A stretch of 64,000 nucleotides of DNA, from positions 1,312 through 65,311 of the forward strand of contig NYZA01000108.1 of assembly GCA_002686955.1 (NCBI GenBank). Reading direction: 5' to 3'. A program made the position numbers and the translations under genes. Position 1 is the first letter of the stretch, and each line of letters begins with the position of its first letter. This document shows positions 1 to 64,000 of this stretch, piece after piece. Under the pieces are notes generated by a model. It worked only from the letters and a program-made list of their open reading frames with translations. It searched no databases and was not told the origin of the DNA. This DNA is from Gemmatimonadota bacterium (GTDB taxonomy: Bacteria > GCA-2686955).

Positions 1-75
1 CTGGCCTGTCTCGCGGGCCTGGTCATCTACGCCGGTCCCACGGTCCTCATCTCTTTCCTCTACGCCGGCGTTTGA
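1..75 (+). CDS. 3' end of a CDS entering from upstream of the window (hydrophobic C-terminus)
   Basis: Frame 1 is open from the window edge to TGA at 73-75 (LACLAGLVIYAGPTVLISFLYAGV*). Codons are GC3-rich. Too short to assign. Confidence 0.25.
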   Translation: MACLAGLVIYAGPTVLISFLYAGV

Positions 76-634
76 TCGAGGGGTCGGGGGCCCTGCTGCC
101 GCTCATCCGGGCAGAGCGCAGCTCGTGCGTATCGAGCACTCCGTCGGAGTTCGTGTCGAGGCGCACGAAGCGGCGCATCGCCCGCCCGGCATCGTTCCCA
201 TCGTAGCCTTGGTCCAGCTCGTTTCGGGTCAGGCTGCCGTCGCCATCGGAGTCGTACTGTCGTAAGTGCAACCGGGAGCGCCGCTTTTTCAGTCCTCGTG
301 GTTCTCCCTTCGGTTCCGCCTTCGGCTCGCTCGCATCGCGCTCGCCCAGCTCATCGACGCTCAGAAACCCATCGCCGTCGAAGTCGAGAATGCGAAAGCG
401 CACCTCGCTCGCCTCGCTCGTGCCCCGCTCCACCCGCGCGGCGAACTCCGCCGGGCTCACTCTGCCGTCGCCGTCCGCATCCATGGTCTCCAGTCGATCG
501 GCGAGGGACCGCGAAGGCCCCTCGTCCTCCCTCTCGCCGCATGAGCTCCCCAGGACCGCCAGGGCGAACAAGGCGATGCGCGGAAGGGCGCGGGCGCGGA
601 CTCTGAATCGGTGGTGTTCGGTGGTGGGGCGCAC
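47..634 (-). CDS. secreted/lipoprotein EF-hand calcium-binding repeat protein
   Basis: Four canonical EF-hand loops (DADGDGRVSPAEF, DFDGDGFLSVDEL, DSDGDGSLTRNEL, DTNSDGVLDTHEL). N-terminal signal with lipobox-like LAVLGSSC. Confidence 0.8.
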   Translation of the reverse strand: MRPTTEHHRFRVRARALPRIALFALAVLGSSCGEREDEGPSRSLADRLETMDADGDGRVSPAEFAARVERGTSEASEVRFRILDFDGDGFLSVDELGERDASEPKAEPKGEPRGLKKRRSRLHLRQYDSDGDGSLTRNELDQGYDGNDAGRAMRRFVRLDTNSDGVLDTHELRSARMSGSRAPDPSIKRRRRGKR

Positions 635-707
635 GACCTGAGTTTCGCCTTGATGAGCCTAGGAAAGCAAGACATCAGACCTCTCGATGGCGGCATCGAT
701 TTGTGAG

Positions 708-850
708 AGGAGGGGGAAGAAGAGGGGGGATGACCGAGTATTGGCCCGCCGCTCTCCGCCATTCGCAGCCAGCCAAGCCCAACGGCTCCGCTCCCCCGAA
801 CTTCCCGCCCTCGTTGCTCTCGAAGCGCCGCGGCGCGACGCGCCCCACAG
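708..850 (+). repeat. dispersed ~150-bp intergenic repeat, copy A
   Basis: Hand alignment to 9135-9285 (reverse) and 42309-42400. Shared blocks are GACCGAGTATTGG, TCTCCGCC and GGCTCCGCTCCCCCGAAC. Confidence 0.75.
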
Positions 851-942
851 CATCTCCGTGCGCCAGGTGTCAACTTCACCCCCCTCCACGTGCGAGAATC
901 GGTGCGATCATCGGTGGGGCGCGCCGAGCGTGGTCGTTTTCG

Positions 943-1040
943 CGGGCAAGCAGGGCGGGAACTTCGAGAGGAGAGGAGCCACTGGGCGGGCCTGGCCGGG
1001 AATAACGGCTCTTCGCCCGACAGTGCGCGGTCCCCAAGGG
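943..1040 (-). repeat. partial inverted copy of the same intergenic repeat (copy D)
   Basis: GGGCAAGCAGGGCGGGAACTTCGAGAGGAGAGGAGCCACTGGG is the near reverse complement of 776-820. It also aligns with 9170-9215. Together with copy A it forms a long inverted repeat just upstream of the ATG at 1046. Confidence 0.65.
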
Positions 1041-1045
1041 TATCT

Positions 1046-2719
1046 ATGCCTATTTCGAAACCTCAGCGGTCTATGAGCAGGCTGGTCAGTGCGTCGCTCG
1101 GCTGCCTGGCCGGTCTCGTTGCGCTGGAGATCGGGCTGCGAATCGCCGGTCTGGTCTTCCTGGGGCTGGAGCAAAGGCGGAACGCTCTGGGCGAGGGCGA
1201 CTCCGCGGTCACGATCTTGTGCTTGGGAGAGTCGAGCACCGCGCTGGGGGGTGATTATGCCTATCCGCGGCAGCTCGAAACGCTGCTGAACGAGCACGCT
1301 CCGCCCGCGACGAGCTTCCGGGTGGTCAACGGGGGTCGGCCCGGAATCGATTCCTCGGTCATCGTCCGCGATCTCGGGAAGAAGCTGGAGGAGTGGCGGC
1401 CCGATATCGTTACGGTGATGATGGGGATCAACGACGGGATCATGAGCTTCGTCGATCTCAACCAGTATCAGGACAAGCCGCTTCACCGTCGACTCCTGAC
1501 GCGCCTGAAGATTTACCGCCTGGTGCGCTATTTCGCGATTGCGCTCGGCGCCGAGGATGAGAGTCGGCGTCACGCGCGGCACCTCGAAGAGCGGGAGAGG
1601 AGCCTGCGCCGCGCCGTCGACGAGCGCGGCGATCCTCTAGATTCGATCGTTCTGGCGATGTTCTACCGCCGCCGGGCGAGGTACCGCGAGGCGGAAAGCG
1701 TGCTCTTGGAGCTGCTGTCGCGCGAGCCGAATCCCCGCGCAACCGTTGACCTCGCACATATTTACCACGATATGGGCCGCTTCGATGAGGAGGAAACGCT
1801 CTATCGCGGAGTCATCGAGCGCCATCCGGACTACGGTCCCGCCTATCGCTGGCTGATCCGTCTGCTCGGGCATCTCGAGAGAGAGGGGGAGGTTGAGGGG
1901 CTGCTCCTGGATCTCGTCGAGGCGAGCGTGGACGCCAATTCGACCATCGAGCTGGCGAAGTTCTACCGCGGCGAGAAACGCTTCGACGAGGCGGAATCGA
2001 GATACCGCGAGGCCATGAGGATCGACGCCGACAATCCGTACGCGCCGATCGACTTCGCGTCGATGCTTCGCGAGATGGGAAGAACGAGGGGGGCGGAGAA
2101 GCTACTGCGACGAGCGGCCCGGACGAAGATGGGGAGCGCGCACGCCAAGCTCGAGCTGGCGAGGCTTCAGATGCAGATCGGCCGGATCGACGAGGCGCGG
2201 CGCCTGCTGGAGGCCCTGATCGACAATCCCCCTCCGAAATACATGCCCGCGGAGTTCTCATGGGACGTGCGTCCCTACGATTCTTCCAGCATCGCTCAGG
2301 AGTTGGCACGGCTATACCGAGGGCAGGGGGACGAGGGGCGTGCCCGGGCGGTCCTCGAGAGGGTCGCTCCGAACCGCATGAGTTTGCGTAACTACCAGAC
2401 ATTGGTCGCCGAGGTCATGGCCGAAGTGGGGCGCCTCGTTATCATCCAGTATCCCGTGCGCTCCCTGGCCCCTCTACGGGCGATGGTCCCCGAGCGGGAG
2501 GGCGTGGTCTTTGTCGACAGCGAGAAGAGCTTCAAAGACGCGATCGCCGACGAGGGGTACAATGCGCTTTTCCTCGACCATTTCGCCACCGATTTCGGGC
2601 ACACCAACCGCAGGGGGCACGCCCTGATCGCGCGCAACACCGCGCGCGTCATCCTGAGCGAGTTCTTTGGGGTCGACGATCCCGATCTCTCCCCGCCGGC
2701 CCCTCGTTCCGATCGATGA
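1046..2719 (+). CDS. membrane-anchored SGNH/GDSL-family hydrolase with a TPR-repeat region inserted between catalytic blocks (paralog 1)
   Basis: N-terminal TM helix (LVSASLGCLAGLVALEIGLRIAGLVF). Block I is ILCLGESST, block III is VMMGINDG, and block V (DFGHTNRRGH) lies about 380 aa later. TPR-like helical repeats sit in between. Start chosen at ATG 1046 rather than the ORF-track start at 890. Confidence 0.75.
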   Translation: MPISKPQRSMSRLVSASLGCLAGLVALEIGLRIAGLVFLGLEQRRNALGEGDSAVTILCLGESSTALGGDYAYPRQLETLLNEHAPPATSFRVVNGGRPGIDSSVIVRDLGKKLEEWRPDIVTVMMGINDGIMSFVDLNQYQDKPLHRRLLTRLKIYRLVRYFAIALGAEDESRRHARHLEERERSLRRAVDERGDPLDSIVLAMFYRRRARYREAESVLLELLSREPNPRATVDLAHIYHDMGRFDEEETLYRGVIERHPDYGPAYRWLIRLLGHLEREGEVEGLLLDLVEASVDANSTIELAKFYRGEKRFDEAESRYREAMRIDADNPYAPIDFASMLREMGRTRGAEKLLRRAARTKMGSAHAKLELARLQMQIGRIDEARRLLEALIDNPPPKYMPAEFSWDVRPYDSSSIAQELARLYRGQGDEGRARAVLERVAPNRMSLRNYQTLVAEVMAEVGRLVIIQYPVRSLAPLRAMVPEREGVVFVDSEKSFKDAIADEGYNALFLDHFATDFGHTNRRGHALIARNTARVILSEFFGVDDPDLSPPAPRSDR

Positions 2720-3852
2720 CCATCTATCTCGACAACGCCGCGACCACGCGGCCCGACCCCGCGGTGGTGGCCGTGATCGTGGCCGCGATGCGCGCGTCTC
2801 ACGGCAACGCATCGTCGGTGCATGGGAGCGGCGTTCGGGCGGCGATGGCGCTCGAGCGGGCGCGTGCGACGATCTCCGCCCGGCTCGGGTGCCGGTCCGA
2901 TGAGCTGGTTTTCACCTCCGGCGGGACCGAGTCGAACAACCTGGCGCTCAAGGGGGTCGCAGCCCGGCAAGCCGCGCGTGGGGGCGGACGGATCGTCACG
3001 ACTCGGATCGAGCATCCCAGCGTGGCCCGACCGGTGGAGTGGCTCGGCGAACAGGGGTTCGAGCCGGAGTTCTTGCAGGTGGACGACCGGGGTTTCGTCG
3101 ACCCGGACGATCTGCGGAAGGCGCTTCGGCGGAAGACGGCGATCGTGTCGATCGCGCAGGGGAACGGCGAGGTGGGAACGATTCAGGCGATCGCCGAGCT
3201 CGGGGCGATCTGTCGCGCGGCCGGCGCCCTCTTCCATGTCGATGCGAGCCAGAGCTACACCAAGGTCCCGGTCGATGTCGATGCGGGGAGCGTCGACTTG
3301 CTGACGATCAGCGCCCACAAGATCCACGGCCCGCTCGGAGTGGGGGCGCTCTATTTCAGGCGGGGGGTCGCCCTCGACCCGCTCTTGCACGGCGGAGGGC
3401 ACGAAGGTGGGCTGCGCTCGGGCAGCTCCAATGTTCCGGGAATCGCGGGATTCGGAAAGGCGGTAGAGATCGCCGGCGATGCGGGCGTCGCGGAGATGGC
3501 GCGGTTGCGAGATCGTTTCATTGGCGAGGTCCGCGAGCGCATCTCGGGCGTGTTGCTGAACGGACCCACGGGTGAGCACAGGCTGTGCAACAACATCAAT
3601 CTCTGCATCGACGGGGTCGAAGGACGGACTCTGCAGGCCGATCTGAGTCGGCGCGGAATCGCGATCTCCACGGGATCGGCTTGCTCATCGACCGTGCGCA
3701 CGCCGAGCGAGGTGTTGACGGCGATGGGGCTGGACGAGCAAAAAGCGCACACGGCCGTGCGAATTACCCTGAGCAAATGGACGACCGAAGCGGAGCTGGA
3801 TCAGGCCCTGGCCGCCATAGAAGAGACGGTTGAACGGGAACGCGGACGATGA
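2716..3852 (+). CDS. cysteine desulfurase, NifS/IscS family (PLP-dependent)
   Basis: Motifs YLDNAATT, SGGTESNN, SAHKIHGP (PLP lysine) and STGSACSS (active-site Cys loop). ATGA overlap with the upstream gene. Confidence 0.9.
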   Translation: MTIYLDNAATTRPDPAVVAVIVAAMRASHGNASSVHGSGVRAAMALERARATISARLGCRSDELVFTSGGTESNNLALKGVAARQAARGGGRIVTTRIEHPSVARPVEWLGEQGFEPEFLQVDDRGFVDPDDLRKALRRKTAIVSIAQGNGEVGTIQAIAELGAICRAAGALFHVDASQSYTKVPVDVDAGSVDLLTISAHKIHGPLGVGALYFRRGVALDPLLHGGGHEGGLRSGSSNVPGIAGFGKAVEIAGDAGVAEMARLRDRFIGEVRERISGVLLNGPTGEHRLCNNINLCIDGVEGRTLQADLSRRGIAISTGSACSSTVRTPSEVLTAMGLDEQKAHTAVRITLSKWTTEAELDQALAAIEETVERERGR

Positions 3853-4088
3853 GTGAGCTGAAGGCGGACGAAGAGATCGATCTGACGGGGGTGCCCTGTC
3901 CGCAAAACGCCGCCCGGGCCCTCTTGCGGCTCGAGACCATGGAGACGGGCGAGCTCCTGCGGATCGTGATCGACGATGGCGAGCCGATCGAACAGGTGCC
4001 GAATTCGGTGACGGAAGAAGGGCATGCCCTGCGCAGGCGGGATCAGCTGGGCGACGGCCGCTGGGTTCTCTTCATCGAGGTGGCGTGA
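3849..4088 (+). CDS. TusA/SirA-family sulfurtransferase-like protein
   Basis: 79 aa with the GVPCPQ (CPxP) motif near the N-terminus. ATGA overlap with the desulfurase gene. Confidence 0.75.
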   Translation: MSELKADEEIDLTGVPCPQNAARALLRLETMETGELLRIVIDDGEPIEQVPNSVTEEGHALRRRDQLGDGRWVLFIEVA

Positions 4089-5745
4089 GTTCGTAAAGAT
4101 CGAAAATGGTGTCGGCGATATGCTCCGCCAGCACGACGGCCCCTTCGGCGGTGTAGTGTGAGAAGCTATAGGGGAACGAAGGCTCGAAGAAGTACTGGTC
4201 GGGAGATGCATCGAAAACATGTTCGTTGTCGATGAACACTACGTCGTCGTCAGCTGGAGCGTACTTGTGCAGAAGGTCGAGGCTGAAGGAAGGGTATTGC
4301 ATCACAATTAGCTTGATCCCTTCGCGCTTCGCCAATTCGTAAAGCCGCCGGTAGCTCGCTTCGAGGCTAGGGATCTCGCATGCCGCCTGATCCAGCAGCT
4401 CCGGGGCGCGATCCGCTTCGCCGGCGAAGCGGAAGAGCTTGGCGAGCTCGAAGTACTCGGCCATGCGTCCGGTCGTCTCAAGGAGCTCGCGGCGCATCCG
4501 CTCCTCTTTTTCGAGCTCGCCCGTTTCCCGGTAGACGGTGCTCAGTAGCCACATATTTACATGCTTGCGGGGCGTTATTCTTAGTGCGCGCACAAGATGA
4601 AACTCGGCCCTTACCCATTCGTTCGTCGCGATGAACACCCTGCCCAAGGCGGCATGTTTGAGCATTCTGAGCGAGGGGAAGATCTCATTGTATCGCTTTG
4701 CCCAGATAGTCGCGTCGACAGCGCGCAGGAGTGCAAGCGAGTTCTCGCAATCCCCCAGCTCCTCATTGGCCTCGGCGAGAGTAAGGTAGATATAGTTCTG
4801 GACCAATTGCCGCTGCCGGAAATCACGCGAATTCGACAACGCTTCAAGAAGGACCGACTCCGCTTCGAGAAGGCGGCCTTCATCGATGAGCAGCTCGGCC
4901 AGCGCAACTCTGTACATACCTTCACTGGGGTGATGATCGATCGCGGCCTCCAGCATCCGCTCCGCTTCGCGGCTCTTTCCCCCCGTGGCCAAAACGCGCG
5001 CGAGAACGTTGTAGCCGATATCGTGTTCGGCGATGGTGTCTTCGAGCAGGCGCCGTGCGTGCTCGAGACGACCGATATCCCAGTAGTAGAGCGCCATCCG
5101 CAAATTCGGCAAGGTCAGCGCGCGCAGCTCGGGTGCATCGACGAGCCGAGTCTCACGAACCCAGGTTTTCAACTGCTGGGTGATGCTCTTCGTGGAGCTG
5201 GGGAGATCCCCTGCCGGGGGGGGGGCGGCTGCGTTCGCATCGTATCGCAGCATGACGCTCTCGTAGAGCCAGCTGACGAGCTGCACCGTGCGCAGCGAGG
5301 CGAACCAGGGGGGCAGATCGGCGGTGGCGGGCGTGCCGTTCTTCGCGGTGTCCTTGATCCCCATCATTGCGATGACCGCATGGGGGCGGTAATCGGGCAA
5401 TGTGCTTTCGAGAAGATCGATGGCGCTTCTTGTCTTCCCCGCCATCATTCCGAGATTGAGAACGCGAAAATCGACCGTCGACTGGCGAGAGTCGAGGATC
5501 TCTTGAAGTCGAGAGGGGTACGAGGTGCGGGGCACGAGCATCTTGCCCGATTCATCGCCGGCCACCGCGGTCGTCGACTCGCCGATGCAGGCGATGCGGA
5601 TCTCCTCTTCCCCGCCCCCGAGGGCGGCGCGGTTGCGACGCGCCTGCAGACGCACGAATCCCTCGTAGGCCAGGGCCAGCCCGATCTCCAGAATGGCCAA
5701 GGTCAGAATCGTCCCGATGATCAGGGAGATGAGCTTGCGTCTCAT
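4072..5745 (-). CDS. membrane-anchored SGNH-family hydrolase with inserted TPR region (paralog 2)
   Basis: TM helix LISLIIGTILTLAILEIGLALA. Block I is IACIGESTT, block III is AMMGIKDT, and the C-terminal block is SFSHYTAEGAVVLA. TPR-like repeats between them. Same architecture as 1046-2719. Confidence 0.75.
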   Translation of the reverse strand: MRRKLISLIIGTILTLAILEIGLALAYEGFVRLQARRNRAALGGGEEEIRIACIGESTTAVAGDESGKMLVPRTSYPSRLQEILDSRQSTVDFRVLNLGMMAGKTRSAIDLLESTLPDYRPHAVIAMMGIKDTAKNGTPATADLPPWFASLRTVQLVSWLYESVMLRYDANAAAPPPAGDLPSSTKSITQQLKTWVRETRLVDAPELRALTLPNLRMALYYWDIGRLEHARRLLEDTIAEHDIGYNVLARVLATGGKSREAERMLEAAIDHHPSEGMYRVALAELLIDEGRLLEAESVLLEALSNSRDFRQRQLVQNYIYLTLAEANEELGDCENSLALLRAVDATIWAKRYNEIFPSLRMLKHAALGRVFIATNEWVRAEFHLVRALRITPRKHVNMWLLSTVYRETGELEKEERMRRELLETTGRMAEYFELAKLFRFAGEADRAPELLDQAACEIPSLEASYRRLYELAKREGIKLIVMQYPSFSLDLLHKYAPADDDVVFIDNEHVFDASPDQYFFEPSFPYSFSHYTAEGAVVLAEHIADTIFDLYELTPPR

Positions 5746-6132
5746 CCGGCGGTCTCGTGGGCGGCGGGCAGGTGGGAGAGGTTCAGCACCAGGTGCATGA
5801 TGCCAATTGTACTACCAACAAGGGCCAGGATCAGCTCGGCGGCTGTTTTCGTTGGTTCCCCGCGGGTATCCTCCACGGCATCGAACCAACGCGTCGTTCC
5901 CTCTCCCCGCGCTTGCCGTACGAGGCGGCTCATCTCTTCGCCGGCTTGGAGTTGGTCTGCGCGGCGGGTGTCCTGGTATGGCTCGCCAGAGGCGGCCGGC
6001 GGCACGTGGTCTTCACGCTGCTCTGCGTCTGCTACGGCGCGGCGATATCGCAGGCGCCAGCCCTGGAACGGTATCTCTTGGCGCTGGCGCCGCTCGCGGC
6101 CGGGCTGATCGCCGCTGCACTGGCATGGCTGC

Positions 6133-6285
6133 CTGAGGGTTCGCGCAAGAATAGCTTGTCATTCGGCATCCCATCTGCACCTCATCTCCGTCCGATCGGC
6201 GAGCCCCGAAAGCCTCGAAGTAGCGCTGATACTCCTCCGGTTTCGGAGCTCACTGATCGGCCTCATCCCGATCTTCGGTACAGGC
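6133..6285 (+). mobile_element. partial MITE copy related to the IS at 62168-64000 (one terminal repeat only)
   Basis: CTGAGGGTTCGCGCAAGAATAGCTT plus about 130 bp aligns by eye to the reverse complement of the complete MITE at 13421-13608. The same peptide string, IPSAPxLRPIG..PPVS..DRP.P, appears in read-through translations. No second inverted repeat seen. Confidence 0.7.
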
Positions 6286-6338
6286 TGGATCGACTCCCGC
6301 CGAGCCGTCGCGGGCGGGCTTTGGTAGAACCACCTTTG

Positions 6339-6854
6339 ATGCAGGTCGACATGGAGTCGGCACAACCATCGCCCTTCGACGTACTGTCCGTCGTCGTGTC
6401 GATGCAGACGGAACCGTGGGTCGAATCGGCGCGTGGACATACCGAACGAGGGGGTGATTGGGTCGAGATCGAGGATGCCACTGCCTGGGGAATGGTGCCA
6501 AAGCTACGCATCTACTGGCGATCACGGGGACAACGCTGGTTCCACTTGAACCGCTCCGTAGCGACACCCCTCTTCATTGACGGAGAGGCTCATCGATACG
6601 AGCTCGGCATGGCGGGCGTACCGGAATGGACAGGGTCCGACAGCATCCGGGCCATCGGCGTGGATCTCGTCCCAGGGAAGGCCTGGCGAAGTGCGGATCC
6701 CCCCCTCGAGTGGATCGTAGCCGAGTTCTCGACATTCGAGCTTGGGCACCTGCGATCCGAGACGATGCTCTACAATCATCCCGATGTCGCTCCCACGGAT
6801 TCTGTTGCTCAACCCGCCTGGAAAGGCGCACTACACGCGCGACTGTCTCCATAG
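6339..6854 (+). CDS. hypothetical protein (Trp-rich, no recognised domain)
   Basis: Downstream part of ORF 5757-6854, beginning after the MITE remnant. Codon third positions are moderately GC-rich. Overlaps the radical SAM start region. No motif recognised. Confidence 0.35.
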   Translation: MQVDMESAQPSPFDVLSVVVSMQTEPWVESARGHTERGGDWVEIEDATAWGMVPKLRIYWRSRGQRWFHLNRSVATPLFIDGEAHRYELGMAGVPEWTGSDSIRAIGVDLVPGKAWRSADPPLEWIVAEFSTFELGHLRSETMLYNHPDVAPTDSVAQPAWKGALHARLSP

Positions 6855-8136
6855 CAATATCACAAAATCGGACTACTACTGGCACCAGCTCGATCTCTTG
6901 CTGCAGAGCGGATGGCTCGCGCAGGTCGGCGAAACTGAGGTTCTCGACGCGGTGGTCGAGCGACTGCCCTTCCAGGCCGCCTTGCGTCGTGCCTGCGCCA
7001 AGAGCCACGACTATGTGCTGATGATGACCGGAGAGCGGTCGATGGACGAGGATCGCCGTTTCGCCGCCGCCCTCGCCGAGCATCACCCAGATGTGAAGAT
7101 CTTCGCCTCGGGCGATGTGGTCTTCTTCCGTGGCGAGAAGCCCTTTTCGGAGTATCGCAACCTGCGCGGTGTGATTACCGACTTCACGGCCGATGGACTC
7201 AAGCGATACATCGCGGGCGAGCGAGGGCCGCTCCCGGGGCTTCGGTACTTGGCGGACGACGGCACGCTCCAAACCGATCGGCCGGCCGAAAAAACAACCA
7301 GCTATCCACGACCCCGCCACGAGTCCTTTCCCCTCGAGCGGTACCGTTTGCCTTTCGGAAGGTCGATCCCCTTTGGCAGTGTGCTCACAACCTTCGGTTG
7401 CCCTTATCCCTGTCGCTACTGCAACGCGCGCATGGTGCGCTTCCGCACGCGGCCTGTCCTCGACGTCATCGAGGAAATGTCTTGGCTGTGGCAACATGGG
7501 CTGCGAAAGCTGTACATCCGCGATCCGACCTTCGGCGTCCGTCCCGATGAAGCCCTGGCAATATGCCGTGAGATGGTGCGCGAGGGGCTGGTTTTCGAAT
7601 GGAACGCATTCACGAGGCCGGATATTCTGGACGATCAGCTCCTCGAAGCGATGGCCTCGAGTGGCTGCGTGTTGGTGCAGCTCGGCCTCGAGACACCTGA
7701 TCTCGATGCGCTGCGGGCTCAGGGGAAACGCTTCGTCGAGTCGTCTATCCGCGATACTATCGAGCGATGCCATGCGCTTGGGATCGAGGTGTGCGGGCAT
7801 TTCATGATCGGTTTTCCGGGAGAAGATCGGAGCACCTGGGAGCACATCGCCGACTACGCCATCGATGTAGGTTGCGACTACTTCGCGCTAAACGTCGCCG
7901 AAGTGCGACTGGGCACCAGCCTCACCAATGAGGATCCAGTCACCACGCTGGAACGTCGGCGCTACTTTTTCGATGAGAGTGAGCTCAGAGCGCAAATCCC
8001 GCGCCTCAATCGTCGTTTCTACGCTCGTCCTGGCTTCGTCTTGAAGCAGTTGCGAGGCGTGAGCGACACTCGTCAACTCTGGAGTCTCGCCCGAAAAGGG
8101 ATCGGTGTACTCGCGCCGTGGGCGACCAGCCCTTGA
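6784..8136 (+). CDS. B12-binding-domain radical SAM protein (class B)
   Basis: N-terminal Rossmann-like cobalamin-binding region (ILLLNPPGK...). Radical SAM cluster motif GCPYPCRYC. ATG at 6784 preferred to TTG at 6742. Confidence 0.85.
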   Translation: MSLPRILLLNPPGKAHYTRDCLHSNITKSDYYWHQLDLLLQSGWLAQVGETEVLDAVVERLPFQAALRRACAKSHDYVLMMTGERSMDEDRRFAAALAEHHPDVKIFASGDVVFFRGEKPFSEYRNLRGVITDFTADGLKRYIAGERGPLPGLRYLADDGTLQTDRPAEKTTSYPRPRHESFPLERYRLPFGRSIPFGSVLTTFGCPYPCRYCNARMVRFRTRPVLDVIEEMSWLWQHGLRKLYIRDPTFGVRPDEALAICREMVREGLVFEWNAFTRPDILDDQLLEAMASSGCVLVQLGLETPDLDALRAQGKRFVESSIRDTIERCHALGIEVCGHFMIGFPGEDRSTWEHIADYAIDVGCDYFALNVAEVRLGTSLTNEDPVTTLERRRYFFDESELRAQIPRLNRRFYARPGFVLKQLRGVSDTRQLWSLARKGIGVLAPWATSP

Positions 8137-9071
8137 AGCTCCTCGTTACCGGCGCTCTCGGATACGTCGGGCGTTTCCTCGTGGATGCGCTGGGCGATGC
8201 CGGGCATGCGGTGGTTGCGCACGCGCGCCGCACGCCACCAACGGATTTCTATCGGCGTGCGCCGCATGGCACTGTTGTCGCTGATCTGTCGTTATTGGGT
8301 GCTATCGATGCGGCACTCGATGAAGTGGATGCAGTGGTGCACTGCGCTGCGAGCATGTACGGCGAGGAGGAAGCAATCCACCGGCGCAACAATGTCGCGG
8401 CCACGGAGCAGCTATTGCGATCGGTGAGGAAGGCCGGCTGCCCACGCCTCGTCCACCTGTCGTCCTTCGCGGTGTACGGCAAGCGGCGGCAAACCGGCAC
8501 CACCGAAGATGCGCCACTGGATCGTTCAGGCGATCCATACACACGCACCAAGATTCTCGCCGAAGATGCCGTGCGCGCCGCGGACGATCTCGAGACGGTG
8601 ATCTTGCGACCGGGTCTCGTCTGGGGTGGACCCGACGACGAACGCATCAACCAGCGTCTGGAACGTCTCTTGCGTTCACGGATCTTTGTTTTTCCAGGAC
8701 GCTGCGACACACCCTTGCCCATGACGCACATCGCCAACTTGGCCGAGGCAGTGAGCCGATCGCTCACGGTGCAAGGAGAGCGGGGCGAGGCGTTCAACAT
8801 CACCGACGCGGAGCCGGTGAGTCTGAGAGAGTTCGTCGAGGCCCTGGCACGAGACCGGGGCCTGCCTCCGCCGCGCATTGCGCTGCCCTTGGCGCTCATC
8901 CGCCCCGCCGTGCGAGCCCTGGACCTCGCTGCGAGGATCGCCGGCGTGTCACTGCAAAAAGATGAGTCCCGATTCCGTCTGCTGAACGAGCCCTGCTACT
9001 TCGACATCGAAAAGGCGCGCGAACACCTTGGCTATCATCCGCGAGCACGCGAGTTCTTGGGCGACAAGTAG
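8133..9071 (+). CDS. NAD-dependent epimerase/dehydratase family protein
   Basis: KLLVTGALGYVGRFLV glycine-rich NAD motif and a YTRTK (YxxxK) catalytic motif. A TTG start at 8133 overlaps the upstream stop (TTGA); the ORF-track GTG at 8118 is the alternative. Confidence 0.85.
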   Translation: MKLLVTGALGYVGRFLVDALGDAGHAVVAHARRTPPTDFYRRAPHGTVVADLSLLGAIDAALDEVDAVVHCAASMYGEEEAIHRRNNVAATEQLLRSVRKAGCPRLVHLSSFAVYGKRRQTGTTEDAPLDRSGDPYTRTKILAEDAVRAADDLETVILRPGLVWGGPDDERINQRLERLLRSRIFVFPGRCDTPLPMTHIANLAEAVSRSLTVQGERGEAFNITDAEPVSLREFVEALARDRGLPPPRIALPLALIRPAVRALDLAARIAGVSLQKDESRFRLLNEPCYFDIEKAREHLGYHPRAREFLGDK

Positions 9072-9134
9072 AGTACATAGCCTCGGCTTGATCGATGCGA
9101 GCCAGGCCTGCGCTCCCAGTGGATCGGATCGAGC

Positions 9135-9285
9135 GAAGTGGGGCGGGGTGCGCGAGGCCACATCGCTTCACGGGCAAGCAGGGCGATGCGTTCGGGGGAG
9201 CGGAGCCACGGGGCGTGCCTCGCCGCGAGAGGGCGGAGATCGGCGAACCAATACTCGGTCCATCCCCATCTTCGTCCTCTATGTC
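9135..9285 (-). repeat. dispersed ~150-bp intergenic repeat, copy B
   Basis: The reverse complement aligns with 708-850 over about 150 bp. Lies between convergent genes. Confidence 0.75.
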
Positions 9286-9309
9286 GACTGAATGCCCCAT
9301 GTCGAAACG

Positions 9310-10353
9310 TCAGTCACCCGCGAGATCGCATTCCTCGCGCTGCTCGCTGAATAGGCGGGGAAAGCGAAGCGCGATCCGCTCCGCCACGGGCACCCAGCGA
9401 CGCACGGTACGACCCCTCAGCGCCATCGCGCCCAGAACCCAGGGCAAGCGGGGGCGCGCGCAAGGGCATGTTTTGCAGAGAGACTCTTCGTTCCAGCGCC
9501 TCTCGGCATGCAGAGATCGCAGCCGTTCCATCTCCGATGAATTCCAGAGCGACTCGAGGCTCGAATCGGCGATATTTCCGAGGGGCTCCCCATTCTCGGC
9601 GATGTGGTAGCAGGGATAGACCTCTCCGTTGTGGCGGACGACCATCGGGCCGCGCCACAGCAGAAAGCAGGCGTTTTCGCGCAGGTGCCCGTCGAGCTCG
9701 TAGAGCCGGTGTTCTTCGATGCCGATGTCCTCCTCCTTGATGCGGACGGTGTCCACACCGTCCACGCCGGACCACTCATCGATGAATGCCTGCTGCTCGT
9801 GCAGGTTGCGGCGCATGCGGATGAACTGCACGACAATGGTCATCGGGGAACGGCGGCGTCGCTTCTCCGCCGCGAGCGCTCGGACCTGCTCCACGACACG
9901 TGAGAAGTCCCCCCCCGCGCGGTAGTAGTCGTAGGTCTCTTCGCTGACGCCATCGATGCCGACGATCACGTGCCGGCACCCGGAATCGAGGAGCTTGCGG
10001 CGCCGGGCCTCGTCGAGCAGAGTGCCGTTGGTCGAGAGGATCGTATCCACATCGAGCTCGCGGCACCTCTCGAGGAGATCGAAAATGCGGGGATCGAGGA
10101 GCGGCTCGCCGAGGCCGTAGGTGTAGAGGTGATCGCCACCGATGCGCGCGTGCTCCTCGATCAAGGGGAAGAGAAGCTCGTCGGGCAGATCTTCGGCGCG
10201 ATATGCCACGCCTGTTCGCGGGCACATCGGGCATAGCAGGTTGCAGCGAACGGTGGTTTCCACCATCAGCCCGCTCGGCCCGGGAAGATCGATCGACCTT
10301 CGTCGCAAGTAGGCGGACATCAAGCGCAAACGATCTTTGGGGAGGCGTGGCAT
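9310..10353 (-). CDS. radical SAM / SPASM-domain protein
   Basis: CNLLCPMCPR (CxxxCxxC) near the N-terminus. Cys-rich C-terminal region (YPCYH..., CKTCPCARP) typical of SPASM/twitch auxiliary clusters. Confidence 0.8.
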   Translation of the reverse strand: MPRLPKDRLRLMSAYLRRRSIDLPGPSGLMVETTVRCNLLCPMCPRTGVAYRAEDLPDELLFPLIEEHARIGGDHLYTYGLGEPLLDPRIFDLLERCRELDVDTILSTNGTLLDEARRRKLLDSGCRHVIVGIDGVSEETYDYYRAGGDFSRVVEQVRALAAEKRRRRSPMTIVVQFIRMRRNLHEQQAFIDEWSGVDGVDTVRIKEEDIGIEEHRLYELDGHLRENACFLLWRGPMVVRHNGEVYPCYHIAENGEPLGNIADSSLESLWNSSEMERLRSLHAERRWNEESLCKTCPCARPRLPWVLGAMALRGRTVRRWVPVAERIALRFPRLFSEQREECDLAGD

Positions 10354-10382
10354 GGGGTTGTCTTCTCGTCAGTCTCGGGAGA

Positions 10383-11765
10383 TCAGCGAACGACGGCCTC
10401 CAGCGAGTCGAGCTCGGCGAGGCGATTCCGGTAATAGTCGAGGTCGGGATCGAGGGCGACCATGCGTTCACAAAACGAACGCTCGTCTTTCAGCCGGCCC
10501 GCCCTACGGTAGAATCCCGCGAGCATGCGAGATGCCAGATTGTGAGGTTCAACATCCGCACCATGCCTTTCCATCGAAGCGATCGCTTCGTCGAGGCGGC
10601 CGGCGTCCGCGAGCATCAGCGCATCTACCAGCCATAGGAGTGAACGGTTCTTCGTTCTTGCTGACTTCGACCAGCGATGAAGCTCTGCTTGGGCAACCGA
10701 GGAGTCGAAATCCGGCGCGCGAGGATTCGATTGGGGGGGAGGGGGGGCGAGCACGATCGGCGACGAGAGTTGGCGGCACGCCTCGAGCACGGCGCCATAG
10801 ACAACTTCGGCCACTACCGAATACCCCTCGCCGCTGGGGTGGCTGCCATCGGGGGAGATCAGGCGGTCACGGCCCACTTTCTCTTTCGCCGCTGTGAATG
10901 CGGGCCGCACATTTGCCACCGGAAGCGAATGGCGCGCGGCGATCTCCTTCTGAACCGTCTCCAGGAGCTCAGGTCCACCGCGGCCTCTTTTCGGGGGCGA
11001 TCTCCCTTCAGGATAGGTGGCGATGACGAGCACGGCACCCTTCGTGCTGACCTGGCTTGCCATCGACGCCATATCGCTTCGAAGCTGATGGTACGCCGCC
11101 CGGCGTAAGGTCTCGGGCGCGCTGGAGCCGACCTCCCTGGGGCCCCTGAGCCCCCGGATCAGTCCTGCCTGACCGGGCCGGTAGGGCTTTGCGACGACAG
11201 GCTCAGGCCGTGGCTGTTTCTCCGGCGTCGATCGGGCCCCGGTCAGCCACGAATGAGGCGCCAGCCTCGAGAGCGTCCAATGCAAGAATCGGTAGACCCA
11301 TAGATGCCGGAGCCGGTTTCTCGTGGGATCGAGAAACGAGACGGCGGGCCACTTCGGTTCGCGGAACTTCCAGATGTTGTTCAAGCCCACGAGCACACAG
11401 ACGACATGCGGCCGGGTCTCATCCAAGAGGTCCGGAAGATCGGCGAGAATCTCCCCCGAGGACCGTCCGGGGAGCCCTGCGTTACGAACCGATGCCTCTA
11501 GTGCAGGGTTCCGCTCTCGAAGCAGGCCTTCGAGCTGCCGGGGCCACGAATAGAGACTGGGCATCGTGCCCATTCCGTAGGTGTATGAGTCTCCGACGCA
11601 GAGGACACGCAAGTCTTCATCCCCGGTATCGGTGGCGTTTCGGACGCGTTGCAGCAGCACCCAGCCACCGGCACGTGGAACCGCTTCGAAGGCCGCCGCG
11701 ACGAGCAGCAGGCTCAGCGTCGCGTATAGTGCTTTGCGCGGAGTGGACAGGTGCAAGGTAGGCAT
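10383..11765 (-). CDS. membrane-anchored SGNH/GDSL hydrolase with C-terminal TPR region (paralog 3)
   Basis: TM helix ALYATLSLLLVAAAF. Block I is LCVGDSYTYG, block III is VLVGLNNIW, block V is DGSHPSGEGY. TPR-like helices lie at the C-terminus. ATG at 11765 chosen because it avoids overlap with the upstream gene. Confidence 0.75.
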   Translation of the reverse strand: MPTLHLSTPRKALYATLSLLLVAAAFEAVPRAGGWVLLQRVRNATDTGDEDLRVLCVGDSYTYGMGTMPSLYSWPRQLEGLLRERNPALEASVRNAGLPGRSSGEILADLPDLLDETRPHVVCVLVGLNNIWKFREPKWPAVSFLDPTRNRLRHLWVYRFLHWTLSRLAPHSWLTGARSTPEKQPRPEPVVAKPYRPGQAGLIRGLRGPREVGSSAPETLRRAAYHQLRSDMASMASQVSTKGAVLVIATYPEGRSPPKRGRGGPELLETVQKEIAARHSLPVANVRPAFTAAKEKVGRDRLISPDGSHPSGEGYSVVAEVVYGAVLEACRQLSSPIVLAPPPPQSNPRAPDFDSSVAQAELHRWSKSARTKNRSLLWLVDALMLADAGRLDEAIASMERHGADVEPHNLASRMLAGFYRRAGRLKDERSFCERMVALDPDLDYYRNRLAELDSLEAVVR

Positions 11766-11775
11766 CTCTCGCCGA

Positions 11776-13518
11776 TCAGGGCTGGGCAACCGTGACGGTG
11801 GATCGAGCTTGGACCCCTTCAATCTCTGAAAAGGAGCCGTCCGGCCACCGTACTTTCACGAGGCTGAGTCCGGTGTACTCTCCGAGACCGAAGTGAATCA
11901 CGTTCTCATTGCACGAATACAAGCTCGATCCTGATCTCCTCTCTCGAACTTGAGTCTCGTCGCCGGCGACCAACCACACACGAGCACCGATGGCGCTCGT
12001 ATTCGGCGGATTGCCGACGAGACGCAGACGGATCCATCCGCCCGCGCCTTCGGTCCGATTCACGAGCACCGAAGGGAAGGAACCGTCGTCGTTTCCGATC
12101 ACGATGTCGAGTTTGCCATCGTCGTCGAGATCGCCGATCGCAAGACCCTGGCTGCGCTGCAGCGCGGCGAATCCGGGACCGGCGGTCTCAGTAGATTCGA
12201 CAAAACACCCCCCGCCGACGTTTTCCATGAGGATGTTCCGCACGGGATCGAAGCCGGCGACATCTCCGTTCGCCACGGCCAAGTCCAAATCGCCATCGTT
12301 GTCGAAATCGGCGAAGGCTACACCCATTCCGATGACATTCGTGAATCGCTCGATGCCCGATTCCCGACTCTTCCTTCGGAGAACTACTCCGTTGACGTTT
12401 TCCATCAAGAAGTCCGAGTAGTAGTTCGTCGCGTACAGATCGATGTCGCGATCGTTGTCGTAGTCGCCGAGAGCGACACCCATCGCTCCCGTCCGTCGCG
12501 ATCTTCGAATCATTTTTTCGAGCACTTGTCCGCTTCGATCGTGGAAGACCCCGTCTCGATAGACATAGAAATTGTCGGGTCTTCCATCGTTCGTAACGAA
12601 TAGATCCGAGTAGCCATCGTCGTTGAGGTCGCAGAACGCGGCGCCCCAGCCCTCACCATCGGAAAGCCCCTCGACTCCCATCGCGCCGGCCATGTCGACG
12701 TACCGACCCGAACTGTCATGGATAAACATGTGGTTGGCACACCCACGAACCCCTAGCAATGGCGGATGCCGTCTCGGCTTCTCCGTCTTCCCATTGGTCT
12801 CGAACGCGGTCAGGTTCGCTACGAAATTGCTTACGTACATGTCCAGGTATCCGTCGCGGTTCACATCCGCCAACGCGATCCCGCGACCGAACTTCGTGCT
12901 CGCGACGTCGACTTGCCGGCCGATCTCTTCGAATGTCCCGTCCCCCCGGTTGCGGTACAAGAGGTTGGGCCGGTCGACCGCGGTGGTCACGTAGAGATCG
13001 TCGAGACCATCGCCATCGAGATCTCCCCAGGCGGCGGCCTGCGCGGTGGTCCTTATCGCGGATCCAAATGCCTGTTCCGCCATCGGAGTGAATACGAGAT
13101 CGCCCTCGTTCCGGTAGAGGCCGTCGGGTCGCGCGTGTGAGTCCGGCTCGCGCCGGATCCAGCGGGTCGCATAGGTGGCCAGGAAAATGTCCTGATCACC
13201 ATCTCGATCGAAATCGTTGATCGCGACACCTCGGATGTGGCGCGTCGTGATGTTGGAATCGTGCGGATCGAGAAGCTCGAAATGGATGCCTTGGTCCATT
13301 CCGAAGCCCTCAGACGTTCCGGCGCTGGTCGTGCTTGGCTGGAAAAAGGGGGATTCGGGACCTGCCTCATCCGTCTCCACCGAATCGGGCGTAGAGGAGC
13401 ACGCAGAGAGCGCGAACAGGCTTAGGGTTCGCGCAAGAATAACTTCCCATTTTGGCGCCCAGATGTGCCGCGGATCTGGTCGATCGGCGATCTTCGAAAC
13501 CGGAGGAATAGCAGGCAT
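11776..13518 (-). CDS. FG-GAP/VCBS-repeat protein with C-terminal ASPIC/UnbV domain (CRTAC1-like)
   Basis: Repeated DxDGDGxxD FG-GAP calcium loops (DFDRDGDQDIF, DLDGDGLDDLYV, DVNRDGYLDMYV, DLNDDGYSDLFV, DFDNDGDLDLAV, DLDDDGKLDIV). C-terminal WIRLRLVG...IGARVW...VKVRWPDG. Lipobox LFALSAC. The only in-frame ATG upstream of the lipobox (13518) lies inside the MITE. Confidence 0.85.
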   Translation of the reverse strand: MPAIPPVSKIADRPDPRHIWAPKWEVILARTLSLFALSACSSTPDSVETDEAGPESPFFQPSTTSAGTSEGFGMDQGIHFELLDPHDSNITTRHIRGVAINDFDRDGDQDIFLATYATRWIRREPDSHARPDGLYRNEGDLVFTPMAEQAFGSAIRTTAQAAAWGDLDGDGLDDLYVTTAVDRPNLLYRNRGDGTFEEIGRQVDVASTKFGRGIALADVNRDGYLDMYVSNFVANLTAFETNGKTEKPRRHPPLLGVRGCANHMFIHDSSGRYVDMAGAMGVEGLSDGEGWGAAFCDLNDDGYSDLFVTNDGRPDNFYVYRDGVFHDRSGQVLEKMIRRSRRTGAMGVALGDYDNDRDIDLYATNYYSDFLMENVNGVVLRRKSRESGIERFTNVIGMGVAFADFDNDGDLDLAVANGDVAGFDPVRNILMENVGGGCFVESTETAGPGFAALQRSQGLAIGDLDDDGKLDIVIGNDDGSFPSVLVNRTEGAGGWIRLRLVGNPPNTSAIGARVWLVAGDETQVRERRSGSSLYSCNENVIHFGLGEYTGLSLVKVRWPDGSFSEIEGVQARSTVTVAQP

Positions 13519-13608
13519 ATTTCGAGGATTTCGGAGATCGCCGATTGGCCGGAGACGTGGTGCAGATGGGATGCAAGAATGGGAAGTTATTCTTGCGTGA
13601 ACCCTTAG
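13421..13608. mobile_element. complete 188-bp MITE with about 28-bp terminal inverted repeats matching the IS end at 62168
   Basis: Left end is CTTAGGGTTCGCGCAAGAATAACTTCCC. The right end reverse-complements to CTAAGGGTTCACGCAAGAATAACTTCCC. The IS end at 62168 is CTAAGGGTCCACGCAAGAATAACTTC. Confidence 0.85.
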
Positions 13609-13634
13609 AACCGGTGCGAATCGTGTCCGTCCCA

Positions 13635-16034
13635 CTACTCCTCCACCAACATTCGCAGCATTTCCATTGCTTTGTTGGTGGAGTGGATGCGGCTTAGATA
13701 CGCCAATCGCCCCTCCTTGTCGATGATGATCTGTAGCGGAAAGGGAGCCGATGCACCCTCCGGCACCACCCGGCTACGAAAATGCTCCGTCACTGTTTCA
13801 TCGGGTCCGGGAGGAAGGGTGAAGCAGAAAGGATCGGGTCCTTTTTCGAGGTCCAGCAACACCGGGACCCGCAACCCGGTGTCGGCGACGAATTTTTTCA
13901 CGATTCGCTGGCTCTGGCGCCAGTTCATCGAGAAGGCGGCCAGCTCGTCGTGGGAGAACTCGTTTCGCACGGCACTCATCAGGTCTGGAACCTCCAGACC
14001 GCAGATCGGTCACCACGAGGCAAAGGCGGCCAGAAGAATGGGGCGGCCCTTGGCGACCTCTTCGTCGAGATCGAAACAGTCCAGGCGCTCTGGGCAGCTC
14101 CCGTCCGGGCAGATGTTGATCATCGGGAGGCGGAAGTTCGGGACCGGATCCCCGACTTGGTACACGGTGGATGGGATCAAGAGGATCCGGGGAGTAGCGT
14201 TCTCGGGGTCGTTCGAATGTAGAATGACCGAAGAATTGGCTCCGGTGCGAACTACGTTCTCTTCCGCTACTTTGAGCGTCAGCAACGCGGATTCACCGGG
14301 CGGCACACACCAGGAACCAGCCGTGTCTTTTTTCCTATCGAAGGGCTGCTCCAAGTCGAGCTGGTGACGTCCTCCGTTCGATACGCGGATCGTGATTGTC
14401 TCTTCATCGTGCGCCTCCCGCGGTAAGCGGTGGCCACGATCGTGAACAACTAGGCGGGGCGCGCCAGCGCCGCGTCGGATCTCTCCAGTGAGCAACACGT
14501 CGAGTTCCGCCGCCACGAAACGTCCATTCTCGAGATGGACGAAATTGGCCGCGGTGAGTCCATTCTCATGAAGACCGCCCCCGGCGGCCAGATAGGAGGG
14601 ATGGAAACCGTCGATTGCGTCCAAGAGCCTGAGACGGCCGCGAACCGAGGCATCGTACAGTCGAATATTGTCCCAATCGGCCACGAGCAGATACCCGCCC
14701 TCGAACGAGAGCCCCATCGCCGACCCCGGGGTGTGCACATTGGCGATCAACTGGGGCGCGGCCGGGGACCCGAGGTCGAAGAGGTCGATGCCAAGAGCGC
14801 CGTTGGCTACCGCCACCATCTCGTCATCTAGAATCGCGATGCCCCTCGGGGTTCCCGTTGTGTGGGCGGAACTCAGCACAATCGGCATGCCCGGTTCCTT
14901 CAGCTCGAGCACGTGCATCGTCCCCCCGTACAGGCTCACTTCGTGTGCGTCCGTGGCGCCCGCGACGAGAAGATGGGTCCCGTCGTAGGCGACGGTGCTT
15001 GCTCCGCGCATCGCCGGCAGATCGAGATCGCCATCGAGCCTGAGCCGCCCATTTTCCAGCAGACGCACACTCGCAATCCCGTTCGGATGGTGGATGGCGA
15101 AGATCCGATCGCCAACGCGCACCATGTCTCCGAAGCCGCGCCCACCGGTCATGGACGAGATATGCTCCGGGGGCGCGAGGGGCCTGGAGTCAAGGGGCGG
15201 CAAGCGCCAACTCGAAAGCCCACCGCGGGCCTTGTTGTCCGCGCCTCGAGACGATGAAACGGCGATCCCTCTCTCGGGAAACACCAACAGATGCTCGCTT
15301 ACCGTGATCCTGCTCCGTTCCAGGCGTGTCTCGACCAGGTTCGCGCGCAGTCGCTCCGCCGCGCTGTCGATCGGCTCATCGATGATCGGCAGCTCGGCGA
15401 CCGGAATCAGTCCGATCGCGTCGGTCATGCAGGCGACGATCACATCGCCATACCTTCGGGCGGAACGCGGGTGGATCATGTGTCCCAATCGCCCCCGTCC
15501 GGCCGACCGGTGATTGACGCTTATGCCACGCTCGACCTTGATGTGGTGCCCATCGACGCGCGCCACGCAACGTCCCGCCTCGAGGATTTCACCCTCTCCG
15601 CACCGGGCGCCCGAGCTGATGTTGACCGCCGCATGTGCTTCGATGCGACTCGAGCCCAACGCACCGTGGATGCTGAAGAGATGGTCTCCCTCAGCCGCTG
15701 GCGCGTTCAGAACGATCGAGCCGATCAATGCGTCTCCCTCTGAGCGGAGCATGAGCGCCCGGTCGACCTCTTCCGCGTCCATTTCCAGGTCGACGCTCAA
15801 CTCCGATCGTCGATCATCCGCCTGCGGTACTCGGGCGGTGAGCGTCAACTCCGCCCCCGGCAGCGCCGTTTCGGGGGCAATGCCGAGCCGAGCCGGCTGC
15901 GAGAGCGGGGCCAGGGCTTCGGCCGACGTGCTCTCCCACGGGGAAGCGCGCTCCGTCGTCGATTCCGAGCAAGATAGCAGACCGAGGCACAGAATGACGG
16001 GCTGCACTCCGCTGGATGTCGATGGGGGCCGCAT
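13635..16034 (-). CDS. predicted secreted selenoprotein: lipoprotein signal + beta-propeller-like (LVIVD-type) repeats + C-terminal TlpA/ResA-like thioredoxin fold with a UxxC redox motif
   Basis: ORFs 14010-16034 and 13635-13979 share one frame, separated only by TGA (14012-14010) and 10 sense codons. The joined reading is ...PILLAAFASW-U-PICGLEVPDLMSAV.... The TGA sits where TlpA-like proteins carry the first Cys of WCxxC. The downstream part continues the Trx fold (PLQIIIDKEGRLAY). Signal/lipobox CLGLLSCS. Confidence 0.75.
13982..14000 (-). promoter_or_regulatory. bacterial SECIS-like hairpin downstream of the in-frame UGA
   Basis: mRNA reads UGA CCGAUCUGC GGUCUGG-AGGUU-CCAGACC. The stem is 7 perfect bp and starts 9 nt after UGA. 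The G-containing apical loop begins 17 nt after UGA. Confidence 0.65.
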
Positions 16035-16154
16035 GGGGGATGATATGGCGTCGAAGATCTGCCCGCGTAGGTCGAGCCGGCGCCAGATTCAGAGGTTATC
16101 GTGACGCAGCACGCGGGGGCAATCGTGAACCACGCCTTCAACCCGGTCAACGAC

Positions 16155-17588
16155 ATGAGATTCCACAAACACTCCTCCACGGAATTCGGTGGGATTCGTG
16201 CGATCAGCGCTTTCGGCGGTGCAGTCCTGGCTCTGACCCTGCTGGCCGCCGAGCCGTCTACCGCCAACCCCCTGCATGTCGACGGACGCACCATCGTCGA
16301 CGGCGCCGGACGCCAAGTCATCTTGCGCGGAGCAAACGTCAGCGGAGCGACCAAGACCCCGCCCTTCCTGCCACTGACCGAGACCACCTGGTTCGACAAT
16401 CTCGAAGCATGGGGCTTCAATCTGGTCCGCCTCCTGATCTCCTGGGAGGCGCTGGAGCCCGATCCCGGTTTCTACCGAACGCGTTATCTCGACGCGATCG
16501 AAGAGCTCGTCGATGGCGCCGCGGATCGTGGACTGTACGTGGTTCTCGATATGCACCAAGATCTGTACGCCCGCCCCTTCAGCGGAGACGGCGCTCCCAC
16601 CTGGGCCATCCCCGCCGATGTCGACTGGAGCTCTTTCGAGCCGAAGTCGATCTGGCCTCTGAACTACGCGACGCCCGAAGTGAACCGTTGCTTCTCCGCA
16701 TTCTGGGCCGACGAAGATGGCGTTCAGAGCGCCTATCTCGATGCCTGGAGGCAGGTAGTGGCGCGCGTTGCCGAGCATCCCGCCCTCATCGGCTACGATC
16801 CGATAAACGAACCCTGGGCCGGCTTCACGGGGGCTCGCACGGCCGATCGAGATCTGTTGCAGCCTTTCTACGACCGTTTCCATGAAGAGATTCGCGAGCC
16901 GATCGACCCCGACGCCATCCTCTTTCTCGAGCCGAACGGGTGGACAGTCTCCGGCCCCCTGGCGCCTTCTTTTCGTCCCTTCGACTACGAAAATGTGGTG
17001 CTCAATGTGCACTGGTACGACACTGTGCCGATGACTGTCGGTGTCTACACCCCCTTCGGTCGATGGCGTTCGACCCTGAGGTTTCAGAGGATCGATCGTT
17101 GGGGCGAGAGCCTGGGATTGCCGGTTTGGGTCTCGGAGTTCGGCATCGGTTTCGATGTGATCGGGCATGCCGCGTATTTGAACGACCAGTACGAGTTGCT
17201 CGACGCCCATCAGTTTCACTCCGCTCAATGGGAGTACGAACCGGGCTGGGCCGAACGTGGACTTTGGAACGGCGAAGATATGTCGATGCTGGATGAGAAC
17301 GACGAGCCGCGTAATCTGGAGCAGATCGTGCGCCCCTTCGCGCGAGCTCTTCCCGGGCGTTTGATCCGTTCGAAGTTCCGCAGATGGAATCGGCGTTTTT
17401 CGCTGCGCTATCGATCGAATGGCGGTGGAGAGGGCGAAGCCGAGATCTTCATCGCGGCCGAGACTCAGTATCCGAACGGATTCGAGGTTCAGATTTCCGA
17501 CGGAACTTGGTCCTACTCGGCCGACGGTCTGCTGCGCCACCGGCCCGCGGAGGGTGTTTTCGAGCACGAAATCGTGGTGCATCGATGA
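16155..17588 (+). CDS. glycoside hydrolase family 5 (cellulase / endoglycoceramidase-like), secreted
   Basis: Motifs LRGANVSG, FNLVRLLISWEALEP, DMHQDLY, GYDPINEPW (acid/base Glu) and WVSEFG (nucleophile Glu). Signal peptide begins at MRFHK. Confidence 0.85.
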   Translation: MRFHKHSSTEFGGIRAISAFGGAVLALTLLAAEPSTANPLHVDGRTIVDGAGRQVILRGANVSGATKTPPFLPLTETTWFDNLEAWGFNLVRLLISWEALEPDPGFYRTRYLDAIEELVDGAADRGLYVVLDMHQDLYARPFSGDGAPTWAIPADVDWSSFEPKSIWPLNYATPEVNRCFSAFWADEDGVQSAYLDAWRQVVARVAEHPALIGYDPINEPWAGFTGARTADRDLLQPFYDRFHEEIREPIDPDAILFLEPNGWTVSGPLAPSFRPFDYENVVLNVHWYDTVPMTVGVYTPFGRWRSTLRFQRIDRWGESLGLPVWVSEFGIGFDVIGHAAYLNDQYELLDAHQFHSAQWEYEPGWAERGLWNGEDMSMLDENDEPRNLEQIVRPFARALPGRLIRSKFRRWNRRFSLRYRSNGGGEGEAEIFIAAETQYPNGFEVQISDGTWSYSADGLLRHRPAEGVFEHEIVVHR

Positions 17589-17592
17589 GCTT

Positions 17593-18039
17593 CTACCTCC
17601 GGTGGTAGGGCATCCCCTTCAAGATCGTTGCCGCGCGGTAGAGCTGCTCGAGAAGAACCACCCGGGCGAGCTCATGCGGCAAGGTCATCGCGGAAAGAGA
17701 GAGGCGACGATCGGCCGCCGCCAGCAGCTCCCGAGGCAATCCGGCCGCCCCGCCGATCAGAAAGGCGATGTCGCCGCCCCTGCTCATATCTCCGCGCAAC
17801 TGCTCCGCGAAAGGCTCCGATCGAATCGGATCGCCCGTCTCGTCGAGTGCGATCGATCGCCTGAGGTCTTTCATCCGCCCGACAAGGGTGTCGATGCTCC
17901 TTACCGTCCCCCCCTTGCCTTGCGGGAGCTCTTCGAGGCGAATCGATAGATCCGCCCGGGCCGCGCGCCGCAGGTAGTCGTTCGCGAGCGCGCGCATCGC
18001 GTCGTTGCGAAGCCCTCCGACGGCCCAGACATGCACCAT
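17593..18039 (-). CDS. rlmH: 23S rRNA (pseudouridine1915-N3)-methyltransferase RlmH
   Basis: 148-aa SPOUT protein with C-terminal FLIGGAAGL...LSLSAMTLPHELARVVLLEQLYRA. Only the last 148 codons of ORF 17593-19191 are credible. Confidence 0.85.
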   Translation of the reverse strand: MVHVWAVGGLRNDAMRALANDYLRRAARADLSIRLEELPQGKGGTVRSIDTLVGRMKDLRRSIALDETGDPIRSEPFAEQLRGDMSRGGDIAFLIGGAAGLPRELLAAADRRLSLSAMTLPHELARVVLLEQLYRAATILKGMPYHRR

Positions 18040-18047
18040 TTCTCCGC

Positions 18048-19697
18048 TTACCACCTGGAGCGGGACGGAACCCGCTCCACGATCGCCACATCTCCGCCGG
18101 GATCGGGACGCAGTAGGGTGTCGTGCGCAACCTCTTCCGGTCGTGGCCGCTCCCGCAACCAGTGGAGCCCGCGGCTCTCCGGTCGTGCCAAGGCGGACTG
18201 GACGATGAGAAGCCCGGTGGTCACGATCGAGCGCAGCTCGAGCAGATCCTCCGACGGTCGCGACATCGCCGCCAGGCCGTGCACTTCCGACGCGGCCTGA
18301 GCAAGCCGGTCGGCGGCCCGGGCCAGCCGTGCCCGGGTCCGCACGATGCCCGCGTAGTCCTGCATCAGATCGGCCACCGCCGCTCGGATCGTTGCGACCC
18401 GCCCAAAGGGTGGGGGATCGCCCCGCGCCATCAACGCCTCGATCGACGTGCGCACCCCCGCGCGCGCCGCGCCATGGTCGACACCTTCGACACCGCTCGC
18501 CGCGATGGCCGCCCGATGTGCGAAAACGACCGCCTCGAGGAGCGAATTCGACGCCAATCGGTTGGCGCCATGGACACCGGTGCAGGCCACCTCCCCGGCC
18601 GCGAAGAGCCCGGGCATGGAAGCCGCTCCCTCGTGATCGGTGACGACACCACCGCACGAGTAGTGCGCCGACGGCGCTACCGGAATCGCCCCTTTCTCGA
18701 TATCGATTCCGTGTTTCGCGCAGCGTGCATGAATGTGCGGGAAGCGGTCCTCGAAGCGACCCGGGGCGAAGTGGGTTACGTCGAGCAATACGTGTGGGTC
18801 GCCTCGTCGTTTCAGCTCCGCATCGATCGCCCGGGCGACGATGTCGCGAGAGGCGAGCTCTCTGCGCTCGTCGTAGCGGTGCATGAACGCGCGGCCGTCG
18901 AGCGTTTTGAGAATCCCGCCTTCTCCCCGCACGGCCTCGGAGATGAGGAAGGAATCGGCCGAGTCCACCGCGAGCGCGGTCGGATGGAACTGGATGAACT
19001 CCATGTTCGCGATGACCACGCCGGCGCGAAACGCCATAGCCACCCCGTCGCCGGTCGCGATCTCGGGGTTGGTCGTCCGCGGAAAGACCTGCCCGCAGCC
19101 GCCCGTGCTCAGCATCGTCGTGCGGGCCAGCACAACGCCCACCTCGCCCGTTGCCGAGTCGAGAATCAAGGCGCCGCGACAACCATGCCATCCATCACCG
19201 CCCACGCCGGTGATCAGATCGATCGCCACGTGGTGGTCGGAGAGCTCGATCCGATCGTTCGATTCGCACGCCGCCACGAGCGCACGCTCGATCTCGGCAC
19301 CCGTCAGATCCTTTGCATGCGCGATGCGCCGGTGGCTGTGCCCACCCTCAATACCCAGTGCCAGACCCGATCGATCGGCGTCCTTCGTGAACCCCACCCC
19401 CAGAGCGATCAGCTCCGCTATTCGCACCGGCCCCTCTTCGACCATGAGCCGAACGGTCTGCTCGTGGCACAACCCCGCCCCCGCGCGGATCGTGTCGTGA
19501 ACATGCGCCTCCAGGCTGTCGGTCGGATCTAGAACCGCAGCGATCCCACCCTGCGCCCGGTTGGTGCTGCTTTCGTGGTGCTCCTTCTTGGTCACCACCC
19601 GCACCGATCCTCCTCGTCGCGCCACTTCGATCGCGAAGCTAAGCCCGGCGATGCCGCTGCCGATTACGAGATGGTCGACCTCTTCGATTCGAGGCAT
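18048..19697 (-). CDS. nadB: L-aspartate oxidase
   Basis: FAD motif VIGSGIAGLS. Fumarate reductase/succinate dehydrogenase-like flavoprotein blocks (RAQGGIAA, HPTAL, GLFAAGEVACTGVHGANRLASNSLLE). Confidence 0.9.
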   Translation of the reverse strand: MPRIEEVDHLVIGSGIAGLSFAIEVARRGGSVRVVTKKEHHESSTNRAQGGIAAVLDPTDSLEAHVHDTIRAGAGLCHEQTVRLMVEEGPVRIAELIALGVGFTKDADRSGLALGIEGGHSHRRIAHAKDLTGAEIERALVAACESNDRIELSDHHVAIDLITGVGGDGWHGCRGALILDSATGEVGVVLARTTMLSTGGCGQVFPRTTNPEIATGDGVAMAFRAGVVIANMEFIQFHPTALAVDSADSFLISEAVRGEGGILKTLDGRAFMHRYDERRELASRDIVARAIDAELKRRGDPHVLLDVTHFAPGRFEDRFPHIHARCAKHGIDIEKGAIPVAPSAHYSCGGVVTDHEGAASMPGLFAAGEVACTGVHGANRLASNSLLEAVVFAHRAAIAASGVEGVDHGAARAGVRTSIEALMARGDPPPFGRVATIRAAVADLMQDYAGIVRTRARLARAADRLAQAASEVHGLAAMSRPSEDLLELRSIVTTGLLIVQSALARPESRGLHWLRERPRPEEVAHDTLLRPDPGGDVAIVERVPSRSRW

Positions 19698-19759
19698 GAA
19701 GGAAACCCCTATGGTGACGGACTATGATACATGAGCCGGAGAGGGGGAAGGGTCCTTGA

Positions 19760-20440
19760 TCACTCTCCGTATATTCTCCTCATATCTGGTCGTTCGGTGC
19801 AGAAATAATGTACCCATATGTAGCAATGCTGAAAAGCCGCGACGATCAGAGCGGACCGGGAGTCGAGTGCGATGGCGATGATCCAGAGGAAGAGAAACGC
19901 AAAAGTGTACATGGCATTCGGAACATAACGGAAGACGCCCCGGCGGACCTTTCCCAATCGGCGGATCTCGGGATCAAAATGGTCTTTTCCCATCGCTCTC
20001 GATACGCCGAAATAGCGGAACACGGAATAGAGCGTATAGATCAATAGCGGGAGCATTGGAAGTGCCAGCGAAACACCGATGCTCGGAGGCAGGCTGAGAG
20101 AACCGCGATCGGTCCAGGCGAGGCAGAAGAGCGTGATCGGGCGAGCGGAGAGGAGTATCAGAAAGTCAGCGGCGTAAACGGGAAAGGCATATCTGCCGAG
20201 AGGTTGAGAGACACCTTTATAGAGCAACTCGATTCGCCAGACCGCCCAGATGTAGATTTGGTGCACCGCGGGAATCGCAAGGGAGAGCGCGAACCAACCG
20301 CCGGCGCCGATTCCGAGCAATCGAGTGTCGTTGGTCCACGGATGGCCGAAACCCCAGGCCAGTGCCAGCAGCAGGACAAGGAGCATCCAATGCGTCGGTT
20401 GTCCTTCGAGGAATTCCCGCCGGCGCGAAGTTGTGTTCAT
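19760..20440 (-). CDS. integral-membrane methyltransferase family protein (ICMT/PEMT-like)
   Basis: Multi-TM protein with a C-terminal GVFRYVPNAMYTFAFLFLW motif resembling the ICMT/PEMT signature. ATGA overlap with the lpxK stop at 20437-20440. Confidence 0.55.
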   Translation of the reverse strand: MNTTSRRREFLEGQPTHWMLLVLLLALAWGFGHPWTNDTRLLGIGAGGWFALSLAIPAVHQIYIWAVWRIELLYKGVSQPLGRYAFPVYAADFLILLSARPITLFCLAWTDRGSLSLPPSIGVSLALPMLPLLIYTLYSVFRYFGVSRAMGKDHFDPEIRRLGKVRRGVFRYVPNAMYTFAFLFLWIIAIALDSRSALIVAAFQHCYIWVHYFCTERPDMRRIYGE

Positions 20441-21537
20441 TGTTTCGCCATGGCGCAAACCCGCTCGATCGCGGTCCACAGGATCGCACTGGAGTGTTCG
20501 TCCCAAGTCAGTTTCCGCTCGAAGACAAGACATCGGAGCTTCACGGCGGTGGTGTCGATCAGTGGCGCGAGCTTGACCGCGTCTTTCGTTGTCGCGACAA
20601 CGCCGCGGGCGCCACGTTGCTGAGCGCGACGCAGGAACGAGTCGAGCTCGCCACGATCGTAGAAGTGGTGATCGCCCTTCCACAGGCGGGCAACCGGATT
20701 TGCGCCGAGGGAACGGATATCTTGCTCGAAGCTCTCCGGTCGGGCGATTGCCGCGACCAGAGCGACCGGCTCGTTCCGCAAAGTGTCGATGTCGATCGCT
20801 TCGCCACCGCGAAGAGGGCGCAGGCATCCGGGCGAGAATGCGAAGGCGACGTCGGCGTCCGGATCGAATGGGCGACCCGCGGCCCACGGATTAGGGGTGG
20901 GCGGAGAGACGGATCGCTTCTCTGGCTCGGCGAAGAGACGCAGATCGGCGCGTGCCGCCGCCGCCCAGGGCTCCCGCATCCGTCCGGCGGGCAGAGGAGC
21001 CAGGTCGCCGCGGGACTCGGTATCGGCGTTGGGCATCACCACGAGATCGAGATCGCGGGCCAGGCGCCGGTGCTGGAAGCCGTCGTCGAGCACCACGATC
21101 CGGGCGCCGGTGAGATCGCGCGCGGTCATGGCGGCGGCCACTCGGTCGCTCCCCACGACCACCGCGGCGGCTCCAAGCAGGGCCTGTGCACTGGCGATCG
21201 CCTCGTCTCCCGCCTCGGCCACCGAAGAGAGAATCCGGTCTCCCTTCGATACGATTCGAACCTTGCGGTCCCCGGCGCCGCCGTAACCTCGTGAGACGAG
21301 AGCGACGTTGTGGCCCCGCGTCGCGATCCGGCGGGTCAGGTCGAGCGCGATCGGCGTCTTGCCCGATCCGCCCGCCATCAGCCCTCCCACGGAGACCACC
21401 GGGACGCCGACTGACCATTCGCGAAGGGCGCCGATGGCGTGGCCGATAGATCGAACGCGCCACGCGAGCCGCCACGGGAGCGCCCCGGCACGAAGCACGC
21501 AAGTCCCCGCGCGACTGCCGCGCAGCGATTCCTGCAT
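20437..21537 (-). CDS. lpxK: tetraacyldisaccharide 4'-kinase
   Basis: P-loop VVSVGGLMAGGSGKTP and overall LpxK-like sequence. Adjacent to lpxB. Start at ATG 21537 (MQESL) avoids overlapping lpxB. Confidence 0.85.
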   Translation of the reverse strand: MQESLRGSRAGTCVLRAGALPWRLAWRVRSIGHAIGALREWSVGVPVVSVGGLMAGGSGKTPIALDLTRRIATRGHNVALVSRGYGGAGDRKVRIVSKGDRILSSVAEAGDEAIASAQALLGAAAVVVGSDRVAAAMTARDLTGARIVVLDDGFQHRRLARDLDLVVMPNADTESRGDLAPLPAGRMREPWAAAARADLRLFAEPEKRSVSPPTPNPWAAGRPFDPDADVAFAFSPGCLRPLRGGEAIDIDTLRNEPVALVAAIARPESFEQDIRSLGANPVARLWKGDHHFYDRGELDSFLRRAQQRGARGVVATTKDAVKLAPLIDTTAVKLRCLVFERKLTWDEHSSAILWTAIERVCAMAKQ

Positions 21538-21556
21538 CCCGGCAAGGTCGCTACGC

Positions 21557-22717
21557 CTATTCACGCCGCACTGCCCGATCGAGCTGCTCGATGATGAGCT
21601 CTGCGGTTCGGCGGGCGGCGCCCGGGCGGCCGAGGCGTTCACGCACCCGCGAGAGCTCGCCGCGCATGCGCTCCCTTTCCGGCCGAGAATCGAGCAGTTT
21701 GCCCAGCTCGGCGGCGATCCTGGTGGGGGTCGCAGCGCGCTGCAGCAGCTCGGGGACGATCGTCTTCCCGGCGATGATATTCGGAAGTCCGAGGTGATCG
21801 AGGCGAACGACCGCCTTGCCGACCGCCCAGGTCAGTGGGGAGACGCGGTACACCAAGACATGGGGGATGCCCGCGAGAGCCGCCTGAAGGGTCGCCGTGC
21901 CCGAAGCGATGATGGCGGCGTCGGCGTGGGCGAAAACGGCGTCGGAGCGGCCTTCCAGAACAATGACCGGCGCGCGGCAGCGGGCCACTTCGGTGGCGAC
22001 TCGGACCGAATCGACTCCGGGTGCGCGCGGCAAGACGAAGCGCAGATCGGGACGCGTGCGGATCAGCTCTTCGGCTGCCATGAGCATCGGCCGGAGCAGC
22101 CGCCGGATCTCCTGGTCACGGCTTCCCGGCAGGAGTCCGACGATTCGTTCGTCCCTTTCGGCATCGCAGAGGCGCGCCAATTCGGGGCGGGGCAGCGCCT
22201 CTGCCGGCTCGTCGAGCAGGGGATGACCCATCCAACGGGCGTCCACGCCGGCATCGCGCCAGAGCTTCTCCTCGAAGTTGAAAATCACCGCCAGGCGGCC
22301 GATCGAGCCACGGACCTTTCCGATCCGCCCCTTTCCCCACGCCCACACTTTTGGGGCGATGTAGTGCAGAGTGGGGACTCCGGCGCGGGCGGCCTTTCGA
22401 GCCAAGCGCAGATTGAAGCCCGGGTAGTCGACCGTGACACACAGATCGATGCCGCCTCCCTCTAGCTCGGCGGCGAGTTTTCGCATCGCCCGGCGCAGGG
22501 CCGGCAGATGCCGTGCCACCTCGACCAGCCCGACGACGGCGAGCTCTTCGGCAGGGAAGATCGCCTCTACCCCGGCGGCGACCATTCGCCGCCCCGCCAC
22601 ACCGACAAAGCGGATATCGGGACGGATTTCGCGGGCGGCGGCCACGACCCGCGCGGCGTGCTCGTCACCGGAAACCTCCCCGGCGCTGATCAGAACGGTC
22701 GGAGCAGTGGAGCCCAT
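21557..22717 (-). CDS. lpxB: lipid-A-disaccharide synthase
   Basis: N-terminal ISAGEVSGDEHAARVV motif. GT19-like sequence throughout, ending in ...ASGTATLQAAL.... Confidence 0.9.
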   Translation of the reverse strand: MGSTAPTVLISAGEVSGDEHAARVVAAAREIRPDIRFVGVAGRRMVAAGVEAIFPAEELAVVGLVEVARHLPALRRAMRKLAAELEGGGIDLCVTVDYPGFNLRLARKAARAGVPTLHYIAPKVWAWGKGRIGKVRGSIGRLAVIFNFEEKLWRDAGVDARWMGHPLLDEPAEALPRPELARLCDAERDERIVGLLPGSRDQEIRRLLRPMLMAAEELIRTRPDLRFVLPRAPGVDSVRVATEVARCRAPVIVLEGRSDAVFAHADAAIIASGTATLQAALAGIPHVLVYRVSPLTWAVGKAVVRLDHLGLPNIIAGKTIVPELLQRAATPTRIAAELGKLLDSRPERERMRGELSRVRERLGRPGAARRTAELIIEQLDRAVRRE

Positions 22718-22759
22718 CTGGCTGGCAGGCTAGCACGGCATTCAAGGTAAGCTCCGCGG

Positions 22760-23113
22760 ATGGCGTCGATGCTTCTTCTGCTCGTGGCGAACCCTGAGAG
22801 CGACGGCGCACGCTGTGAAGCGGGTTTGCTCCTGGCGCTGAACACAAGACGAACCGATATCCTGAACGAAGTGCGGGTGATGCTCTACGGGAGCGGGGTG
22901 CGGATCCTGGACGCGGAGATCGATGAGCAAGACCGATTCGGCGACCTGCTCCGACGGCTCGTGGATGAAGGAGTCGAAGTGGTCGCTTGCACCGGCAGTC
23001 TGCTGGAGCACGGAATGGGACGCGCGGCCCGAAGTGCGGGAATCGCGCCGGCGGGAGCGCAGGTATATCTGCCGGCCAGAATCTCCGAAGGGTTCTCGAT
23101 CGTGACCTTCTGA
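22760..23113 (+). CDS. DsrE/DsrF-like sulfur-relay family protein
   Basis: 117 aa. Pattern LLLLVANPESDG...VMLYGSGV...GVEVVACTGSL is typical of the DsrE-like fold. Confidence 0.5.
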   Translation: MASMLLLLVANPESDGARCEAGLLLALNTRRTDILNEVRVMLYGSGVRILDAEIDEQDRFGDLLRRLVDEGVEVVACTGSLLEHGMGRAARSAGIAPAGAQVYLPARISEGFSIVTF

Positions 23114-23418
23114 TGTGAGTGTGATGCGCAAACCGGCCCCGGCGTCGGGATCAGGCGTCGCGGTCGCGGAATCCCACGGGTAGCGACCCCCGCGCCATCT
23201 CGACAAAGTTGTCGAGAGACGCATTCTTGGTCGAAAAGCTCGACATAATCGTCGAGTTTCTTCCTTTGGAGAGGGCCCGATTGCAACTGATCGTCGCCGT
23301 AACCCATTGTAATAAAACAGAGTATCCGACATGCACGGGATCTGGCACAAGCGATGCAGTGAAGCGCCCCATGCGGCCGGCGGGTGGTCCGTCGCCGACA
23401 ATTCGGGAGATCCCCATC

Positions 23419-23646
23419 ATGAAGTATCTCAGCAAGCTGCCCCTGGCTCTCGGCGCCGCCGCTCTCATGGCTGGCGCCCTTCAGCTCTCACTTCCCGCCG
23501 TCGCCTCCGCCGGTGATTGCGAGGATCGGTGTGCTCATTGGGCGCGCCAGCGGTTCGAGCGCTGTGTCAACGCCGGTCACGACCGCGAGCGCTGTGCCCA
23601 TTGGGCGCGCGACCAGTACCGCCGCTGTGTCCGGGAGCATTGCTAG
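23419..23646 (+). CDS. small secreted Cys-rich repeat protein
   Basis: Signal peptide MKYLSKLPLALGAAALMAGALQLSLPAVASA. Internal duplication of RCAHWARxxxxRCV, with 7 Cys in about 45 mature residues. Confidence 0.6.
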   Translation: MKYLSKLPLALGAAALMAGALQLSLPAVASAGDCEDRCAHWARQRFERCVNAGHDRERCAHWARDQYRRCVREHC

Positions 23647-23719
23647 CAGCTCCGACGATCCGCCGCGCTCTCCCCCTCCAGGCGCGGTGGATTTCGGTAC
23701 CCTCGACCGAGGTTGACCG

Positions 23720-24304
23720 ATGCCACGAGCCATCGTTCTGATTTCACTCTTTCTCGTCGGCCTCTCGGTCGAAGTCGCCTTCCTGGTGCGCCAGGGTCGC
23801 GCCCTCCGGGGCGATCTGGACCGCGCACTCCAGATGCTGCACGCGACCCAAGAGGAGCTCGCGAAAGCCCGCGCCAACACCTCACTCTCAGGGATCGCCG
23901 CGGAGCCCTTCCAACTCATGACGACCGAAGGCGACTCGATCGAACTCGGCGCGGGCCCCTCATTCGTAGTCTTCTTCTCGACCACCTGCCCGGCGTGCAA
24001 CGAAGACGCACCGATCTGGGGTGACCTCTACCGCGACTACTCCGATGCCGGCGTCCGCTTCGTCGGTGTCTGCGTAAAGGCAGAGGACGAATCCGCGCAA
24101 GCCTTCGCCGACAGATGGGAAGTCGACTTCCCCGTCGCCTACACCGACGATCCCCGCGTATCTCTGGCCTACCGCGCCGACTACCTGCCCAGGCGAATCC
24201 TGATCGACGCCGACGGCCTCATCGCCTGGTCCGATCGGGCCGATGCCCCCCTCGGCGTCGAAGGCGAGGCGGAAGTCCGCGAAGCGCTGGAAGGGTTGTT
24301 GTAG
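23720..24304 (+). CDS. TlpA/ResA-like thiol:disulfide oxidoreductase (membrane-anchored thioredoxin fold)
   Basis: N-terminal TM helix. Redox motif FFSTTCPACNE. Trx-fold continuation ...PRRILIDADGLIAW. Confidence 0.85.
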   Translation: MPRAIVLISLFLVGLSVEVAFLVRQGRALRGDLDRALQMLHATQEELAKARANTSLSGIAAEPFQLMTTEGDSIELGAGPSFVVFFSTTCPACNEDAPIWGDLYRDYSDAGVRFVGVCVKAEDESAQAFADRWEVDFPVAYTDDPRVSLAYRADYLPRRILIDADGLIAWSDRADAPLGVEGEAEVREALEGLL

Positions 24305-24587
24305 AAACACACCCCATCTCGGTCGAGGCGTAGATGGATCGTGCCGGCCAGCGCCGGTCCGGCGACGAACGCCGCGGCGGTCGATAGGGAAGGAATCCTT
24401 CCCATGGTCGTCCTCCTGTTTACTCGCAGTCTAACAACCCCCGGAGCAATCATCGACCCCCCAAGGGTCCCCGGCTGACCCCGAGAGCCGACCGCGCCGG
24501 CACGATCGACGGAGGTCAACACGGTATGAGTCAAAGAGTTGTGGGACGGCGATATGCGCAGGCACATCTCATGCACTCCACCAGGCC

Positions 24588-25538
24588 ATGCGCCTCCCGC
24601 TCCTCTTCGTGTTGTTCCCAATCGCCGTCGCTCAACCGGCGGCGCACTCCGGCCTCCTTATCACCGAGGTCCTGGCCAACGCCCGCGATGAATCGGGCTC
24701 CCCTGGTTCGGGAGAGTGGGTCGAGCTGCTGAACGCGGGCCCCGGCGAGATCGACTTCGGGGGCTGGACGATTAGCGATGGAGATCAAACCGACGAGGTG
24801 GTCGCGGCGAATCCCGGTGGTTCGACGGTGCTCGGGCCCAGGCGCTTCGCGCTGATCATCGATCCCGACCGCCCGCGAGCCGACGCTCCTTGGCCACGCG
24901 GAACACTCCTGCTCACGGTGGACGACCGCTCGATCGGCAACGGGCTCTCTCCCTCCGATCGCCTTCGAATCGCGCCACCGCTCGGCGGGCGAGCCGCCAC
25001 CTACTTCGAGGGCGAAGAGAGCGAGCCTCCCGATCCGGGAAGGGGGCTCTCGATGGAGCGGGTGCGCCTGAAGGTGCGCGAGAAAGGCCGCGAGAACTGG
25101 CGCCCCTCCCGCCTCGTCGGGGGCACCCCCGGGGCACTCAACTCGGCCACCCTGCTGAATCTGCATTCGAAAGGAGCCGGAGCCGCCCGGTGGCTCTGGT
25201 CTTCGGGCGAGTGGGGAATCGCATCGGCCGATTGGTCCGCGGCGTGGATGGCCGAAGCCGGCTCCCACTCGATGGGAAGCGAAGGCTCGGCCGCCGCCGC
25301 TCGCGTCTCCACAGCGGCCGACGGATCGGCGCGCCTATCCCTTCGCCTCGGTCCCGATGTCGAGGGGCGGGTGCTCCATCTCTCGCTCGATCTGGCCGAG
25401 GGCTCGCTCCTGCCCGCCCTCTTCGGCGGGCAGACTACTTCTGCTGGGGAGGCTCCTCCACGTAGACCCATGGCCGGATCTTCTCCAGCGTCTTCGGACC
25501 GATCCCCTTCACCTCGAGAAGCTCCTCCACCGTCTTGA
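24588..25538 (+). CDS. secreted lamin-tail-domain (LTD) protein
   Basis: Signal peptide followed by LLITEVLANA...EWVELLNAGPGEIDFGGWTISDGD...GLSMERV, which matches the LTD pattern. The low-complexity C-terminus overlaps the convergent gene by about 100 nt. Confidence 0.65.
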   Translation: MRLPLLFVLFPIAVAQPAAHSGLLITEVLANARDESGSPGSGEWVELLNAGPGEIDFGGWTISDGDQTDEVVAANPGGSTVLGPRRFALIIDPDRPRADAPWPRGTLLLTVDDRSIGNGLSPSDRLRIAPPLGGRAATYFEGEESEPPDPGRGLSMERVRLKVREKGRENWRPSRLVGGTPGALNSATLLNLHSKGAGAARWLWSSGEWGIASADWSAAWMAEAGSHSMGSEGSAAAARVSTAADGSARLSLRLGPDVEGRVLHLSLDLAEGSLLPALFGGQTTSAGEAPPRRPMAGSSPASSDRSPSPREAPPPS

Positions 25539-26586
25539 AGGGTCCATTTTCGGCTCTGTAGGCGAGGATGCGTTGGGCGGTCACCGGCCCCACGCTGGGC
25601 AAGCGATCGAGCGTCTTCGCATCGGCCCGATTCAGATCGATCGGCTGATCGGGCGTCGTGGCGCCCCGTGAAGACCTGACCCTGAAGCGCGCGGGTTGAT
25701 CGGGCAGAAGAGAGCCGTAGTGCAGAACGAGGCCGAGCCGATGGGTTCCTCCCAAACTGGGGTGATCCATGAAGGCGTAGTCGAGCCGCGCGCGGCTGAG
25801 CTGGGCGCCGAAACCGAGGGAGTAGAGCATCGGCGTCGTGGAATAACCCGGCTGAGGGTTGCCGACGGTGGCCGCCATTCCGGCTCGCAACGCCAGGAGT
25901 TTGTGTACGCGCACCTCTTGGCCGATGTGCAGGCGCGCGGGGAACCCCTCTTCGACGGAGAGGTCGGCGGCGAGCAGAATCCCCTGCTCCACGTCGAAGG
26001 CGATTCCCAGTTTGCCCGCACGTCCCGGCTCGACGGAGGCGTCGCCGATGCTGGGGCGATTCAGGTGGCGACCGACCGCGCCGACTCGGATCCGGTCGGT
26101 GGCGCGGTAGAGCAGTCCGGCATCGAGGCTCGGTCCCCAATCGGCGCCGTAGGTCGGGCGGATGTCGAGGCCGAGAAACGCGATCGACGCACCCAGGAGC
26201 AGACGATCGTGCACCTCTCTGGCCACTCCCAGCCGCAGTGTTCGCTCGGTGTAGTAGTTCGACTTGCCCAGGGTGGTGACGCCGATTCCGAAGGAGCCGA
26301 TCACGGTGGGTTGCACGACCGAGAAGGCGAGCTGGTCGAGGTTTCCCAGACCGAAGGGGCGCGCCACTTCGGTCATCATCTCTCCGCCAGCCAGAAGCCG
26401 CATGCCGGCGGGATTCCAGAAGAGCGCCGCGGCGTCGTCGGCGAGCGCCGCGTGCGCCCCAGCGAGCGCCAGCGGACGTGCCCCGCGCTCCAAATCTTCG
26501 AAAGCCGCCCGAGCGGAGTCGGGAGCGACGAATGCGAAGAGCGTGATCAGCAGACCCGCGGCGACTCGGATGGTTGGGCGCCTCAT
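25435..26586 (-). CDS. FadL/PorV-like outer-membrane beta-barrel with C-terminal ComEA-type helix-hairpin-helix DNA-binding module
   Basis: Signal peptide, then the N-terminal motif LALAGAHAALADDAAALFWNPAGM. The C-terminus IDLNRADAKTLDRLPSVGPVTAQRILAYRAENGPFKTVEELLEVKGIGPKTLEKI is a textbook ComEA HhH domain. ATGA overlap with the upstream gene. Confidence 0.75.
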   Translation of the reverse strand: MRRPTIRVAAGLLITLFAFVAPDSARAAFEDLERGARPLALAGAHAALADDAAALFWNPAGMRLLAGGEMMTEVARPFGLGNLDQLAFSVVQPTVIGSFGIGVTTLGKSNYYTERTLRLGVAREVHDRLLLGASIAFLGLDIRPTYGADWGPSLDAGLLYRATDRIRVGAVGRHLNRPSIGDASVEPGRAGKLGIAFDVEQGILLAADLSVEEGFPARLHIGQEVRVHKLLALRAGMAATVGNPQPGYSTTPMLYSLGFGAQLSRARLDYAFMDHPSLGGTHRLGLVLHYGSLLPDQPARFRVRSSRGATTPDQPIDLNRADAKTLDRLPSVGPVTAQRILAYRAENGPFKTVEELLEVKGIGPKTLEKIRPWVYVEEPPQQK

Positions 26587-29500
26587 CGCAACGGCCTCGC
26601 AACTACGACGGTCCGTTTCGCCTGCATCAGACTTTCCCCTTTCGCTTCGGCGAGGAGGATGTAGATCCCTACGCCGAGCGTGCGCCCCGCGTCGTCGGTG
26701 CCGTCCCAGACGAACACTCCATTCGCGCTGCCGACCTCGTCCACGAGGGTTCTCACGGGGCGCCCGAGCGAGTCGAAGACCCGGAGGGTGAACACCGATT
26801 TCGGCGGTAGCCGGTAGCGGATCGCGGTTTCGTCCTGGAAACCGTTGCCGTCCGGGGAGAAGGGATCGGGGCCGACCTCGAGCGAGATGCCGGAAGAGAA
26901 ACCTCCGGCGAGGCTGTTGGCGCGGCCCGGCGTCGATCCGGAGGGGTCGACCGAGAGCCACCAGTTCGCCTCACTGGCGGGGTTCCCCCGGTGATCGATC
27001 CGCTCCCACGAGACGCCGGCCTCGTTGTCCCGCTTTCCGCGCCAAGCGTCGTCGTAGGGGACTCGGTCCACCACGAATCCCCGCGGATCGGCCAGCGTGA
27101 TCACATCGTCGGTGTTGTTCAGCGTTTCCCAGCGATCGGGCTCGAGGACCGGAACGTCTACCAAGGGGAAGGAGGCCCGCATCTTGTCGAGGTCTTGGGT
27201 GAGCACGACGAAGGCGCCGGGGGCCAGGCGGATCGGAGAGTCGTCGGCGGCCAACAAGGGTGAACGGCCCTCATCATCGCCCAGCGTCCACCCCGCCAGA
27301 TCGATGTCGCGCTCCGACCCGTTCAAGATCTCGATCCACTCCGGCTGCCCCGAGTCTTCGTCGGGACGGTTCAGGAACTCGTTCACGACGAGAAACGCCT
27401 CCACATCGCCGACGGCCAGATCGAGTGAGGCGCGATCGTTGGTCGGGCGATCGTCGGTCGAGACCTGCGCGACCATCCGGTGCCGACCCTCTTCCAGTCC
27501 ACCCTCGAAGACGATCTCGATCGTATCGCCCGGAGAGATCTTCGCGATCTCGGTCGGGCCGCCGATCAGCTCGGCCGGGGAGAGGATCTCGTTCAGATCG
27601 TCGTCGAGATAGAGCTCGAGGCTCGCGCCGCTCACCGAAGTGGTGCCGGCCACCGCGACGACCGCCGTGAGCCCGAGGTCGGCCAGAGCAGCGGCGCCCG
27701 GGTTGTCGGCGTAGAGCTCGTGGCAGGCGAGATCGCGCGCCACCGGAGTGACGGAGTTGACCGAGCCCGGAGTGCCCCCTTCGGAGGATTCGGCCCAGTT
27801 GCTCTCCGTGTCGCCGGAGCTCGGATCGATCCGTTCGAGCGAGAATCCGTCCCCCGGATCGAAGGGAACCCCGTCCAAAGCGTCGTCATCTCGATCCCCG
27901 GGATCCTCTTCATCCTTGGGCGTGCCGAAGGTATCGATCACATTGTCCCGATCCGTGCCACCTGCGTCATAAAGTGTGAGCGGATCGTTGCTGGCCGCCA
28001 GCCCGCTCCCTCCGATATCGGATCCGTTCACCGTCAGCACGACCGTCCCCGCGGGGATCGAATAGGGCTGAGGCTCTCCGCGCGATGGCGAGGCATGATC
28101 GGGATCGAGAACAAGGGCGTGGCTGCCAGCCGGAATCAGTGTCGTTCCGGTTACCACGCCCGGTGCCTCGAGTGTGCCGTGTGTCAGATCATCCCACGGA
28201 ATGATCGCATCGACCCCGTCGCCGTCGGTCAGGCTCCAGCCGGCGACATCGACCACCGATTCCCCGCGATTGAGAAGCTCGACGAATTCGTCGGCCTTGC
28301 CTCCCGGGATCTCGGTCTCTCCGCCCGCGGGATTCGCCATCACCTCAGTGATCGCGATGTCGGATGGGCCGACGCTGAACGAGATGTTCACCAGATCGTT
28401 GCCGGGAACCTCGTCCCCTGTCGCGCTCACTTCGACGGTCAGTGTGTGGGGACCGGCGGTGGCGCCGAGCCAGGTGGCCTCGGCCGTGGCGGTGTCGCCC
28501 GCCGCCAGAGCGAAAACCAAAACCGTTGCGATCTCGTCGCTTCCATCGATCGTGAACGACACTTCGGCCGTATCTATGATGCCGATCCCCTGGTTCACCA
28601 GACGAGCGTCGATCTCGACATCGTCGCCGGGCAGCGGGGCGCTCGGTGTCATAGTCACGAGCTCCTCGAAGAGGGCCGCATCGATATCGGCGGGGGTCAC
28701 GGAGTTCACTGCGCCCGGTGTGCCCCCCTCGGAGGACTGGGCCCAGTTGCTCTCCGTGTCGCCGGAGCTCGGATCGATCCGCTCGAGCGAGATTCCGTCC
28801 CCGGGATCGAAGGGAACCCCGTCCAAGCCGTCGTCATCTCGATCCCCTGGGATCTCTTCATCCTTGGGCGTGCCGAAGGTATCGATCACATCGTCACGAC
28901 CCGTGCCACCCGCGTCATAAAGTGTGATCGGATCGGTTGTCGTCAGCCCGCTCCCCCCGATATCCGATCCCTCCACCGTGAGGATGATCGTTCCCGCGGG
29001 GATCGAATAGGGTTGAGGCTCCCCGCGCGATGGCGACGCATGTTCGGGATCGAGAACGAGGGCATAGCCACCCGCCGGAATCAGCGTCGTTTCGGTCACC
29101 ACGCCCGCGGCTTCGAGCGTACCGTGGACCGCGTCATCCCAGGGAATGATCGCGTCGACACCGTCGCCGTCGGTCAGGCTCCAGCCGGTGACATCGACCA
29201 CCGAATCTCCGCGGTTCAGCAGCTCCAGAAACTCGTCCGCCACGCCGCCCGGTATCGCGGTCTCTCCGCCGGCCGGGTTGGCCATGACCTCGGTGATCGT
29301 GATATCCGACTCACCGGCAACGGTGAAGGGCAGGTCCACGGAATCGTTCCCCGGAACCTCGTCGCCTGGCGCGGCCACCTCGACCGTCAGAGTATGGGGA
29401 CCCGCCGTGGCGCTGAGCCAGGTTGCCTCGACGGTGCCGGTGTCGCCGGGTGCCAGAGTGAAGACCGAAATCGTCGCGAATTCGTCCACCGCGTCGATCG

Positions 29501-30170
29501 TGAACGACACTTCGGCCGAATCGATTGCCACGGCTCCCATATTCACGACGCGCGCCTCGATCTCCACATCGTCACCAGGCCGCGGCGCGCCCGGCGTCAT
29601 CGTTACGAGCTCTTCGAAGAGGGCAGCGTCGATATCGGCCGGCGTGACGGAATTCCTCACGCCCGGTGTCACGCCGAGGGGATCGAGGCTGGCCGTCCAG
29701 TTTCCGGGGTCGTCCCCCTCGAGAGGCAGGATCTTCTCGATCGAAATGCCGTCGTCGCCTCCGCTCGACCAATGAAACTTCCTCACTCCGTCGAGATCGT
29801 CGACCACCGCGACCGAGTCGCCGGAGTTGCCCAGGCTCATCTTGATCTGAACGATCGGCGTGCCGGGGGGCAGCGACCACTGCCCCAGGAAAGTCAGCGT
29901 ATCGTCGGCGATGATCGCGAAGCCGAAAGGCTCGATCTCCAGCCCAGAAGGCAGTGCAGTCGTGTCGGGGGACGATCCGCCATCGATGAAATCCCAGCCG
30001 GAGAGGTCGACGAGATCGCCTCCTCCGTTGTGCAGCTCGACGAACTCGAGCTTGGTCTGGCTCCCCGGTTCGTTGACGAGCACTTCGTTCAGCACCACCT
30101 CGCCGCGATCGGCCCGCGCGCAGAGGGTGATTGACGCGGCGGCGACGAAAAGAAGTAGCGCCCGCGTCAT
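26583..30170 (-). CDS. giant secreted protein: 4 LTD domains interleaved with CARDB-like Ig domains, with a FlgD-Ig/T9SS-type C-terminal domain
   Basis: LTD signatures VVLNEVLVNEPG..EFVELHN..LSGWDF, ITITEVMANPAGG..EFLELLN..VTGWSLTDGDG (twice) and LVVNEFLNRP..EWIEILN..LAGWTLGDD. CARDB-like PGDDVEI.A.VVN. C-terminus FTLRVFDSLGRPVRTLVD...WDGTDDAG..LGVGIYILL. Confidence 0.85.
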   Translation of the reverse strand: MTRALLLFVAAASITLCARADRGEVVLNEVLVNEPGSQTKLEFVELHNGGGDLVDLSGWDFIDGGSSPDTTALPSGLEIEPFGFAIIADDTLTFLGQWSLPPGTPIVQIKMSLGNSGDSVAVVDDLDGVRKFHWSSGGDDGISIEKILPLEGDDPGNWTASLDPLGVTPGVRNSVTPADIDAALFEELVTMTPGAPRPGDDVEIEARVVNMGAVAIDSAEVSFTIDAVDEFATISVFTLAPGDTGTVEATWLSATAGPHTLTVEVAAPGDEVPGNDSVDLPFTVAGESDITITEVMANPAGGETAIPGGVADEFLELLNRGDSVVDVTGWSLTDGDGVDAIIPWDDAVHGTLEAAGVVTETTLIPAGGYALVLDPEHASPSRGEPQPYSIPAGTIILTVEGSDIGGSGLTTTDPITLYDAGGTGRDDVIDTFGTPKDEEIPGDRDDDGLDGVPFDPGDGISLERIDPSSGDTESNWAQSSEGGTPGAVNSVTPADIDAALFEELVTMTPSAPLPGDDVEIDARLVNQGIGIIDTAEVSFTIDGSDEIATVLVFALAAGDTATAEATWLGATAGPHTLTVEVSATGDEVPGNDLVNISFSVGPSDIAITEVMANPAGGETEIPGGKADEFVELLNRGESVVDVAGWSLTDGDGVDAIIPWDDLTHGTLEAPGVVTGTTLIPAGSHALVLDPDHASPSRGEPQPYSIPAGTVVLTVNGSDIGGSGLAASNDPLTLYDAGGTDRDNVIDTFGTPKDEEDPGDRDDDALDGVPFDPGDGFSLERIDPSSGDTESNWAESSEGGTPGSVNSVTPVARDLACHELYADNPGAAALADLGLTAVVAVAGTTSVSGASLELYLDDDLNEILSPAELIGGPTEIAKISPGDTIEIVFEGGLEEGRHRMVAQVSTDDRPTNDRASLDLAVGDVEAFLVVNEFLNRPDEDSGQPEWIEILNGSERDIDLAGWTLGDDEGRSPLLAADDSPIRLAPGAFVVLTQDLDKMRASFPLVDVPVLEPDRWETLNNTDDVITLADPRGFVVDRVPYDDAWRGKRDNEAGVSWERIDHRGNPASEANWWLSVDPSGSTPGRANSLAGGFSSGISLEVGPDPFSPDGNGFQDETAIRYRLPPKSVFTLRVFDSLGRPVRTLVDEVGSANGVFVWDGTDDAGRTLGVGIYILLAEAKGESLMQAKRTVVVARPLR
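27748..29643. repeat. tandem duplication, 2 x 948 bp, inside the giant LTD gene
   Basis: Units 27748-28695 and 28696-29643 begin with GTGACGGAGTT / GTCACGGAGTT (the next unit boundary, at 29644, reads GTGACGGAATT). They align colinearly at high identity by eye. Each encodes CARDB + LTD. Confidence 0.85.
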
Positions 30171-31405
30171 GGCCCGACCCCCTGAATGACGCGGAAGGTG
30201 CTTCCGTCCGAGACGACGATCAGCGTTCCTTCCTCATCGGTGCGCCGCACTTCGACCCCCGCGTCGGACCAACGCTGAAGCGTTTCCGGATGAGGATGGC
30301 CGTGGGAGTTGTCGGCTCCGACCGAGATCAGGACGAGCTCGGCATCGACCGCCTGCGCGAAAGAGGCGGATGAGCTGAAACGGGATCCGTGATGGGGCGC
30401 TTGCACCACGGCGGCGTCCAGCAGCAGCGGATCTCGCGCGATCAGCTCCGCCTCGGTATCGGCGCCGACATCTCCGGTCAGGAGCGCGGCGAACTGGTCG
30501 AACTCGATCCGGATGACGACCGAGAGCTCGTTCAGCTCGTCCTCGTCGGCGTCGCACTCCGCGGTCAAAACCGTCTCGGGGTTCAGGACGATCAGCCGGC
30601 TCTCTGGATCGGCCATCGGCCACTCCTCGTCGTCGGCGACGTTCAGCACATCGAGGCCGCCCGCCGCGACGAGGCTGTCGACGACCGAGTGCAGCTCGGC
30701 CAGATCGGCGCCACCACCGTCGCGCCGGCAGCTTCGCCAGAGTGTGGTGACCGGCAGGCCGCGAAGTACGCTCGTGAGTCCACCGTAGTGATCCTGGTCC
30801 TGGTGCGTCGAAACGACCAGATCGAGCGCGTTGACCTCGGCGGTACGCAGATACTGGAGCAGGCCGGGGCCCTCCTCCGGCTCCCCTCCGTCCACCAAGA
30901 TCTTCGGGCCATCGGGGAACTCGACCAGGATCGCGTCCCCCTGCCCGACATCGATCATGTGGATGCGGATCTCATCCGCGCCGACGGCGGTGACCGCTCC
31001 GCTCAACTGGTCGTTGGCCGGGTCGTCGTCCTCGATGTCGATCTTGGCCAGAAAGAGATGGTCGCCCGAGGGGAGGGAATCGACGCGGGTCGCGACCAAG
31101 GCCGAGTCGCCCGGGGTCAGCACATCGATGGCGATCGGTCCGCCGGCGATCTCGTCGGGCGCACCAATCTCGTCCTGGTCCTCGTCCAAAAAGAAGGTGA
31201 GGGTCGCGCCGGCGACGAGCTCCTCGCCCTCGTTGAGCACGTTGGCTTCGATCAGAACGCTCTCGCCGACGGTTGCGGGCGACGGGCTCACCCTGATCGC
31301 GGTCAGCGCCAGATCGACCGTCGAAAGCTGCGGCGCAGCGGGCTCTTGCGCGCAGCCCGCGAGCAGGGCGAGCGCGGCGAGCAGCGAAAGTGCGGCTTCT
31401 CTCAT
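30167..31405 (-). CDS. lipoprotein with CARDB-like domain and ComEC/Rec2-type metallo-beta-lactamase domain
   Basis: Lipobox LLAGCAQ. MBL blocks IHMIDVGQGDAILVEF, VVSTHQDQDHYGGL, LLTGDVG and APHHGSRFSSS match the ComEC C-terminal domain pattern. ATGA overlaps at both ends. Confidence 0.8.
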   Translation of the reverse strand: MREAALSLLAALALLAGCAQEPAAPQLSTVDLALTAIRVSPSPATVGESVLIEANVLNEGEELVAGATLTFFLDEDQDEIGAPDEIAGGPIAIDVLTPGDSALVATRVDSLPSGDHLFLAKIDIEDDDPANDQLSGAVTAVGADEIRIHMIDVGQGDAILVEFPDGPKILVDGGEPEEGPGLLQYLRTAEVNALDLVVSTHQDQDHYGGLTSVLRGLPVTTLWRSCRRDGGGADLAELHSVVDSLVAAGGLDVLNVADDEEWPMADPESRLIVLNPETVLTAECDADEDELNELSVVIRIEFDQFAALLTGDVGADTEAELIARDPLLLDAAVVQAPHHGSRFSSSASFAQAVDAELVLISVGADNSHGHPHPETLQRWSDAGVEVRRTDEEGTLIVVSDGSTFRVIQGVGP

Positions 31406-31665
31406 GACGCACCGTCCCGATCTTCGCCTTCGCGCGTCATCTCGAGGAGCCGTTGCTGCAAATCCGCCGTTTTCCCACGGAGCTCGACCTCTCGATCGCT
31501 GTCCCTCTCGACCCGCATCGTGAGACAAGCACCCTCCCCCGCCCCCTCCGGCAGACGCTCGACCGGCAGGAGCATCTCGCCGCCCCCCAGAACCGCGATG
31601 ACCGCGCGCCCCTCTTCGATCCGGTCCACCGTCGCCTGCAATTGCACGATCTTCGCGTCGCTCAT
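31402..31665 (-). CDS. DUF3006-like small protein
   Basis: 87 aa. ATVDRIEEGRAVIAVLGGGEMLLPVERLPEGAGEGACLTM fits the DUF3006 pattern, a family commonly encoded next to ComEC-type MBL genes. Confidence 0.6.
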   Translation of the reverse strand: MSDAKIVQLQATVDRIEEGRAVIAVLGGGEMLLPVERLPEGAGEGACLTMRVERDSDREVELRGKTADLQQRLLEMTREGEDRDGAS

Positions 31666-33464
31666 AAGGAGATCCTCAAGGCTACCCGCGCCTCCGCATC
31701 GGGATTCACGTCGCGGTCGTCATCGGAGTAGAAGCGGCTTCGGGCGCGCGCTTCGAGCGAATACCGATCCAGAAATTTGAGCCTCTCTTCGACCTGAAGC
31801 TCGACGTAAGAGTCGTTGGCCTCGTCGAAGTTGTTGTCTTTCCAACGAAAGCGGAGCCAGGGAGAGACCGGTGCCAGCCGCCGAAACGACGATTCCACCC
31901 AGATCTCGCCGGAGTCTACATCGCCGCTCGAGGTCGTGCGGGTCCGCCAGACCGCCCGAAAGCGCAGGTCGGTGTAGGGCCCCGCGTCGCTGCGTCCATC
32001 GAAGGTCAGGGTGCGCCGTTCGCTCGCCTCCCCCTGCGTGTCGTCGATATCCCAAATATGACGCAAGAAGGCGCGCCGCCTCGTCGAGCGGCGCCAGGCG
32101 AGGGTCGCGTCGGCCCGGCGGTCGGTTTCGCCGTCGATCGCATTCGCCCACCGCGCGAAAGACCCCTCGGCCGTCCAATCACCGACGATCTCGATCTCGG
32201 TCTCGATGAGCGCGCCCCGCTCACCGGCCTGCCGGTCGCGGATCTCGATATCGTCGTCGGGCAGCACATCGAAGCTGCTCCGGTCGGTGTCGGCGGTGCC
32301 TCCGCTGTGCAGGTTTACGTAGTCCGTGCCGTAGTGCCACAGGGTCGCGCCGCTCTCGAAGACCGCCCCCCGCGATTCGACCCGTAGCTCCGAACCCAAC
32401 CCGTGGCCCGGGCTCCAGGAGCTCTCGCCGCTGATCTCCACCAGCCCCGCCCGGGTCGCGCCGAAGAGTGCCAAGAAGTCGCGCTCGAAAGCGTCCCCCG
32501 ATGCTTCCCCGATCAACGATTGACGCGCCCCGATCGCACCGATCGAATGGCGCTCGCCCTCGCGCCCGAGAGATGCGGCGAGCACCCGATCGGTCACCAA
32601 TGCGTAGCGGTTCTCCGAGACCAGCACGACGGGCGAGAACGCGCCGGCCCGGAGCGAAGCGAAGACACCGTTGTATCGGCCGAGTCGGGGGACGAGCAGG
32701 GTGCTGCCCCCCTCGTCGGGAGTGCGCAGGCTCGCCGTCAGGGCGACGCGACGCCCCAGTGTTACTCCGAGCCCGAGCTTCTCGCGGACCGTGCCGAAAA
32801 CCAATCGCTCGATCATCCCCTGTTTTGCGTCGTAGTAGACCGAGCGCTCCTCCAGGCCGGGCTGCTCGTCCTCTTCGGAGCGGGCGCGAAAACGTACCCG
32901 GAAGCGCCCCGCGCCGGCGGGGGAGCGGATGTCCCCGCTGAGGTCGTTGCGCAGATCGCCCTCTTCGTGCAGGTCGCGGGCCGTCTGAATCTTGATCCAG
33001 CCGTCGAGATCGACGCTCGGCAGCATCCGCCCTTGCGTTGTGGGAGTAGCATCCGCCACCGGGCGCTCGGGCACGGCCGCGCGCGTGAACGTGAACACAA
33101 AGAGCTGATCGGGATCGATCCCGGGCACCTCGGCCAGCTCCGCGGTCGAGGCGAAGCCCTCGTTCTTCTCTCGGTGCCGCTCGAGCGCGCTGAGATCGTG
33201 GGGCGTAAAGCCGGGCACCACCAAAAGGCGCGAAAGATCATCGCCGTTGATGTCGACCGGATCGCGAAGCAGCTCGATCAGCTCATCACGGGTCTGCTCG
33301 TCGAGCTCGCCTTCGAAAAAAGCGTCGTTGATATCCTCTTCCGACTCGAGCCGCAGATCGCTGATGAGTTGGGCGCCGGTCTCGCGCAACGAGGTCGCCG
33401 ACAGTACGAGGACCAGGATCGCACCCCACCGCTTCGCCCCGCCGATCGACGGGCGACCGGTCAC
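31662..33464 (-). CDS. outer-membrane protein: N-terminal helix-hairpin-helix (ComEA-like) module + large predicted beta-barrel
   Basis: Signal peptide, then VDINGDDLSRLLVVPGFTPHDLSALERHREKNEGFASTAELAEVPGIDPDQL (HhH). The remaining ~450 aa show alternating beta-strand-like sequence. GTGA overlap with the upstream gene. Confidence 0.6.
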   Translation of the reverse strand: MTGRPSIGGAKRWGAILVLVLSATSLRETGAQLISDLRLESEEDINDAFFEGELDEQTRDELIELLRDPVDINGDDLSRLLVVPGFTPHDLSALERHREKNEGFASTAELAEVPGIDPDQLFVFTFTRAAVPERPVADATPTTQGRMLPSVDLDGWIKIQTARDLHEEGDLRNDLSGDIRSPAGAGRFRVRFRARSEEDEQPGLEERSVYYDAKQGMIERLVFGTVREKLGLGVTLGRRVALTASLRTPDEGGSTLLVPRLGRYNGVFASLRAGAFSPVVLVSENRYALVTDRVLAASLGREGERHSIGAIGARQSLIGEASGDAFERDFLALFGATRAGLVEISGESSWSPGHGLGSELRVESRGAVFESGATLWHYGTDYVNLHSGGTADTDRSSFDVLPDDDIEIRDRQAGERGALIETEIEIVGDWTAEGSFARWANAIDGETDRRADATLAWRRSTRRRAFLRHIWDIDDTQGEASERRTLTFDGRSDAGPYTDLRFRAVWRTRTTSSGDVDSGEIWVESSFRRLAPVSPWLRFRWKDNNFDEANDSYVELQVEERLKFLDRYSLEARARSRFYSDDDRDVNPDAEARVALRISL

Positions 33465-34564
33465 CGTCGCTTCCCCAGCGTCTTCACTTCAAGCCGCTTG
33501 CCGTCGGTCAGAAAACGGATCGTTCCATCCAGATCGGTGCGCAGAACTTCCACACCGGCCGCGTCGAAACGATCGATGGTCGAGCGATGGGGATGCCCGA
33601 ATTTGTTCCGCCGCCCGCACGAGATCGCGGCGATGCTGGGGCGTAGCGTCTCGACGAAGGCCGCCGTGCTGGAGCTTCGGGAGCCGTGGTGCCCCACCTT
33701 CAGAAGGCAGGCCGATTTGAGCTGCCCCGACTGCACCAGCTCCGCCTCCTCCTCCGCCTCGGCGTCGCCGGTGAGCAGCGCGACGAATCCGCCGTACGAA
33801 ATCTCCAGCACGACCGAGCTGTTGTTGACGTTCTCATCTTGGGGCGGCTCGGGACCGAGAATACGAATCTCCACCCGCGGATCGAGATCGAGAGTATCGC
33901 CGCTCTTCGCGATCCGATAGGCGATTTTCCTCTCGGCCAGCCGCTCGAGGAGCGCGGCGTATGTGTCGGACGAATATGGGACTCCGGGATCGACATAGAG
34001 ATCGATCCCGAGCGCGCCCGCCACCGTGACCAGGCCGCCGATATGGTCGGCGTGAGGGTGGCTGCCGACCGCGATGTTCAGCCTGTCGATCCCTCTCTTC
34101 CGCAGAAAGGGCAAGACCGCCTTCTTGCCCATGTCGTCCGGCATCTGGTAGCCGCCCGACTTCTTGCCGGCTCCGCTGCTCGCGTGAAAGGCCATGCCCC
34201 CGTCGACCAGGAGTGTTCGGCCGTTCGGAGCGACGACCAGAATCGCGTCGCCCTGGCCGACATCGATGAGAACGATTTCGAGAACATCCGCGGCCTCGGG
34301 GAGCGGGCCGCGCTCGATCGAGCAGCGTGGACCGATCGGGCGCGGTGCCGGAGTCTCCCCTTTCGGATGCGGAGCCCTGCTCGCCGCCGTCGATGCGGCC
34401 GACGCGGGGGTGACGTGAGCCGGGCGCCGCTTCTGAGATTCCAGCCGATCGGTGTACGGATTGTCGAAAAACCCGCCCGATCCGCACCCCGCGATCAGTG
34501 CGGCGGCGATGGAAAAGAGGGCGAGCAGGGTTCTACTGCGCTGCGTCAAGGAAGGGATGGACAT
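33461..34564 (-). CDS. lipoprotein with ComEC/Rec2-type metallo-beta-lactamase domain (second copy)
   Basis: Lipobox LIAGCGS. MBL blocks LIDVGQGDAILVVAPNG, VGSHPHADHIGGL, LLTGDAE and KVGHHGSRSSS. Confidence 0.8.
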   Translation of the reverse strand: MSIPSLTQRSRTLLALFSIAAALIAGCGSGGFFDNPYTDRLESQKRRPAHVTPASAASTAASRAPHPKGETPAPRPIGPRCSIERGPLPEAADVLEIVLIDVGQGDAILVVAPNGRTLLVDGGMAFHASSGAGKKSGGYQMPDDMGKKAVLPFLRKRGIDRLNIAVGSHPHADHIGGLVTVAGALGIDLYVDPGVPYSSDTYAALLERLAERKIAYRIAKSGDTLDLDPRVEIRILGPEPPQDENVNNSSVVLEISYGGFVALLTGDAEAEEEAELVQSGQLKSACLLKVGHHGSRSSSTAAFVETLRPSIAAISCGRRNKFGHPHRSTIDRFDAAGVEVLRTDLDGTIRFLTDGKRLEVKTLGKRR

Positions 34565-34574
34565 CGATGATTGG

Positions 34575-35726
34575 CTATTTCAGGAGAATCAGCTTGAGGG
34601 TCTCTGTCCATCCGTCTTCCGTCCCCAGGCGGCAGAGATATACGCCGCCGGATCGTGTTCCCGCGTCCCACTCGATACGGTGCTCCCCCGCCGATCGCTG
34701 CTCACCGGCGAGCAGGGTCACCACGCGCTGACCGGCCAGGTCGAAGAGCCCCAGAACGACCGCGGAACGCTCTTCCAGGGCGAAAGAGATCTCGACGTGG
34801 GGGTTGAAGGGGTTGGGGCTTGCGGCGAAGGAGCGGACTATGCTCTCCGGCGGACCCGGCGACCCACTCTCTTCGCCCGCATCGATCGAGGTGGGGAAAT
34901 ACGCGCGGCGAACCAGGGTCGTGTCGATCACGAAGGGATTCGGCCGGCCGCTCTGGTGGTTCGCGATCTGGTTGGTGCGGCTGATCTCGTCGGAGTCGAC
35001 CGGATCGAGCGAGTGCCAGACGCCGAGCACGTCCTTCTGCCGGGGGAAGAAGCTCGCGTCGGCGGCGTCGGCCTCGTCCTTGTACATCGTGTAGAAATAG
35101 AACATCGAGCGGGCGACATTGCCCTTGTGGTCTTCGCGCGGCTCGAAGAGGTCGTCGTCGTTTTCTTGCTCGCTGTATTCCTCGATAAGCGAGCCGGGGA
35201 TCGAAGTGAGGAAGGAATCGAGCCGCCACCACTTGTCGGTCAGATCGTCGGGCAACTCGTCGAAAGGATCGCTCCCTCGCGCGCCGTTCGCCTGGATCCG
35301 CGTCGGGTAGAGGTGGTGCATATCGCTCTTGGCCTGACCGTTCGCTCCCTTGCTCTGCGGCCAGGTGTGCTCGGTATCGATCCCCCCCTGATATGCCTCG
35401 TCGGAGGGATCGCCCCAAGGATCGATGTAGACCGTGAAACCCGTGTAGACCCCCTTCAGCGAGTCTTGGTCGTTGTCGATGTCGCCGTAGAGGATGTCCC
35501 TCGCATCGTCATAGCCCGGGGTGCTCCACGGCTTGTAGGAATCGACGAGAGCCTCGAGCAACTCACTACCCTCGAGATCGGGAAAGATCGGAGTGTTCTG
35601 GGGATGGGCCGCGGTGGGCAGGGCGCAGATGAGCAGCGCCGGTAACGCGGCGGTTGGCAGCCGGGTGCGCATGGGAGGCTTCGCAGGGGGTTGGGGAGAA
35701 ATGGCCGAGCCTTCCAATGGTAACAA
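34575..35726 (-). CDS. secreted endonuclease I family nuclease with T9SS/FlgD-Ig-type C-terminal domain
   Basis: Endonuclease I blocks TEHTWPQSKG, MHHLYPTRIQANGARGSDPF, DHKGNVARSMFYF and GRPNPFV. C-terminus SPNPFNPHVEISFAL...LFDLAGQRVVTL...GGVYLCRL. Confidence 0.85.
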   Translation of the reverse strand: MLPLEGSAISPQPPAKPPMRTRLPTAALPALLICALPTAAHPQNTPIFPDLEGSELLEALVDSYKPWSTPGYDDARDILYGDIDNDQDSLKGVYTGFTVYIDPWGDPSDEAYQGGIDTEHTWPQSKGANGQAKSDMHHLYPTRIQANGARGSDPFDELPDDLTDKWWRLDSFLTSIPGSLIEEYSEQENDDDLFEPREDHKGNVARSMFYFYTMYKDEADAADASFFPRQKDVLGVWHSLDPVDSDEISRTNQIANHQSGRPNPFVIDTTLVRRAYFPTSIDAGEESGSPGPPESIVRSFAASPNPFNPHVEISFALEERSAVVLGLFDLAGQRVVTLLAGEQRSAGEHRIEWDAGTRSGGVYLCRLGTEDGWTETLKLILLK

Positions 35727-35744
35727 CGCAGCCGCTCCGGTGGG

Positions 35745-37133
35745 CTAGAAGTCCAGCATCATCGCCGCCGTCACGCGGAATACCCGCTCTTCGATCCGAT
35801 CCGACTCAGTGCGGGTCTCGGCACCGAAGAGAGCGTCGTCGAAGAGGTCGCCCGTGCGGTACGCGGCGTAGCCCAGAGCCCCGGCGATGTCGATCTTCGC
35901 CGGTCCCGCGGCCATCTGAGTGCCGGCCGTGAAGCCGACTCGATTGCGATCGGCGCCGGTGTAGGGGGCGCCGTAGGTGAATCCGAAGCGGAAGGGGGTT
36001 CCGCCGGGCAGAATATGCTCGACACCGAGCCGATAGCGGGTCACGTCGCTCGGCTTGCCTCCTCCGCCGAGCTCGCCATCCGACTCCCAGGGCTCGTAGT
36101 CGAGCTGGAAGGCGATGTTGGTTCGCACCACGTTCACCGGGTGGAAAAGCAGGCCGATGCTGTGGCGCGAGGCGTAACGGGGGGCGCTCGTCGTTTCGCT
36201 GATCGCCGTGGAATCGCCCACGATCATGGTGGCACGCACATCGTTGTCGAGCTCGATCGCCGATCGAAAGGCGTAGGCGAGCTCCACGCGCTCCCGGTGC
36301 GCCAGACGGACGCCTGCGACGAAGCCGGTACCCGAACCGTCGGTCTCCGTCGTGACCCGCTGGTCGTCGTAGGGCAGCAGGGGTTCGTCCCAGACGATCT
36401 CCCCGTCGATCTGATTGACCACCGTCACCGGCTCGTAAGTTGTCGCTACGATTCGAGAGATCTCCGTCCAGTAGAGATCGACGCCGCCTCCCCACGAAAG
36501 GGTCCATCGGTCGTTCTCGATCAGCTTGTGGCCGAGCGCGAAGGTCAGACGATCGACGCCGCCCTCCTGCATGACCGAGTTCGAGCCGAGCGGCATATCG
36601 GTATAGTCGGCGACGACGTTTTGTCCGGGCAGCTCGGAACGAACGTCCTCGGGGAAAAAGGAGCGGAAGCGCCAGGGCGACAAGATCTGTTCTCGATAGC
36701 TGTAGTCGGCGACGAACGCGGGACGGTAAGAAGCAGCGAGCACCGGCCAGCCGGTCGAGATCGCCCATGCGGCGGCCACGGCCGGATAGGTGTGGCGATC
36801 GGCATTCAGTGCATAAATGTTGTCGGCCAGATAGCCCGAGAAGGAGTCGTGCACCGTATAGGAGCGCCGCTCGTCATCGGTATCGAGAACCCCCACGACC
36901 TGAATCGCGAGCCCTTCGGTCGCCGCGAGGGCTGCGGGATTCGCCGTGACGGCCGCGACACCCTTCGCGAGGGTCATGCCGGTGCCGCCCAACGCCGCTT
37001 CTCTGGCGCCGGCAGCTTCGAAAGGCGATCCCATCTCTTGTTCGGAGAAAGAGATCGACGACGCCGCGGTCGGCGAGATTCCGAACGCGACCAGAAGGGT
37101 TGTCAGGTTTCGCGGGTTCATTTGCATCACCAT
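35745..37133 (-). CDS. FadL/PorV-like outer-membrane beta-barrel protein
   Basis: Signal peptide. N-terminal motif GAREAALGGTGMTLAKGVAAVTANPAAL. Alternating strand pattern. C-terminal ...VTAAMMLDF (terminal Phe). Confidence 0.65.
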   Translation of the reverse strand: MVMQMNPRNLTTLLVAFGISPTAASSISFSEQEMGSPFEAAGAREAALGGTGMTLAKGVAAVTANPAALAATEGLAIQVVGVLDTDDERRSYTVHDSFSGYLADNIYALNADRHTYPAVAAAWAISTGWPVLAASYRPAFVADYSYREQILSPWRFRSFFPEDVRSELPGQNVVADYTDMPLGSNSVMQEGGVDRLTFALGHKLIENDRWTLSWGGGVDLYWTEISRIVATTYEPVTVVNQIDGEIVWDEPLLPYDDQRVTTETDGSGTGFVAGVRLAHRERVELAYAFRSAIELDNDVRATMIVGDSTAISETTSAPRYASRHSIGLLFHPVNVVRTNIAFQLDYEPWESDGELGGGGKPSDVTRYRLGVEHILPGGTPFRFGFTYGAPYTGADRNRVGFTAGTQMAAGPAKIDIAGALGYAAYRTGDLFDDALFGAETRTESDRIEERVFRVTAAMMLDF

Positions 37134-39628
37134 GTGTAATCGAGCTGAAGCCTGAATTGTGTCGACTCGCTGAGCTCGAAGGGTGCGTCGTTCTCTTGCG
37201 AGGAGAACTCGAACTCACCGTTGTAGAGCCGAGCGTCGCGCCAGTTGGTGGGATTCTCGCGATGCCAGGCAGCCTTTAGGTATAGCGAAAGATTGTCGGA
37301 GAGACGATCCCAGATCGAGATCCAAAAGCGCGTGCCTTCACCGTCGACCACGAGGAACTCGGTGTCCTCGAAGTTCCAGAAGAAGCCCTTGAATGCGGTC
37401 GCTCCCGCGCGGAACTTGAGCCGTTCGTTCACGCGATGATCGATCACCGTTCCCAGTGCGATCGACGGTTCCGTCTCGGATCCTTGTAGCGGCACATTTT
37501 CTTCCGGATCCGCGTCGCGATAAATCGGCCCTCCCTCACGCGTACCCGCCAGCCGGCCGCGAGAGGGCCATCGAGTGTGGCCGATGTGGTAGAGGAACTC
37601 GATTCCGTTGCGATCGGAGAGGAAGAGGCGCAGGCGGAAACGATCCTCGATCGTTTGGCTGATCTCGATAGTCTCGGCGAAACCCTCTTCGTTTCGGGAT
37701 TGCCATTTGTGTCGCCACTGCAAGCGCAAGGGCCAGGTCGGTGAGAACTCGAGCCTCGGCACGATCCGTTTGAACGCCGATCCATCCGACTTCCGGATCC
37801 AGGTCGAGTAATCGACCGTCGCCAGGAGCATTCGGTGCAGTCGGTAGCGGGTCGACCCGTAGAACCCCCGCTCCGGAGCCGGCTGGGCGCTGTTGACGTA
37901 GAGCTCCGCCATCAGCGGATTGGTCAGCCGGAAGGGGTCCTCGAAAATCGTATCGTCGTAACGCTCTTTCTCACTGAAGGCCCGATTGAAGGGGTTGTCG
38001 TAGTCGACGTCGTAGTCGCGGAAGGAGAGCAGAAGGTTCAGGTTCGACCACTGCGCGAAGGCCGTCGCGATAATGGCGTCGCCGGCGCCGAGCTGCTTTC
38101 CGTACTCGATCTGCCCCACGGCGTTCTTCCAGACGACCTGCGCCTCGCCGCCCACGACCCGCCGGAACTTTCCCTCGAGCTGGTTCGACATCAAATACTC
38201 GTTGTCGATCGGAGCGATGTTGTCGAGCGCGTCGTCGCGGATGACCCCGTCGAACGAAGGTAGGAAGAAACGGTCGTAGAGCGATTCGTACCCCGTCACG
38301 GCGACGTGGCTGCCGGGTGCGAGCTCGAAACGAATACTCCCGCCCCACGTAGTCTCGTCTACCGAATCGGTGGCGATGAACGCGGCGTTCGAATCGAGCT
38401 GCGTCGGATGAAGCGCGAGCGTATCGGGCAGATCGTCCGAGTCGATTCTAGGGTTCAGAGTGATCAGCGTCCGGACCTGACCGGCATTGTCGAGAATCGC
38501 GTCGCGTTCATCGTTCGACCAGAAGCCGATCAGTCGCAGGTTTCCCCAGGCGAGCTGTGCCGCCGCCCCCTGGAAGGCATGCTGATTGGTGCGGCTGATG
38601 TCGCCGAGGATTCCCTGCTGCCGCTTGTCGAAGATGAGTCCGCTCTTTCGCGGCCGGTAGAAATCGGTGTTCTCGAGTATCAGCCCCTGGCCCATCGCGA
38701 GCGAGTAGTTGCCGGCGACGAAATGCTCCAGCTCGAAGGGCCCCATCGAGAGATTTTTCGTGCCTAGATACCCCTTGAGCGTTCCGGAAAGGTCGCTCTC
38801 GAAAGCGTTGCGATGGGTGATCAGTCCGGCCTCCCACCGATCTCCCACCCGTCCCCGAATCTTCGTCGTCACCTCGGGCTGCTGCTCATCCAAGCCCAGC
38901 AACGCATATGCGTCGCGAACGAACTGTTGGTTGTAGTAAGTGGAATCGTTGTCGGCCGCGTAGAAGTCCTCTCGAAAGAGGTCTTCGTTGTCGGTCATCG
39001 TCAGCGGCCGACTGATGCGAAACTGGGCATCTCCACCGAATCCGCGCCCGATCTCGTCCTCGTAGCGCACGTAGTCGCGGACCGAGCGCCAGCCGAAATG
39101 AGATAGATCGGGAGTGCTGCGCAGATCACGGCTCGATCGGATCGGTCTGCCGCCTCTTACGTGGCGCACGATCGCCGCGGCATCGATCGGCGAAACGCCG
39201 GGAAGGGATTGAAGGCGGTCGGTGCTCGCGGTTGCGAGCGTGATCGGAACGCGAAGCTGATCGATGTAGTTGTCGATCAGCGCCTCGTTCGCTCCCTCCT
39301 GCGCGGTGAGCCGAGAGATGCTGGCGTAGAGCCGATCCATCCGCTGGACGTCGAGGTCGCGCCCCTCTTCGGGAAGGATCGCCACCTTGTCGCGAAGTGT
39401 GAGCAGATGGTCTTGCGTCAATCCGGGCACCAGCCTGAGGTCGTAGAACGATTCGAAGGCGCCGTGGTACTTGAGCCGATCGAGCAGCGCCTCACTCACC
39501 TCGGTGGGGAGCGGCAGGGCGCGAATCTCATCGGGGCCGGCGTTGTTGATATCGACCGGGACCGAGGCCGCCGCGGAGCGCGCCAGGACCAGGGCGGCCA
39601 GCGGCCAGAGGAGCTTGCTCCGGCGCAT
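37127..39628 (-). CDS. large outer-membrane protein: two N-terminal ComEA-like HhH modules + ~700-aa predicted beta-barrel
   Basis: Start at MRRSKLLWPLAALVLARSAAA (signal peptide). HhH 1 is VDINNAGPDEIRALPLPTEVSEALLDRLKYHGAFESFYDLRLVPGLTQDHL. HhH 2 is LQSLPGVSPIDAAAIVRHVRGGRPIRSSRDL. C-terminus is ...FRLQLDYTW (aromatic end). The upstream ~165 codons of ORF 37127-40126 are rejected because they overlap the next gene. Confidence 0.65.
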   Translation of the reverse strand: MRRSKLLWPLAALVLARSAAASVPVDINNAGPDEIRALPLPTEVSEALLDRLKYHGAFESFYDLRLVPGLTQDHLLTLRDKVAILPEEGRDLDVQRMDRLYASISRLTAQEGANEALIDNYIDQLRVPITLATASTDRLQSLPGVSPIDAAAIVRHVRGGRPIRSSRDLRSTPDLSHFGWRSVRDYVRYEDEIGRGFGGDAQFRISRPLTMTDNEDLFREDFYAADNDSTYYNQQFVRDAYALLGLDEQQPEVTTKIRGRVGDRWEAGLITHRNAFESDLSGTLKGYLGTKNLSMGPFELEHFVAGNYSLAMGQGLILENTDFYRPRKSGLIFDKRQQGILGDISRTNQHAFQGAAAQLAWGNLRLIGFWSNDERDAILDNAGQVRTLITLNPRIDSDDLPDTLALHPTQLDSNAAFIATDSVDETTWGGSIRFELAPGSHVAVTGYESLYDRFFLPSFDGVIRDDALDNIAPIDNEYLMSNQLEGKFRRVVGGEAQVVWKNAVGQIEYGKQLGAGDAIIATAFAQWSNLNLLLSFRDYDVDYDNPFNRAFSEKERYDDTIFEDPFRLTNPLMAELYVNSAQPAPERGFYGSTRYRLHRMLLATVDYSTWIRKSDGSAFKRIVPRLEFSPTWPLRLQWRHKWQSRNEEGFAETIEISQTIEDRFRLRLFLSDRNGIEFLYHIGHTRWPSRGRLAGTREGGPIYRDADPEENVPLQGSETEPSIALGTVIDHRVNERLKFRAGATAFKGFFWNFEDTEFLVVDGEGTRFWISIWDRLSDNLSLYLKAAWHRENPTNWRDARLYNGEFEFSSQENDAPFELSESTQFRLQLDYTW

Positions 39629-40557
39629 CAGAACTCGACTCCCACTCCGAGGTAGTGCGATGAGGGCAGGATCGGATGGTCTCCGAAAGTGTAGTCGAAG
39701 ACGAAGTTGCCGAATGCGATGCGGGCGCCACCCGAGAAGCGCGCGGGCTCCGATCCGACTCCTACGCGAAGCGTGAGCATCTCGACGATTCGGTACTCCA
39801 TGCCTGCCCGCAGCAGCGATGGGGCTTCCCCCGATCTCAGCTCGACCTCTCCCGTAGTGACCACGTCGGGATAGGGCTGGTAGGCGGCGCCGAGAGTCAG
39901 CGCCTCGAGAAGCTGAATCCGGTCGGTATCGCCCAGCGTGGGGCGATTGAGGTTGCGCAGAACGGCGCTCAAGAAGGTACGGCCTTCGAGGTTCGCCCTC
40001 ACACCGACATCGAAGCCGACGGCCGATGCGCTGCCCAGATCGATTCTGTCGACATACGAATCGGTCGCTGGCACGTAGGTGCCCGCTGAAGTGCCGAATC
40101 CCAGCTGGTGCATATGGGCTGCCCAACCCACGGCCAAGCTGGAGTGAACATCCTCCATGACCGTGAAGCCGTGCGCGATCGAGAGGGTGAACTCGTTCGA
40201 GAGGCGCTCGCCCTGGCTCGATTTGGTCATGAAGGTCCGCACGCCAGCAGCCGCCGAGCCGAACTTGCCCATCGGGAAACCGGCGTATGCCAGACTGTGG
40301 CTCAGGAAGTCGAAGTTGCCGATTCGATTGTGACTGAACGCCGCGTTCGTGGACGAGAGACTCGCCAGGCCCGCCGGGTTGTAGTAGAGCGCCGACGCAT
40401 CGTCGAGCAGGGCGCTGGCCGCGCCACCGATCGCCATGGCTCGAGGCGTGGGGCCTTGAAGCTCGAAAACGGCGTGCGCCGGGGAGGTCGCGACGACCGT
40501 GCCGGCAAGGAGCGCGAGAGCGGCCTTCAAAAGAGAATCAGTCAAGGCGGGCTCCAA
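39628..40557 (-). CDS. FadL/PorV-like outer-membrane beta-barrel protein (paralog of the barrel in 25435-26586)
   Basis: Signal KAALALLAGTVVATSPAHA. Motif AMAIGGAASALLDDASALYYNPAGLASL. C-terminal ...LGVGVEF. An alternative TTG start at 40530 gives a clean signal peptide. TGATG junction with the next gene. Confidence 0.65.
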   Translation of the reverse strand: MEPALTDSLLKAALALLAGTVVATSPAHAVFELQGPTPRAMAIGGAASALLDDASALYYNPAGLASLSSTNAAFSHNRIGNFDFLSHSLAYAGFPMGKFGSAAAGVRTFMTKSSQGERLSNEFTLSIAHGFTVMEDVHSSLAVGWAAHMHQLGFGTSAGTYVPATDSYVDRIDLGSASAVGFDVGVRANLEGRTFLSAVLRNLNRPTLGDTDRIQLLEALTLGAAYQPYPDVVTTGEVELRSGEAPSLLRAGMEYRIVEMLTLRVGVGSEPARFSGGARIAFGNFVFDYTFGDHPILPSSHYLGVGVEF

Positions 40558-42208
40558 TCACGATGGGCGCCGATGCCGCGGTGATCGAGCCGTCGCCCGT
40601 CTGCGACGCCCGAATGTGCACGATGTAGGTGCCGGCGGTGAGGCGTTGGTTCAAGCGGTCCCTTCCGTCCCAGTAGAGATCTCTGTCGCCGTAGGGAGGC
40701 GCATTCGGTTCTTCCAGCAGCGTTGCTACCGAACGCCCCGTCATATCGAAGATTTGGATCCAGACATGGCTCTCCGGTGGAGCATTCCAGATCAACCGCA
40801 CCTTCTCCTGAGCGGTGGGCGCGAAGAGCGCCCGCGGCACGCTCAAGGTCGCGTGATCCACCGTCAGCGTGTCGAGCCCATCGGGAGGCGTGCCCGCGAG
40901 ACTCAGATCCTCCTGGTAGTTGAGCAAGATCTGAAAAGCGTCGTTGTAGACCGAGCCGACCCCCTTGGCCTCGATCAGCTGATCGCGGGAGAGGTTCTCC
41001 TCGATGAAAGCCCCCAGACCGGCAGTGTCCCAGACCCGAACCGTCGTGTTTCCCGATCCATCCGATATCTCGATATTCCACCCTCCGCCGGCGTTCGATG
41101 GGGTCTCCGTCACCCAACCGTTCACCGTGATCAGCGTTCCGTCCCATTTCGGATCGTTCGCCTCGGCGATGGTGAGCAGACTGTCCGCCGGAAGCGGCGC
41201 CCCGACTCCCAGATTCTCTACTTCGCTGATGACGACCTCGGTCGTTCGGAACTGCACGGTGGGGTCGTCCTCTTCGGGTGGGTAGTCCACCACTTCGCCC
41301 GTGATCCGAACCCGTGTCCCCCGCACTAGATCCTCATGGGCCTTGCCGAACTCGAAGATATTGATCCCCCGCCCCGATTCGTCCTGCACATAGATCGATG
41401 TCGCGGGACTGCCCGAAATCTCCTCCGCGACCTTGCCCCAGCCGACCGTGACGACGCCCTCGATGGTGACGTTCCTCCCATCGTAGACATCGATGCTGTC
41501 CTGAATCGACGCGATGGGCGTGATCTTGCCAACCCACTCGCCACCGACCCAGAGATCGGAATCGTCGACGAGCAACACCTGGAAGTCGTCCGTATAGGGA
41601 GAGACGATCCCCTTCACCGTGATCGAGTCGCTCATGTCGACCGCCGACAGATCGATACCGATCGAATCCCAGACCCTCACCGTGATCTCGCCGCTGCCGT
41701 CGTCGACGCCGATATTCGCGCCGCCGCCTAGCCCTTTGATGAAATCGGTCACCTCCCCCGTGATCTGAACGTAGCTTCCCTCATGCTCGGCATCGTTGGC
41801 CGCCGCCGTGGTCAGCGTCGCCGGCGTGGGCAGAGGCTGCCCCGTCGCCTCGATGCTCGGAGCCGATGAGGGGAGGATCTCGGTCGTACGGTTGTCGTTA
41901 CTACCCTGGTAGTCCTCAATCTCACCGGTGACCTTGATCAGGTCGCCCCGGTTCCACGGATAGAGAGTGTTGTAGTCGAAGACCTGGATCCCGTGGCCGG
42001 AGTCGTCCTGAATGTAGACCGACGTTCGTCCGGACCATAGGTCGCCGTTGTCTCCCAGACTGACCCCTTGGACGGTAACAGTCCGCCCATCGTAGACATC
42101 GATGCTGTCCTGGATATTGGCGATCGGAACGATCGTCTGGGCGGTCGCCGATGTGGCCAGAAGGGTGAGGCAGCAGGCAGGGAAGACGAGGAGCCGTAGT
42201 GGGCGCAC
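40538..42208 (-). CDS. secreted protein with three ExeM/NucH-type OB-fold-like modules and a T9SS/FlgD-Ig-type C-terminal domain
   Basis: Signal peptide. Repeats of I(A/P)(S/N)IQDSIDVYDGR.VT..GV......S.Y(I/V)QD.SG.GI..F.....RG..(I/V).(V/I)TGE(I/V).DY. C-terminus VWIQIFDMTGRSVATLL...LYWDGRD...AGTYIVHI. Confidence 0.7.
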   Translation of the reverse strand: MRPLRLLVFPACCLTLLATSATAQTIVPIANIQDSIDVYDGRTVTVQGVSLGDNGDLWSGRTSVYIQDDSGHGIQVFDYNTLYPWNRGDLIKVTGEIEDYQGSNDNRTTEILPSSAPSIEATGQPLPTPATLTTAAANDAEHEGSYVQITGEVTDFIKGLGGGANIGVDDGSGEITVRVWDSIGIDLSAVDMSDSITVKGIVSPYTDDFQVLLVDDSDLWVGGEWVGKITPIASIQDSIDVYDGRNVTIEGVVTVGWGKVAEEISGSPATSIYVQDESGRGINIFEFGKAHEDLVRGTRVRITGEVVDYPPEEDDPTVQFRTTEVVISEVENLGVGAPLPADSLLTIAEANDPKWDGTLITVNGWVTETPSNAGGGWNIEISDGSGNTTVRVWDTAGLGAFIEENLSRDQLIEAKGVGSVYNDAFQILLNYQEDLSLAGTPPDGLDTLTVDHATLSVPRALFAPTAQEKVRLIWNAPPESHVWIQIFDMTGRSVATLLEEPNAPPYGDRDLYWDGRDRLNQRLTAGTYIVHIRASQTGDGSITAASAPIVIGARLD

Positions 42209-42308
42209 GTGCTTCTTCCGATCGAAGTGGCGGCGGGTTGGGGCAAAAGAGGGGAGAGGCTATCACTCCGAGGAGTGCGGGGGCCACGAGAGTCGAGCTT
42301 TCGGTACA

Positions 42309-42400
42309 GGGGGAGAGGGGAAGAGGATGGGGACCGCGCACTGGTTCTCCGGTCGCCGCCATTCGTCGCCAGGCCTGCCCCCCGGCTCCGCTCCCCCGAA
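42309..42400 (+). repeat. dispersed intergenic repeat, copy C (partial)
   Basis: GGGGAAGAGGATGGGGACCG...CGCCGCCATTCG...GGCTCCGCTCCCCCGAAC aligns with 708-800. Sits about 100 bp upstream of the operon start codon at 42208. Confidence 0.7.
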
Positions 42401-42439
42401 CCGGCCTCAGCGGATGACCGCGAATCTAGCCGGGCCAGG

Positions 42440-42860
42440 CACGCATCACCCTGCTCGCCGGCACCCCTTCGCCAGCATCCGCAATAGCGACACCAGCCCG
42501 ACCGCTTCGATTCCCGCCTTCATCGGCCAACTCTCCTCCCCTCCGTGGACAAGGTAGACCCTCCGGGGGCGAAGGACCTCCCAGGCGGAACGGAACCCCC
42601 GCGAGAGACGCGGAGTCGTAGAGCGCTTGATCGCGATCGCGCAACCGACCCGCCCCCCCTTTCGAAGACCAGATCGGCCTCGGCCCCATCCGCCGTGCGG
42701 TAGAAGTAGGGGAGGCAACGCTCACCCGCCGCGGCGAAACAGCCAGGCTCGAGGCGAGACGCGACCGATTGAGCAACGATCTCTGCCCATGCGACAACAT
42801 TCTCCACAGCCGGCCGAGGGTTTCCGCCGGTAGCCGGGGCGCTCTCTGCCAACATGCGTG
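42440..42860 (-). pseudogene. 5'-truncated, frameshifted remnant of a DUF4143-type AAA ATPase gene
   Basis: Only the C-terminal region is present, split over two frames: ...LPYFYRTADGAEADLVFERGG / RVGCAIAIKRSTTP...RRVYLVHGGEESWPMKAGIEAV. Ends against a solo IS terminal repeat at 42881. Confidence 0.55.
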
Positions 42861-42880
42861 AGACATTTTCCCATCCCGCA

Positions 42881-42900
42881 ATTAGGGTCCACGCAAGAAG
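42881..42900 (+). mobile_element. solo terminal-repeat remnant of the IS/MITE family
   Basis: ATTAGGGTCCACGCAAGAAG matches the first ~18 nt of the IS end at 62168 (CTAAGGGTCCACGCAAGAAT). Confidence 0.5.
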
Positions 42901-42904
42901 ATCC

Positions 42905-43654
42905 TCACCGCATCCCCCGCTCCGCCGAAACCCGATCGTAGGCGTCCTGTAGATCCTGGAACTTCCGGTTGGCCAGCTCGACGAACTCTTCGGGCATGCC
43001 TTTGGCGATGATGTTGTCGGGGTGGTACTCTTTGGCGAGCCGGCGATACTTTTTTCGGATGTCGTCGTCGGAGTCGTTGGGTGAGCAGCCGAGGATGCGG
43101 TAGTAGGGAGAGACGTCGGGGATGACGCGGGCGCGCATGCGCAGATAGTCGTCGCGGCTGAACCCGAAAATGTCGGCGGCGCTTTTGATCATGCGCTCTT
43201 CGTTAGGGTGCAGCTCGGCGTCGGCGATCGAGACGCGCAGAAGCACGTCGATCAGCATCTCTTTGACCTGGGGATCGCGGGCGAATGTCGTCGCGAATTG
43301 TGTCGCGAACTCCTCGAAGGCGTGATCCGATTCCTTCGCCTTGCGAAAGATGTCGATCGCGAAGGCGCGGGTTGGATCGTCGAGCCGGAGCTGATCCCGC
43401 ATGAAGGCGTCGATGGCGTCGATTTCGTCGCGGGTGACCTGTCCGTCGGCCTGGGCGAGCTTGGCGAGCATCGAAAAGGTGCCGACGAAGAAGAGGGTTT
43501 GGCGCTCTTCGCCCCGGGTGAGGCGGGGGGCGCGCTCTCTGGCGCGGCCGGGGAAGACGGCATCGGCGGCCATCGCTCCGAGAACGGCGCCAAGGGGGCC
43601 GCCGGTGATGGCGAATCCGATGGCTCCGCCGACGATGGTCTTGAACCAGCCCAT
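42905..43654 (-). CDS. djlA: DjlA-like co-chaperone (TM + TerB-like domain + C-terminal J domain)
   Basis: N-terminal Gly-rich TM (MGWFKTIVGGAIGFAITGGPLGAVLGAMAA). C-terminal J domain YYRILGCSPNDSDDDIRKKYRRLAKEYHPD. Confidence 0.75.
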   Translation of the reverse strand: MGWFKTIVGGAIGFAITGGPLGAVLGAMAADAVFPGRARERAPRLTRGEERQTLFFVGTFSMLAKLAQADGQVTRDEIDAIDAFMRDQLRLDDPTRAFAIDIFRKAKESDHAFEEFATQFATTFARDPQVKEMLIDVLLRVSIADAELHPNEERMIKSAADIFGFSRDDYLRMRARVIPDVSPYYRILGCSPNDSDDDIRKKYRRLAKEYHPDNIIAKGMPEEFVELANRKFQDLQDAYDRVSAERGMR

Positions 43655-43741
43655 GGGGTCTCCTTCGTGAGCCACGAACATCAAGGGTGGTGCGTGGCGG
43701 TCGATCGGGGATAAGGGAGCCCATGTTCGCCCTGGAAGGCC

Positions 43742-44758
43742 GTGGAACGCAACCTACAGCACAATCCGCCGATTCAACTCTTCGCGCCGGGGCCGGTGTG
43801 CGCGGGCTGGTTGGTGCTGGGAATGCTCCTGCTGGCGCCCCATGTTTCGCCCCCGGTTCTGAGGCGTGTGGCGGGGCTGATCCCTTTGTTGTACGCGGGG
43901 TCGCTGGTGCAGGCGGCGCTGGGGGCTCGGCTCGTGCGAGGGGGCGTGCGAGGAGGAACACTGGGGATAGGTCTGCTGGCGGCGGTGTGCGCGGGGGCGG
44001 GGATGATGGCGATCGAGCGGGTGAGTGGGGAGTCGAGCGCGGCCGGGGCGGCGGCGGTGCTGGCGGGATCGCTGGCGGTGTCGTGGCATCTGCTGGTCGC
44101 CGCGGATGAAGAGGCCGCGAGGCGGCGCGGGGGCCTGTGGTTGGTGGCGAACGGGTTGGCGACGGTGGCGGGTCCCTTGATCGGGAAGGAACAGGGCACG
44201 GTGGCCGGAGTGGTTTCGGCGCACGCGATGGTGCACTCGATCGCCGCGGTGCTGCTGCTGGTGCAGAGCTGGCGGGAGGGTCCGATGCGCGGATCGGTGG
44301 ACCGATCGCGGGCGGACGCGGTCGACGTGATTCCGATGGGCGGACTCTTCCTGGTGTTGCTGCTGCTCTGGAGCGCGCGCCGGTCTCTTCCGGTGCCCTT
44401 CGTGCTGCCGGCGAGCTACGCGGTGTTTCCCTGCCTCGCGGTGGTCTTCGTGGGCGTGGCCCCGGTCTCGGCGGCGCTGGGGCGAATGCGGCTCCGGCGG
44501 GAGAGGGTCGCCGGGCTCGGCGCGCTCGCGGGGGTGGTGCTGGCGGCGCCGGCGATCACACTCTCGTGGTCTCTGGCTGGCGGACTGTCGAGCCACGGGC
44601 TGGCGGAATGGGCCTTCTTCGGGGGTCTACCGATCATCGCGTTCGGCTACGCGGGGTTCCTGGCGCTGCTGGCTGGGGGGACCGAGCGAGAGGCGGTCGC
44701 GGGCGCGGGGGCACGGGGCGGTGGTGGGTTAGCCCGGATATCTCACGAGATTCCGTAG
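43742..44758 (+). CDS. polytopic membrane protein, unknown function
   Basis: About 9 hydrophobic segments rich in A/G/L/V; no motif recognised. The last 8 codons and the stop lie inside the MITE at 44729. Confidence 0.45.
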   Translation: MERNLQHNPPIQLFAPGPVCAGWLVLGMLLLAPHVSPPVLRRVAGLIPLLYAGSLVQAALGARLVRGGVRGGTLGIGLLAAVCAGAGMMAIERVSGESSAAGAAAVLAGSLAVSWHLLVAADEEAARRRGGLWLVANGLATVAGPLIGKEQGTVAGVVSAHAMVHSIAAVLLLVQSWREGPMRGSVDRSRADAVDVIPMGGLFLVLLLLWSARRSLPVPFVLPASYAVFPCLAVVFVGVAPVSAALGRMRLRRERVAGLGALAGVVLAAPAITLSWSLAGGLSSHGLAEWAFFGGLPIIAFGYAGFLALLAGGTEREAVAGAGARGGGGLARISHEIP

Positions 44759-44913
44759 CGAGACCGTGCAGGTTCTGGTCCTGCCGGTGCTTCGTGCCGG
44801 TTCGACGCGGAGGTGTAGTGGTGCTACGTCGCACAAGGCGAAACGGTGGGAAGTGCCGGCAGGGCAGGGAGATGTGCGGTCGCAGTAGGAATCTCGTGAG
44901 ATATCCGGGTTAG
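44729..44913. mobile_element. ~185-bp MITE (second family) between convergent genes
   Basis: Terminal inverted repeats are TTAGCCCGGATATCTCACGAGATTCC (44729-44754) and GGAATCTCGTGAGATATCCGGGTTAG (44888-44913), with 25 of 26 positions complementary. Confidence 0.8.
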
Positions 44914-45737
44914 TCGGTGGAACGAGACCCTTTCGCGCGATCGGCCAGGGATCGCACGCCATCGGCGAGCTCTCCGCGGCGGCGGATCGCTACCATTTCG
45001 GCCACGACGGCCAGCGCGATCTCTTCCGGCGTCTCGGCGCCGATGTCGAGGCCCATCGGGGCGTGAATGAGTGAGAAGCGCTCGGGCGCGACGCCCGCGC
45101 TGGCGAGGCGCATCTTGAACCGTTGCACCTTGTTGCCGCTCCCGATGAGTCCGAGATATCGGAATGCGCCCGGGAGCAGCTCGGTGAGCAGCTCTTCGTC
45201 GCCGCGGTGGGTGTGGGTGACGATCACGAGGTAGTCGTCGGAGCGGCGAGGGATCGAGAGGGCGGCGTCGACGAACTCCTCGACGCGAACCTCCATCGCG
45301 GCGGGGAAGCGCTCTTCGGTGGCGTAGTCGGGGCGGTCGTCGATGACCGTGACGCTGAAACCGGCGTCGGCGGCGTAGCGGGCGAGCGGCTGGGCGACGT
45401 GGCCCGCGCCGAAGAGGTAGAGACGGGGCGGACCGCCCATCGCTTCGATCATGACTTCCACACTGCCTCCACAACACATCGCCAAATCGGCGCCGAGAGA
45501 AAAGGTGCGGCGCAGAATCGCGCCCCTTTCCAGGAGCCGAGCGGCCTCGGCCCTCACCTCTTCTTCGAGACGTCCCCCGCCGATCGTGCCCTCGAGGGTG
45601 CCGTCGTCGAGAACGATCATTCTCGTGCCCGCGTGGCGGGGAGAGGAGCCCTTGGTCTCGACGATGGTCACGAGGGCGAAAGGTTCGCCGCGGTCGAGAA
45701 GCTCGGTGGCGCGGCGGAAGAGGTCGGCGGGGGTCAT
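44910..45737 (-). CDS. XdhC/CoxI-family molybdoenzyme maturation accessory protein
   Basis: N-terminal FALVTIVETKGSSPRHAGTRMIV...GTIGGG. Rossmann-like LYLFGAGHVAQPLA. The stop codon TAA (44910-44912) lies in the MITE terminal repeat. Confidence 0.8.
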   Translation of the reverse strand: MTPADLFRRATELLDRGEPFALVTIVETKGSSPRHAGTRMIVLDDGTLEGTIGGGRLEEEVRAEAARLLERGAILRRTFSLGADLAMCCGGSVEVMIEAMGGPPRLYLFGAGHVAQPLARYAADAGFSVTVIDDRPDYATEERFPAAMEVRVEEFVDAALSIPRRSDDYLVIVTHTHRGDEELLTELLPGAFRYLGLIGSGNKVQRFKMRLASAGVAPERFSLIHAPMGLDIGAETPEEIALAVVAEMVAIRRRGELADGVRSLADRAKGSRSTD

Positions 45738-46020
45738 TTGGGGAGACTAGCAAAGGGAGGCATGGAGTCCGCGCCGTGGCTGCCGCGCGCGAAACGAGCG
45801 GAAGCACCGCCGGATCGTGAGACCCCGATCTCGACTCGCAACTCCTCAGCGCGGACCGAAAGGGGCGGATCGGTGGAGATCGCGACTCCTCCACGACCGT
45901 GATCGGATCGGAGCGCAGCCTGCCCGTAGCAACGTAAACGATCAGATTCGGCACGATCGAAGGGCTGAAGCCGCGATCCTAGGATCCGCTCCCCTCGCCA
46001 CGAAAGTTGGTGAGAAATGC

Positions 46021-46319
46021 GGGCTAGTCCCGGGCAAAGAAGGCCGCGGCTCTTCTTGGGAAATCACGCTCCATCGCGAGCGTGCGGTTCTCACGGCGGA
46101 GTCGACGCAGCTCTTCGCGCTCCGCCGTCGTCAACGCGCCCTCGGGTCCGTGCCATCGTCGATCCCGTCCTGTTTCACCCAGTTCCGAAGCGAACTCTCG
46201 GTCAAGTCCAGGTCCCGGGCCACCTTGGCCAGGTTGCCAACCTCGCGGACCATGCGAACCGCGTCGGACTTCTGCTCACGTGTGTAGTTCCGTCGGTTTC
46301 TCTTTGACATGTCGAACAT
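46021..46319 (-). mobile_element. IS3-family orfA remnant (frameshifted, no orfB)
   Basis: MSKRNRRNYTREQKSDAVRMVREVGNLAKVARDLDLTESSLRNWVKQ (HTH). The leucine-zipper part ALTTAEREELRRLRRENRTLAMERDF...AAAFFARD continues in another frame. No DDE orfB follows. Confidence 0.7.
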
Positions 46320-46370
46320 CCTCGCGCATCCGCGCTATCTTGGGTGTCCGAAATATCCAGGGAAGGTCGT

Positions 46371-48500
46371 TTAACGTGTTGCGGGCCAACGCGACCATCG
46401 ATCCAGTCCGGGATCTGCGCGTGGAGCTCTCGGTTTTCGATTCACCGCACCCTCTCCTAGAGGTTGCGGCGCTTCGAAATGGCCGTCGACGTAGTGAACC
46501 CTAGGCAAGTGCATTTCGTCGGTGACCGACTGTGAACCGTTCATGACCCACGCGTCGGGATCGGGATTCGCCAGATTGTACTCCGAGTTGTCGTAGATCA
46601 TCTCGGTGACGAGTGTTGTGCCGGCCGGCAAAAAGGTGGGCGGGTGCATTTGCCACTTCCGCTGGAACTTGAACTGAAAGAAGGGGATCGAGAGCAAGAT
46701 TTTCCTATTGCCGTCAGGATACTCCGCTATGTACCGCGCACTTGCGCCACGGTAGTGCATGTGGGGTCCGAGAGCCAGAACAGTAATGTCGTCGCTAATC
46801 CGAGCTCGCGACTCGACAACGAAGTTGCGCGCGTGGGGCGGGATCCGGAATCCACCCTGATATATCCCCAAGCGCTTCAGCCTTCTTGGAAGTGTAGCTT
46901 GCTGGTAACGATACAGTTCCAGACGGGCTCGGTTCTCTTCGACGCGGCCGGAAGCGTTGTAATGGAATTCCAAAACGATGTAGTGCCCTTTGGGTATGAA
47001 ATACGCCAGGCCCGGTGGAGCCCAGAACAGCCCTCTGGCGCGGCTCGCCGTGAGGAGGATCCGCTCGTACAAGAGCCGACTCGCCCGCTCTTTGCTCGCG
47101 AGGATCGCCGGGATTTCCGGGTCGCCCTTGACCCAGCCATCGCCGATGCCGCTCATGCCCGCTCCTGCCTGGACCGTCTTGTTCCAAGTGCCGGGTTGAC
47201 TTTTGCTGACCTTCAGCATTCCATCGGGCTGAGGCACCATTTCTTCCTGGTCCAAGGGTCGGTCCAAGAGCAAGATGTTGCAGTGATGGACGACACTGAG
47301 ATTGATGTCGAGGCGGAGCGCCTCGAGGTAGAGGTCTTCTTGCGTCTGTTCACCCAGCTGCGCGTATCTGTACTCAATGAGGCCGATCGCCGGCAACACA
47401 TGAGGTTCCTCCATCTCGTACACCAAATCCGGGACCTCGTACTGGGCACTCCTTCTCTCAGCGCCCATGACCGCCCGACTCTTGGTGTTTGCGATCGGGT
47501 CGGGGCCGGGACCTCGGGGCATGCCTTGAGCGATCCAATGTAGGATCGTGCGCATCTCCTCTTGGCTATGTGCGTGCCGAATGTTGCCATAGTAGGGGTC
47601 GAGTCCCCCCGGGGGCATCCGCTGCAGACGGATCGACTGGCGGATCATCTGGGACCAGCCTTTGACCTGTTCGTAGGAATTGAAGAGGTCGAAGACGGCG
47701 GACTTCCGGTGGCAAGTGACGCATCGATCGAGCAGAATCGATGCGACATCCTCGGTGTAGGTGAGCGGGCCGGGATCGTGGAATACGAAATCGCACGACG
47801 CGGTCCCCTTACCGCTCGGCAACCACCGGCTTATTCGGTCCCGGGTACGATCCCAGGCGTCGCCCAGACGCGAGGACCACTCCCCTTCGGGTCGGCCCCG
47901 CCCCTCGGCATCATCAAGGGCATGCTCGAGGGCCGTAGACGTCCCCTCAAGCCATCCTTCGTCGTGCCCGGCCGGTCTGCGGAGCACCTCTTTCCAGTTC
48001 TCCGTCTCAAACGCAAGCACGGCTCCCCCGCCACCGATCCCCAACGATGCCGCAACCATCTGTGTTTCGTCCATCAACACCGGAACGTCGAGATCGAGCC
48101 TTCGGAGCGCTTCGTCGATCGGTTCCCTGCGACCGCCCAGCGAGGGATTCAGGAGCAAGAATTGAATCCCACGCGGGTCGAAGCGTCGCTGTAATTCTCG
48201 AATCGACTCGAGCAGAGTCGAGTTGTGGGCGCAGTCAGGCCTGTAACCGATGAGGACGACGAGTTCGTGGTCCGCGTACTGGATCATCGTGTGGGCATGG
48301 CCCCGCTGATCGAGAAGGCGGAAATTGTCCATGTACGCATCTAGCTCTTCCGATATCGGATTGAAATAGATGCCTGTTGTCTGGCGCCAGCCGCCGCCGA
48401 CCGGATTCGACACATCATCGGCGGTGGCAATGCCTGAGAGCAGAAGCAACAGTCCAGGGACCGCGAGTATCCGACACGTGTCGATGAACAAATCTCTCAT
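46371..48500 (-). CDS. secreted multidomain redox protein: redoxin-like N-domain + CxxCH cytochrome c-like module + copper type II ascorbate-dependent monooxygenase (PHM/DBH)-like C-domain
   Basis: Signal peptide. Thioredoxin-fold-like N-domain (VVLIGYRPDCAHNS). Heme motif LDRCVTCHRKS. C-terminal His clusters VVHHCNILL, LEFHYN and LGPHMHYRG. Confidence 0.7.
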   Translation of the reverse strand: MRDLFIDTCRILAVPGLLLLLSGIATADDVSNPVGGGWRQTTGIYFNPISEELDAYMDNFRLLDQRGHAHTMIQYADHELVVLIGYRPDCAHNSTLLESIRELQRRFDPRGIQFLLLNPSLGGRREPIDEALRRLDLDVPVLMDETQMVAASLGIGGGGAVLAFETENWKEVLRRPAGHDEGWLEGTSTALEHALDDAEGRGRPEGEWSSRLGDAWDRTRDRISRWLPSGKGTASCDFVFHDPGPLTYTEDVASILLDRCVTCHRKSAVFDLFNSYEQVKGWSQMIRQSIRLQRMPPGGLDPYYGNIRHAHSQEEMRTILHWIAQGMPRGPGPDPIANTKSRAVMGAERRSAQYEVPDLVYEMEEPHVLPAIGLIEYRYAQLGEQTQEDLYLEALRLDINLSVVHHCNILLLDRPLDQEEMVPQPDGMLKVSKSQPGTWNKTVQAGAGMSGIGDGWVKGDPEIPAILASKERASRLLYERILLTASRARGLFWAPPGLAYFIPKGHYIVLEFHYNASGRVEENRARLELYRYQQATLPRRLKRLGIYQGGFRIPPHARNFVVESRARISDDITVLALGPHMHYRGASARYIAEYPDGNRKILLSIPFFQFKFQRKWQMHPPTFLPAGTTLVTEMIYDNSEYNLANPDPDAWVMNGSQSVTDEMHLPRVHYVDGHFEAPQPLGEGAVNRKPRAPRADPGLDRWSRWPATR

Positions 48501-48518
48501 GATCTCTCCGACCGACCC

Positions 48519-49106
48519 TCAACTCTTGATGGTAATGAAGCACCCCATGGCTCGCGAGCGCGGCCGGGCAATCGGTTTTCCCTTCAAGTGGGCCTCGAGC
48601 GCGTCGACGAGATAGCTTTTGCGAGCGTGGGTCTTCTGCACATCGTAAGTGATGAGATCATCGATCGCGCCGCGGTAGACGATCTTCCACGTCCGGGGAT
48701 CGACGATCGCGGCTTCAGAAGTGATCCGCAGGCCAAGCCGTTTCACGATCTCTTGGCTCTCGTCCACGAGCACCGTAAAAGACTCGGCTTTGTACCCCGC
48801 CAGCTCCTTGGTGATCGATTCCGGCGAATCTTGTGGGCTCGCATCTACCAAGAAAAAGGGAATCCCCCGTTCCGAGTAACGCTTTTCAAGCTTCGCGATC
48901 ACAGGGTAGTACTGGCGCATGATGGGGCACTGATTGCCATGCGCGATGAAGACCAACGCCCCGGCCGCGGAGTGGTCGCGCGCCGCGAATCTGTCGCCCT
49001 TGTGCGTTGTCCCCACCAGCTCTCCCAGGCGCTTGCCTTCCACTCCGGTCCCGGGCGAGCCCTGGCAAGATGCCAAGAGCACACATAGTAAGAATAGTCG
49101 AACCAT
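48519..49106 (-). CDS. redoxin (AhpC/TSA-thioredoxin fold) lipoprotein
   Basis: Lipobox LLASCQG. LVFIAHGNQCPIMRQY single-Cys redoxin-like motif. Immediately upstream of 46371-48500 on the same strand. Confidence 0.65.
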   Translation of the reverse strand: MVRLFLLCVLLASCQGSPGTGVEGKRLGELVGTTHKGDRFAARDHSAAGALVFIAHGNQCPIMRQYYPVIAKLEKRYSERGIPFFLVDASPQDSPESITKELAGYKAESFTVLVDESQEIVKRLGLRITSEAAIVDPRTWKIVYRGAIDDLITYDVQKTHARKSYLVDALEAHLKGKPIARPRSRAMGCFITIKS

Positions 49107-49515
49107 GGGTTCCTTCCACAACTCGGGCAGATGCCAGCATAGCGAGTTATTCCTGCGCGGCAGCTTGGATGATAAGGTACTCGGCACGAGTTGGCTAGGG
49201 AGGGTCTCGGCTCGCCGCCGCGGGGATGGAGCATCGAGAGAACCGATCTCGAGGAACGATCGCCGCGCGTAAGAAGTCCTTGAAAAGACTGCCCTCCGAT
49301 TGGGCCGCCGGGACCCAATCCCCGGAAAAGGGACCGTGGGCCGGAAGTACCGGCTGCACAAGCGACACTGTTTCGGTGGCGTCGCGTGCGATCACGAGCG
49401 AATGAGGGCCGAGCGCGGGATCTCGCAACACCTCGCCACGCTCGCGAACCGATGTGCGCGGCTCTACAGAACGATTACCGGCACCGTTGCTCGTTGCGTG
49501 AACGTGGAGAACCGG

Positions 49516-49797
49516 CTATCCGCCCAGCGGAGCTTCGATGCTTGCCGGGTTCGCCAGAAAGAGGGTGGGCAGGCGGTGTTGCTCCGCCTCGCCGATGACC
49601 GGGTTGCCATCGAAGATGTCCTCCAGGATGTAGGAAACATCCATGAACGGGTCGTGCGTGCCTCCGATCAAGGCGTGAGCCAAGGCCCAGATTCCGGATT
49701 TGTCCATCAGAAAGGCGATGTTCTTGACGTGGTCGCCCTGGTTGCGGGTGAAGACGTTGAAGAGCGTGCGGCGAAAGAGCTCCTCGCGATCGGCCAT
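49516..49797 (-). CDS. hypothetical protein (93 aa)
   Basis: Strong GC3 codon bias across the ORF that collapses right after the TAG stop. No domain recognised. Confidence 0.5.
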   Translation of the reverse strand: MADREELFRRTLFNVFTRNQGDHVKNIAFLMDKSGIWALAHALIGGTHDPFMDVSYILEDIFDGNPVIGEAEQHRLPTLFLANPASIEAPLGG

Positions 49798-49902
49798 GGG
49801 GAGCGCGAATGCACGGCAGACGTGGATTCCACCGCCGTCCCACTTCTCAAGGCAGCCCGATCCGGTCTAGGCTGCCCGCATGACACTCCCGAAGAGGCGC
49901 CG

Positions 49903-50664
49903 ATGAGAAAACCGCTGCTCGATCTGCTCGCCTGCCCCTCCTGCAAAACCGCCCTCGCCCCGAACGCCCCAACCCTGGCGCCCGGCGAAGACCTGCGCGA
50001 GGGGGAGCTCCCCTGCCCTTGCGGTAAGGTCTATCCGATCCTCGACGGCGTTCCGAGCATGATCCCGAGCCGGGAGCAACAAAAGGGGACGGAGGGGATA
50101 GGGGAAGGACGTTCCGGAATCGACCCCCGCACACCCGAGTCGTTCGGACTTCAATGGCGCACCTACGACTACGGTGACGCCACCTGGTTCAAGGACCTCG
50201 ATCTACGCGTCCGCGAAATCCCCGCCATCCTCGATATCGATCCCGCCGAGATCGAGGGCAAGCTCCTGCTCGACGCCGGTTGCGGCCATGGCGCACTGAC
50301 CGCCGCCGCCACGCGCCTGGGATGCGAGACGATCGGCCTCGACATGAGCTCCGCGATCTTCGGCGCCGAGAAACGCCGCACCGAGCTCCCCGAACGCGAG
50401 GCGTCTCGCGTGCACTACGTCCACGGCAACATCCTGAAGCCGCCCTTCGCACCCGCCTCCTTCCCCCTAATCATGTCGATCGGCGTCTTGCACCACACGC
50501 CCGCCCCGGAGCTCGGCCTCAGGGAGCTCGTCCGCCGACTCGATCCGGGCGGCAAGATCTACGTGCAACTCTACCGAACCCGGGAGCCGTGGATCGGCAT
50601 TCCGAACGCGACGATCCAGTTCACCGCCGCCACCCCGCCCGCTACCAACATCGGAACGTGGTAG
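49903..50664 (+). CDS. Trm112-like zinc-ribbon + class I SAM-dependent methyltransferase
   Basis: LLDLLACPSCK...LPCPCGKVYPILDGVPSM (Trm112-like). SAM motif I LLLDAGCGHGALT. The C-terminal ~30 codons are antisense to the MFS gene. Confidence 0.75.
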   Translation: MRKPLLDLLACPSCKTALAPNAPTLAPGEDLREGELPCPCGKVYPILDGVPSMIPSREQQKGTEGIGEGRSGIDPRTPESFGLQWRTYDYGDATWFKDLDLRVREIPAILDIDPAEIEGKLLLDAGCGHGALTAAATRLGCETIGLDMSSAIFGAEKRRTELPEREASRVHYVHGNILKPPFAPASFPLIMSIGVLHHTPAPELGLRELVRRLDPGGKIYVQLYRTREPWIGIPNATIQFTAATPPATNIGTW

Positions 50665-51146
50665 CCGTAAGGAGCCAGCAACCCGCCGATGGCGGGGCCG
50701 AACAGGAACCCCACCCCGAATGAAGCGCCGATCATTCCCATCCAGCGCGTTCGTTCTTCCGTGGCCGTGACGTCGGTTACATACGCGCTAGCGACGCTAA
50801 TATTTGCGCCGAACGCTCCCGCTAGAATTCTAGCGGCGAAGATCCAGGACAAAGAGCTCGCCGATCCGAGGGTGAAGAGCGCCAAACTCGTGCCCGCAAT
50901 CGTCGTCAATACAACGGCTCGTCGCCCGAATCGATCGGAAAGCCTGCCCCATATCGGCGCGAAGACCGCCTGCATCGCGGCATAACTCGCCATCAAGAGG
51001 CCCAGCTCCGTCGCGCTCGCGCCGTACATACGAGCGTAGAAAGGCAAGATGGGCACCACGATCCCAAAGCCGATCAAATCGACGACGACAACACTGAAGA
51101 GGACGACCAAAGCGGCCCTGGGAGCTTGTTGAGCCTGGTCGGTCAC
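50571..51146 (-). CDS. MFS transporter, N-terminal six-helix half only (probably truncated)
   Basis: MFS motif [11 protein letters not shown]. Six TM segments, then a stop. GTG start overlaps the tdk stop (GTGA). Confidence 0.6.
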
Positions 51147-51763
51147 TCGCCCGCTGTCTCCTTCGGAATCGTGTAACCGATGGGCGAGGCGAGATCGAGG
51201 CGAAATGCCTGCCTCGACATGGCTACGTAGTGGTGTCCAATATCGACCTGCGCTCCTTCGAAAACGCGGTTTCCATCTGCATCCAAGCGGGCATTCATCG
51301 TTGCTTTCTTGCCCGAGGAGCAGACCGTCTTGATTTCTATCAGCTCTTCCGCCCATGCCAGCAAGTAGCGGCTCCCTTCAAAGGGCTCTCCCAAGAAATC
51401 CGTGCGCAATCCGTAAGTCAGCACCGGGATGCCAAGGCAGTCGCAGACGAGCGTGAGTTGAAGCACCTGGGCTTTTGTCAAAAACTGTGCTTCATCCACG
51501 AGTACACAATGAATTCGCTCCAGACGTTGCTCGTTCCTGACCGCGACGAAGAGGTCGTCGTCCGCATCGAAAACGACCGCGTCGGCCTGCAAGCCGATGC
51601 GTGAGGTGATCTTCCCTTCGCCGTAGCGTTGATCGAGACGTGGAGCGAAGAGCAGGGTTCGCATGCCGCGCTCACGATAGTTGTGGGCGGATTGGAGCAG
51701 TGTCGTGCTCTTGCCGGCATTCATCGCGGAGTAGTAGAAGTAGAGCTTCGCCATTGTGTTCAA
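51143..51763 (-). CDS. tdk: thymidine kinase
   Basis: P-loop [22 protein letters not shown]-terminal zinc-ribbon-like region typical of type II TK. Confidence 0.9.
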
Positions 51764-51794
51764 TCCAGTGCCGGGGCCACGAACAGCGTTCGGT

Positions 51795-53594
51795 TCAGCC
51801 TTTTCCGTTGGCCCTTTGCTGCGTCTTCAACATTTCGATGACGTCGGCGAACTGCTCGCGATTCCGCTCGTCGAGCGACGCGAGCACCTCGTGGGCCTGT
51901 AGAATTCGCTTTCGCGTCCGGCCGCGGTCTTCGGCCGTTTCGCTGAGCGGAGCCAGCTTCGAAGGCATGGGCAAAACATCGGGACCGATGTGCGCCTTCA
52001 CTCGCCACATGCTCAGCTCATCGAAAAGACCGACGACCTTCGGCTGCACTCCCTGCATGTGAAGGGGCACCCCGCGTTCGTCGGCCAGAGTGACGAGCTC
52101 GTGGATGGTGCCGAGGTAAGTGCTGTCGAGATAGTTGCACTCCGCGAAGTCGATCACCAGATCCCGGCCGGCGTCCAGCGTCGCCAGCGCAACCTCATGT
52201 AGCGGCTCACATTGAGTCCACGTTCCTCGCCCCCGAATGCTGAGGCAGAGGGCATCGCCCACGGTGCCGACAAGCACATCTCCGGATCGTTCGGGCGCAC
52301 GGCCGTGAGTGGTTCTCCGCTGGCCGTTGTCGATTGTCGAATTGCCGGGGGTGGCTTCGAGCAGCAGCACGCTGATGTCGTCTTCGTTGGCCTCATGGCC
52401 GCGGGCCTGGGCCACGGCGCGCAGCAGGCCCCCGAGGGCGCCTTTCGCATCGGCCCCACCCCGCTCGATCTCACCGGCGATTCGACCGACATCGAGCGGG
52501 TCTTGCGCCGGCCCCACGTCGCAGAGGCCGTCAGTGTACATTAGCACCCGGTCACCAACCTCGAGGCGAACGCAACATTCCTTGAAGCGCGCTTCCTCTT
52601 CGATGCCGAGCGCCGGGCCGGTGTGCGGCAGCAGCGTACAGTCACCCTTCGAGCGGTGCACGACCACCGGCGGGTGGCCCGCCGAGGCCAAACGCAGCTC
52701 TCCGGAGTCGGTATCTAGAAGACCGTAAACCGCTGTTACGAAAAGACCTTGTGAGGCGCATTCATCGAGCAGCGCACGGTTCACCTGGCGGAGCACTCGC
52801 GCCGGCGACGCCGGCTCGCCCGATGCTTCGTCCACCGGTCTGATCCGTTGATTGAAAAGCACCGAGAGCAGCGCCGCACTCAGGCCGTGACCGGCCGCAT
52901 CCGCCACGTAGAGTGCCACCCGCCGCGGCGCGACCGGGATCAGATCGTAGTGATCGCCGCCCACGAGCTGGCTCGGCTGATAGACCGCATGCACCTGGAA
53001 CCCCTCCATCGGCGGGGCTCGGCGGGGCAGAAGCGCGCGTTGAATCCCCTCGGCGCGAAGCAGATCGGTCTGAATGGTCTCGGCTTGACGATAGAGCATG
53101 CCGCAGAGACGCTCGAGCTGCTCGACCTTCTGGCGGAGTTGGGCGTTGCTGACCTCGAGCTCGCCGTTGAGCCGCTCCCGCTCAATCACCAAGCGCCGCA
53201 GATCAACGGCGTTGCGAATCGTGACCCGAAGTGCTTCCGCCGAAAGCGGTTTGGTCAGGAACTGAAAGGCGCCGAGCTCGACGGCATCGACGGCCACATC
53301 GAAATGCTCCAGCGCGGAGAGGATGACCCAAACCGGATCGGGGCATTCCTTGCGTGCCCAGCGCATCAGCTCCAGACCGCCCATGCGCGGCATGCGCAGA
53401 TCGGTGAGGACGACATCCACCGCCTGCTCTCCGAGAACGGCTTGTGCGGCGATCCCGTCTTCCGCCTCCAGCACGTGATAGCCGGCCATGCTCAGAGCCC
53501 GTTTGGCGAAGAGTCGAATGATCTCTTCGTCATCGACCACAAGCACTGCGGCCTTGTCGTGGCTTTCGTCGCTCATGTGCCCTCGCAGGCTCAC
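51795..53594 (-). CDS. response-regulator receiver + PP2C/SpoIIE phosphatase + STAS domain fusion protein
   Basis: REC domain: [11 protein letters not shown]...[14 protein letters not shown]. SpoIIE domain: GGDHYDLI...[15 protein letters not shown]...MYTDGL. C-terminal STAS-like region: [19 protein letters not shown]. Confidence 0.8.
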
Positions 53595-53797
53595 TTCACG
53601 GGTCGCCCCCCCCGGCGATCAGGCTTCGCGACCCCCATCGATCATGATAGGATCTATGGGGGCACTATAAGCTCGCTTCCCCCACCGCGGCCAATGCCCA
53701 TTATCGAAGAGTCGACTGATGGACCGAGGAGAATAGGGTGGATAATCGAGGAGCTCCAGCCGATATGCCGGATTCGAATGCCAAGCTGACTTCGGAA

Positions 53798-55837
53798 TCA
53801 CTCCAAGATCCCCTCTAGCTGCAGCAGAAAGGCGTACTCCAGGGCTACGTCTTTGTACACCTCGAATCGACCTGATGCACCGCTGTGCCCCGCCTCCATC
53901 TGGGTATGGAGCAGCACGGGACGATCGTCCGTCTTCAGATCCCTTAGTTTTGCAACCCATTTCGCGGGCTCCCAGTACTGCACTTGTGAATCGTGCAGAC
54001 CGGTCGTGACCAGCATCGGCGGGTAGTCTTTCTGCTCGACATTGTCGTACGGCGAGTAGGAGAGAATGTAGTCATAGTAAAGTTTGTCGTTGGGGTTGCC
54101 CCATTCGTCGTACTCTCCCGTGGTCAAGGGGATCGATTCGTCCAACATGGTAGTGACGACGTCCACGAAGGGAACGTGGGCGCAGATGCCGGCGAAAAGA
54201 TCGGGGCGCATATTGACCACGGCGCCCATCAAAAGTCCGCCCGCGCTACCGCCAGTCGCGTACACCTTAGTCTTGGCGGCATACCCCTCCTCGATCAGCT
54301 TCTCCGCGCAGGCGATGAAATCGGCAAAAGTGTTCTTTTTCCGGAGCAGTTTGCCATCTTCGTACCATTGCCTGCCCATCTCTTCCCCTCCGCGGATGTG
54401 CGCGAGAGCGCAGACGAATCCCCGATCGAGCAAGCTGAGGCGCGCCGAACCAAACTCGGGATCGGTGCTGAGTCCATAGGAGCCGTAGCCTCGCAAGACC
54501 AAAGGTCGGCCGCTTTTCGGTTCCCCGTCCTTTGCATACACGAGCGAGATCGGTATCTCAGTGCCATCCGGTGCTTTGGCGGTGATGCGGGCGGATTCGT
54601 AATCCTCGGGATTGTAGCCGCCCAAGACCTCTTCTTGTTTCTTGAGCTCTCTTTCCTTGGTCTTCATATTGTAGTCGAAGGTCGACCATGGGGTGACCAT
54701 TGAAGTGTATGCGAATCGTAGAAGGTCGGTGTCGAACTCCTTGTTGACCGTCGCATGAGCCGAAAAGGCCGGCTCCGGGAAAGCTATGTCATGTTCCTCG
54801 GAGCCATCGTGACTTCGCACTCGCAGGTGCGTGAGTCCGCCCTTGCGTTCGCTGATCACCAGGTAGTCGCAAAATACGTCAATTCCTTCGATCAATACGT
54901 CGGTGCGATGGGGCAAAACCTCTTCCCAGTGATCGACGCCCGGATTGGCGACCGGAGCCCGCATTAGTCTGAAGTTTTTCGCATCCAAATTGGTTCGAAT
55001 ATAGAAATGTTCATCGAAATGCGATGCCTCGTATTCCAGCTCACGCTGCCTAGGTTGGATGATCGCGAAAGAGCCATCAGGATCGTCGGCCCGCAAAAAC
55101 CGTACCTCACTCGTCAGTGTGCTTTCGCTCGCGATCATGATGTAGTCGAGAGATTTAGACTTGTAGGCCCAACACATGAAAGCTGTGTCGGCCTCTCGAA
55201 ATACTTCGACATCGCCGGCGGGATCCGTGCCCATGACGTGCTTCTTCACAAGATAGGGACGGAGTGTTTCCGGATCCTTCTCGGTATAGAAGAAAGTGTT
55301 GCTATCGTTTGCCCATGCCACCATCCCGACCGTGTTCGGAATTCGATCCTCGATAATCTGACCCGTCTTCAAGTCCTTGATCTGAATCGTGTGCTGGCGC
55401 CTACCAACCGAATCCACACCGAAGGCGAGAAGACGATCATCCGGACTCACCTGGAGACCGAAGACCGCGCAATAGTCGAGTCCTTCGGCGAGCTCGTTCA
55501 CGTCGAGCAGAATCTGCTCCTCGGCATCCAGCGAGCCCCGCTTCCTGCAATGGATTCTGTACTCTTGCTTGCCTTCGGTGCGCGTATAGTAATAGTGATC
55601 GCGAAAGCGATGGGGAACAGAACGATCGGTCTTCTTGATTCGCGCGACGATTTCGTCGAAAAGCGCACCCTTGAGCTCCCGCACCGGTTCCATGACCTCG
55701 TCGGTGTAGCGATTCTCCGCTTCCAGATGAGCGGTAACCTCTGGGTTCTCACGGTCTCTCAGCCAATGATAGGGATCGACTCTGGTATGTCCATGAAGCG
55801 TGAGTTCGTGGGGGATCTTCTTTGCGTAGGGATGCAT
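53798..55837 (-). CDS. ptrB: oligopeptidase B (S9A prolyl oligopeptidase family)
   Basis: N-terminus IPHELTLHGHTRVDPYHWLRDRENPEV resembles protease II. Catalytic Ser motif GGSAGGLLMG. C-terminal GHSG. Confidence 0.8.
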   Translation of the reverse strand: MHPYAKKIPHELTLHGHTRVDPYHWLRDRENPEVTAHLEAENRYTDEVMEPVRELKGALFDEIVARIKKTDRSVPHRFRDHYYYTRTEGKQEYRIHCRKRGSLDAEEQILLDVNELAEGLDYCAVFGLQVSPDDRLLAFGVDSVGRRQHTIQIKDLKTGQIIEDRIPNTVGMVAWANDSNTFFYTEKDPETLRPYLVKKHVMGTDPAGDVEVFREADTAFMCWAYKSKSLDYIMIASESTLTSEVRFLRADDPDGSFAIIQPRQRELEYEASHFDEHFYIRTNLDAKNFRLMRAPVANPGVDHWEEVLPHRTDVLIEGIDVFCDYLVISERKGGLTHLRVRSHDGSEEHDIAFPEPAFSAHATVNKEFDTDLLRFAYTSMVTPWSTFDYNMKTKERELKKQEEVLGGYNPEDYESARITAKAPDGTEIPISLVYAKDGEPKSGRPLVLRGYGSYGLSTDPEFGSARLSLLDRGFVCALAHIRGGEEMGRQWYEDGKLLRKKNTFADFIACAEKLIEEGYAAKTKVYATGGSAGGLLMGAVVNMRPDLFAGICAHVPFVDVVTTMLDESIPLTTGEYDEWGNPNDKLYYDYILSYSPYDNVEQKDYPPMLVTTGLHDSQVQYWEPAKWVAKLRDLKTDDRPVLLHTQMEAGHSGASGRFEVYKDVALEYAFLLQLEGILE

Positions 55838-56055
55838 GGGCGGGGTGTCCGTAATTGTCCGGGGCGGGGGCGGAATCGACGGAGGAGATGCGAGGCGCGA
55901 TTAGAAGGGCTGGGACCCTGATTCTCATGGTCGTCGAGAACACCGGGTTTCTTGGGGGGAAAGCGTGATGTTGCGCCCGGGCGTTGTCAACCCCTGCATC
56001 GATCCATGGTTCCGGTGTGATAGCGTGTGACTTTCGGATCGTTATCCTTCGCAGC

Positions 56056-58137
56056 ATGAGCACCCAAGACAGCGTCCCGGCGACTCCCCCTTCATCCTTC
56101 GCACCAGCCGCCTGGTGGTCAGCGGTGGTTCGATGGGCGGGTGCCGCGGAGCACGCTTCGATGATGCTCCTGGCCCTCGCTATCGGCACGTTCGGAGGGC
56201 TGGGCGCCGTGGGTTTTCGGTCCCTTATCGAATGGGTGCAGCGCGTGAGCTGGGGCCCTGGCGGTTACAGCCTCGCCCTCGTCGCCGAGAAGCCTTGGTG
56301 GTGGATCCTCGCCCTGCCCGCATTCGGCGGTCTGCTGGTGGGTCTGGTGGTCTACTACGGCGCGAGAGAGGCGAAAGGCCACGGCGTCCCCGAAGTCATG
56401 GAGGCGGTCGCGATGCGCTCGGGCGTGATCCGTCCCCGCCTCGTCGTCGTGAAGAGCTTGGCTTCGGCGATTTCGATCGGCACCGGAGGCTCGGTCGGAC
56501 GCGAGGGACCGATCGTACAGATCGGGTCGGCGCTCGGATCGACGCTGGGACAGTGGTTCAAATTCAGGGGTGCGCGGCTCAAGACCCTCGTCGGATGTGG
56601 CGCCGCCGCGGGAATCGCCGCGACCTTCAACGCGCCGGTCGCCGGTGCCCTCTTCGCTGTCGAAGTGATACTCGGTGACTTCGGTGTTTCTCAATTCAGC
56701 CCGATCGTTATCTCGTCGGTGGTCGCCACCGTGATCTCGCGCCATTTTTTGGGGGATTTCCCAGCGTTCATCGTTCCTCAGTACGAGATGGTGAGCGCCT
56801 GGGAGCTCCTCTTCTACGGCACGCTCGGTCTTGCGGCCGGGATCGTTGGCCACGCCTTCGTCAAGGCCCTGTACGGTCTCGAGGACGCGTTCGACGCGAT
56901 TCCGATTCGACGCACTTGGATCCTGACGCCCGCCGGCGGCATGCTTATCGGCGCGATGGCGCTGCTCTTCCCCCAGGTGCTGGGCGTTGGGTACGAGGCG
57001 ATCGATCAGGCATTGCGTGGGGAGATGGCCCTTCAGTTTCTGCTGATTCTGATCTTCATCAAAATCCTGGCCACCGGCATCACAATCGGATCGGGAGGAT
57101 CGGGAGGGATCTTCGCACCATCGCTCTTTCTCGGGTCGATGACCGGCGGCGTCGTCGGAATCACCGCCCACCGTTTCTTCCCCGAGCTCACCGGCGCGTC
57201 AGGAGCCTACGCCCTGGTCGGCATGGGCGCGCTGGTCGCCGCGACGACCCGTGCCCCGATCACCGCCATTCTCATCATTTTCGAGCTCACCAGCGACTAC
57301 AAGCTGATCGTACCACTCATGGAGAGCTGCATCATCGCGACGATTCTGGCCAGCGGACTCAACCGCGAGTCGATCTATACGATGAAACTGGTTCGCAGAG
57401 GCATCGAACTATTTCGCGGTCATGAGAGGAGCGTCCTGCGATCGATGCAGGTGGGCGAGGTGCTCGACCCCGATGTCGTTACAGTTCCCGACGAAGAGCC
57501 GTTGGGCAGGCTTCTGGAGCGGGTGGCCGATACACCACGCGGCTTCTACTATGTCGTCGGTGAAGAAGGAGCGCTCCACGGCATAATTTCGCTGGCCGAT
57601 CTGAGGCGTTCGCTGACCTCCGTCGAAGCGCTTTCGGATCTCATCGTCGCGGGCGACCTAGTGCATGACGAGGTGCCGGCGTTGACGCCGGAACAGGACT
57701 TGGACTGCGTGATGAAGCTCTTCGGAGGCCAGCAATGGGAGGAGCTTCCAGTGATCGAATCGGTGGATACACACCGCCTGATCGGGGGGCTCAGCCGTCG
57801 CCAACTCATGGACGCCTACAATCAAGAGCTGATGCGCAGAGACATGGCTACCGGCCTGGGTGGAGGAGTCGCCGCGACCGAGACCGGCGATGTTGTGCTC
57901 GGGGGAGGGTATCGCATGCTTGAAGTCGATCTGCCCGGAGGCTTCGAAGGGAAGAGCTTGCGCGAAATCGATCTGCGGGCGGAGTTTTCAGTCCATGTGT
58001 TGCTACTTCGTAGACTGGACGACGAGGGCCGCACTGTCGACACCGTGCCCGCACCCGATTCGGAGCTGCGGGAGGGTGATCGCCTTGTGATCATGGGAAT
58101 GGAAAAGGACTTGGCGTCACTTCGCCGTTTGGGGTGA
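56056..58137 (+). CDS. ClC-family chloride channel/antiporter with C-terminal CBS pair and TrkA-C (RCK_C) domain
   Basis: Selectivity motifs GSVGREGP, GAAAGIAATFNAP and GSGGIFAPSL. CBS-like region 57.4-57.8 kb. C-terminal ...REGDRLVIMG is TrkA-C-like. Confidence 0.85.
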   Translation: MSTQDSVPATPPSSFAPAAWWSAVVRWAGAAEHASMMLLALAIGTFGGLGAVGFRSLIEWVQRVSWGPGGYSLALVAEKPWWWILALPAFGGLLVGLVVYYGAREAKGHGVPEVMEAVAMRSGVIRPRLVVVKSLASAISIGTGGSVGREGPIVQIGSALGSTLGQWFKFRGARLKTLVGCGAAAGIAATFNAPVAGALFAVEVILGDFGVSQFSPIVISSVVATVISRHFLGDFPAFIVPQYEMVSAWELLFYGTLGLAAGIVGHAFVKALYGLEDAFDAIPIRRTWILTPAGGMLIGAMALLFPQVLGVGYEAIDQALRGEMALQFLLILIFIKILATGITIGSGGSGGIFAPSLFLGSMTGGVVGITAHRFFPELTGASGAYALVGMGALVAATTRAPITAILIIFELTSDYKLIVPLMESCIIATILASGLNRESIYTMKLVRRGIELFRGHERSVLRSMQVGEVLDPDVVTVPDEEPLGRLLERVADTPRGFYYVVGEEGALHGIISLADLRRSLTSVEALSDLIVAGDLVHDEVPALTPEQDLDCVMKLFGGQQWEELPVIESVDTHRLIGGLSRRQLMDAYNQELMRRDMATGLGGGVAATETGDVVLGGGYRMLEVDLPGGFEGKSLREIDLRAEFSVHVLLLRRLDDEGRTVDTVPAPDSELREGDRLVIMGMEKDLASLRRLG

Positions 58138-58150
58138 CAGGACGATCTTT

Positions 58151-59701
58151 TCAGGCGGGCGAATCGACGATCGCACGCCCAACGTGCAGTCCGAGAGCGT
58201 AGATCGAGAGCTGGGGCGGAACACCGATCGAGCTGGGAAAGAGTGAGCCGTCAGCAACCCATAGTCGATCCAAATGGTGATGCTTTCCCCGACTGTCGAT
58301 CGCCGCGCTCGCTGGATCGTCTCCCATAGGCACCGACCCCATGGGATGGACCGCGGCGAGACGCAGACCGCTTCGGTCGAGCTCCAATGCTTCGAGGGCG
58401 GGCGGCGAATCGTTCGGCTCCAGAACGAGTGGGGGGTCGGTGGGGACGAAGACTCTGATCGCTCCGGAGGCGCGAAGAAGGCGTATACAGGCGAGCAAAC
58501 CGAGCACGAGTTCTTTGCGATCCGTCGAGTCGGCATGGTAATCGATCCGCAGCCCCAGGTCGCCCCGAGGCCGCACCCGCCCCGTCGAGTGATCGTGGAT
58601 CATCGCGGTCAGTACCGCCAGATTGTCGTAACGCTTCATGATGCGACGATGTTCCGCACCGTGCCCGGGGATCATGGTGGCGGTCGCCATCGGGTGGGCG
58701 AAAGCGGGTACGATCCATGTGCGAGTGCCGGGTGGCGCATCGCCGCCCCCGGTTCGGTGAGCGGCTTCGAAGTCGAGTAGCTCCGTACACTCGTAGCTCT
58801 GCGGTACGCCGCGCCATGCGCGCACGGTTTCGGAAAACTCGCCCGCCACTACAAGTGCTGGATGGATTCGCAACGATTCTCCGGTTGTGCCCGACCGATC
58901 AGGCACTTCGGAACGCCAGAGCAAAGCGGCCGTACCAGTGGCGGACGCACTCACGCAGACGGCGCCCGCCTCAATGCGCAACGGGCCAAGCACATCACCG
59001 GATACCGGATGAACCGCAACGGCCTCGACGCCTTTTGCTCGGCCATCTCGATGCTCGATTCGAATTGCCTGACAGTGCGTTAGAACAGTCAGCCCAGCAT
59101 CGATCGCGTCCGGCAGGAGAATCTTCGGCACGTTGTTCTTCGCATCGTAGGCACAGCCGAGCTCGCAGTATCCGCTCCCGTTGCACCCGCTTCGATTGTG
59201 ACGCAGCCATCCTCCCGACCACCCAAGCTCCCGGCAGCCCGCCTCCAGGAGGCTGTTGTGGACGTTTCTCCACTCGGGCGGAATGAGCTCGACCCGCAGA
59301 CGTTTCTCGACATTCGCATACAGGCTCTCCCAGCGATCCGGGCCCAGGTATCGCATCCCACGTTCGCGCCGCCATTCCTCCAGAATCGGCGTCGGAATCC
59401 GCTTGCACAGATTGAAATTATGTAGCGTCGAGCCCCCGACACCGCGCCCTTGGTGGATTTGTACCGATCGGTCCCGGTTGGTTCGGGCACCAGCGTCCCA
59501 GAGAAGGCGAGGAATCATCCGCTCCTCGCGTTGCGTCATCTGTTCCGGCGGGATGAAGCTCCCGGACTCGAGAAGGATAACGTCGAGTCCGGCTTGAACG
59601 GCGATGGCCGCCACCATCCCGCCCCCGGCGCCCGATCCGATGACGCATAGATCCGCGCTAAGCGCGAGCGGTAACTTCAAGCCGGCCGCGTCATGGATCA
59701 T
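58151..59701 (-). CDS. GMC-family FAD-dependent oxidoreductase
   Basis: DLCVIGSGAGGGMVA FAD motif. C-terminal GMC block ...HPMGSVPMG...LWVADGSLFPSS. Confidence 0.85.
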   Translation of the reverse strand: MIHDAAGLKLPLALSADLCVIGSGAGGGMVAAIAVQAGLDVILLESGSFIPPEQMTQREERMIPRLLWDAGARTNRDRSVQIHQGRGVGGSTLHNFNLCKRIPTPILEEWRRERGMRYLGPDRWESLYANVEKRLRVELIPPEWRNVHNSLLEAGCRELGWSGGWLRHNRSGCNGSGYCELGCAYDAKNNVPKILLPDAIDAGLTVLTHCQAIRIEHRDGRAKGVEAVAVHPVSGDVLGPLRIEAGAVCVSASATGTAALLWRSEVPDRSGTTGESLRIHPALVVAGEFSETVRAWRGVPQSYECTELLDFEAAHRTGGGDAPPGTRTWIVPAFAHPMATATMIPGHGAEHRRIMKRYDNLAVLTAMIHDHSTGRVRPRGDLGLRIDYHADSTDRKELVLGLLACIRLLRASGAIRVFVPTDPPLVLEPNDSPPALEALELDRSGLRLAAVHPMGSVPMGDDPASAAIDSRGKHHHLDRLWVADGSLFPSSIGVPPQLSIYALGLHVGRAIVDSPA

Positions 59702-60330
59702 CGCGTCGCCCTCGGCGGATCATCTCCCTCCGGCGCCACCAGTCGGTCGTAGTGGCTCGGAGGCTGTGCCCAGCCATAAGTCCCCGGCTGCGCGTCGGCC
59801 GGAGGCTCGATCAGCGGCCCGTGATAGCCGATCGCTTCCCAGGCGCCTCGCTCCTGATAGCAGCCGATCATGCAGAGATCTCGGATTCCAAGATAGAGAA
59901 GTCGCCATCCTCGCCCTCCGGATCGCAGACGCTCAAGATGTTCCGACCTCGCGGGCGGGGATAGCCGGGTGAATCGGCGCGCTCTTAGATGAAGAAGGGT
60001 GCCCTGCTCGAGCAGAACCATCAGCCCGTGAATCTCGCGGACCAAGTGAGGAGGCAGCCAGAGCAGATAGCGATCGACATTTCGCGCGATCTTCTCCGGC
60101 GAGGGACCCACCGGTGCAGCTCCCGTGCCCCTCTCGTCCAACAGCACTTCCGCCGCCGCGGCCACGACCTCTGCTTCCCAGCCCCGCAGAACGCTTCCCT
60201 TCCAGCGCATGAAGCGTCGATAGCCGACCATGCGAACCCCGAGGCCGAGCGCGATCCCCGCCACCCCCAAAGCGGCCAGGAAGCGCCGGCGGGACGGCTT
60301 CGAAGGGGGACTTGGAAGACCGTGATTCAT
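59698..60330 (-). CDS. Tat-signal small subunit (gluconate 2-dehydrogenase subunit 3-like) partnered with the GMC oxidoreductase
   Basis: Twin-arginine signal SRRRFLAALGVAG. 4-nt overlap with the GMC gene. Typical two-gene arrangement. Confidence 0.6.
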   Translation of the reverse strand: MNHGLPSPPSKPSRRRFLAALGVAGIALGLGVRMVGYRRFMRWKGSVLRGWEAEVVAAAAEVLLDERGTGAAPVGPSPEKIARNVDRYLLWLPPHLVREIHGLMVLLEQGTLLHLRARRFTRLSPPARSEHLERLRSGGRGWRLLYLGIRDLCMIGCYQERGAWEAIGYHGPLIEPPADAQPGTYGWAQPPSHYDRLVAPEGDDPPRATR

Positions 60331-60497
60331 GGGTAGCTCCGTGTCTGCCCGAGGGTATCCCGAATCACGCCTTCCGCGTAACGAAGAACCAGGTGGCACC
60401 ATTTCGCTTGTACCAGCGTGGCGATCGTGCCGCTCTCTTTCCACCAAATGCTCGATCCGAATTGGATTCGCCCAGTTCGTCCGCGAGGAGCCTAGCC

Positions 60498-62170
60498 ATG
60501 GTCCCTATCGCACTTTCAATCCCGTCACTTCCGCCGCCGTGTGCCGTTGCGATTGCCATCGCCTGTGTTGCAGCCACAAACGGTTTCGCCAATCCTATGC
60601 CTTCATCGCCGGAACGAGCCAGACTCGACTTCGACAACGACTTCATGATCGGCCCGGTTCCGGGGCTGACCACCGGCTGGCATATCGCTCCGGCGGAGAC
60701 GGCCATCTTCGCCGATATCACGGTTAAGTTCTGGGCTCGAGCTGATCTCGCGGCTTCCGTCCTCTGGTCAGGGGCCACCGAAGTGCAGCGTGATGAAAAC
60801 GGCTCCACGGCCGAGTGCCGCCTGAGCTCGCTGGATCGGGTCGCGATCAACTGCGAAGTCCGTCAGGGTGACGAGTTCGTGGAGCATCGATCGATTCTCG
60901 ATGTCAGCGACGTCCCGATCGACCAGATCGCCGTCACTCCGATCGTGGCCCGCGTGTTTCCATTCGATGTTCGAGACTACACGGAAGAAGAGCTCGAGGA
61001 TCTCCCGAAGAGCTGCTCAAGGGGCAGACAGCCCAGGCGTACTGGACCGGCTCGATCGCCGGGCTGTATGAAGTCGCTCCTGACCGTTATGTGACCTCGA
61101 TCGAACGGAAGCTGGAGCTGACGGCCGCTTCCGTCGCCCCTGAGTTCGCCCCGCTCCTGGAGTGGCGCATCGACGGCAAAGCGCGAAGCGTGGGCGAGAT
61201 ACTCCTTCACGCCTTTGAGGACAGATCCTGGCATACAGTGTCGGTTGGACCGCCTGCCTACGCTCAAGAGATCGACATCGGCGCATACGAAGTTATTGTC
61301 ACCGGGCATACACCGGAGGGCAAGATCGTGGACGGTGTGCCGGTGACCTTCACCGCGGAAGTGCTGCCGGCCGGATTGGGACTGGAAGACGACATTTTGT
61401 GGATCTCGTACACCAAATTCGGCAGCGCCCGGCCAATCCTAGGGCGTGGCTCGGAATTTACCGTGCGCTTCGATGATTCGATCGTTTACTCCCCGTACAA
61501 TGACAAACCCTATCAGAAGCTGGGCGTGCGAGCGGACAATGGCGTTACCTACCAGGGCAGCTGTCCTGGTGATTGTGTTCCTAGGAAGATCCCGGGTGAT
61601 CCGGTGGCCAGCGGTGAGGATAGAACGAGATCGAACCCCTACACGGTGACGGGCAGCTCGTGTCAGGAAGTCAGCGACGCCGTATTCGATGGTCGGGAGT
61701 ATCCGGGCACGACGACGGGAGAATTGGACTTCGACTCGCACATCGTCACCGCACCTGACCAAGGATCTGATGGAGAGTACTGCTGCCGGGCCAAATTGAT
61801 GACCGTCGAGGCGATCATGGACATTGTCGTGAGCATGCCCCTCGTGGGATCCGCCCCTCGGTACACCTCAGGAAGACATCGATGCGTGGGATCTCTTCAT
61901 TGCCAATCTGGATACGCATGAGCAGGGACACGTCGATATCTTCGAGGCCGAATTCGATGCTTTCAAGCAAGCGCTGCTCGCCGCCGGAGGAGAGCAGTTT
62001 GGATCTGGAGACACGGCGGAGGAAGCCTGCGACAAGGCTGCTGCCAAGATCGAGCAGGCCCTCACCGATGCCGTCGCGGCGGATTCGGTACGGATTGGAG
62101 ATCTGCAAGATGCCTACGACGATTCAACCAATCACGGCGAGACCCAGGGGGCCGTCCTGACTTGCCCCTA
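60498..62170 (+). pseudogene. secreted protein ending in a DUF922-like HExxH metallopeptidase domain, interrupted by two single-nucleotide frameshifts
   Basis: Coding signal switches frame at ~61005 (run CTCCCG) and back at ~61838 (run GCCCCT). The joined reading gives ...IVVSMPSWDPPLGTPQEDIDAWDLFIANLDTHEQGHVDIFEA.... The stop TAA at 62168-62170 is the first triplet of the IS terminal repeat. GAGGAG lies 8 nt before ATG 60498. Confidence 0.5.
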
Positions 62171-64000
62171 AGGGTCCACGCAAGAATAACTTCAGACCTC
62201 CTGATCTCGGGGATTATCTCTCGACCCCAGTTCATAGATCAGGCGCAGATTTGTCTCTGGAAAGATGGTCTCGGTGGCGGTCAATTCTCGACAGATGTGG
62301 CGGATTGCGTCATCGGAGCTGCGGTTGGCGAGGTGATGCAGTCGCACGGTAAGAGTGCCGGCGTCATGATCTGGCGTGAGATCCGCCTCGTTGGTGTAGA
62401 GCGCCCGGAGCAGGGAGCGGGCGTCGTCATTGCGACTCATGACCTCGCGTAGCACATAGGTCATGGCAGTCTCGGCGCGATAAGCGGCCATCTTGATCGT
62501 GTCGACGAAGTGTTTGCTGCTCGAGTGCAGCTGCTTGAAGCGCTGCTCGGCGGGTAGGTCCTTGACTTGGAGATGTCGAGGAGTCGCTTTGCGTTGGGGC
62601 TTGAGTTCATCGATGTTGGCTGTGAGCTCTTCGATCTCCATTAGCAGTGCGGCTTTCTTCTTCTCCCAGCGTCGGACCGCCTTGGTTTCGATCGGTTCGT
62701 TGAGGCTCAGCGCTGCGAACCTCGCCCGGCGGCGCACAAGCTTGGCGTTATCGCGGCGGATGGCGGAATCGAGCGCCCGATGGGCGGGGTTGACCACCTG
62801 TGTGGTGTCAGGAAGGTCTTCAATGGCATGGGTGATAAGACTATCAAGGCCATAGTGTTGAAGCATGTAGCGGAAGAAGTTTTCCTGGCTCCAGCGGCCG
62901 AACATCGCCGCCGCCAGGGTGCTCCGATCACTGATGTAGTCGGTGGCGATGATGGGTGTCTGATGACCACTCTCTGTTCGCTTGCGGATCTCTCTCACCC
63001 ATACATCTCCCTGCGGGAGGTATACGCCGCGCTCCGCCAGAGACATCTCCACCCTCTCCCCGTTGTTGAGCGTGACGGACTCGACGCCGAACTCCTCCAT
63101 CGGCCAATCAGGTCCCGCTGATTTGCGGTAGGTCACGCAGGCTATGCGTCGCCTTTTCATGGTGGCGAACAGAACCGGACTGTAGCCTTCTCGATCGAAC
63201 ACCAACGTGAGGCGATGCAGGAGAGGATTGCCCTGGAGAGCCTCATTGTTGACCAGCCCAGGGGAGTCTCTTTCGATCCGTGGCACGATGTCGTCGATGA
63301 GTACCTTGACCAGCCCGGGGTCGACCGGTTTGGACACGACAAAGAACGGTTGTGCGTCCAGGGCATTGACCCAGTAGTCCGTGGTCCCACGCAGGCACAG
63401 ACGTTGGCGACTCACATAGCGCTTGGGCAACGACGTCTGGGACCCATGATAAACCCGTACGTGCCCATCGACATAGAGCAGCCCCGCGGCTTCAGGATCA
63501 TCGTGCATCCATTCTCGACACAGTGCGGCGCTCCACTTCTCTGGGCAACTAGTTTCGACCAGTAGGCGGAGCTTGTTGCGAAGTGTACGCACCTCGGGCA
63601 CACGATCGAGCCCGAGCAACTTGCCCCATTCCCCAGGCGAACAGTAGCGCAAGCACTCTAGAGCCTTCACTCTCGCCAACGCCAGGAACGCCAGGAGCAG
63701 TATTATGCTGCTCAAGCCATAGTAGCCCCTAGGAAGCTCGAAATGCTCCGCGCCAACGCGCAGCAGTCCAGTACTGACAAGAGATGGCAATGCCAATAAC
63801 ACACCGGCATTCGGCACATCCGACACCGCGATGAAGTTCGGCTCGACCGGCCCGGAGAGTCCGATGCTGGCCAGCACGCGGCCCGCTGTATCGGTAGCAC
63901 CCATCCCCAAAGGAGCGGCGGCGTCCTGAGCGCTACGCTTGCTCTTCGTATCTACCGGGTCTCCCTGTCCGGATGCCTCCTCGATGCAGTTTTTCTTCTC
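62168..64000 (-). mobile_element. IS element (partial, continues past the window end); probable parent family of the MITEs at 13421 and 6133
   Basis: Terminal repeat CTAAGGGTCCACGCAAGAATAACTTC at 62168-62193 overlaps the transposase stop. The same repeat bounds the 188-bp MITE. Confidence 0.7.
62192..64000 (-). CDS. putative DDE-type transposase (5' end outside the window)
   Basis: Frame stays open to the window edge beyond the M at 63910. Candidate DDE triad contexts are LLYVDGHVRVYHG, IIATDYISD and RWSQENFFRYM. Coiled-coil C-terminal third. Family not assigned. Confidence 0.55.
   Translation of the reverse strand, partial: EKKNCIEEASGQGDPVDTKSKRSAQDAAAPLGMGATDTAGRVLASIGLSGPVEPNFIAVSDVPNAGVLLALPSLVSTGLLRVGAEHFELPRGYYGLSSIILLLAFLALARVKALECLRYCSPGEWGKLLGLDRVPEVRTLRNKLRLLVETSCPEKWSAALCREWMHDDPEAAGLLYVDGHVRVYHGSQTSLPKRYVSRQRLCLRGTTDYWVNALDAQPFFVVSKPVDPGLVKVLIDDIVPRIERDSPGLVNNEALQGNPLLHRLTLVFDREGYSPVLFATMKRRRIACVTYRKSAGPDWPMEEFGVESVTLNNGERVEMSLAERGVYLPQGDVWVREIRKRTESGHQTPIIATDYISDRSTLAAAMFGRWSQENFFRYMLQHYGLDSLITHAIEDLPDTTQVVNPAHRALDSAIRRDNAKLVRRRARFAALSLNEPIETKAVRRWEKKKAALLMEIEELTANIDELKPQRKATPRHLQVKDLPAEQRFKQLHSSSKHFVDTIKMAAYRAETAMTYVLREVMSRNDDARSLLRALYTNEADLTPDHDAGTLTVRLHHLANRSSDDAIRHICRELTATETIFPETNLRLIYELGSRDNPRDQEV

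Follow-up and report, generated by a model that had tools for sequence, protein, structure and literature searches.

A conserved in-frame UGA followed by a SECIS-type hairpin points to an exported thioredoxin-fold selenoprotein in a Gemmatimonadota bacterium

We analyzed a 64,000-nucleotide stretch of a Gemmatimonadota contig (NYZA01000108.1, positions 1,312 to 65,311; hereafter the window), in which 2 neighboring ORFs of the minus strand are listed as separate genes. The first one (16034..14010, 674 aa) ends with the residues GRPILLAAFASW followed by TGA (14012-14010). Past this codon the frame is unchanged and reads PICGLEVPDLMSAVRNEF and onward up to the TAG at 13637-13635, for a total of 800 codons, while the second ORF (13979-13635, 114 aa) is merely the portion lying beyond the first in-frame ATG. 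Read-through translation confirmed the claim of an earlier note on this DNA that both ORFs belong to the same frame, with this TGA as its sole interruption. GC3 is alike on either side of the UGA (0.75 and 0.73), and the public gene calls of the orthologs show this split too. The 2 listed genes are almost certainly one, encoding a cell-envelope lipoprotein of approximately 800 residues (Table 1).

Table 1. Position of the predicted selenoprotein gene, its parts and its downstream neighbor in the window.
Feature	Position	Strand	Basis or remark
Single gene, predicted selenoprotein	13635..16034	-	799 residues + TAG; public calls: 674-aa + 114-aa ORFs
Lipoprotein signal peptide, residues 1-22, lipobox L-L-S-C, Cys22 predicted lipidated	15969..16034	-	PROSITE-style lipobox regex
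N-terminal all-beta domain, ~residues 44-140	15615..15905	-	AlphaFold2 model m807bbff4424e
Beta-propeller, LVIVD-like, ~residues 150-530	14445..15587	-	Foldseek, AlphaFold2 model; Pfam LVIVD sub-threshold
Second all-beta (probably Ig-like) domain, ~residues 545-621	14172..14402	-	AlphaFold2 secondary structure
C-terminal TlpA/ResA-like thioredoxin-fold domain, residues ~625-799	13638..14162	-	PF00578, PF08534; PDB alignments; family alignment
In-frame TGA, predicted Sec residue 675	14010..14012	-	Homologous codon is TGA in 18 distinct loci
Predicted SECIS hairpin GGUCUGG-AGGUU-CCAGACC, coding also G-L-E-V-P-D	13982..14000	-	Fold, conservation, pair counts
FG-GAP / UnbV_ASPIC repeat protein	11776..13635	-	Pfam; downstream of selenoprotein gene

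At the N-terminus of the window protein, the lipobox expression [LVI][ASTVI][GAS]C matches PVILCLGLLSC and ends at Cys22. The same expression matches 16 of 29 family representatives and most of the others are near-matches, so that the lipoprotein signal proposed earlier, a regex-based prediction, is borne out by a lipobox conserved family-wide. Seven other Cys are invariant across the family alignments, which, together with the conserved lipobox, is as expected of an exported protein. In the AlphaFold2 model, strands occupy residues 44-139, in a block with pLDDT of about 57-90 (mostly 70-90). For the region that follows, Foldseek returned WD40-type propellers (E ~1e-9, TM 0.57-0.73 on the target). 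The earlier note had described an LVIVD propeller: the model and Foldseek support the beta-propeller, but the LVIVD assignment stands less firmly, as Pfam LVIVD (PF08309) scored 13.5 bits in the window protein against a cut-off of 20.2. This signal was faint in homologs, and PF08309 is present in distant ones. Profile positions 375-463 gave 7-27 matches each in large repeat proteins.

The C-terminal part carries the thioredoxin fold. Pfam AhpC-TSA and Redoxin matches span residues 626-731 of the read-through product, across the TGA at residue 675. With the isolated 173-residue domain, the scores were 37.9 bits for PF00578 and 35.4 bits for PF08534 (cut-offs of 26 and 26.6, respectively), and with the full 799-residue protein they were 31.7 and 31.5 bits, still above the cut-offs. 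The active site is W-U675-P-I-C678, in the context AAFASW-U-PICGLEVPDLMSAVR, and the domain possesses an invariant P-F-P and four more invariant Cys. This P-F-P lies ahead of the beta-strand 'LQIIID', downstream of the point where the HMM alignments stop, and may correspond to the cis-Pro loop. A phmmer search against PDB aligned FASW-[U]-PIC-GLEVPDL with ResA and StoA, setting W-U-P-I-C against W-C-P-H-C. Alignments to ResA, StoA and DsbE thus agree with the earlier proposal that the UGA takes the place of the first Cys of WCxxC, although Cys at this column was seen at the superfamily level only, in these same 3 proteins. The protein offered as a comparison, encoded at 23720-24304, indeed contains FFSTTCPACNE and is Redoxin/ResA-like. 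Among the NCBIfam models, none for selenoproteins matched the window protein; only ResA, StoA and DsbE were recovered, all sub-threshold (18-31 bits against cut-offs of 123-359), which leaves it outside those families.

Nine nt past the TGA, GGTCTGGAGGTTCCAGACC (14000-13982) forms a perfect 7-bp stem closed by the loop AGGUU, as had been claimed. Folded alone, the hairpin reached -11.9 kcal/mol (z = -2.9), a stability matched by 1 of 200 shuffles. In its 66-nt context z was only -0.8; the fold alone is therefore statistically unremarkable, and it is the comparative data that give it significance. Published bSECIS criteria comprise a loop of 3-9 nt, a stem of 4-16 bp, a G in the first two loop positions, a distance of 16-37 nt from the UGA and an MFE <= -7.5 kcal/mol (PMC13188914 Fig. 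2). The window hairpin lies within all these limits, which sustains the bacterial SECIS geometry first suggested for it; its loop conforms to N1-G-[G/U]-N-N2, and the 16 nt from UGA to loop are the shortest distance that the published range allows. An Rfam scan of the hairpin region gave only a chance match, nhaA-II on the opposite strand (E = 6.3), and all 9 metagenome matches to the UGA-N9-hairpin pattern came from the same family.

We compared 18 distinct loci from MAGs of Gemmatimonadota and Myxococcota/"Proteobacteria" and from marine metagenomes, with protein identity down to 29%. Results showed that the UGA codon is TGA in 18/18 loci and never TAA or TAG, and that the frame is conserved beyond it. 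Synonymous differences occur in the P-x-C codons that separate the TGA from the hairpin (4 codons for Pro, 2 for Cys), and therefore this stretch is translated. Of 60 invariant, degenerate amino-acid columns compared across 10 orthologs, 56 are encoded by 2-5 codons each. Only four keep a single codon, CTG-GAG-GTT-CCA (L-E-V-P), and all of them lie within the hairpin, where selection acts at the RNA level. The hairpin, whose conservation we checked, is kept or altered in a base-pair-preserving manner in all 18 TGA loci, with 98.6% of its cells paired. The L007 hairpin contains one G-U wobble, and L021 combines a compensatory G-C to C-G change with a G-U wobble, at the cost of Gly-to-Ala and Asp-to-Glu substitutions. 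Covariation in the classical sense is scarce (a single compensatory pair; 51 of 500 shuffles reached the observed score), because the hairpin is almost invariant. This unusual invariance can be explained by two constraints on the element, one on the RNA and one on the protein, where it encodes the beginning of the helix that follows the active site.

A single homolog (P0036/L019) has Ser in place of the TGA. Its sequence reads TGG-TCG-CCG-TTT-TCG within a continuous ORF, and the hairpin has decayed. No Cys-form ortholog was found in 5.8 billion proteins. When the family was clustered at 50% identity into 27 representatives (21 of these clusters not examined at the DNA level), about 23 stopped exactly at ...F-x-S-W and two more stopped there with F or I instead. 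Likewise, strong matches to the Trx-domain profile were all fragments of 94-127 aa (14/14). Sec appears to be obligatory in this family and not an occasional substitute for Cys.

Considering these data together, the locus is very probably a single gene in which UGA-675 is decoded as Sec through the downstream SECIS hairpin, giving an exported thioredoxin-fold lipoprotein. We also considered that the TGA might be a true stop, the locus then encoding a 674-residue propeller lipoprotein and a protein of about 114 residues starting at ATG 13979, with GGAGG as Shine-Dalgarno in a coupling or restart arrangement. The GGAGG of the loop indeed resembles a ribosome-binding site, as in the window, and in 10/18 loci overall, it lies 11 nt 5' of an in-frame AUG; this presumably leads gene callers to open a second ORF at that point, and every public gene call that we saw makes this split. 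However, the Met is missing in 8/18 loci (DVLQ, DLIG, DLVS, DLAAS), where the hairpin is unchanged and gene callers choose differing, non-homologous starts, so that homologs do not terminate and restart, as we had checked, but keep the frame in 18/18 loci. Moreover, both arms of the stem are conserved, beyond GGAGG alone, and the synonymous changes in the P-x-C codons lie ahead of the supposed start. Two proteins would also cut the thioredoxin fold at its catalytic residue into 2 non-functional halves, and they would leave unexplained why the stop is always TGA and why the Ser form is one continuous ORF. We consider this arrangement very improbable.

The same small likelihood applies to a UGA read through without selenium, by a near-cognate Trp or Cys tRNA or following a lineage-wide reassignment, giving W-W/C-P-I-C. 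Low-level SelB-independent read-through of UGA does occur in bacteria, and Sec machinery was missing from the DNA that we searched: no selA, selB or selD was found in the 64-kb window (Pfam, about 40 genes) or in the fetched loci, and no tRNA-Sec in the window or in the 20 loci searched. Against this reading, 25/35 genes of the window end in TGA, its usual stop codon, at positions fitting full-length Pfam domains; UGA is therefore not reassigned, and the recoding is site-specific. A crude scan of the window revealed no other in-frame TGA with a two-sided coding signal and a redox-type motif. In addition, a conserved hairpin that conforms to bSECIS and is lost in the Ser form would be superfluous for leaky read-through, and if Cys or Trp were intended, some TGC, TGT or TGG would be expected among the ~27 lineages examined.

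Finally, a pseudogene or assembly error, by which a former Cys codon (TGC/TGT), one substitution away, would have turned into TGA or been recorded as such in MAG and metagenome data, which can carry errors, has a negligible probability and is effectively refuted by conservation, as purifying selection persists downstream of the TGA and the same codon recurs in 9 independent assemblies of the window organism and in 18 loci across two phyla, including paralogs (2-3 per MAG). The identical downstream fragment is found on 9 independently assembled contigs, mostly from Tara Oceans, and a 99%-identical upstream ORF terminates at the same W, which excludes a sequencing error.

UxxC thioredoxin-fold selenoproteins, exported ones included, are already known. 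Those predicted in bacteria comprise a 'Prx-like thiol:disulfide oxidoreductase' (PF00578), a 'Redoxin family protein' (PF08534), a 'Thiol-disulfide isomerase-like protein' and a 'TlpA disulfide reductase family' member (cd02966) (PMC13188914 Table 1, PMC1088965, PMC2398784). The window protein shares with them the Pfam domains, UxxC with Sec for the N-terminal Cys, a SECIS right after the UGA and marine metagenomic origin, but here the domain makes up the C-terminal ~175 residues of a beta-propeller protein of ~800 residues. In most of the known UxxC thioredoxin-fold families, Cys members far outnumber Sec members (PMC2398784), unlike in this one, for which a Cys ortholog was not found. The motif W-U-P-[IVL]-C-G-L-E-V-P-D was absent from the searched portion of the GOS sequence supplement. 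The earlier note had held that Sec proteins of bacteria are rarely extracytoplasmic. This was overstated, given that selenoproteins of the DsbA-like, DsbG-like, thiol:disulfide interchange and TlpA-family types, as well as TonB-receptor, outer-membrane barrel and substrate-binding ones, appear in the 2026 catalogue for prokaryotes (PMC13188914), and that the part of the GOS data set consulted includes a UxxC Prx-like selenoprotein whose N-terminus resembles a lipoprotein signal. A literature search gave no statement either way on Sec use in Gemmatimonadota. We are almost certainly dealing with a real selenoprotein family of a known kind that was not found catalogued, the catalogue families being compared by description only.

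ResA, StoA, CcmG(DsbE) and TlpA are membrane-tethered and face the extracytoplasmic side, a placement that the window protein probably shares. It also has in common with them the thioredoxin fold and a W-U-P-I-C aligned to W-C-x-x-C, but it differs in that Sec replaces Cys, a lipoprotein anchor takes the place of the transmembrane helix, and a large propeller precedes the thioredoxin-fold domain. The Pfam annotation of the window showed no genes for cytochrome maturation or CcdA/DsbD near the selenoprotein gene. Regarding the hairpin, its location in the coding sequence after the UGA, the small apical G-G-U loop and a spacing within 16-37 nt resemble the E. coli fdhF/fdnG SECIS and the Zhang-Gladyshev bSECIS consensus. 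In contrast to these, the stem is short and perfect, with 7 bp, no bulged U and the minimum spacing.

In the mechanism that we propose, UGA-675 would be decoded as selenocysteine during translation, the hairpin 9 nt downstream serving as a bacterial SECIS that brings SelB-GTP-Sec-tRNA(Sec) to the ribosome, which would then melt the hairpin, translate G-L-E-V-P-D and proceed to the TAG. After export, the product would receive its lipid at Cys22 and remain anchored in the envelope, where the U-P-I-C pair may switch from the selenol/thiol to the selenenylsulfide form and back, with thiol-disulfide oxidoreductase or peroxidase activity. The propeller may present a substrate or partner to the active site. 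The common frame, the conserved and site-specific UGA, selection on the hairpin as RNA, the Trx-fold homology with U at the catalytic Cys position and the conserved lipobox are observed here; Sec insertion, SelB binding, the localization, the redox chemistry and the partner are each predicted. The insertion mechanism itself would be the standard bacterial one, unchanged by this finding.

The likely partner is the adjacent FG-GAP/ASPIC protein. Its gene has its longest start at GTG 13635, overlapping the TAG stop of the selenoprotein gene. A homolog lies directly downstream in 4 further loci (L001, L007, L025 and L031) and adjoins the gene on the P0046 contig, and in L021 an FG-GAP domain is fused in frame behind the Trx domain. 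The FG-GAP/ASPIC protein is thus a probable functional partner, and this linkage and fusion offer a tangible starting point in the search for what the selenoprotein acts on or with.

In the public gene calls that we saw, both for the organism of the window and for about 30 lineages related to it, the gene is left as a truncated 'hypothetical protein' and an orphan ORF of ~114 aa. Once the Sec codon is recognized, a complete redox enzyme is recovered, and there are grounds for a new family model in annotation pipelines. As a tentative extension, which we regard as possible but rather doubtful, this may be an uncatalogued family of Sec-obligate envelope lipoproteins that works with the FG-GAP/ASPIC protein (a neighbor in at least 5 lineages and fused in frame in one) as an extracytoplasmic system of two components, catalyzes in oxic marine bacteria a redox reaction in which Cys cannot replace Sec, and has spread horizontally as a cassette. 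If true, the invariance of the 19-nt SECIS across phyla would reflect horizontal transfer of the whole cassette. The selenoprotein itself, as predicted here, adds a large multi-domain exported protein to the selenoproteins of marine Gemmatimonadota and Myxococcota-like bacteria.

The gene at 13635-16034 (minus strand) is very probably a genuine selenoprotein gene. Rechecking the frame, the TGA and the stem-loop returned every coordinate and string of the earlier note unchanged, and the 114-aa ORF at 13979-13635 is merely part of the same frame after its first in-frame ATG. TGA is also the stop codon of 25 of the 35 window genes, so the standard code applies and recoding is site-specific. A sequencing error is excluded, since nine contigs of the window organism that were assembled independently, most of them from Tara Oceans, carry the identical downstream fragment.

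Coordinates of the probable selenoprotein gene, its FG-GAP/UnbV_ASPIC neighbours and other window genes
Feature	Position	Strand	Remarks
Upstream frame	ATG at 16034	minus	674 codons, ends ...GRPILLAAFASW
In-frame TGA	14012-14010	minus	codon for residue 675
Hairpin	14000-13982	minus	GGTCTGGAGGTTCCAGACC; perfect 7-bp stem, loop AGGUU, nine nt after TGA
Frame beyond TGA	TAG at 13637-13635	minus	PICGLEVPDLMSAVRNEF..., 124 further codons
FG-GAP/UnbV_ASPIC repeat protein	11776-13635	minus	directly downstream; longest start overlaps selenoprotein stop codon
FG-GAP/UnbV_ASPIC, locus L001	4094-5746
FG-GAP/UnbV_ASPIC, locus L007	3350-4804
FG-GAP/UnbV_ASPIC, locus L025	795-1220
FG-GAP/UnbV_ASPIC, locus L031	1530-2414
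Redoxin family, ResA-like	23720-24304	plus	CPAC
DsrE-like	22760-23113	plus	one short ORF from the ResA-like gene
Redoxin family	48519-49361	minus	lipoprotein start likely (MVRLFLLCVLLASC); single-Cys CPIM
Radical SAM (one with SPASM domain) and GDSL-lipase genes	6742-8136; 9310-10353; 10383-11822	plus; minus; minus	near selenoprotein gene
TerB-DnaJ fusion; XdhC/CoxI-family accessory protein	42905-43684; 44910-45737	minus; minus	unrelated to selenoprotein
Transposase_29 family	62192-64000	minus	E = 3e-190; continues past right window end

Pfam AhpC-TSA and Redoxin matched the read-through product above cut-offs at residues 626-731, spanning the TGA, and phmmer against PDB aligned AKGRPILLAAFASW-[U]-PICGLEVPDL to ResA and likewise to StoA and DsbE/CcmG, so that the UGA coincides with the nucleophile of WCxxC, its first Cys, as had been proposed. 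The NCBIfam scan gave matches to ResA, StoA and DsbE, all sub-threshold, and no selenoprotein-specific model. AlphaFold2 models the first 674 residues (mean pLDDT 70) as an all-beta domain, a beta-propeller matching WD40-type propellers in Foldseek, and a second all-beta domain. The propeller of the earlier note is supported; LVIVD itself stays below the Pfam threshold in this protein, though it is present in distant homologs. The predicted lipoprotein signal is consistent with an N-terminal LLSC lipobox (Cys22), and a PROSITE-style lipobox pattern fits 16 of the family's 29 representatives, with near-matches in most others. A further seven Cys never vary: the propeller region has three, the stretch immediately ahead of the thioredoxin domain another three, and that domain one. 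Such invariant Cys are typical of exported proteins.

We looked for homologs that could reveal the residue at this site. A word-indexed protein search returned six (99, 74, 58, 52, 52 and 30% identity), all terminating in ...F[AS]SW. When the N-terminal 674 residues served as profile query in an exhaustive search, the family resolved into about 27 clusters (50% identity), none with Cys at the site: in 23 the last residue is Trp at exactly the position preceding the TGA, two more stop there with F or I replacing W, P0036 reads through with Ser (FFASW-S-PFS-GLELSDL) and P0056, without C-terminal region, is uninformative. A second profile, built from 15 reconstructed thioredoxin domains, had 14 strong matches (E <= 1e-20) among 5.8 billion proteins, every one a downstream fragment of 94-127 aa, the next (E >= 1e-6) being generic TlpA-like proteins with Cys.

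At the DNA level we compared 18 distinct loci from Gemmatimonadota MAGs (2-3 paralogs each), two Proteobacteria/Deltaproteobacteria-labelled MAGs and marine metagenomes; one protein fragment is labelled Myxococcales. All 18 carry TGA; next come CC[N] [AGC]T[N] TG[CT] (Pro, Ile/Val/Leu, Cys) and then the hairpin, and the frame, rather than terminating and restarting, stays conserved as far as the end of the thioredoxin fold. The family is multi-copy: one Gemmatimonadota MAG holds two full copies 9.7 kb apart (locus L003, 10001-12436 and 19722-22022), and another MAG, GCA_964520315.1, three on separate contigs (L005, L007, L008). Paralogs whose Sec site lies in available DNA all have TGA and the same hairpin; L008 stops at the contig edge before it.

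According to a 2026 review, the consensus for a bacterial SECIS has a loop of 3-9 nt (N1-G-[G/U]-N-N2), a stem of 4-16 bp, a UGA-loop distance of 16-37 nt and an MFE <= -7.5 kcal/mol (PMC13188914). The hairpin agrees throughout (A-G-G-U-U, 7 bp, 16 nt, -11.9 kcal/mol), bearing out its reading as SECIS-like. The strongest evidence for it is the evolutionary comparison. Aligning 10 orthologs over about 650 codons left 60 columns in which the amino acid never changes although it has synonymous codons; 56 of these use 2-5 different codons, and the only single-codon columns are the consecutive CTG-GAG-GTT-CCA (L-E-V-P) in the hairpin. The Pro and Cys codons between UGA and hairpin vary synonymously, indicating that this stretch is translated. 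Changes within the stem are few: in L021 C-G replaces G-C as the second pair and G-U forms the first, with Gly-to-Ala and Asp-to-Glu replacements as the price, L007 has one G-U wobble and L010 loses the closing pair alone. Formal counting gave 98.6% of cells paired and one compensatory pair, the shuffle control being weak given the scant variation (51 of 500 shuffles reach the observed score). The Ser form at L019 has GGG-CTG-GAA-CTC-TCC-GAC and no hairpin, tying hairpin conservation to the UGA. Scanning 241 million metagenome records, we found UGA-N9-hairpin nine times and always in this family. P0036 itself (L019 1-1885, GCA_012966085.1, 54% GC) has Ser-x-x-Ser for U-x-x-C in a continuous ORF and an aberrantly early C-terminus (...NDFFFLLKI followed by two stops); this copy may have lost redox activity or be degenerating.

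Reassignment of UGA, or read-through without selenium, is unlikely considering the normal TGA usage in the window, the SECIS, and that no lineage examined has TGC, TGT or TGG at the Sec codon. It is highly improbable that the TGA is a true stop followed by a restart giving two proteins: the loop GGAGG, with an in-frame AUG 11 nt further on in 10 of 18 loci, does resemble a ribosome-binding site, which presumably accounts for the gene callers' split, but the other eight lack the restart Met (DVLQ, DLIG, DLVS, DLAAS) with the hairpin intact, conservation covers both stem arms, and a restart would yield two halves of a thioredoxin fold. A pseudogene or error at the TGA is excluded by the conservation. 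The selenoprotein reading of the earlier note is supported by the conserved UGA, frame and hairpin.

The selenoprotein is most likely an envelope-anchored selenol/thiol oxidoreductase of TlpA/ResA type, in which the propeller probably supplies substrate or partner specificity. No CcdA/DsbD-type electron donor is encoded near the gene. The FG-GAP/UnbV_ASPIC gene directly follows the selenoprotein gene in at least five lineages (the window and four others) and adjacent to a family member on one further contig, and in L021 (2156-3352) an FG-GAP domain is joined in frame behind the thioredoxin domain; this repeated adjacency and the fusion suggest a functional pair.

Neither of the two further Redoxin-family genes of the window has an in-frame TGA. 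In L003, a radical SAM gene (12433-14184) directly follows the selenoprotein ortholog, and the left window end (EF-hand, GDSL+TPR, class-V aminotransferase) shares synteny with that locus. The run of large genes at 26583-42208 (minus strand; Lamin-tail (LTD), CARDB, HHH_3, Endonuclease I, metallo-beta-lactamase and OB-fold/DUF5689 domains), whose products are probably secreted, resembles a cluster for DNA binding and nuclease activity outside the cell. We found no selA, selB, selD or tRNA-Sec within the 64-kb window or the fetched homolog loci, and the literature searched says nothing about whether Gemmatimonadota use Sec.

Thioredoxin-fold selenoproteins of the UxxC type have long been established as predicted families, many from marine metagenomes, including Prx-like thiol:disulfide oxidoreductase, Redoxin family protein, thiol-disulfide isomerase-like and TlpA family (PMC1088965, PMC2398784, PMC13188914). 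The earlier note considered an exported Sec protein unusual; several extracytoplasmic selenoproteins are already catalogued (PMC13188914), and the accessible part of the GOS data includes a UxxC selenoprotein whose N-terminus resembles a lipoprotein signal, so export alone is not novel. In the selenoprotein catalogues consulted we found no ~800-residue propeller fusion, no counterpart to the apparent lack of Cys orthologs, no near-invariant SECIS across phyla and no ASPIC linkage. In conclusion, the outcome is a clean, well-supported selenoprotein family, using a standard mechanism, and a correction of its annotation.

Follow-up and report, generated by a model that had tools for sequence, protein, structure and literature searches.

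Loci dedicated to DNA utilization, ddbABCDEF, were characterised in gut Bacteroidales in 2025 (PMC12478041). For the DUF5689 protein DdbD, a structural similarity of the HIN-dsDNA type was reported in the same study (PMC12478041). The transformation genes RA0C_RS04915/04920 of Riemerella anatipestifer are related to these loci (PMC8459023). A locus that we found in an uncultured Gemmatimonadota bacterium shares with both a PUL-like logic, in which a surface DNA binder adjoins an outer-membrane barrel and is accompanied by secreted or periplasmic nucleases. Moreover, the product of its first gene, g1, combines a DUF5689 match with a HIN-dsDNA-like model, as is the case for DdbD. However, there is no TonB-dependent, SusC-like transporter in the Gemmatimonadota locus, a type IX-style tail takes the place of the lipoprotein anchor in the putative DNA binder, the barrels belong to an HhH-fused ~24-strand family and to PorV/FadL-like ones, and the system occurs in non-Bacteroidota FCB phyla. 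By analogy, we regard the locus as a putative functional counterpart of the ddb loci that would work without a TonB-dependent transporter. A first-pass annotation of the sequence had stated that no characterised system of this composition was known. This held only in part, since the ddb loci share the logic and the outer-membrane parts differ.

Other described systems resemble the locus in single respects. In ExeM/NucH/Xds of Shewanella and Vibrio, LTD, OB-like and nuclease modules also act on extracellular DNA, but they form one polypeptide with an Exo_endo_phos nuclease, whereas several separate genes encode them here. With the competence proteins ComEA and ComEC, the locus shares the HHH_3 (ComEA) fold, seen in g3, g7 and g11, and MBL domains in g6 and g9 that correspond to the C-terminal domain of ComEC. 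In contrast to ComEA, which is free in the periplasm or anchored in the inner membrane, the HhH modules here are fused to outer-membrane barrels; unlike ComEC, none of the twelve locus products has the membrane channel (Competence domain) according to profile searches. Finally, DNA-degradation loci of Ca. Izemoplasmatales, associated with DNA foraging, cluster genes of LTD-containing nucleases with nucleotide/nucleoside uptake genes (PMC8289736), but the relevant sections of that paper report no barrels or HhH fusions. The Ca. Izemoplasma hosts are wall-less and, in contrast to the bacteria considered here, have no outer membrane.

Organization of the locus

The analysed stretch of contig NYZA01000108.1 (64,000 nt, hereafter the window) contains eleven tightly packed minus-strand ORFs that run from 42208 down to 25435, and a convergent twelfth gene (Table 1). 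At most junctions of the eleven-gene locus, start and stop codons overlap by 1-7 nt. The overlaps are of the ATGA type at 31662-65, 31402-05, 30167-70 and 26583-86, of the GTGA type at 33461-64 (g6/g7) and of the TGATG type at 39628 (g2/g3), while the g3/g4 junction (37127-33) reads ATGGTGATG...ATGA. No terminator-like site was found in any intergenic gap of the eleven genes. Overlapping codons and the lack of internal terminators are consistent with a single transcript; in the absence of expression data, this remains a possibility inferred from sequence alone. The sole long non-coding gap adjoining the locus lies upstream of g1, and no sigma-70-like site was found in it.

Thus, eleven minus-strand genes coupled by overlaps, as proposed in the first-pass annotation, held, and every overlap listed there was reproduced. 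The accompanying claim that the remaining gaps do not exceed 20 nt most likely fails for g4-g5. The probable start of g5, ATG 35672, which is also used in public gene calls and leaves a signal peptide present, makes this gap 72 nt. The probable TTG start of g2 is located 7 nt past the g1 stop and yields the signal peptide MKAALALLAGTVVATSPAHA. We divide the locus into two modules: A (g1-g5), and B (g6-g11), which is partly paralogous and specific to this lineage.

Table 1. Features of the locus, with coordinates given as positions in the window
Feature	Coordinates	Strand	Description	Basis or remark
g1	40538..42208	-	secreted cargo, putatively DNA-binding	signal peptide; OB folds; DUF5689; T9SS-type beta-sandwich C-terminal tail
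g2	39628..40557	-	small PorV/PorQ-like outer-membrane barrel	probable start TTG 40530
g3	37127..39628	-	HhH-barrel fusion	two HHH_3 stretches; AF2 barrel model
g4	35745..37133	-	FadL/TodX/BamG-like outer-membrane barrel, 14-strand type	family profile against PDB
g5	34575..35726	-	Endonuclease I with T9SS-type C-terminal tail	probable start ATG 35672
g6	33461..34564	-	lipoprotein, putative MBL-fold nuclease of ComEC C-terminal type	TIGR00361; lipobox
g7	31662..33464	-	divergent, shorter g3 paralog, HhH and barrel	HHH_3; hhalign to g3 family
g8	31402..31665	-	DUF3006 protein	DUF3006 43 bits; no signal peptide
g9	30167..31405	-	lipoprotein, CARDB-like and ComEC-type MBL domains	TIGR00361; lipobox
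g10	26583..30170	-	giant secreted cargo, four LTD, two CARDB, T9SS-type tail	Pfam
g11	25435..26586	-	PorV-like barrel with C-terminal ComEA HhH module	g2 paralog
g12	24588..25538	+	convergent secreted single-LTD protein	LTD 35 bits
upstream region	42209..42904	-	presumed operon promoter	696 nt before g1

Cargo proteins and their sorting tails

The g1 product had been described as three ExeM/NucH-type OB-like modules. Pfam models indeed match it in three OB stretches (70 bits) and in DUF5689 (40 bits, cut-off 28.6), and the AF2 model (pLDDT 90) has four OB folds arranged as two HIN/DUF5689-like pairs. Its best Foldseek matches are the HIN-dsDNA complexes of p204, p202, IFI16 and MNDA, together with RPA70. 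The ExeM/NucH family model, on the other hand, gave only 24.5 bits, far below its cut-off of 300. The OB assignment was therefore confirmed, with four folds modelled, and the ExeM/NucH label is weak. That g1 binds DNA is inferred from the structural similarity of a predicted model; there are no binding data.

In g10, LTD matches cover four stretches (167 bits) and CARDB scores 67 bits. The g10 gene also contains an internal tandem duplication of ~946 nt. Endonuclease I in g5 is supported by 84 bits to Endonuclease_1 and by the motifs EHTWP and DMHHLYP. The C-terminal tails of these three proteins each score slightly below the family threshold (FlgD_ig 26 bits in g1 and 25 bits in g10, Por_Secre_tail 21-23 bits in g5). 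Nevertheless, they can be aligned with one another, and tails of homologous cargo proteins score up to 44 bits (FlgD_ig), 28 bits (CHU_C) and 27 bits (Por_Secre_tail), which supports the earlier view of three cargo proteins with FlgD-Ig/T9SS-type tails. No type IX machinery genes were found within the window.

Outer-membrane barrels and HhH modules

Barrels of the FadL/PorV superfamily are g2, g4 and g11. Like the type IX partners PorV, PorQ and PorP/SprF, g2 and g11 are small FadL-type barrels, and the gene that directly precedes each of them encodes a cargo protein with a C-terminal sorting domain. However, both score under the family cut-offs (39 bits for g2 with NCBIfam PorV_fam and 44 bits for g11, vs 90), both are shorter than PorV, and g11 has an additional ComEA module (HHH_3 80 bits; TIGR00426 above cut-off). 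The g2 family profile matches PorV (6h3i_F) at 1e-6, and g11 aligns with g2 in BLASTP (26% identity over 266 aa, E 3e-13). The g2 and g4 families are related as well (hhalign probability 98.7%), and the closest PDB matches of the g4 family profile are 9hiv_F (3e-19), TodX (6e-12) and FadL (1e-5).

The g3 protein (~830 aa) has two N-terminal ComEA-type HhH modules (residues ~22-185; HHH_3 in two stretches, 45 bits) followed by a ~24-strand outer-membrane barrel (197-833; AF2 pTM 0.71). Foldseek returned only generic large-barrel matches for this model, and neither profile searches nor the structure model revealed Plug or TonB-related families in g3. The HhH residues of the family are invariant across phyla, and Arg occupies 20% of the conserved barrel columns compared with 8% in composition (p = 5e-4). 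A role of g3 as an outer-membrane conduit is inferred and not shown, and the same is true of an open lumen and of the side that the HhH modules face. The g7 family aligns with the g3 family over 397 columns including the barrel (hhalign probability 97.7%, E 2e-12), and HHH_3 scores 26.2 bits on g7, just under the cut-off of 27. This family comprises 685 representative clusters, and some members occur in contexts unrelated to DNA (L087, L089).

ComEC-type MBL lipoproteins

TIGR00361 (ComEC_Rec2) matches g6 with 152 bits and g9 with 106 bits, in both cases only through the C-terminal MBL part (model positions 441-663 in g6). Lipobox and putative metal motif are IAGC and HPHADH in g6; the corresponding motifs in g9 are LAGC and HQDQDH, and its CARDB match is weak. 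The g8 gene is flanked on both sides by ATGA overlaps and is translationally coupled to g9. Weak matches of g6 and g9 to the MBL modules of LmuA, Avs1a and DRT (35-75 bits) could point to anti-phage or anti-foreign-DNA defence based on MBL nucleases. Yet the ComEC C-terminal model gives both proteins much higher scores, both have lipoprotein signal peptides, and the eight other locus proteins scanned (g2 and g4 excluded) matched no defence family. This explanation is practically ruled out.

Nearly every DNA-related domain proposed earlier was thus reproduced in profile searches: two ComEC-type MBL lipoproteins with a DUF3006 partner, Endonuclease I, the four-LTD giant with a convergent single-LTD protein, three interspersed FadL/PorV-like barrels, and ComEA-type HhH in three proteins, albeit marginally in g7.

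Conservation and genomic neighborhood

Across the FCB superphylum, relatives of g3 are present in 418 species genomes; of the 80 best species loci, 77 were scored for synteny. The synteny check was passed, but what is widely conserved is a four-gene core, g1-g4 (secreted, putatively DNA-binding cargo, small PorV-like barrel, HhH-barrel protein and FadL-like barrel), and not all eleven genes. The core order is retained in 86-97% of loci with sufficient flank: g2 immediately precedes g3 in 69 of 71 genomes, a cargo gene is present in 60 of 62 loci, and g4 immediately follows g3 in 59 of 69 genomes. Among the cargo genes of 40 loci, the domains LTD (30), OB (16), DUF5689 (8) and FlgD_ig (19) are represented. 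Glucan-binding CBM_56 was seen in five cargo proteins, an observation that counts against a DNA-uptake reading. The second, partly paralogous module g6-g11 is found only in close relatives, and conservation of the eleven-gene set is confined to close relatives within the Gemmatimonadota (L007, L008, L088). A minimal set of three, made up of a g7-like barrel, an LTD cargo protein and a g2-like barrel, is also encountered elsewhere. The g12 gene overlaps the 3' end of g11 by 104 nt, a position retained in L001 and L088.

The gene after g4 commonly encodes a 5'-nucleotidase (Metallophos and 5_nucleotid_C in 34 scanned ORFs from ~40 loci). These enzymes lack a sorting tail, and their type I signal peptides indicate a periplasmic location. 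Elsewhere the post-core position holds Exo_endo_phos, DHH or MBL enzymes; other loci have Exo_endo_phos twice and an NTPase. A g6-like MBL gene lies upstream in 15 loci, whose scanned upstream ORFs contain Lactamase_B, ABC permease and solute-binding-protein domains. Neither a 5'-nucleotidase nor an inner-membrane importer is encoded in the window locus itself.

These neighbors bear on three alternatives. First, the barrels might serve only as type IX secretion or anchoring accessories (PorV-, PorQ- or PorP/SprF-like), with DNA degraded wholly outside the cell. The PorV/PorQ matches of g2 and g11, their positions after cargo genes with sorting tails, and the presence of BamG, which is a structural partner and not a channel, among the nearest solved relatives of g4 speak for this. 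However, none of the PorV, PorQ and PorP/SprF models matched here corresponds to the ~24-strand g3 barrel, and the invariant g3 HhH together with the periplasmic partner nucleotidase argue that the substrate reaches the periplasm. We consider this alternative very unlikely.

Second, the locus could provide the outer-membrane step of natural transformation, importing intact DNA for the ComEC pathway, with nutrition secondary. This is possible but not likely, and the two roles are not mutually exclusive. It would fit the ComEA-type and ComEC-type domains of g3, g7, g11 and g6, g9, and in one locus (L053) a full-length ComEC (DUF4131, Competence, Lactamase_B) is encoded at a distance of 4.5 kb from the g3 homolog. 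Moreover, transformation of Riemerella requires a DUF5689 protein, an adjoining outer-membrane barrel protein and an HhH protein (PMC8459023). On the other hand, the commonest partner, 5'-nucleotidase, and the ABC importer of some loci are catabolic, and transforming DNA would not survive Endonuclease I. Among the other window ORFs scanned, which were not all of them, there was no ComEC channel, DprA or ComF.

Third, surface LTD, OB and CARDB proteins might attach the cell to the eDNA of biofilms or particles, with nucleases releasing it. Three large surface cargo proteins with DNA-binding or adhesion-type domains (LTD, OB, CARDB) agree with such adhesion or matrix remodelling, and biofilms of Vibrio and Shewanella are controlled by extracellular nucleases (PMC3212620, PMC6085458). 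But this leaves unexplained both the HhH modules tethered to barrel ends and the periplasmic 5'-nucleotidase and ABC importer, and we find it unlikely.

Proposed function

On balance, and with moderate confidence, we favor a cell-surface system for capture, degradation and import of nucleic acids for nutrition, chiefly as a source of phosphorus, nitrogen and carbon; this rests on sequence and context, without expression or experimental data. The PUL-like DNA system (bind, cut, cross the outer membrane) suggested at first pass is supported by domains, synteny and neighborhood, and the 5'-nucleotidases and other enzymes after the core, as well as the ABC importers of some loci, strengthen it; its function is still inferred. 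Several points count against it: the usual substrates of FadL/PorV-type barrels are hydrophobic molecules or secretion cargo and not nucleic acids, the sorting tails score just below their thresholds, type IX machinery genes are absent from the window, the window locus lacks a 5'-nucleotidase and an inner-membrane importer, and some g7-family members have neighborhoods unrelated to DNA.

In the favored scheme, g1 (tandem OB/HIN-like) and g10 (LTD) would be exported by a type IX-like route via their C-terminal tails. At the surface they would be held by g2 and g11, the PorV-like barrels whose genes directly follow theirs, a role proposed because cargo adjoins barrel, following the PorP/SprF adjacency rule. 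There, g1 and g10 may bind DNA, as structural similarity suggests, and secreted g5 with the lipoproteins g6 and g9, whose nuclease-type domains are shown and whose activity is inferred, would fragment it. The large barrels g3 and g7 would pass fragments across the outer membrane, while the HhH modules of g3, g7 and g11, presumably periplasmic at the barrel ends, could retain the entering strand or act on it as a ratchet. For g4, a role as another channel or as a partner is conceivable. Judging by context, processing would be completed by the periplasmic 5'-nucleotidase in most relatives and an ABC importer in some. The four-gene core, found in >400 species, thus looks like an uncharacterised way to capture, cut and import extracellular DNA.

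Organization of the locus

The first-pass annotation had proposed a tightly packed run of eleven minus-strand genes, and this layout held. Listing and translation of open reading frames (ORFs) recovered g1–g11 and the convergent gene g12 (see table), and direct reading of the junctions showed start and stop codons overlapping as ATGA at g7/g8, g8/g9, g9/g10 and g10/g11, as GTGA at g6/g7 and as TGATG at g2/g3; g3 and g4 overlap by 7 or 1 nt, according to which g4 start is taken. The proposed gap details held only in part, as two differ. The g2 gene most likely begins at a TTG codon 7 nt past the g1 stop, which yields a clean signal peptide. For g5 an ATG start is most likely, favoured because a signal peptide is then present and public gene calls use the same start; it therefore leaves a g4–g5 gap of 72 nt. 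An exact-sequence look-up of g5 with a TTG start gave no match, the public gene call having the ATG start.

Features of the locus, its surroundings and selected homologous loci (L-numbers, loci in other genomes)
Feature	Position (strand)	Content	Source
g1–g11	42208–25435 (−)		ORF listing
g1, putative DNA-binding cargo		three OB stretches; DUF5689 above cut-off; FlgD_ig-like tail	Pfam, NCBIfam
g2, PorV-like barrel	start TTG 40530 (most likely) (−)		
g3, HhH-barrel		two HHH_3 stretches, then ~650 aa without any family	Pfam, NCBIfam
g4, FadL-like barrel			
g5	start ATG 35672 (most likely) (−)	Endonuclease I; EHTWP and DMHHLYP motifs; Por_Secre_tail-like end	Pfam, NCBIfam
g6, g9	g9: 30167–31405 (−)	C-terminal metallo-beta-lactamase (MBL) part of ComEC/Rec2 only; lipoboxes IAGC, LAGC; motifs HPHADH, HQDQDH	Pfam, NCBIfam
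g7, g3-like		HHH_3, 26.2 bits (cut-off 27; about one bit under)	Pfam
g8	31402–31665 (−)	DUF3006, no signal peptide	Pfam, NCBIfam
g10		four LTD, two CARDB, FlgD_ig-like tail	Pfam, NCBIfam
g10 tandem duplication	27745–28671 and 28693–29619	~946-nt unit	
g11, g2-like		ComEA HhH module at C-terminus, above cut-off	Pfam, NCBIfam
g12	24588–25538 (+)	one LTD	Pfam
g11/g12 overlap	25435–25538	3′ ends, 104 nt	
Flanking genes		unrelated housekeeping: TerB-DnaJ, XdhC, redoxins, LpxB	
AhpC/TSA or Redoxin-type genes	23720–24304; 46371–48500; 48519–49361		
ORF upstream of g1	42426–42881 (−)	151 aa	
Extended cassette (L006, L011, L012, L019, L030, L036, others)	~1–6000		
Minimal triad	L092:10001–14071; also L093 (GCA_016933695.1)		
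Isolated g3 homolog (Calditrichaeota MAG)	L053:9986–19258		

A terminator scan found no terminator-like sites between the genes, but promoter and terminator scans were altogether uninformative: the single promoter-like site fell within g4, and terminator-like sites were rarer than expected by chance. In base composition the locus does not differ from its flanks. The three AhpC/TSA or Redoxin-type genes lie on both sides of the locus, and one encodes a product that, at 709 aa, is unusually long and matches AhpC-TSA only weakly. Scans of the whole window (1–64000) returned neither tRNA genes nor any Rfam family at gathering threshold. The 696-nt gap upstream of g1 contains an ORF without a Pfam match whose translation includes PYFYRTADGAEADLVFERGG, which we take to resemble the C-terminal end of DUF4143-type ATPases; it is possibly a gene remnant.

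The identical locus was found in three public metagenome assemblies, and its nearest genome relatives are uncultured Gemmatimonadota MAGs with g3 identity of 84–92%.

Putative DNA-binding cargo and sorting tails

Nearly all domain calls of the first-pass annotation were reproduced by Pfam and NCBIfam. An exception is the ExeM/NucH label of g1, which failed as a statement of family membership: g1 reaches 24.5 bits against a cut-off of 300 on NF033681 and covers model positions 31–113 only, and g10 does not match this model at all. The g1 product matches DUF5689 with 40.1 bits (cut-off 28.6). Its predicted structure (pLDDT 90) has four OB folds, which form two tandem pairs, followed by a C-terminal beta-sandwich. 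The best Foldseek matches of this model were the HIN domains of p204, p202, IFI16 and MNDA bound to dsDNA, followed by RPA70, Teb1 and CST. A role in adhesion to extracellular DNA, rather than its uptake, is possible and not excluded.

The tandem duplication within g10 comprises one CARDB and one LTD per unit, with 77–91% nucleotide identity. The g10 homolog in L088, a close relative, is 1504 aa long compared with 1195 aa here, and therefore the repeat number differs between relatives. In the same relative the 3′ ends of g11 and g12 overlap by only 20 nt. The true end of g12 is uncertain because its C-terminal part is of low complexity (Pro/Ser/Ala-rich).

The FlgD-Ig/T9SS-type tails claimed for three cargo proteins gave only matches that fall just under the cut-offs: g5 scored 22.6 against 23 (TIGR04183), and g1 and g10 scored 26.2 and 25.4 against 27 (FlgD_ig). 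The three tails align with one another, that of g1 is predicted to form a beta-sandwich, and homologous cargo in L014 reaches the thresholds (FlgD_ig 44, CHU_C 28.2, Por_Secre_tail 27.0). Genes for type IX machinery (SprA/Sov, PorK/L/M/N, PorU, PorV) were absent among the window ORFs scanned. The type IX secretion system has been placed in the FCB superphylum (PMC12398890).

Outer-membrane barrels

Both g2 and g11 match the PorV/PorQ family NF033709 (38.9 and 44.3 bits) under its cut-off of 90, and the profile built from g2 relatives aligns to PorV over the N-terminal part of the latter (6h3i_F, 1e-6). Their kinship to PorV is thus at the superfamily level only. The g2 and g4 families are themselves interrelated (hhalign, 98.7%). 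Pfam Toluene_X stays below threshold on g4 alone, but a profile of g4 relatives matches solved structures of FadL, TodX and BamG (9hiv_F, 2.9e-19; TodX, 6e-12, over positions 46–396; FadL, 1e-5); this match over the barrel places g4 with the FadL/TodX channel family.

The g3 product (HHH_3, 45 bits over the two stretches) is predicted to consist of N-terminal helical HhH domains (residues ~22–185) and then a barrel with roughly 24 strands (pLDDT 72, pTM 0.71). Foldseek returned only generic large barrels of 22–26 strands at TM ~0.3 (TonB-dependent receptors, the FimD usher, MtrB, LptD). As no specific relative emerged, kinship to TonB-dependent transporters, ushers or LptD was rejected. TonB-dependent receptor, Plug and CarboxypepD_reg domains found no match in the twelve products with Pfam or in the ten scanned with NCBIfam. 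Conserved columns of the g3 barrel are rich in arginine (17/84 versus 8% composition, p = 5e-4), which is compatible with an anionic substrate, although this is weak evidence.

BLASTP aligns g3 and g7 in the HhH region only, whereas profile comparison with hhalign extends the homology into the barrel (97.7%, E 2e-12), identifying g7 as a shorter, divergent paralog of g3. Likewise, g11 is paralogous to g2 and has an extra HhH module (80 bits on HHH_3; 55.9 on TIGR00426, cut-off 53.1). The locus therefore consists of two partly paralogous modules, A (g1–g5) and B (g6–g11). Since none of g3, g7 and g11 reaches the full-length ComEA model TIGR01259 (cut-off 152), their HhH regions are best described as ComEA-type modules inside other proteins.

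Predicted nucleases and the DUF3006 protein

By domain content g5, g6 and g9 are putative nucleases; their activity is inferred. Endonuclease_1 matches g5 with 83.8 bits (cut-off 25), and the ATG-start protein has EHTWP at residue 101 and DMHHLYP at residue 117; we take these to be the EndA/Vvn motifs (beta-beta-alpha-metal). The g6 and g9 lipoproteins match TIGR00361 at positions 441–663 only, below its cut-off of 190, and neither matches the Competence channel domain PF03772. A defence role for the locus is unlikely, and we rejected this reading as only generic MBL matches to defence families were found among the ten products scanned, which did not include g2 and g4.

Although its product lacks a signal peptide, g8 sits in translational coupling with an outer-membrane protein gene on one side and g9 on the other. 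The g8–g9 pair is retained in L088, and g8 might act on the nuclease g9 as a chaperone or an inhibitor. A literature search for DUF3006 found no description.

Conservation and gene context

With one genome taken per species, 418 genomes have a g3 relative. The best 80 come from Gemmatimonadota, Eisenbacteria, Zixibacteria, Latescibacterota, Fibrobacteraceae, Calditrichota, KSB1, Krumholzibacteriota and Ignavibacteria. Neighbours were counted by BLASTP mapping of the window proteins among loci with enough flank. The g2 gene is directly upstream of g3 in 69/71 loci, an LTD/OB cargo gene precedes g2 in 60/62, and g4 directly follows g3 in 59/69. Cargo genes of 40 loci carry LTD (30), OB (16), DUF5689 (8) and FlgD_ig (19). 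The complete eleven-gene order with g12 occurs only in the close relatives L007, L008 and L088, so that co-conservation of the gene set was borne out in part: synteny is wide for g1–g4 alone. A relative at 63% identity has only g1–g4, with an ABC importer, an MBL gene and a 5′-nucleotidase scattered nearby.

The gene after g4 encodes Metallophos plus 5_nucleotid_C in 34 scanned ORFs; elsewhere Exo_endo_phos, DHH/DHHA1 or MBL enzymes take this position. Signal peptides of the nucleotidases are of type I, sorting tails are absent and lipoboxes very rare, which makes a periplasmic location probable. A g6-like MBL gene is found upstream in 15 loci, whose upstream ORFs gave Pfam matches to Lactamase_B (10), BPD_transp_1 (14) and solute-binding protein (5). 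In an extended cassette (L006, L011 and others), genes for an MBL enzyme, a pair of ABC permeases, a solute-binding protein and a small OB protein precede the LTD cargo, and past the 5′-nucleotidase comes a second LTD cargo.

A subclade (L050, L060, L063, L069 and, from KSB1, L071) has cargo, g2 and g3 but lacks g4; in L069 a succinyl-CoA ligase alpha-type gene follows g3. The first four are titled uncultured Alphaproteobacteria, a label that looks doubtful, the cassette being otherwise FCB-superphylum-specific.

The g7 family is broad (685 representative clusters). A single distant genome combines a g7-like barrel of 547 aa, a 540-aa cargo bearing LTD and FlgD_ig and a 269-aa barrel of the g2 family into a minimal triad, whose neighbours are genes for an HD-domain protein and an RNase R-like product; further members occur in unrelated gene contexts. 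The isolated g3 homolog of the Calditrichaeota MAG lacks g1, g2 and g4 but has a full-length ComEC (DUF4131, Competence, Lactamase_B) 4.5 kb downstream, a possible link to competence in this lineage. For the locus as a whole, a role in transformation is likewise possible and not excluded.

A putative outer-membrane route for DNA

The domain content, barrel folds, HIN-like fold of g1, synteny and periplasmic-type signal on the partner nucleotidase are established here; how the parts work together is inferred. The cargo would leave by a type IX-like route and dock on the PorV-like barrel encoded alongside, as suggested by the fact that PorP/SprF-like proteins are known to pair with their cargo. 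DNA would then be cleaved by g5, g6 and g9. The HhH modules (N-terminal in g3 and g7, C-terminal in g11) are inferred to lie on the periplasmic side, where barrel termini are normally found. By analogy with ComEA, g3 and g7 may pass nucleic-acid fragments that the HhH modules hold, though it remains possible that the barrels are purely secretion anchors.

There is also a bolder version of the translocation reading, which we consider rather less likely than not. According to it, the proteins of the g3/g7 family form a novel class of nucleic-acid translocon in the outer membrane: a large plug-less barrel into which a periplasmic ComEA ratchet is built, assisted by a PorV-like docking barrel and type IX-exported DNA-binding cargo and independent of pilus/secretin or TonB. 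It would be the main route of DNA uptake, for food and possibly transformation, in many FCB phyla (Gemmatimonadota, Fibrobacterota, Zixibacteria, Eisenbacteria, Latescibacterota, Calditrichota).

Relation to known systems

The known routes of DNA across the outer membrane comprise pilus plus secretin and, in Helicobacter, the ComB system; a TonB-dependent DdbC-type transporter was added for Bacteroidota in 2021–2025 (PMC8459023, PMC12478041). Among characterised systems, the nearest are the ddbABCDEF DNA-utilization loci of gut Bacteroidales and the related Riemerella transformation genes, with which the present locus shares a common logic and the DUF5689 binder. In the ddb loci as here, this binder has a HIN/p202-like fold (HIN similarity of DdbD was reported in the ddb paper, PMC12478041), and both encode secreted or periplasmic nucleases, here with inferred activity. 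In contrast, the ddb loci are anchored by a DdbC-type TonB-dependent transporter, which is missing here, and the ddb/Riemerella systems rely on a TonB-dependent barrel and lipoprotein anchors. Searching the literature for the cassette and for LTD in the phyla concerned yielded no description.

The proposal that the locus captures and processes extracellular DNA is thus supported by domains and synteny and now has a precedent in the ddb loci, although rivals remain. From domains, models and synteny we infer a DNA-utilization locus built on a different, uncharacterised outer-membrane apparatus.

Extracellular DNA is a large pool of phosphorus, nitrogen and carbon in sediments, soils and water, and a substrate for natural transformation. 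The locus points to a further outer-membrane architecture, which at least 418 species have kept, their phyla being mostly uncultured. Conduction of nucleic acid by the HhH-barrel, if confirmed, would account for DNA foraging in these lineages, provide marker genes for DNA foraging in metagenomes and offer a compact, testable model of polymer passage by a barrel with a tethered ratchet.

What the first reader, a model, noticed from the sequence alone, without database searches (positions are those of the whole stretch)
37127..39628. ComEA-type helix-hairpin-helix modules fused to the N-terminus of very large outer-membrane beta-barrels
37127-39628 begins with a signal peptide and two ComEA-like HhH units (VDINNAGPDEIRALP..., LQSLPGVSPIDAAAIVRHV...). 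About 700 residues of alternating beta-strand sequence follow, ending in an aromatic residue (...LQLDYTW). 31662-33464 has the same plan with one HhH unit.

ComEA is normally a small periplasmic or membrane-anchored DNA receptor. Placing it at the periplasmic face of a barrel big enough to be a translocon suggests a DNA-pulling or DNA-gated outer-membrane channel. That would differ from the PilQ secretin route used in known diderm competence.
Basis: partly seen in the sequence, partly recalled or inferred. Interest (0 to 1): 0.8.

Follow-up and report, generated by a model that had tools for sequence, protein, structure and literature searches.

The report
ComEA-like outer-membrane barrel in DNA-scavenging operon
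An uncharacterised protein family joins two ComEA-type DNA-binding-like modules to a roughly 24-strand outer-membrane barrel and sits at the centre of a conserved extracellular-DNA-scavenging gene cassette, so it is probably a new route for DNA across the outer membrane.

Summary
Window 37127-39628 (-) encodes an 833-aa protein with a signal peptide and two HHH_3 (ComEA-type) modules. About 24 amphipathic beta strands follow, ending in ...DYTW. The barrel matches no Pfam, NCBIfam or PDB family.

Window 31662-33464 (-) is a distant, shorter paralogue with one HhH module (hhalign 97.7%). Its structure model is weak.

The gene is the centre of a tightly packed 10-gene operon (42208-26583, minus strand). 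The operon also encodes:
- a surface OB-fold/DUF5689 protein
- two FadL/PorV-type small barrels
- Endonuclease I
- two ComEC-type MBL lipoproteins
- a lamin-tail-domain protein

Across 82 related loci (FCB-type phyla, nearly all labelled MAGs) the core order is kept: OB/LTD protein, ~300-aa barrel, HhH-barrel, ~440-aa FadL-like barrel, 5'-nucleotidase. The partners were found in 74/76, 63/72 and 48/59 loci with enough flank.

My best reading is a TonB-independent, pilus-independent outer-membrane conduit for extracellular DNA or oligonucleotides, with a periplasmic HhH catcher. It feeds catabolism rather than, or besides, transformation. It parallels the Bacteroidota Ddb and Riemerella systems, with a non-homologous barrel in place of the TonB-dependent transporter.

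DNA binding and DNA conduction are inferred, not shown. I found no description of this family in the literature.

The parts
37127..39628 (-). HhH-barrel 1 (833 aa): signal peptide, two HHH_3 modules, about 24-strand outer-membrane barrel, C-terminal ...DYTW
39359..39562 (-). HhH module 1 (aa 23-90)
   Evidence: The family profile aligns to ComEA 8dss and to EEPD1 over profile positions 16-87. AF2 helices 32-78.
39059..39250 (-). HhH module 2 (aa 127-190), with invariant S146-P147-x-D149-A150
   Evidence: Best Pfam HHH_3 stretch is 127-176. Invariant columns. Helices 136-183.
37130..39040 (-). Barrel domain (aa 197-833). Conserved loops at aa 313-351 and 540-585. Lumen-facing register is net basic.
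   Evidence: No Pfam, NCBIfam or PDB sequence match.
39628..40557 (-). Small barrel of about 300 aa, FadL/PorV superfamily. Immediately upstream of the HhH-barrel in 74/76 loci.
35745..37133 (-). FadL/TodX/BamG-like barrel (462 aa). Immediately downstream in 63/72 loci.
40538..42208 (-). Surface nucleic-acid-binding protein: three OB-fold matches, DUF5689 (DdbD-type) and a FlgD_ig-like C-terminal sorting domain
   Evidence: PF01336 at 1.9e-19; PF18942 at 40.1 bits against a cutoff of 28.6. OB/LTD protein found upstream in 63/66 loci.
34575..35726 (-). Endonuclease I with a borderline T9SS-type C-terminal tail. The true start is probably the MRTRLP Met near 35672.
33461..34564 (-). Stand-alone ComEC-C-terminal-type MBL lipoprotein (lipobox LIAGC)
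   Evidence: TIGR00361 at 1.3e-44, matching profile positions 441-663 only
31662..33464 (-). HhH-barrel 2 (600 aa): one HhH module plus a distant paralogous barrel
31402..31665 (-). DUF3006 small protein
30167..31405 (-). CARDB plus ComEC-type MBL lipoprotein. Start taken at the MREAAL Met; lipobox LLAGC.
26583..30170 (-). Lamin-tail-domain (four matched stretches) and CARDB surface protein with a FlgD_ig-like tail. Carries an internal tandem duplication of about 946 nt.

Best explanation
The 833-aa protein is the central outer-membrane conduit of an extracellular-DNA scavenging machine.

**Proposed steps**
1. Surface proteins capture extracellular DNA. These are the OB-fold/DUF5689 and LTD proteins, which carry T9SS-type tails. 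(Domains shown; role inferred.)
2. A surface Endonuclease I cuts the DNA. (Domain shown; location inferred from its tail.)
3. DNA or oligonucleotide fragments cross the outer membrane through the roughly 24-strand barrel. Its lumen-facing register is net basic. The two co-conserved FadL/PorV-type barrels bind the large barrel and dock the tailed surface proteins at its mouth, as PorV does for SprA and BamG does for BamA. (Inferred.)
4. The two N-terminal HhH modules hang in the periplasm. They catch the incoming strand, limit back-sliding and hand it to periplasmic enzymes. (Inferred.)
5. ComEC-type MBL lipoprotein nucleases act here. In most relatives a signal-peptide-bearing 5'-nucleotidase acts instead or as well. 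Hydrolysis makes uptake irreversible without TonB or a pilus. (Inferred.)
6. Nucleosides and phosphate are then imported. Some loci carry an ABC importer.

The 600-aa paralogue, with its own MBL nuclease, DUF3006 and LTD protein, is a second, reduced copy of the same idea.
For: **Architecture**
- HHH_3 twice, then a 24-strand amphipathic barrel with a beta-signal.

**Operon**
- Ten genes with overlapping or abutting ends. All the non-barrel genes except DUF3006 carry DNA-related domains.

**Synteny across 82 loci from many FCB-type phyla**
- Small barrel upstream in 74/76.
- OB/LTD protein upstream in 63/66.
- FadL-like barrel downstream in 63/72.
- 5'-nucleotidase within 5 kb in 48/59; any nuclease or nucleotidase in 52/59.
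- Distant loci L084 and L085 keep the cassette and add ABC-importer genes (an SBP_bac_1 binding protein in both; permeases and an ATPase only in L085). L085 also adds a DHH phosphoesterase.

**No alternative transporter**
- No TonB-dependent transporter is encoded among the genes annotated or screened in these loci. The HhH-barrel occupies the place DdbC has in Bacteroidota DNA-utilisation loci, whose DUF5689 partner is shared here (PMC8459023; bioRxiv 10.1101/2025.03.18.642099).

**Lumen charge**
- The lumen-facing register has family means of 30.1 K/R against 19.1 D/E. One strand reads RQRKQR.

**Orientation**
- A variant with N-terminal TPR repeats before the HhH modules (P0083) resembles the periplasmic TPR-barrel polymer transporters BcsC, PelB and PgaA (that comparison is from my own knowledge). 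This supports a periplasmic N-terminus and a polymer substrate.

**Precedent for multi-barrel complexes**
- FadL-fold barrels serve as partners of bigger barrels (BamG-BamA, PorV-SprA; PMC12578637). The partner families hit BamG, TodX and PorV.
Against: - No experiment exists on any member. Nearly all carry MAG or metagenome labels, and I found no cultured carrier.
- In the second HhH module, at the position where ComEA has G-I-G-P-x-K-A, the family has an invariant S-P-x-D-A. The HhH region is net acidic (+19.7/-28.9). ComEA-type HhH domains can also be acidic overall (my own rough count for B. subtilis ComEA).
- Most predicted extracellular loops are acidic.
- Two highly conserved loops (313-351 and 540-585) might plug the pore. 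The model is uncertain there (pLDDT 37-76).
- I could not inspect model coordinates, so pore size and HhH orientation are inferred from topology and barrel geometry.
- The 5'-nucleotidase could act outside the cell, with products entering through ordinary porins.
- Eight of the 82 loci lack the downstream partners.
Confidence: 0.5

Rival explanations
1. It is a competence machine. The same barrel complex brings long double-stranded DNA into the periplasm for ComEC/DprA-dependent natural transformation. In that case it would replace the type IV pilus/PilQ/ComEA route, as the DUF5689 plus TonB-type barrel system does in Riemerella.
For: - HhH modules of the ComEA type.
- ComEC-type MBL domains in the operon.
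- A DUF5689 protein homologous to a component essential for Riemerella transformation (PMC8459023).
- The Ddb paper argues that catabolic and transformation systems are related.
Against: - The conserved partner is a 5'-nucleotidase (48/59 loci), with nucleases, ABC-importer genes and, in one locus, a DHH phosphoesterase. These destroy DNA rather than preserve it.
- The MBL proteins here are stand-alone lipoproteins without the ComEC channel domain.
- No comEC, dprA or pil genes were seen in the loci examined.
- This reading does not exclude the best explanation.
Confidence: 0.15
2. It is a scaffold, not a conduit. The three barrels form an outer-membrane platform that anchors and organises the T9SS-delivered DNA-binding proteins and nucleases, as BamG and PorV do for other proteins. 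DNA is fully degraded outside the cell, and small products enter by other routes. The HhH modules would serve protein contacts, or sense periplasmic nucleic acid.
For: - Both partner barrels belong to the FadL/PorV/BamG superfamily, whose FCB-group members act as docking platforms.
- Surface proteins in the loci carry Por_Secre_tail or FlgD_ig tails.
- The basic hairpin residue seen in ComEA is lost in the HhH modules.
- HHH_3-like folds also occur in non-DNA proteins such as T2SS GspK and PsbU, which give weak hits here.
- The conserved loops 313-351 and 540-585 have low model confidence, as expected for partner interfaces.
Against: - A 24-strand barrel is far larger than an anchor needs.
- The lumen register is net basic.
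- Periplasm-type enzymes (lipoprotein MBL nucleases, signal-peptide 5'-nucleotidases) need substrate inside the outer membrane.
- The loci encode no other candidate transporter.
Confidence: 0.2
3. It is an exporter. The barrel secretes DNA or another polymer for a matrix, in the manner of the TPR-barrel exopolysaccharide porins. The HhH modules would guide the DNA outward.
For: - The TPR-HhH-barrel variant P0083 resembles the architecture of BcsC, PelB and PgaA (from my own knowledge).
- The Foldseek hit list includes AlgE and a polysaccharide porin, at low TM-scores.
Against: - No polymer synthase or DNA-release genes lie in the loci.
- The conserved neighbours are degradative and import functions.
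Confidence: 0.05

Closest known systems
DdbCD of Bacteroides thetaiotaomicron and RA0C_RS04915/04920 of Riemerella anatipestifer (DNA-utilisation and natural-transformation loci of Bacteroidota)
   Same: - The locus logic is PUL-like: a surface DNA-binding protein with a DUF5689/OB fold (present here, PF18942 at 40 bits), secreted and periplasmic nucleases, and a dedicated outer-membrane barrel.
- Both are independent of type IV pili.
- Both occur in FCB-group bacteria.
   Different: - Their barrel is a TonB-dependent transporter with a carboxypeptidase-regulatory-like domain.
- The barrel here has no Plug, TonB_dep_Rec or CarbopepD_reg match and no recognisable plug.
- It has about 24 strands and carries fused HhH modules.
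- It comes with two FadL/PorV-type barrels.
- In Riemerella the HhH protein is a separate gene.
ComEA (periplasmic or membrane-anchored DNA receptor of competent bacteria)
   Same: - The same (HhH)2 HHH_3 fold (Pfam 1e-11; PDB ComEA 8dss at 1e-6).
- A predicted periplasmic location.
- A proposed role in retaining incoming DNA, as shown for Vibrio cholerae ComEA (abstract of PMC3879209, listed).
   Different: - It is fused to a 637-residue barrel and is present in two copies.
- It scores far below the ComEA family cutoff (TIGR01259: 23 bits against 152).
- The ComEA hairpin G-I-G-P-x-K-A is replaced by an invariant S-P-x-D-A.
- It is tethered, so it cannot coat DNA in many copies.
PorV-SprA (T9SS) and BamG-BamA (Bacteroidota BAM): a large barrel with FadL-fold partner barrels
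   Same: - The co-conserved partners are FadL/PorV/BamG-superfamily barrels (PDB BamG 9hiv_F at 8e-19, TbuX/TodX, PorV 6h3i).
- The loci include proteins with T9SS-type tails.
   Different: - The large barrel is homologous neither to SprA nor to BamA.
- The partners fall below the PorV/PorQ/BamG family cutoffs.
- A physical complex is inferred only from synteny.
PilQ secretin / type IV pilus DNA uptake
   Same: It has the same task, moving DNA across the outer membrane, with a periplasmic HhH protein on the inside.
   Different: - This is a monomeric beta-barrel rather than a multimeric secretin.
- There is no Secretin domain and no pilus genes in the loci.
Chaperone-usher ushers (FimD/PapC), the known 24-strand monomeric barrels
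   Same: - A similar strand count.
- They appear among the Foldseek hits (FimD 3ohn_A, target-normalised TM-score 0.45).
   Different: - There is no Usher Pfam match, no plug and no N- or C-terminal usher domains.
- TM-scores are too low to claim homology.

Membership tests
ComEA (TIGR01259 / HHH_3-containing competence DNA receptor) | (HhH)2 domain of the HHH_3 type | tested here: met
   PF12836 E=1.1e-11, two stretches. 23/23 homologues hit it. The profile hits ComEA structures 8dss, 8dfk and 2duy.
ComEA (TIGR01259 / HHH_3-containing competence DNA receptor) | Whole-protein match to the ComEA family model; a small protein without other large domains | tested here: not met
   TIGR01259 scores 23 bits against a cutoff of 152. 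The protein is 833 aa with a 637-residue barrel.
ComEA (TIGR01259 / HHH_3-containing competence DNA receptor) | Basic residue in the first hairpin (G-I-G-P-x-K-A in the ComEA structure 8dss) | tested here: not met
   In module 2 the family has invariant S146, P147, D149 and A150 at that place. Compared by eye with the ComEA sequence shown.
ComEA (TIGR01259 / HHH_3-containing competence DNA receptor) | Sequence-independent DNA binding in vitro | not testable with these tools
   Needs EMSA or fluorescence anisotropy on residues 23-195.
TonB-dependent transporter (DdbC / RA0C_RS04915 type) | Plug domain, TonB box, 22-strand TonB_dep_Rec barrel, CarbopepD_reg-like domain | tested here: not met
   No such Pfam or NCBIfam hit at E<=1 in 23 members. 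No PDB sequence hit to the barrel. Foldseek hits to TBDTs are generic (query-normalised TM-score <=0.31).
Ddb-like DNA-utilisation locus | Secreted or periplasmic nucleases plus a DUF5689 surface DNA-binding protein beside an outer-membrane transporter | tested here: met
   Endonuclease I, two MBL nucleases and DUF5689 at 40.1 bits in the same operon. Conserved synteny.
Ddb-like DNA-utilisation locus | The transporter is a DdbC homologue | tested here: not met
   See the TBDT row. The loci of the Ddb paper were anchored on DdbC homologues.
Secretin (PilQ) | Secretin C-terminal domain and N-domains | tested here: not met
   No Secretin hit. The model is a monomeric barrel.
   No Pfam or PDB sequence match. 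Foldseek gives only generic barrel similarity; the best target-normalised TM-score is 0.45.
FadL/PorV/BamG superfamily (the two partner barrels) | Profile similarity to FadL-fold 14-strand barrels | tested here: met
   A4 against PDB: BamG 9hiv_F 8e-19, TbuX 6e-13, TodX. A3 against PDB: PorV 5.8e-6. A3 against A4: 99.1%. Toluene_X is hit by 12/20 and 9/22 members.
PorV / PorQ / BamG proper (the two partner barrels) | Score above the NCBIfam family cutoff | tested here: not met
   PorV_fam 38.9 bits against 90. BamG 16.9 bits against 250.

The most novel reading that the evidence does not exclude
The HhH-barrel, with its two FadL-type partner barrels, is a previously unknown class of outer-membrane nucleic-acid translocon. 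It would be TonB-independent and pilus-independent, with a built-in ComEA-like periplasmic catch. It would be widespread in uncultured FCB-superphylum phyla and able to pass polymeric DNA for food, and possibly for transformation.
Probability: 0.35. Interest if true: 0.85.

Novelty: new variant of a known kind. Interest (0 to 1): 0.72.

Why it matters
Extracellular DNA is a major phosphorus, nitrogen and carbon pool in sediments and soils. How diderm bacteria move it across the outer membrane is known for only a few routes:
- the PilQ secretin with a type IV pilus
- the Helicobacter ComB system (from my own knowledge)
- the recently described TonB-dependent DdbC/Riemerella route

This family would add a third barrel-type solution. 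It appears in about 418 loci among the species-representative genomes. The phyla are Gemmatimonadota, Eisenbacteria, Zixibacteria, Latescibacterota, Krumholzibacteriota, Fibrobacterota, Calditrichota, WOR-3, Edwardsbacteria and Fermentibacteria, which are abundant but mostly uncultured.

It gives a testable candidate for TonB-free polymer import driven by periplasmic capture and hydrolysis. It also offers a genomic marker for DNA-foraging potential in metagenomes. Finally, it extends the emerging theme of multi-barrel outer-membrane complexes built around FadL-fold partners.

Tried and rejected
- **Foldseek of the model against PDB.** It returned only generic barrel hits: TBDTs, FimD, MtrB, LptD and AlgE, with query-normalised TM-scores <=0.31. 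No family could be assigned.
- **PDB, Pfam and NCBIfam sequence searches of the barrel.** Nothing matched beyond the HhH modules.
- **Context of the distant relative of protein 2 (P0178, L083).** The neighbours are unrelated housekeeping genes, so it was uninformative.
- **Promoter and terminator scan of the operon.** Counts were at or below the shuffled expectation. It supports no conclusion beyond the absence of obvious internal terminators.
- **TRF on the LTD gene.** It missed the long duplication, which repeat finder then found.
- **Literature searches.** Queries on HhH plus barrel, DUF5689, ddbABCDEF, ComEA/T9SS/nucleotidase and 'DNA utilization locus' found no description of this family.
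- **Net charge of the HhH region.** I considered using it as evidence against DNA binding and rejected that, because bona fide ComEA HhH domains can also be acidic overall (my own rough count for B. subtilis ComEA).
- **Model coordinates.** They were not available to scripts. Plug state, pore diameter and HhH placement could not be measured.

Full report
**1. The observation**

Window 37127-39628 on the minus strand is a real gene. It has high third-position GC. Its ATG at 39628 overlaps the TGA of the upstream gene by one base.

The 833-aa product starts with a Sec-type signal peptide, judged by eye. Pfam HHH_3 matches with E=1.1e-11 in two stretches. All 23 aligned homologues carry HHH_3. 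A profile of the family hits the solved ComEA structures 8dss, 8dfk and 2duy, and the tandem HhH modules of EEPD1.

An AlphaFold2 model built on the 23-sequence alignment has pLDDT 72 and pTM 0.71. It shows two helical modules (about residues 24-90 and 127-190) joined by two linker helices, then beta strands from 197 to 832.

From the DSSP string I count 24 membrane strands. In every strand one register is hydrophobic across the family and the other is polar. The C-terminus (...LQLDYTW; family consensus ...FRLQxDYxF) is a typical beta-signal. The barrel part is about 637 residues rather than 700. Otherwise the description is correct.

**2. The second gene**

Window 31662-33464 (-) encodes a 600-aa protein.
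- Its HHH_3 match is just under threshold: 26.2 bits against 27.
- It has only six homologue clusters.
- A profile-profile comparison with the first family gives 97.7% probability, E=1.6e-12, over 412 columns. These cover the HhH module and the barrel.
- Its model is weak (pLDDT 58) but all-beta, with 24 listed strands.

It is a distant, shortened paralogue.

**3. What the barrel is not**

No Pfam or NCBIfam model covers it, even at E<=1 in 23 members. No PDB sequence matches it.

Foldseek returns only generic large-barrel hits: TonB-dependent receptors, FimD usher, MtrB, LptD and AlgE. Query-normalised TM-scores are at most 0.31, and the best target-normalised score is 0.45.

It is therefore not a secretin, TonB-dependent transporter, usher, LptD, BamA or FadL member by any test available here.

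**4. Surroundings in the window**

The gene lies in a ten-gene minus-strand operon, 42208-26583, whose genes overlap or abut. In order:

| Position | Product |
|---|---|
| 40538-42208 | Three OB-fold matches, DUF5689 (40.1 bits, cutoff 28.6), FlgD_ig-like C-terminal domain |
| 39628-40557 | 309-aa barrel with weak PorV/PorQ/PorP and FadL similarity |
| 37127-39628 | HhH-barrel 1 |
| 35745-37133 | 462-aa barrel |
| 34575-35726 | Endonuclease I with a borderline T9SS tail |
| 33461-34564 | Lipoprotein made of the ComEC C-terminal metallo-beta-lactamase domain only (TIGR00361 1.3e-44, profile positions 441-663) |
| 31662-33464 | HhH-barrel 2 |
| 31402-31665 | DUF3006 |
| 30167-31405 | CARDB plus ComEC-type MBL lipoprotein |
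| 26583-30170 | 1195-aa lamin-tail-domain/CARDB protein with a FlgD_ig-like tail |

Flanking genes are housekeeping, including LpxB, so the organism is a diderm.

**5. Related loci**

The family is modest in size.
- The word-indexed search found 25 clusters.
- The exhaustive representative search found 158 clusters at E<=1e-30, many of them fragments.
- The species-representative genome collection holds 418 loci.

Carriers are labelled Gemmatimonadota (84-92% identity to the window, so the window is probably from that lineage), Eisenbacteria, Zixibacteria, Latescibacterota, Krumholzibacteriota, Fibrobacteraceae, Calditrichota, KSB1, Ignavibacteria, Lentisphaeria, WOR-3, TA06, Fermentibacteraceae and Edwardsbacteria. 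Nearly all are labelled MAGs or metagenome contigs. [quoted passage not shown]

I translated all ORFs of 82 loci and searched them with the window's proteins and those of two annotated loci. Counts are among loci with enough flank:

| Partner | Loci |
|---|---|
| ~300-aa barrel directly upstream | 74/76 |
| OB/LTD protein further upstream | 63/66 |
| ~440-aa barrel directly downstream | 63/72 |
| 5'-nucleotidase (Metallophos + 5_nucleotid_C) within 5 kb downstream | 48/59 |
| Any nuclease or nucleotidase | 52/59 |

Most of the 5'-nucleotidases have a plain signal peptide and no lipobox. In loci with precomputed annotation the nuclease slot is filled by Exo_endo_phos proteins or by the 5'-nucleotidase.

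Two distant loci keep the small barrel / HhH-barrel / ~400-aa protein / 5'-nucleotidase order. They are L084 (its protein cluster includes a Fermentibacteraceae-labelled member) and L085 (cluster includes Edwardsbacteria-labelled members). Both add ABC-importer genes. L085 also has a DHH phosphoesterase and LTD/OB proteins with T9SS tails.

Eight loci lack some partners.

**6. The partner barrels**

Profiles of the two partner families are related to each other (hhalign 99.1%).
- The ~440-aa family hits the BamG subunit of the Bacteroidota BAM complex (9hiv_F, 8e-19), TbuX/TodX and PorV. Toluene_X is hit in 12/20 members.
- The ~300-aa family hits PorV over its N-terminal part (5.8e-6). It hits Toluene_X, TraF_2 and PorP_SprF in subsets of members.

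None reaches the curated cutoffs for PorV, PorQ or BamG.

BamG is a FadL-fold barrel bound to BamA and is a platform for surface lipoproteins. The same paper describes PorV as a FadL homologue proposed to bind and shuttle T9SS substrates (PMC12578637). That PorV docks on the SprA translocon is from my own knowledge. This is the precedent for proposing a three-barrel complex here. The complex itself is inferred from synteny only.

**7. Link to known DNA systems**

In Riemerella anatipestifer, natural transformation needs three proteins and uses no known pilus machinery. They are a DUF5689 surface protein, a TonB-type barrel and a separate HhH protein (PMC8459023).

In Bacteroides thetaiotaomicron, the ddbABCDEF locus (nucleases, the TonB-dependent DdbC, the DUF5689 protein DdbD) is required for depletion of exogenous DNA. 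It is organised like a polysaccharide-utilisation locus (bioRxiv 10.1101/2025.03.18.642099).

The operon here shares the DUF5689/OB protein and the nuclease logic but has no TonB-dependent transporter. The HhH-barrel with its two partners occupies that place.

**8. Mechanism proposed**

*Shown:*
- the domain architecture
- the strand amphipathicity
- the conserved cassette

*Inferred:*
- The N-terminus is periplasmic, because an even strand number places both termini on the periplasmic side. One variant, P0083, adds TPR repeats N-terminal to the HhH modules. BcsC, PelB and PgaA have periplasmic TPR domains before their barrels (from my own knowledge).
- The lumen can take nucleic acid. The lumen-facing register averages 30.1 K/R against 19.1 D/E in the family, with a strongly basic strand 634-645. 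Barrel geometry for 24 strands gives a C-alpha radius near 22 Å, my own estimate from the standard formula. That is wide enough for duplex DNA if loops do not occlude it.

*Proposed pathway:*
1. Surface OB/LTD proteins and Endonuclease I capture and cut extracellular DNA.
2. Fragments pass through the barrel.
3. The HhH modules hold them in the periplasm.
4. MBL nucleases and the 5'-nucleotidase degrade them, which makes uptake irreversible.
5. Products are imported.

**9. Weak points**

- In the second module's first hairpin, at the position where ComEA 8dss has G-I-G-P-x-K-A, the family has an invariant S146-P147-x-D149-A150.
- The whole HhH region is net acidic.
- Most predicted outer loops are acidic.
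- The two most conserved loops (313-351 and 540-585; column conservation 0.72 and 0.70) have modest or low model confidence. They could be plugs or partner interfaces.
- I could not read the model coordinates.
- No member has been studied, and I found no cultured carrier.

**10. Rivals**

I weigh four readings:

| Reading | Confidence |
|---|---|
| Import conduit for scavenging | 0.50 |
| Docking scaffold with degradation outside the cell | 0.20 |
| Feeder for natural transformation (not exclusive of the first) | 0.15 |
| Exporter | 0.05 |

**11. Novelty and verdict**

Searches of the held literature found no description of an HhH-barrel fusion or of this cassette.

I classify it as a new variant of a known kind. 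It is a DNA-utilisation or DNA-uptake locus of FCB-group bacteria in which a non-homologous, ComEA-fused barrel with about 24 strands and two FadL-type partners replaces the TonB-dependent transporter.

If DNA translocation were shown, the transporter itself would be a new class. Interest is 0.72.

Noticed in passing
window 27745-29619 (within gene 26583-30170, minus strand): The lamin-tail-domain gene carries a tandem duplication of about 945-948 nt (about 315 aa, an LTD-CARDB unit). The two copies are 77-91% identical at the DNA level.
   Followed up: partly
window 33461-34564 and 30167-31405 (minus strand); DUF3006 at 31402-31665: Two stand-alone lipoproteins consist of the ComEC C-terminal metallo-beta-lactamase domain without the ComEC channel. 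One of them directly follows a DUF3006 gene with an ATGA-type overlap. MBL367-like genes recur in related loci. They lie between the FadL-like barrel and the 5'-nucleotidase in L051, L055, L063, L075 and L076, and about 9 kb upstream in many other loci.
   Followed up: partly
L040, L041, L042, L044, L045, L047 (HhH-barrel genes): These proteins are 95-98.6% identical to each other. Their records are labelled Latescibacterota, Fibrobacter sp., Gemmatimonas sp. or just 'bacterium'. Submitter taxonomy of these MAGs is unreliable, or the locus moved recently between lineages.
   Followed up: partly
P0083 (1251 aa, from the representative search): This variant of the family has an N-terminal extension of about 430 residues, rich in TPR repeats, before the HhH modules and the barrel.
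   Followed up: partly
L085 1003-4548 and 16581-19627; L084 5857-7158: Distant loci place other genes next to the cassette. Both have an SBP_bac_1 binding-protein gene. L085 also has two BPD_transp_1 permease genes, an ABC ATPase and a DHH-family phosphoesterase.
   Followed up: no
L046, L048, L056, L059, L065, L067: A subgroup of loci keeps the OB protein and the ~300-aa barrel but shows no detectable FadL-like barrel or 5'-nucleotidase downstream. The records are labelled KSB1, 'Alphaproteobacteria' or unclassified.
   Followed up: no
window 42905-43684 (minus strand): A TerB-domain plus DnaJ-domain fusion protein lies just upstream of the operon.
   Followed up: no
window 14010-16034 (minus strand) and 20362-21294 (plus strand): ORFs of 674 aa and 310 aa have coding-type GC3 but no Pfam match at E<=0.001.
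   Followed up: no
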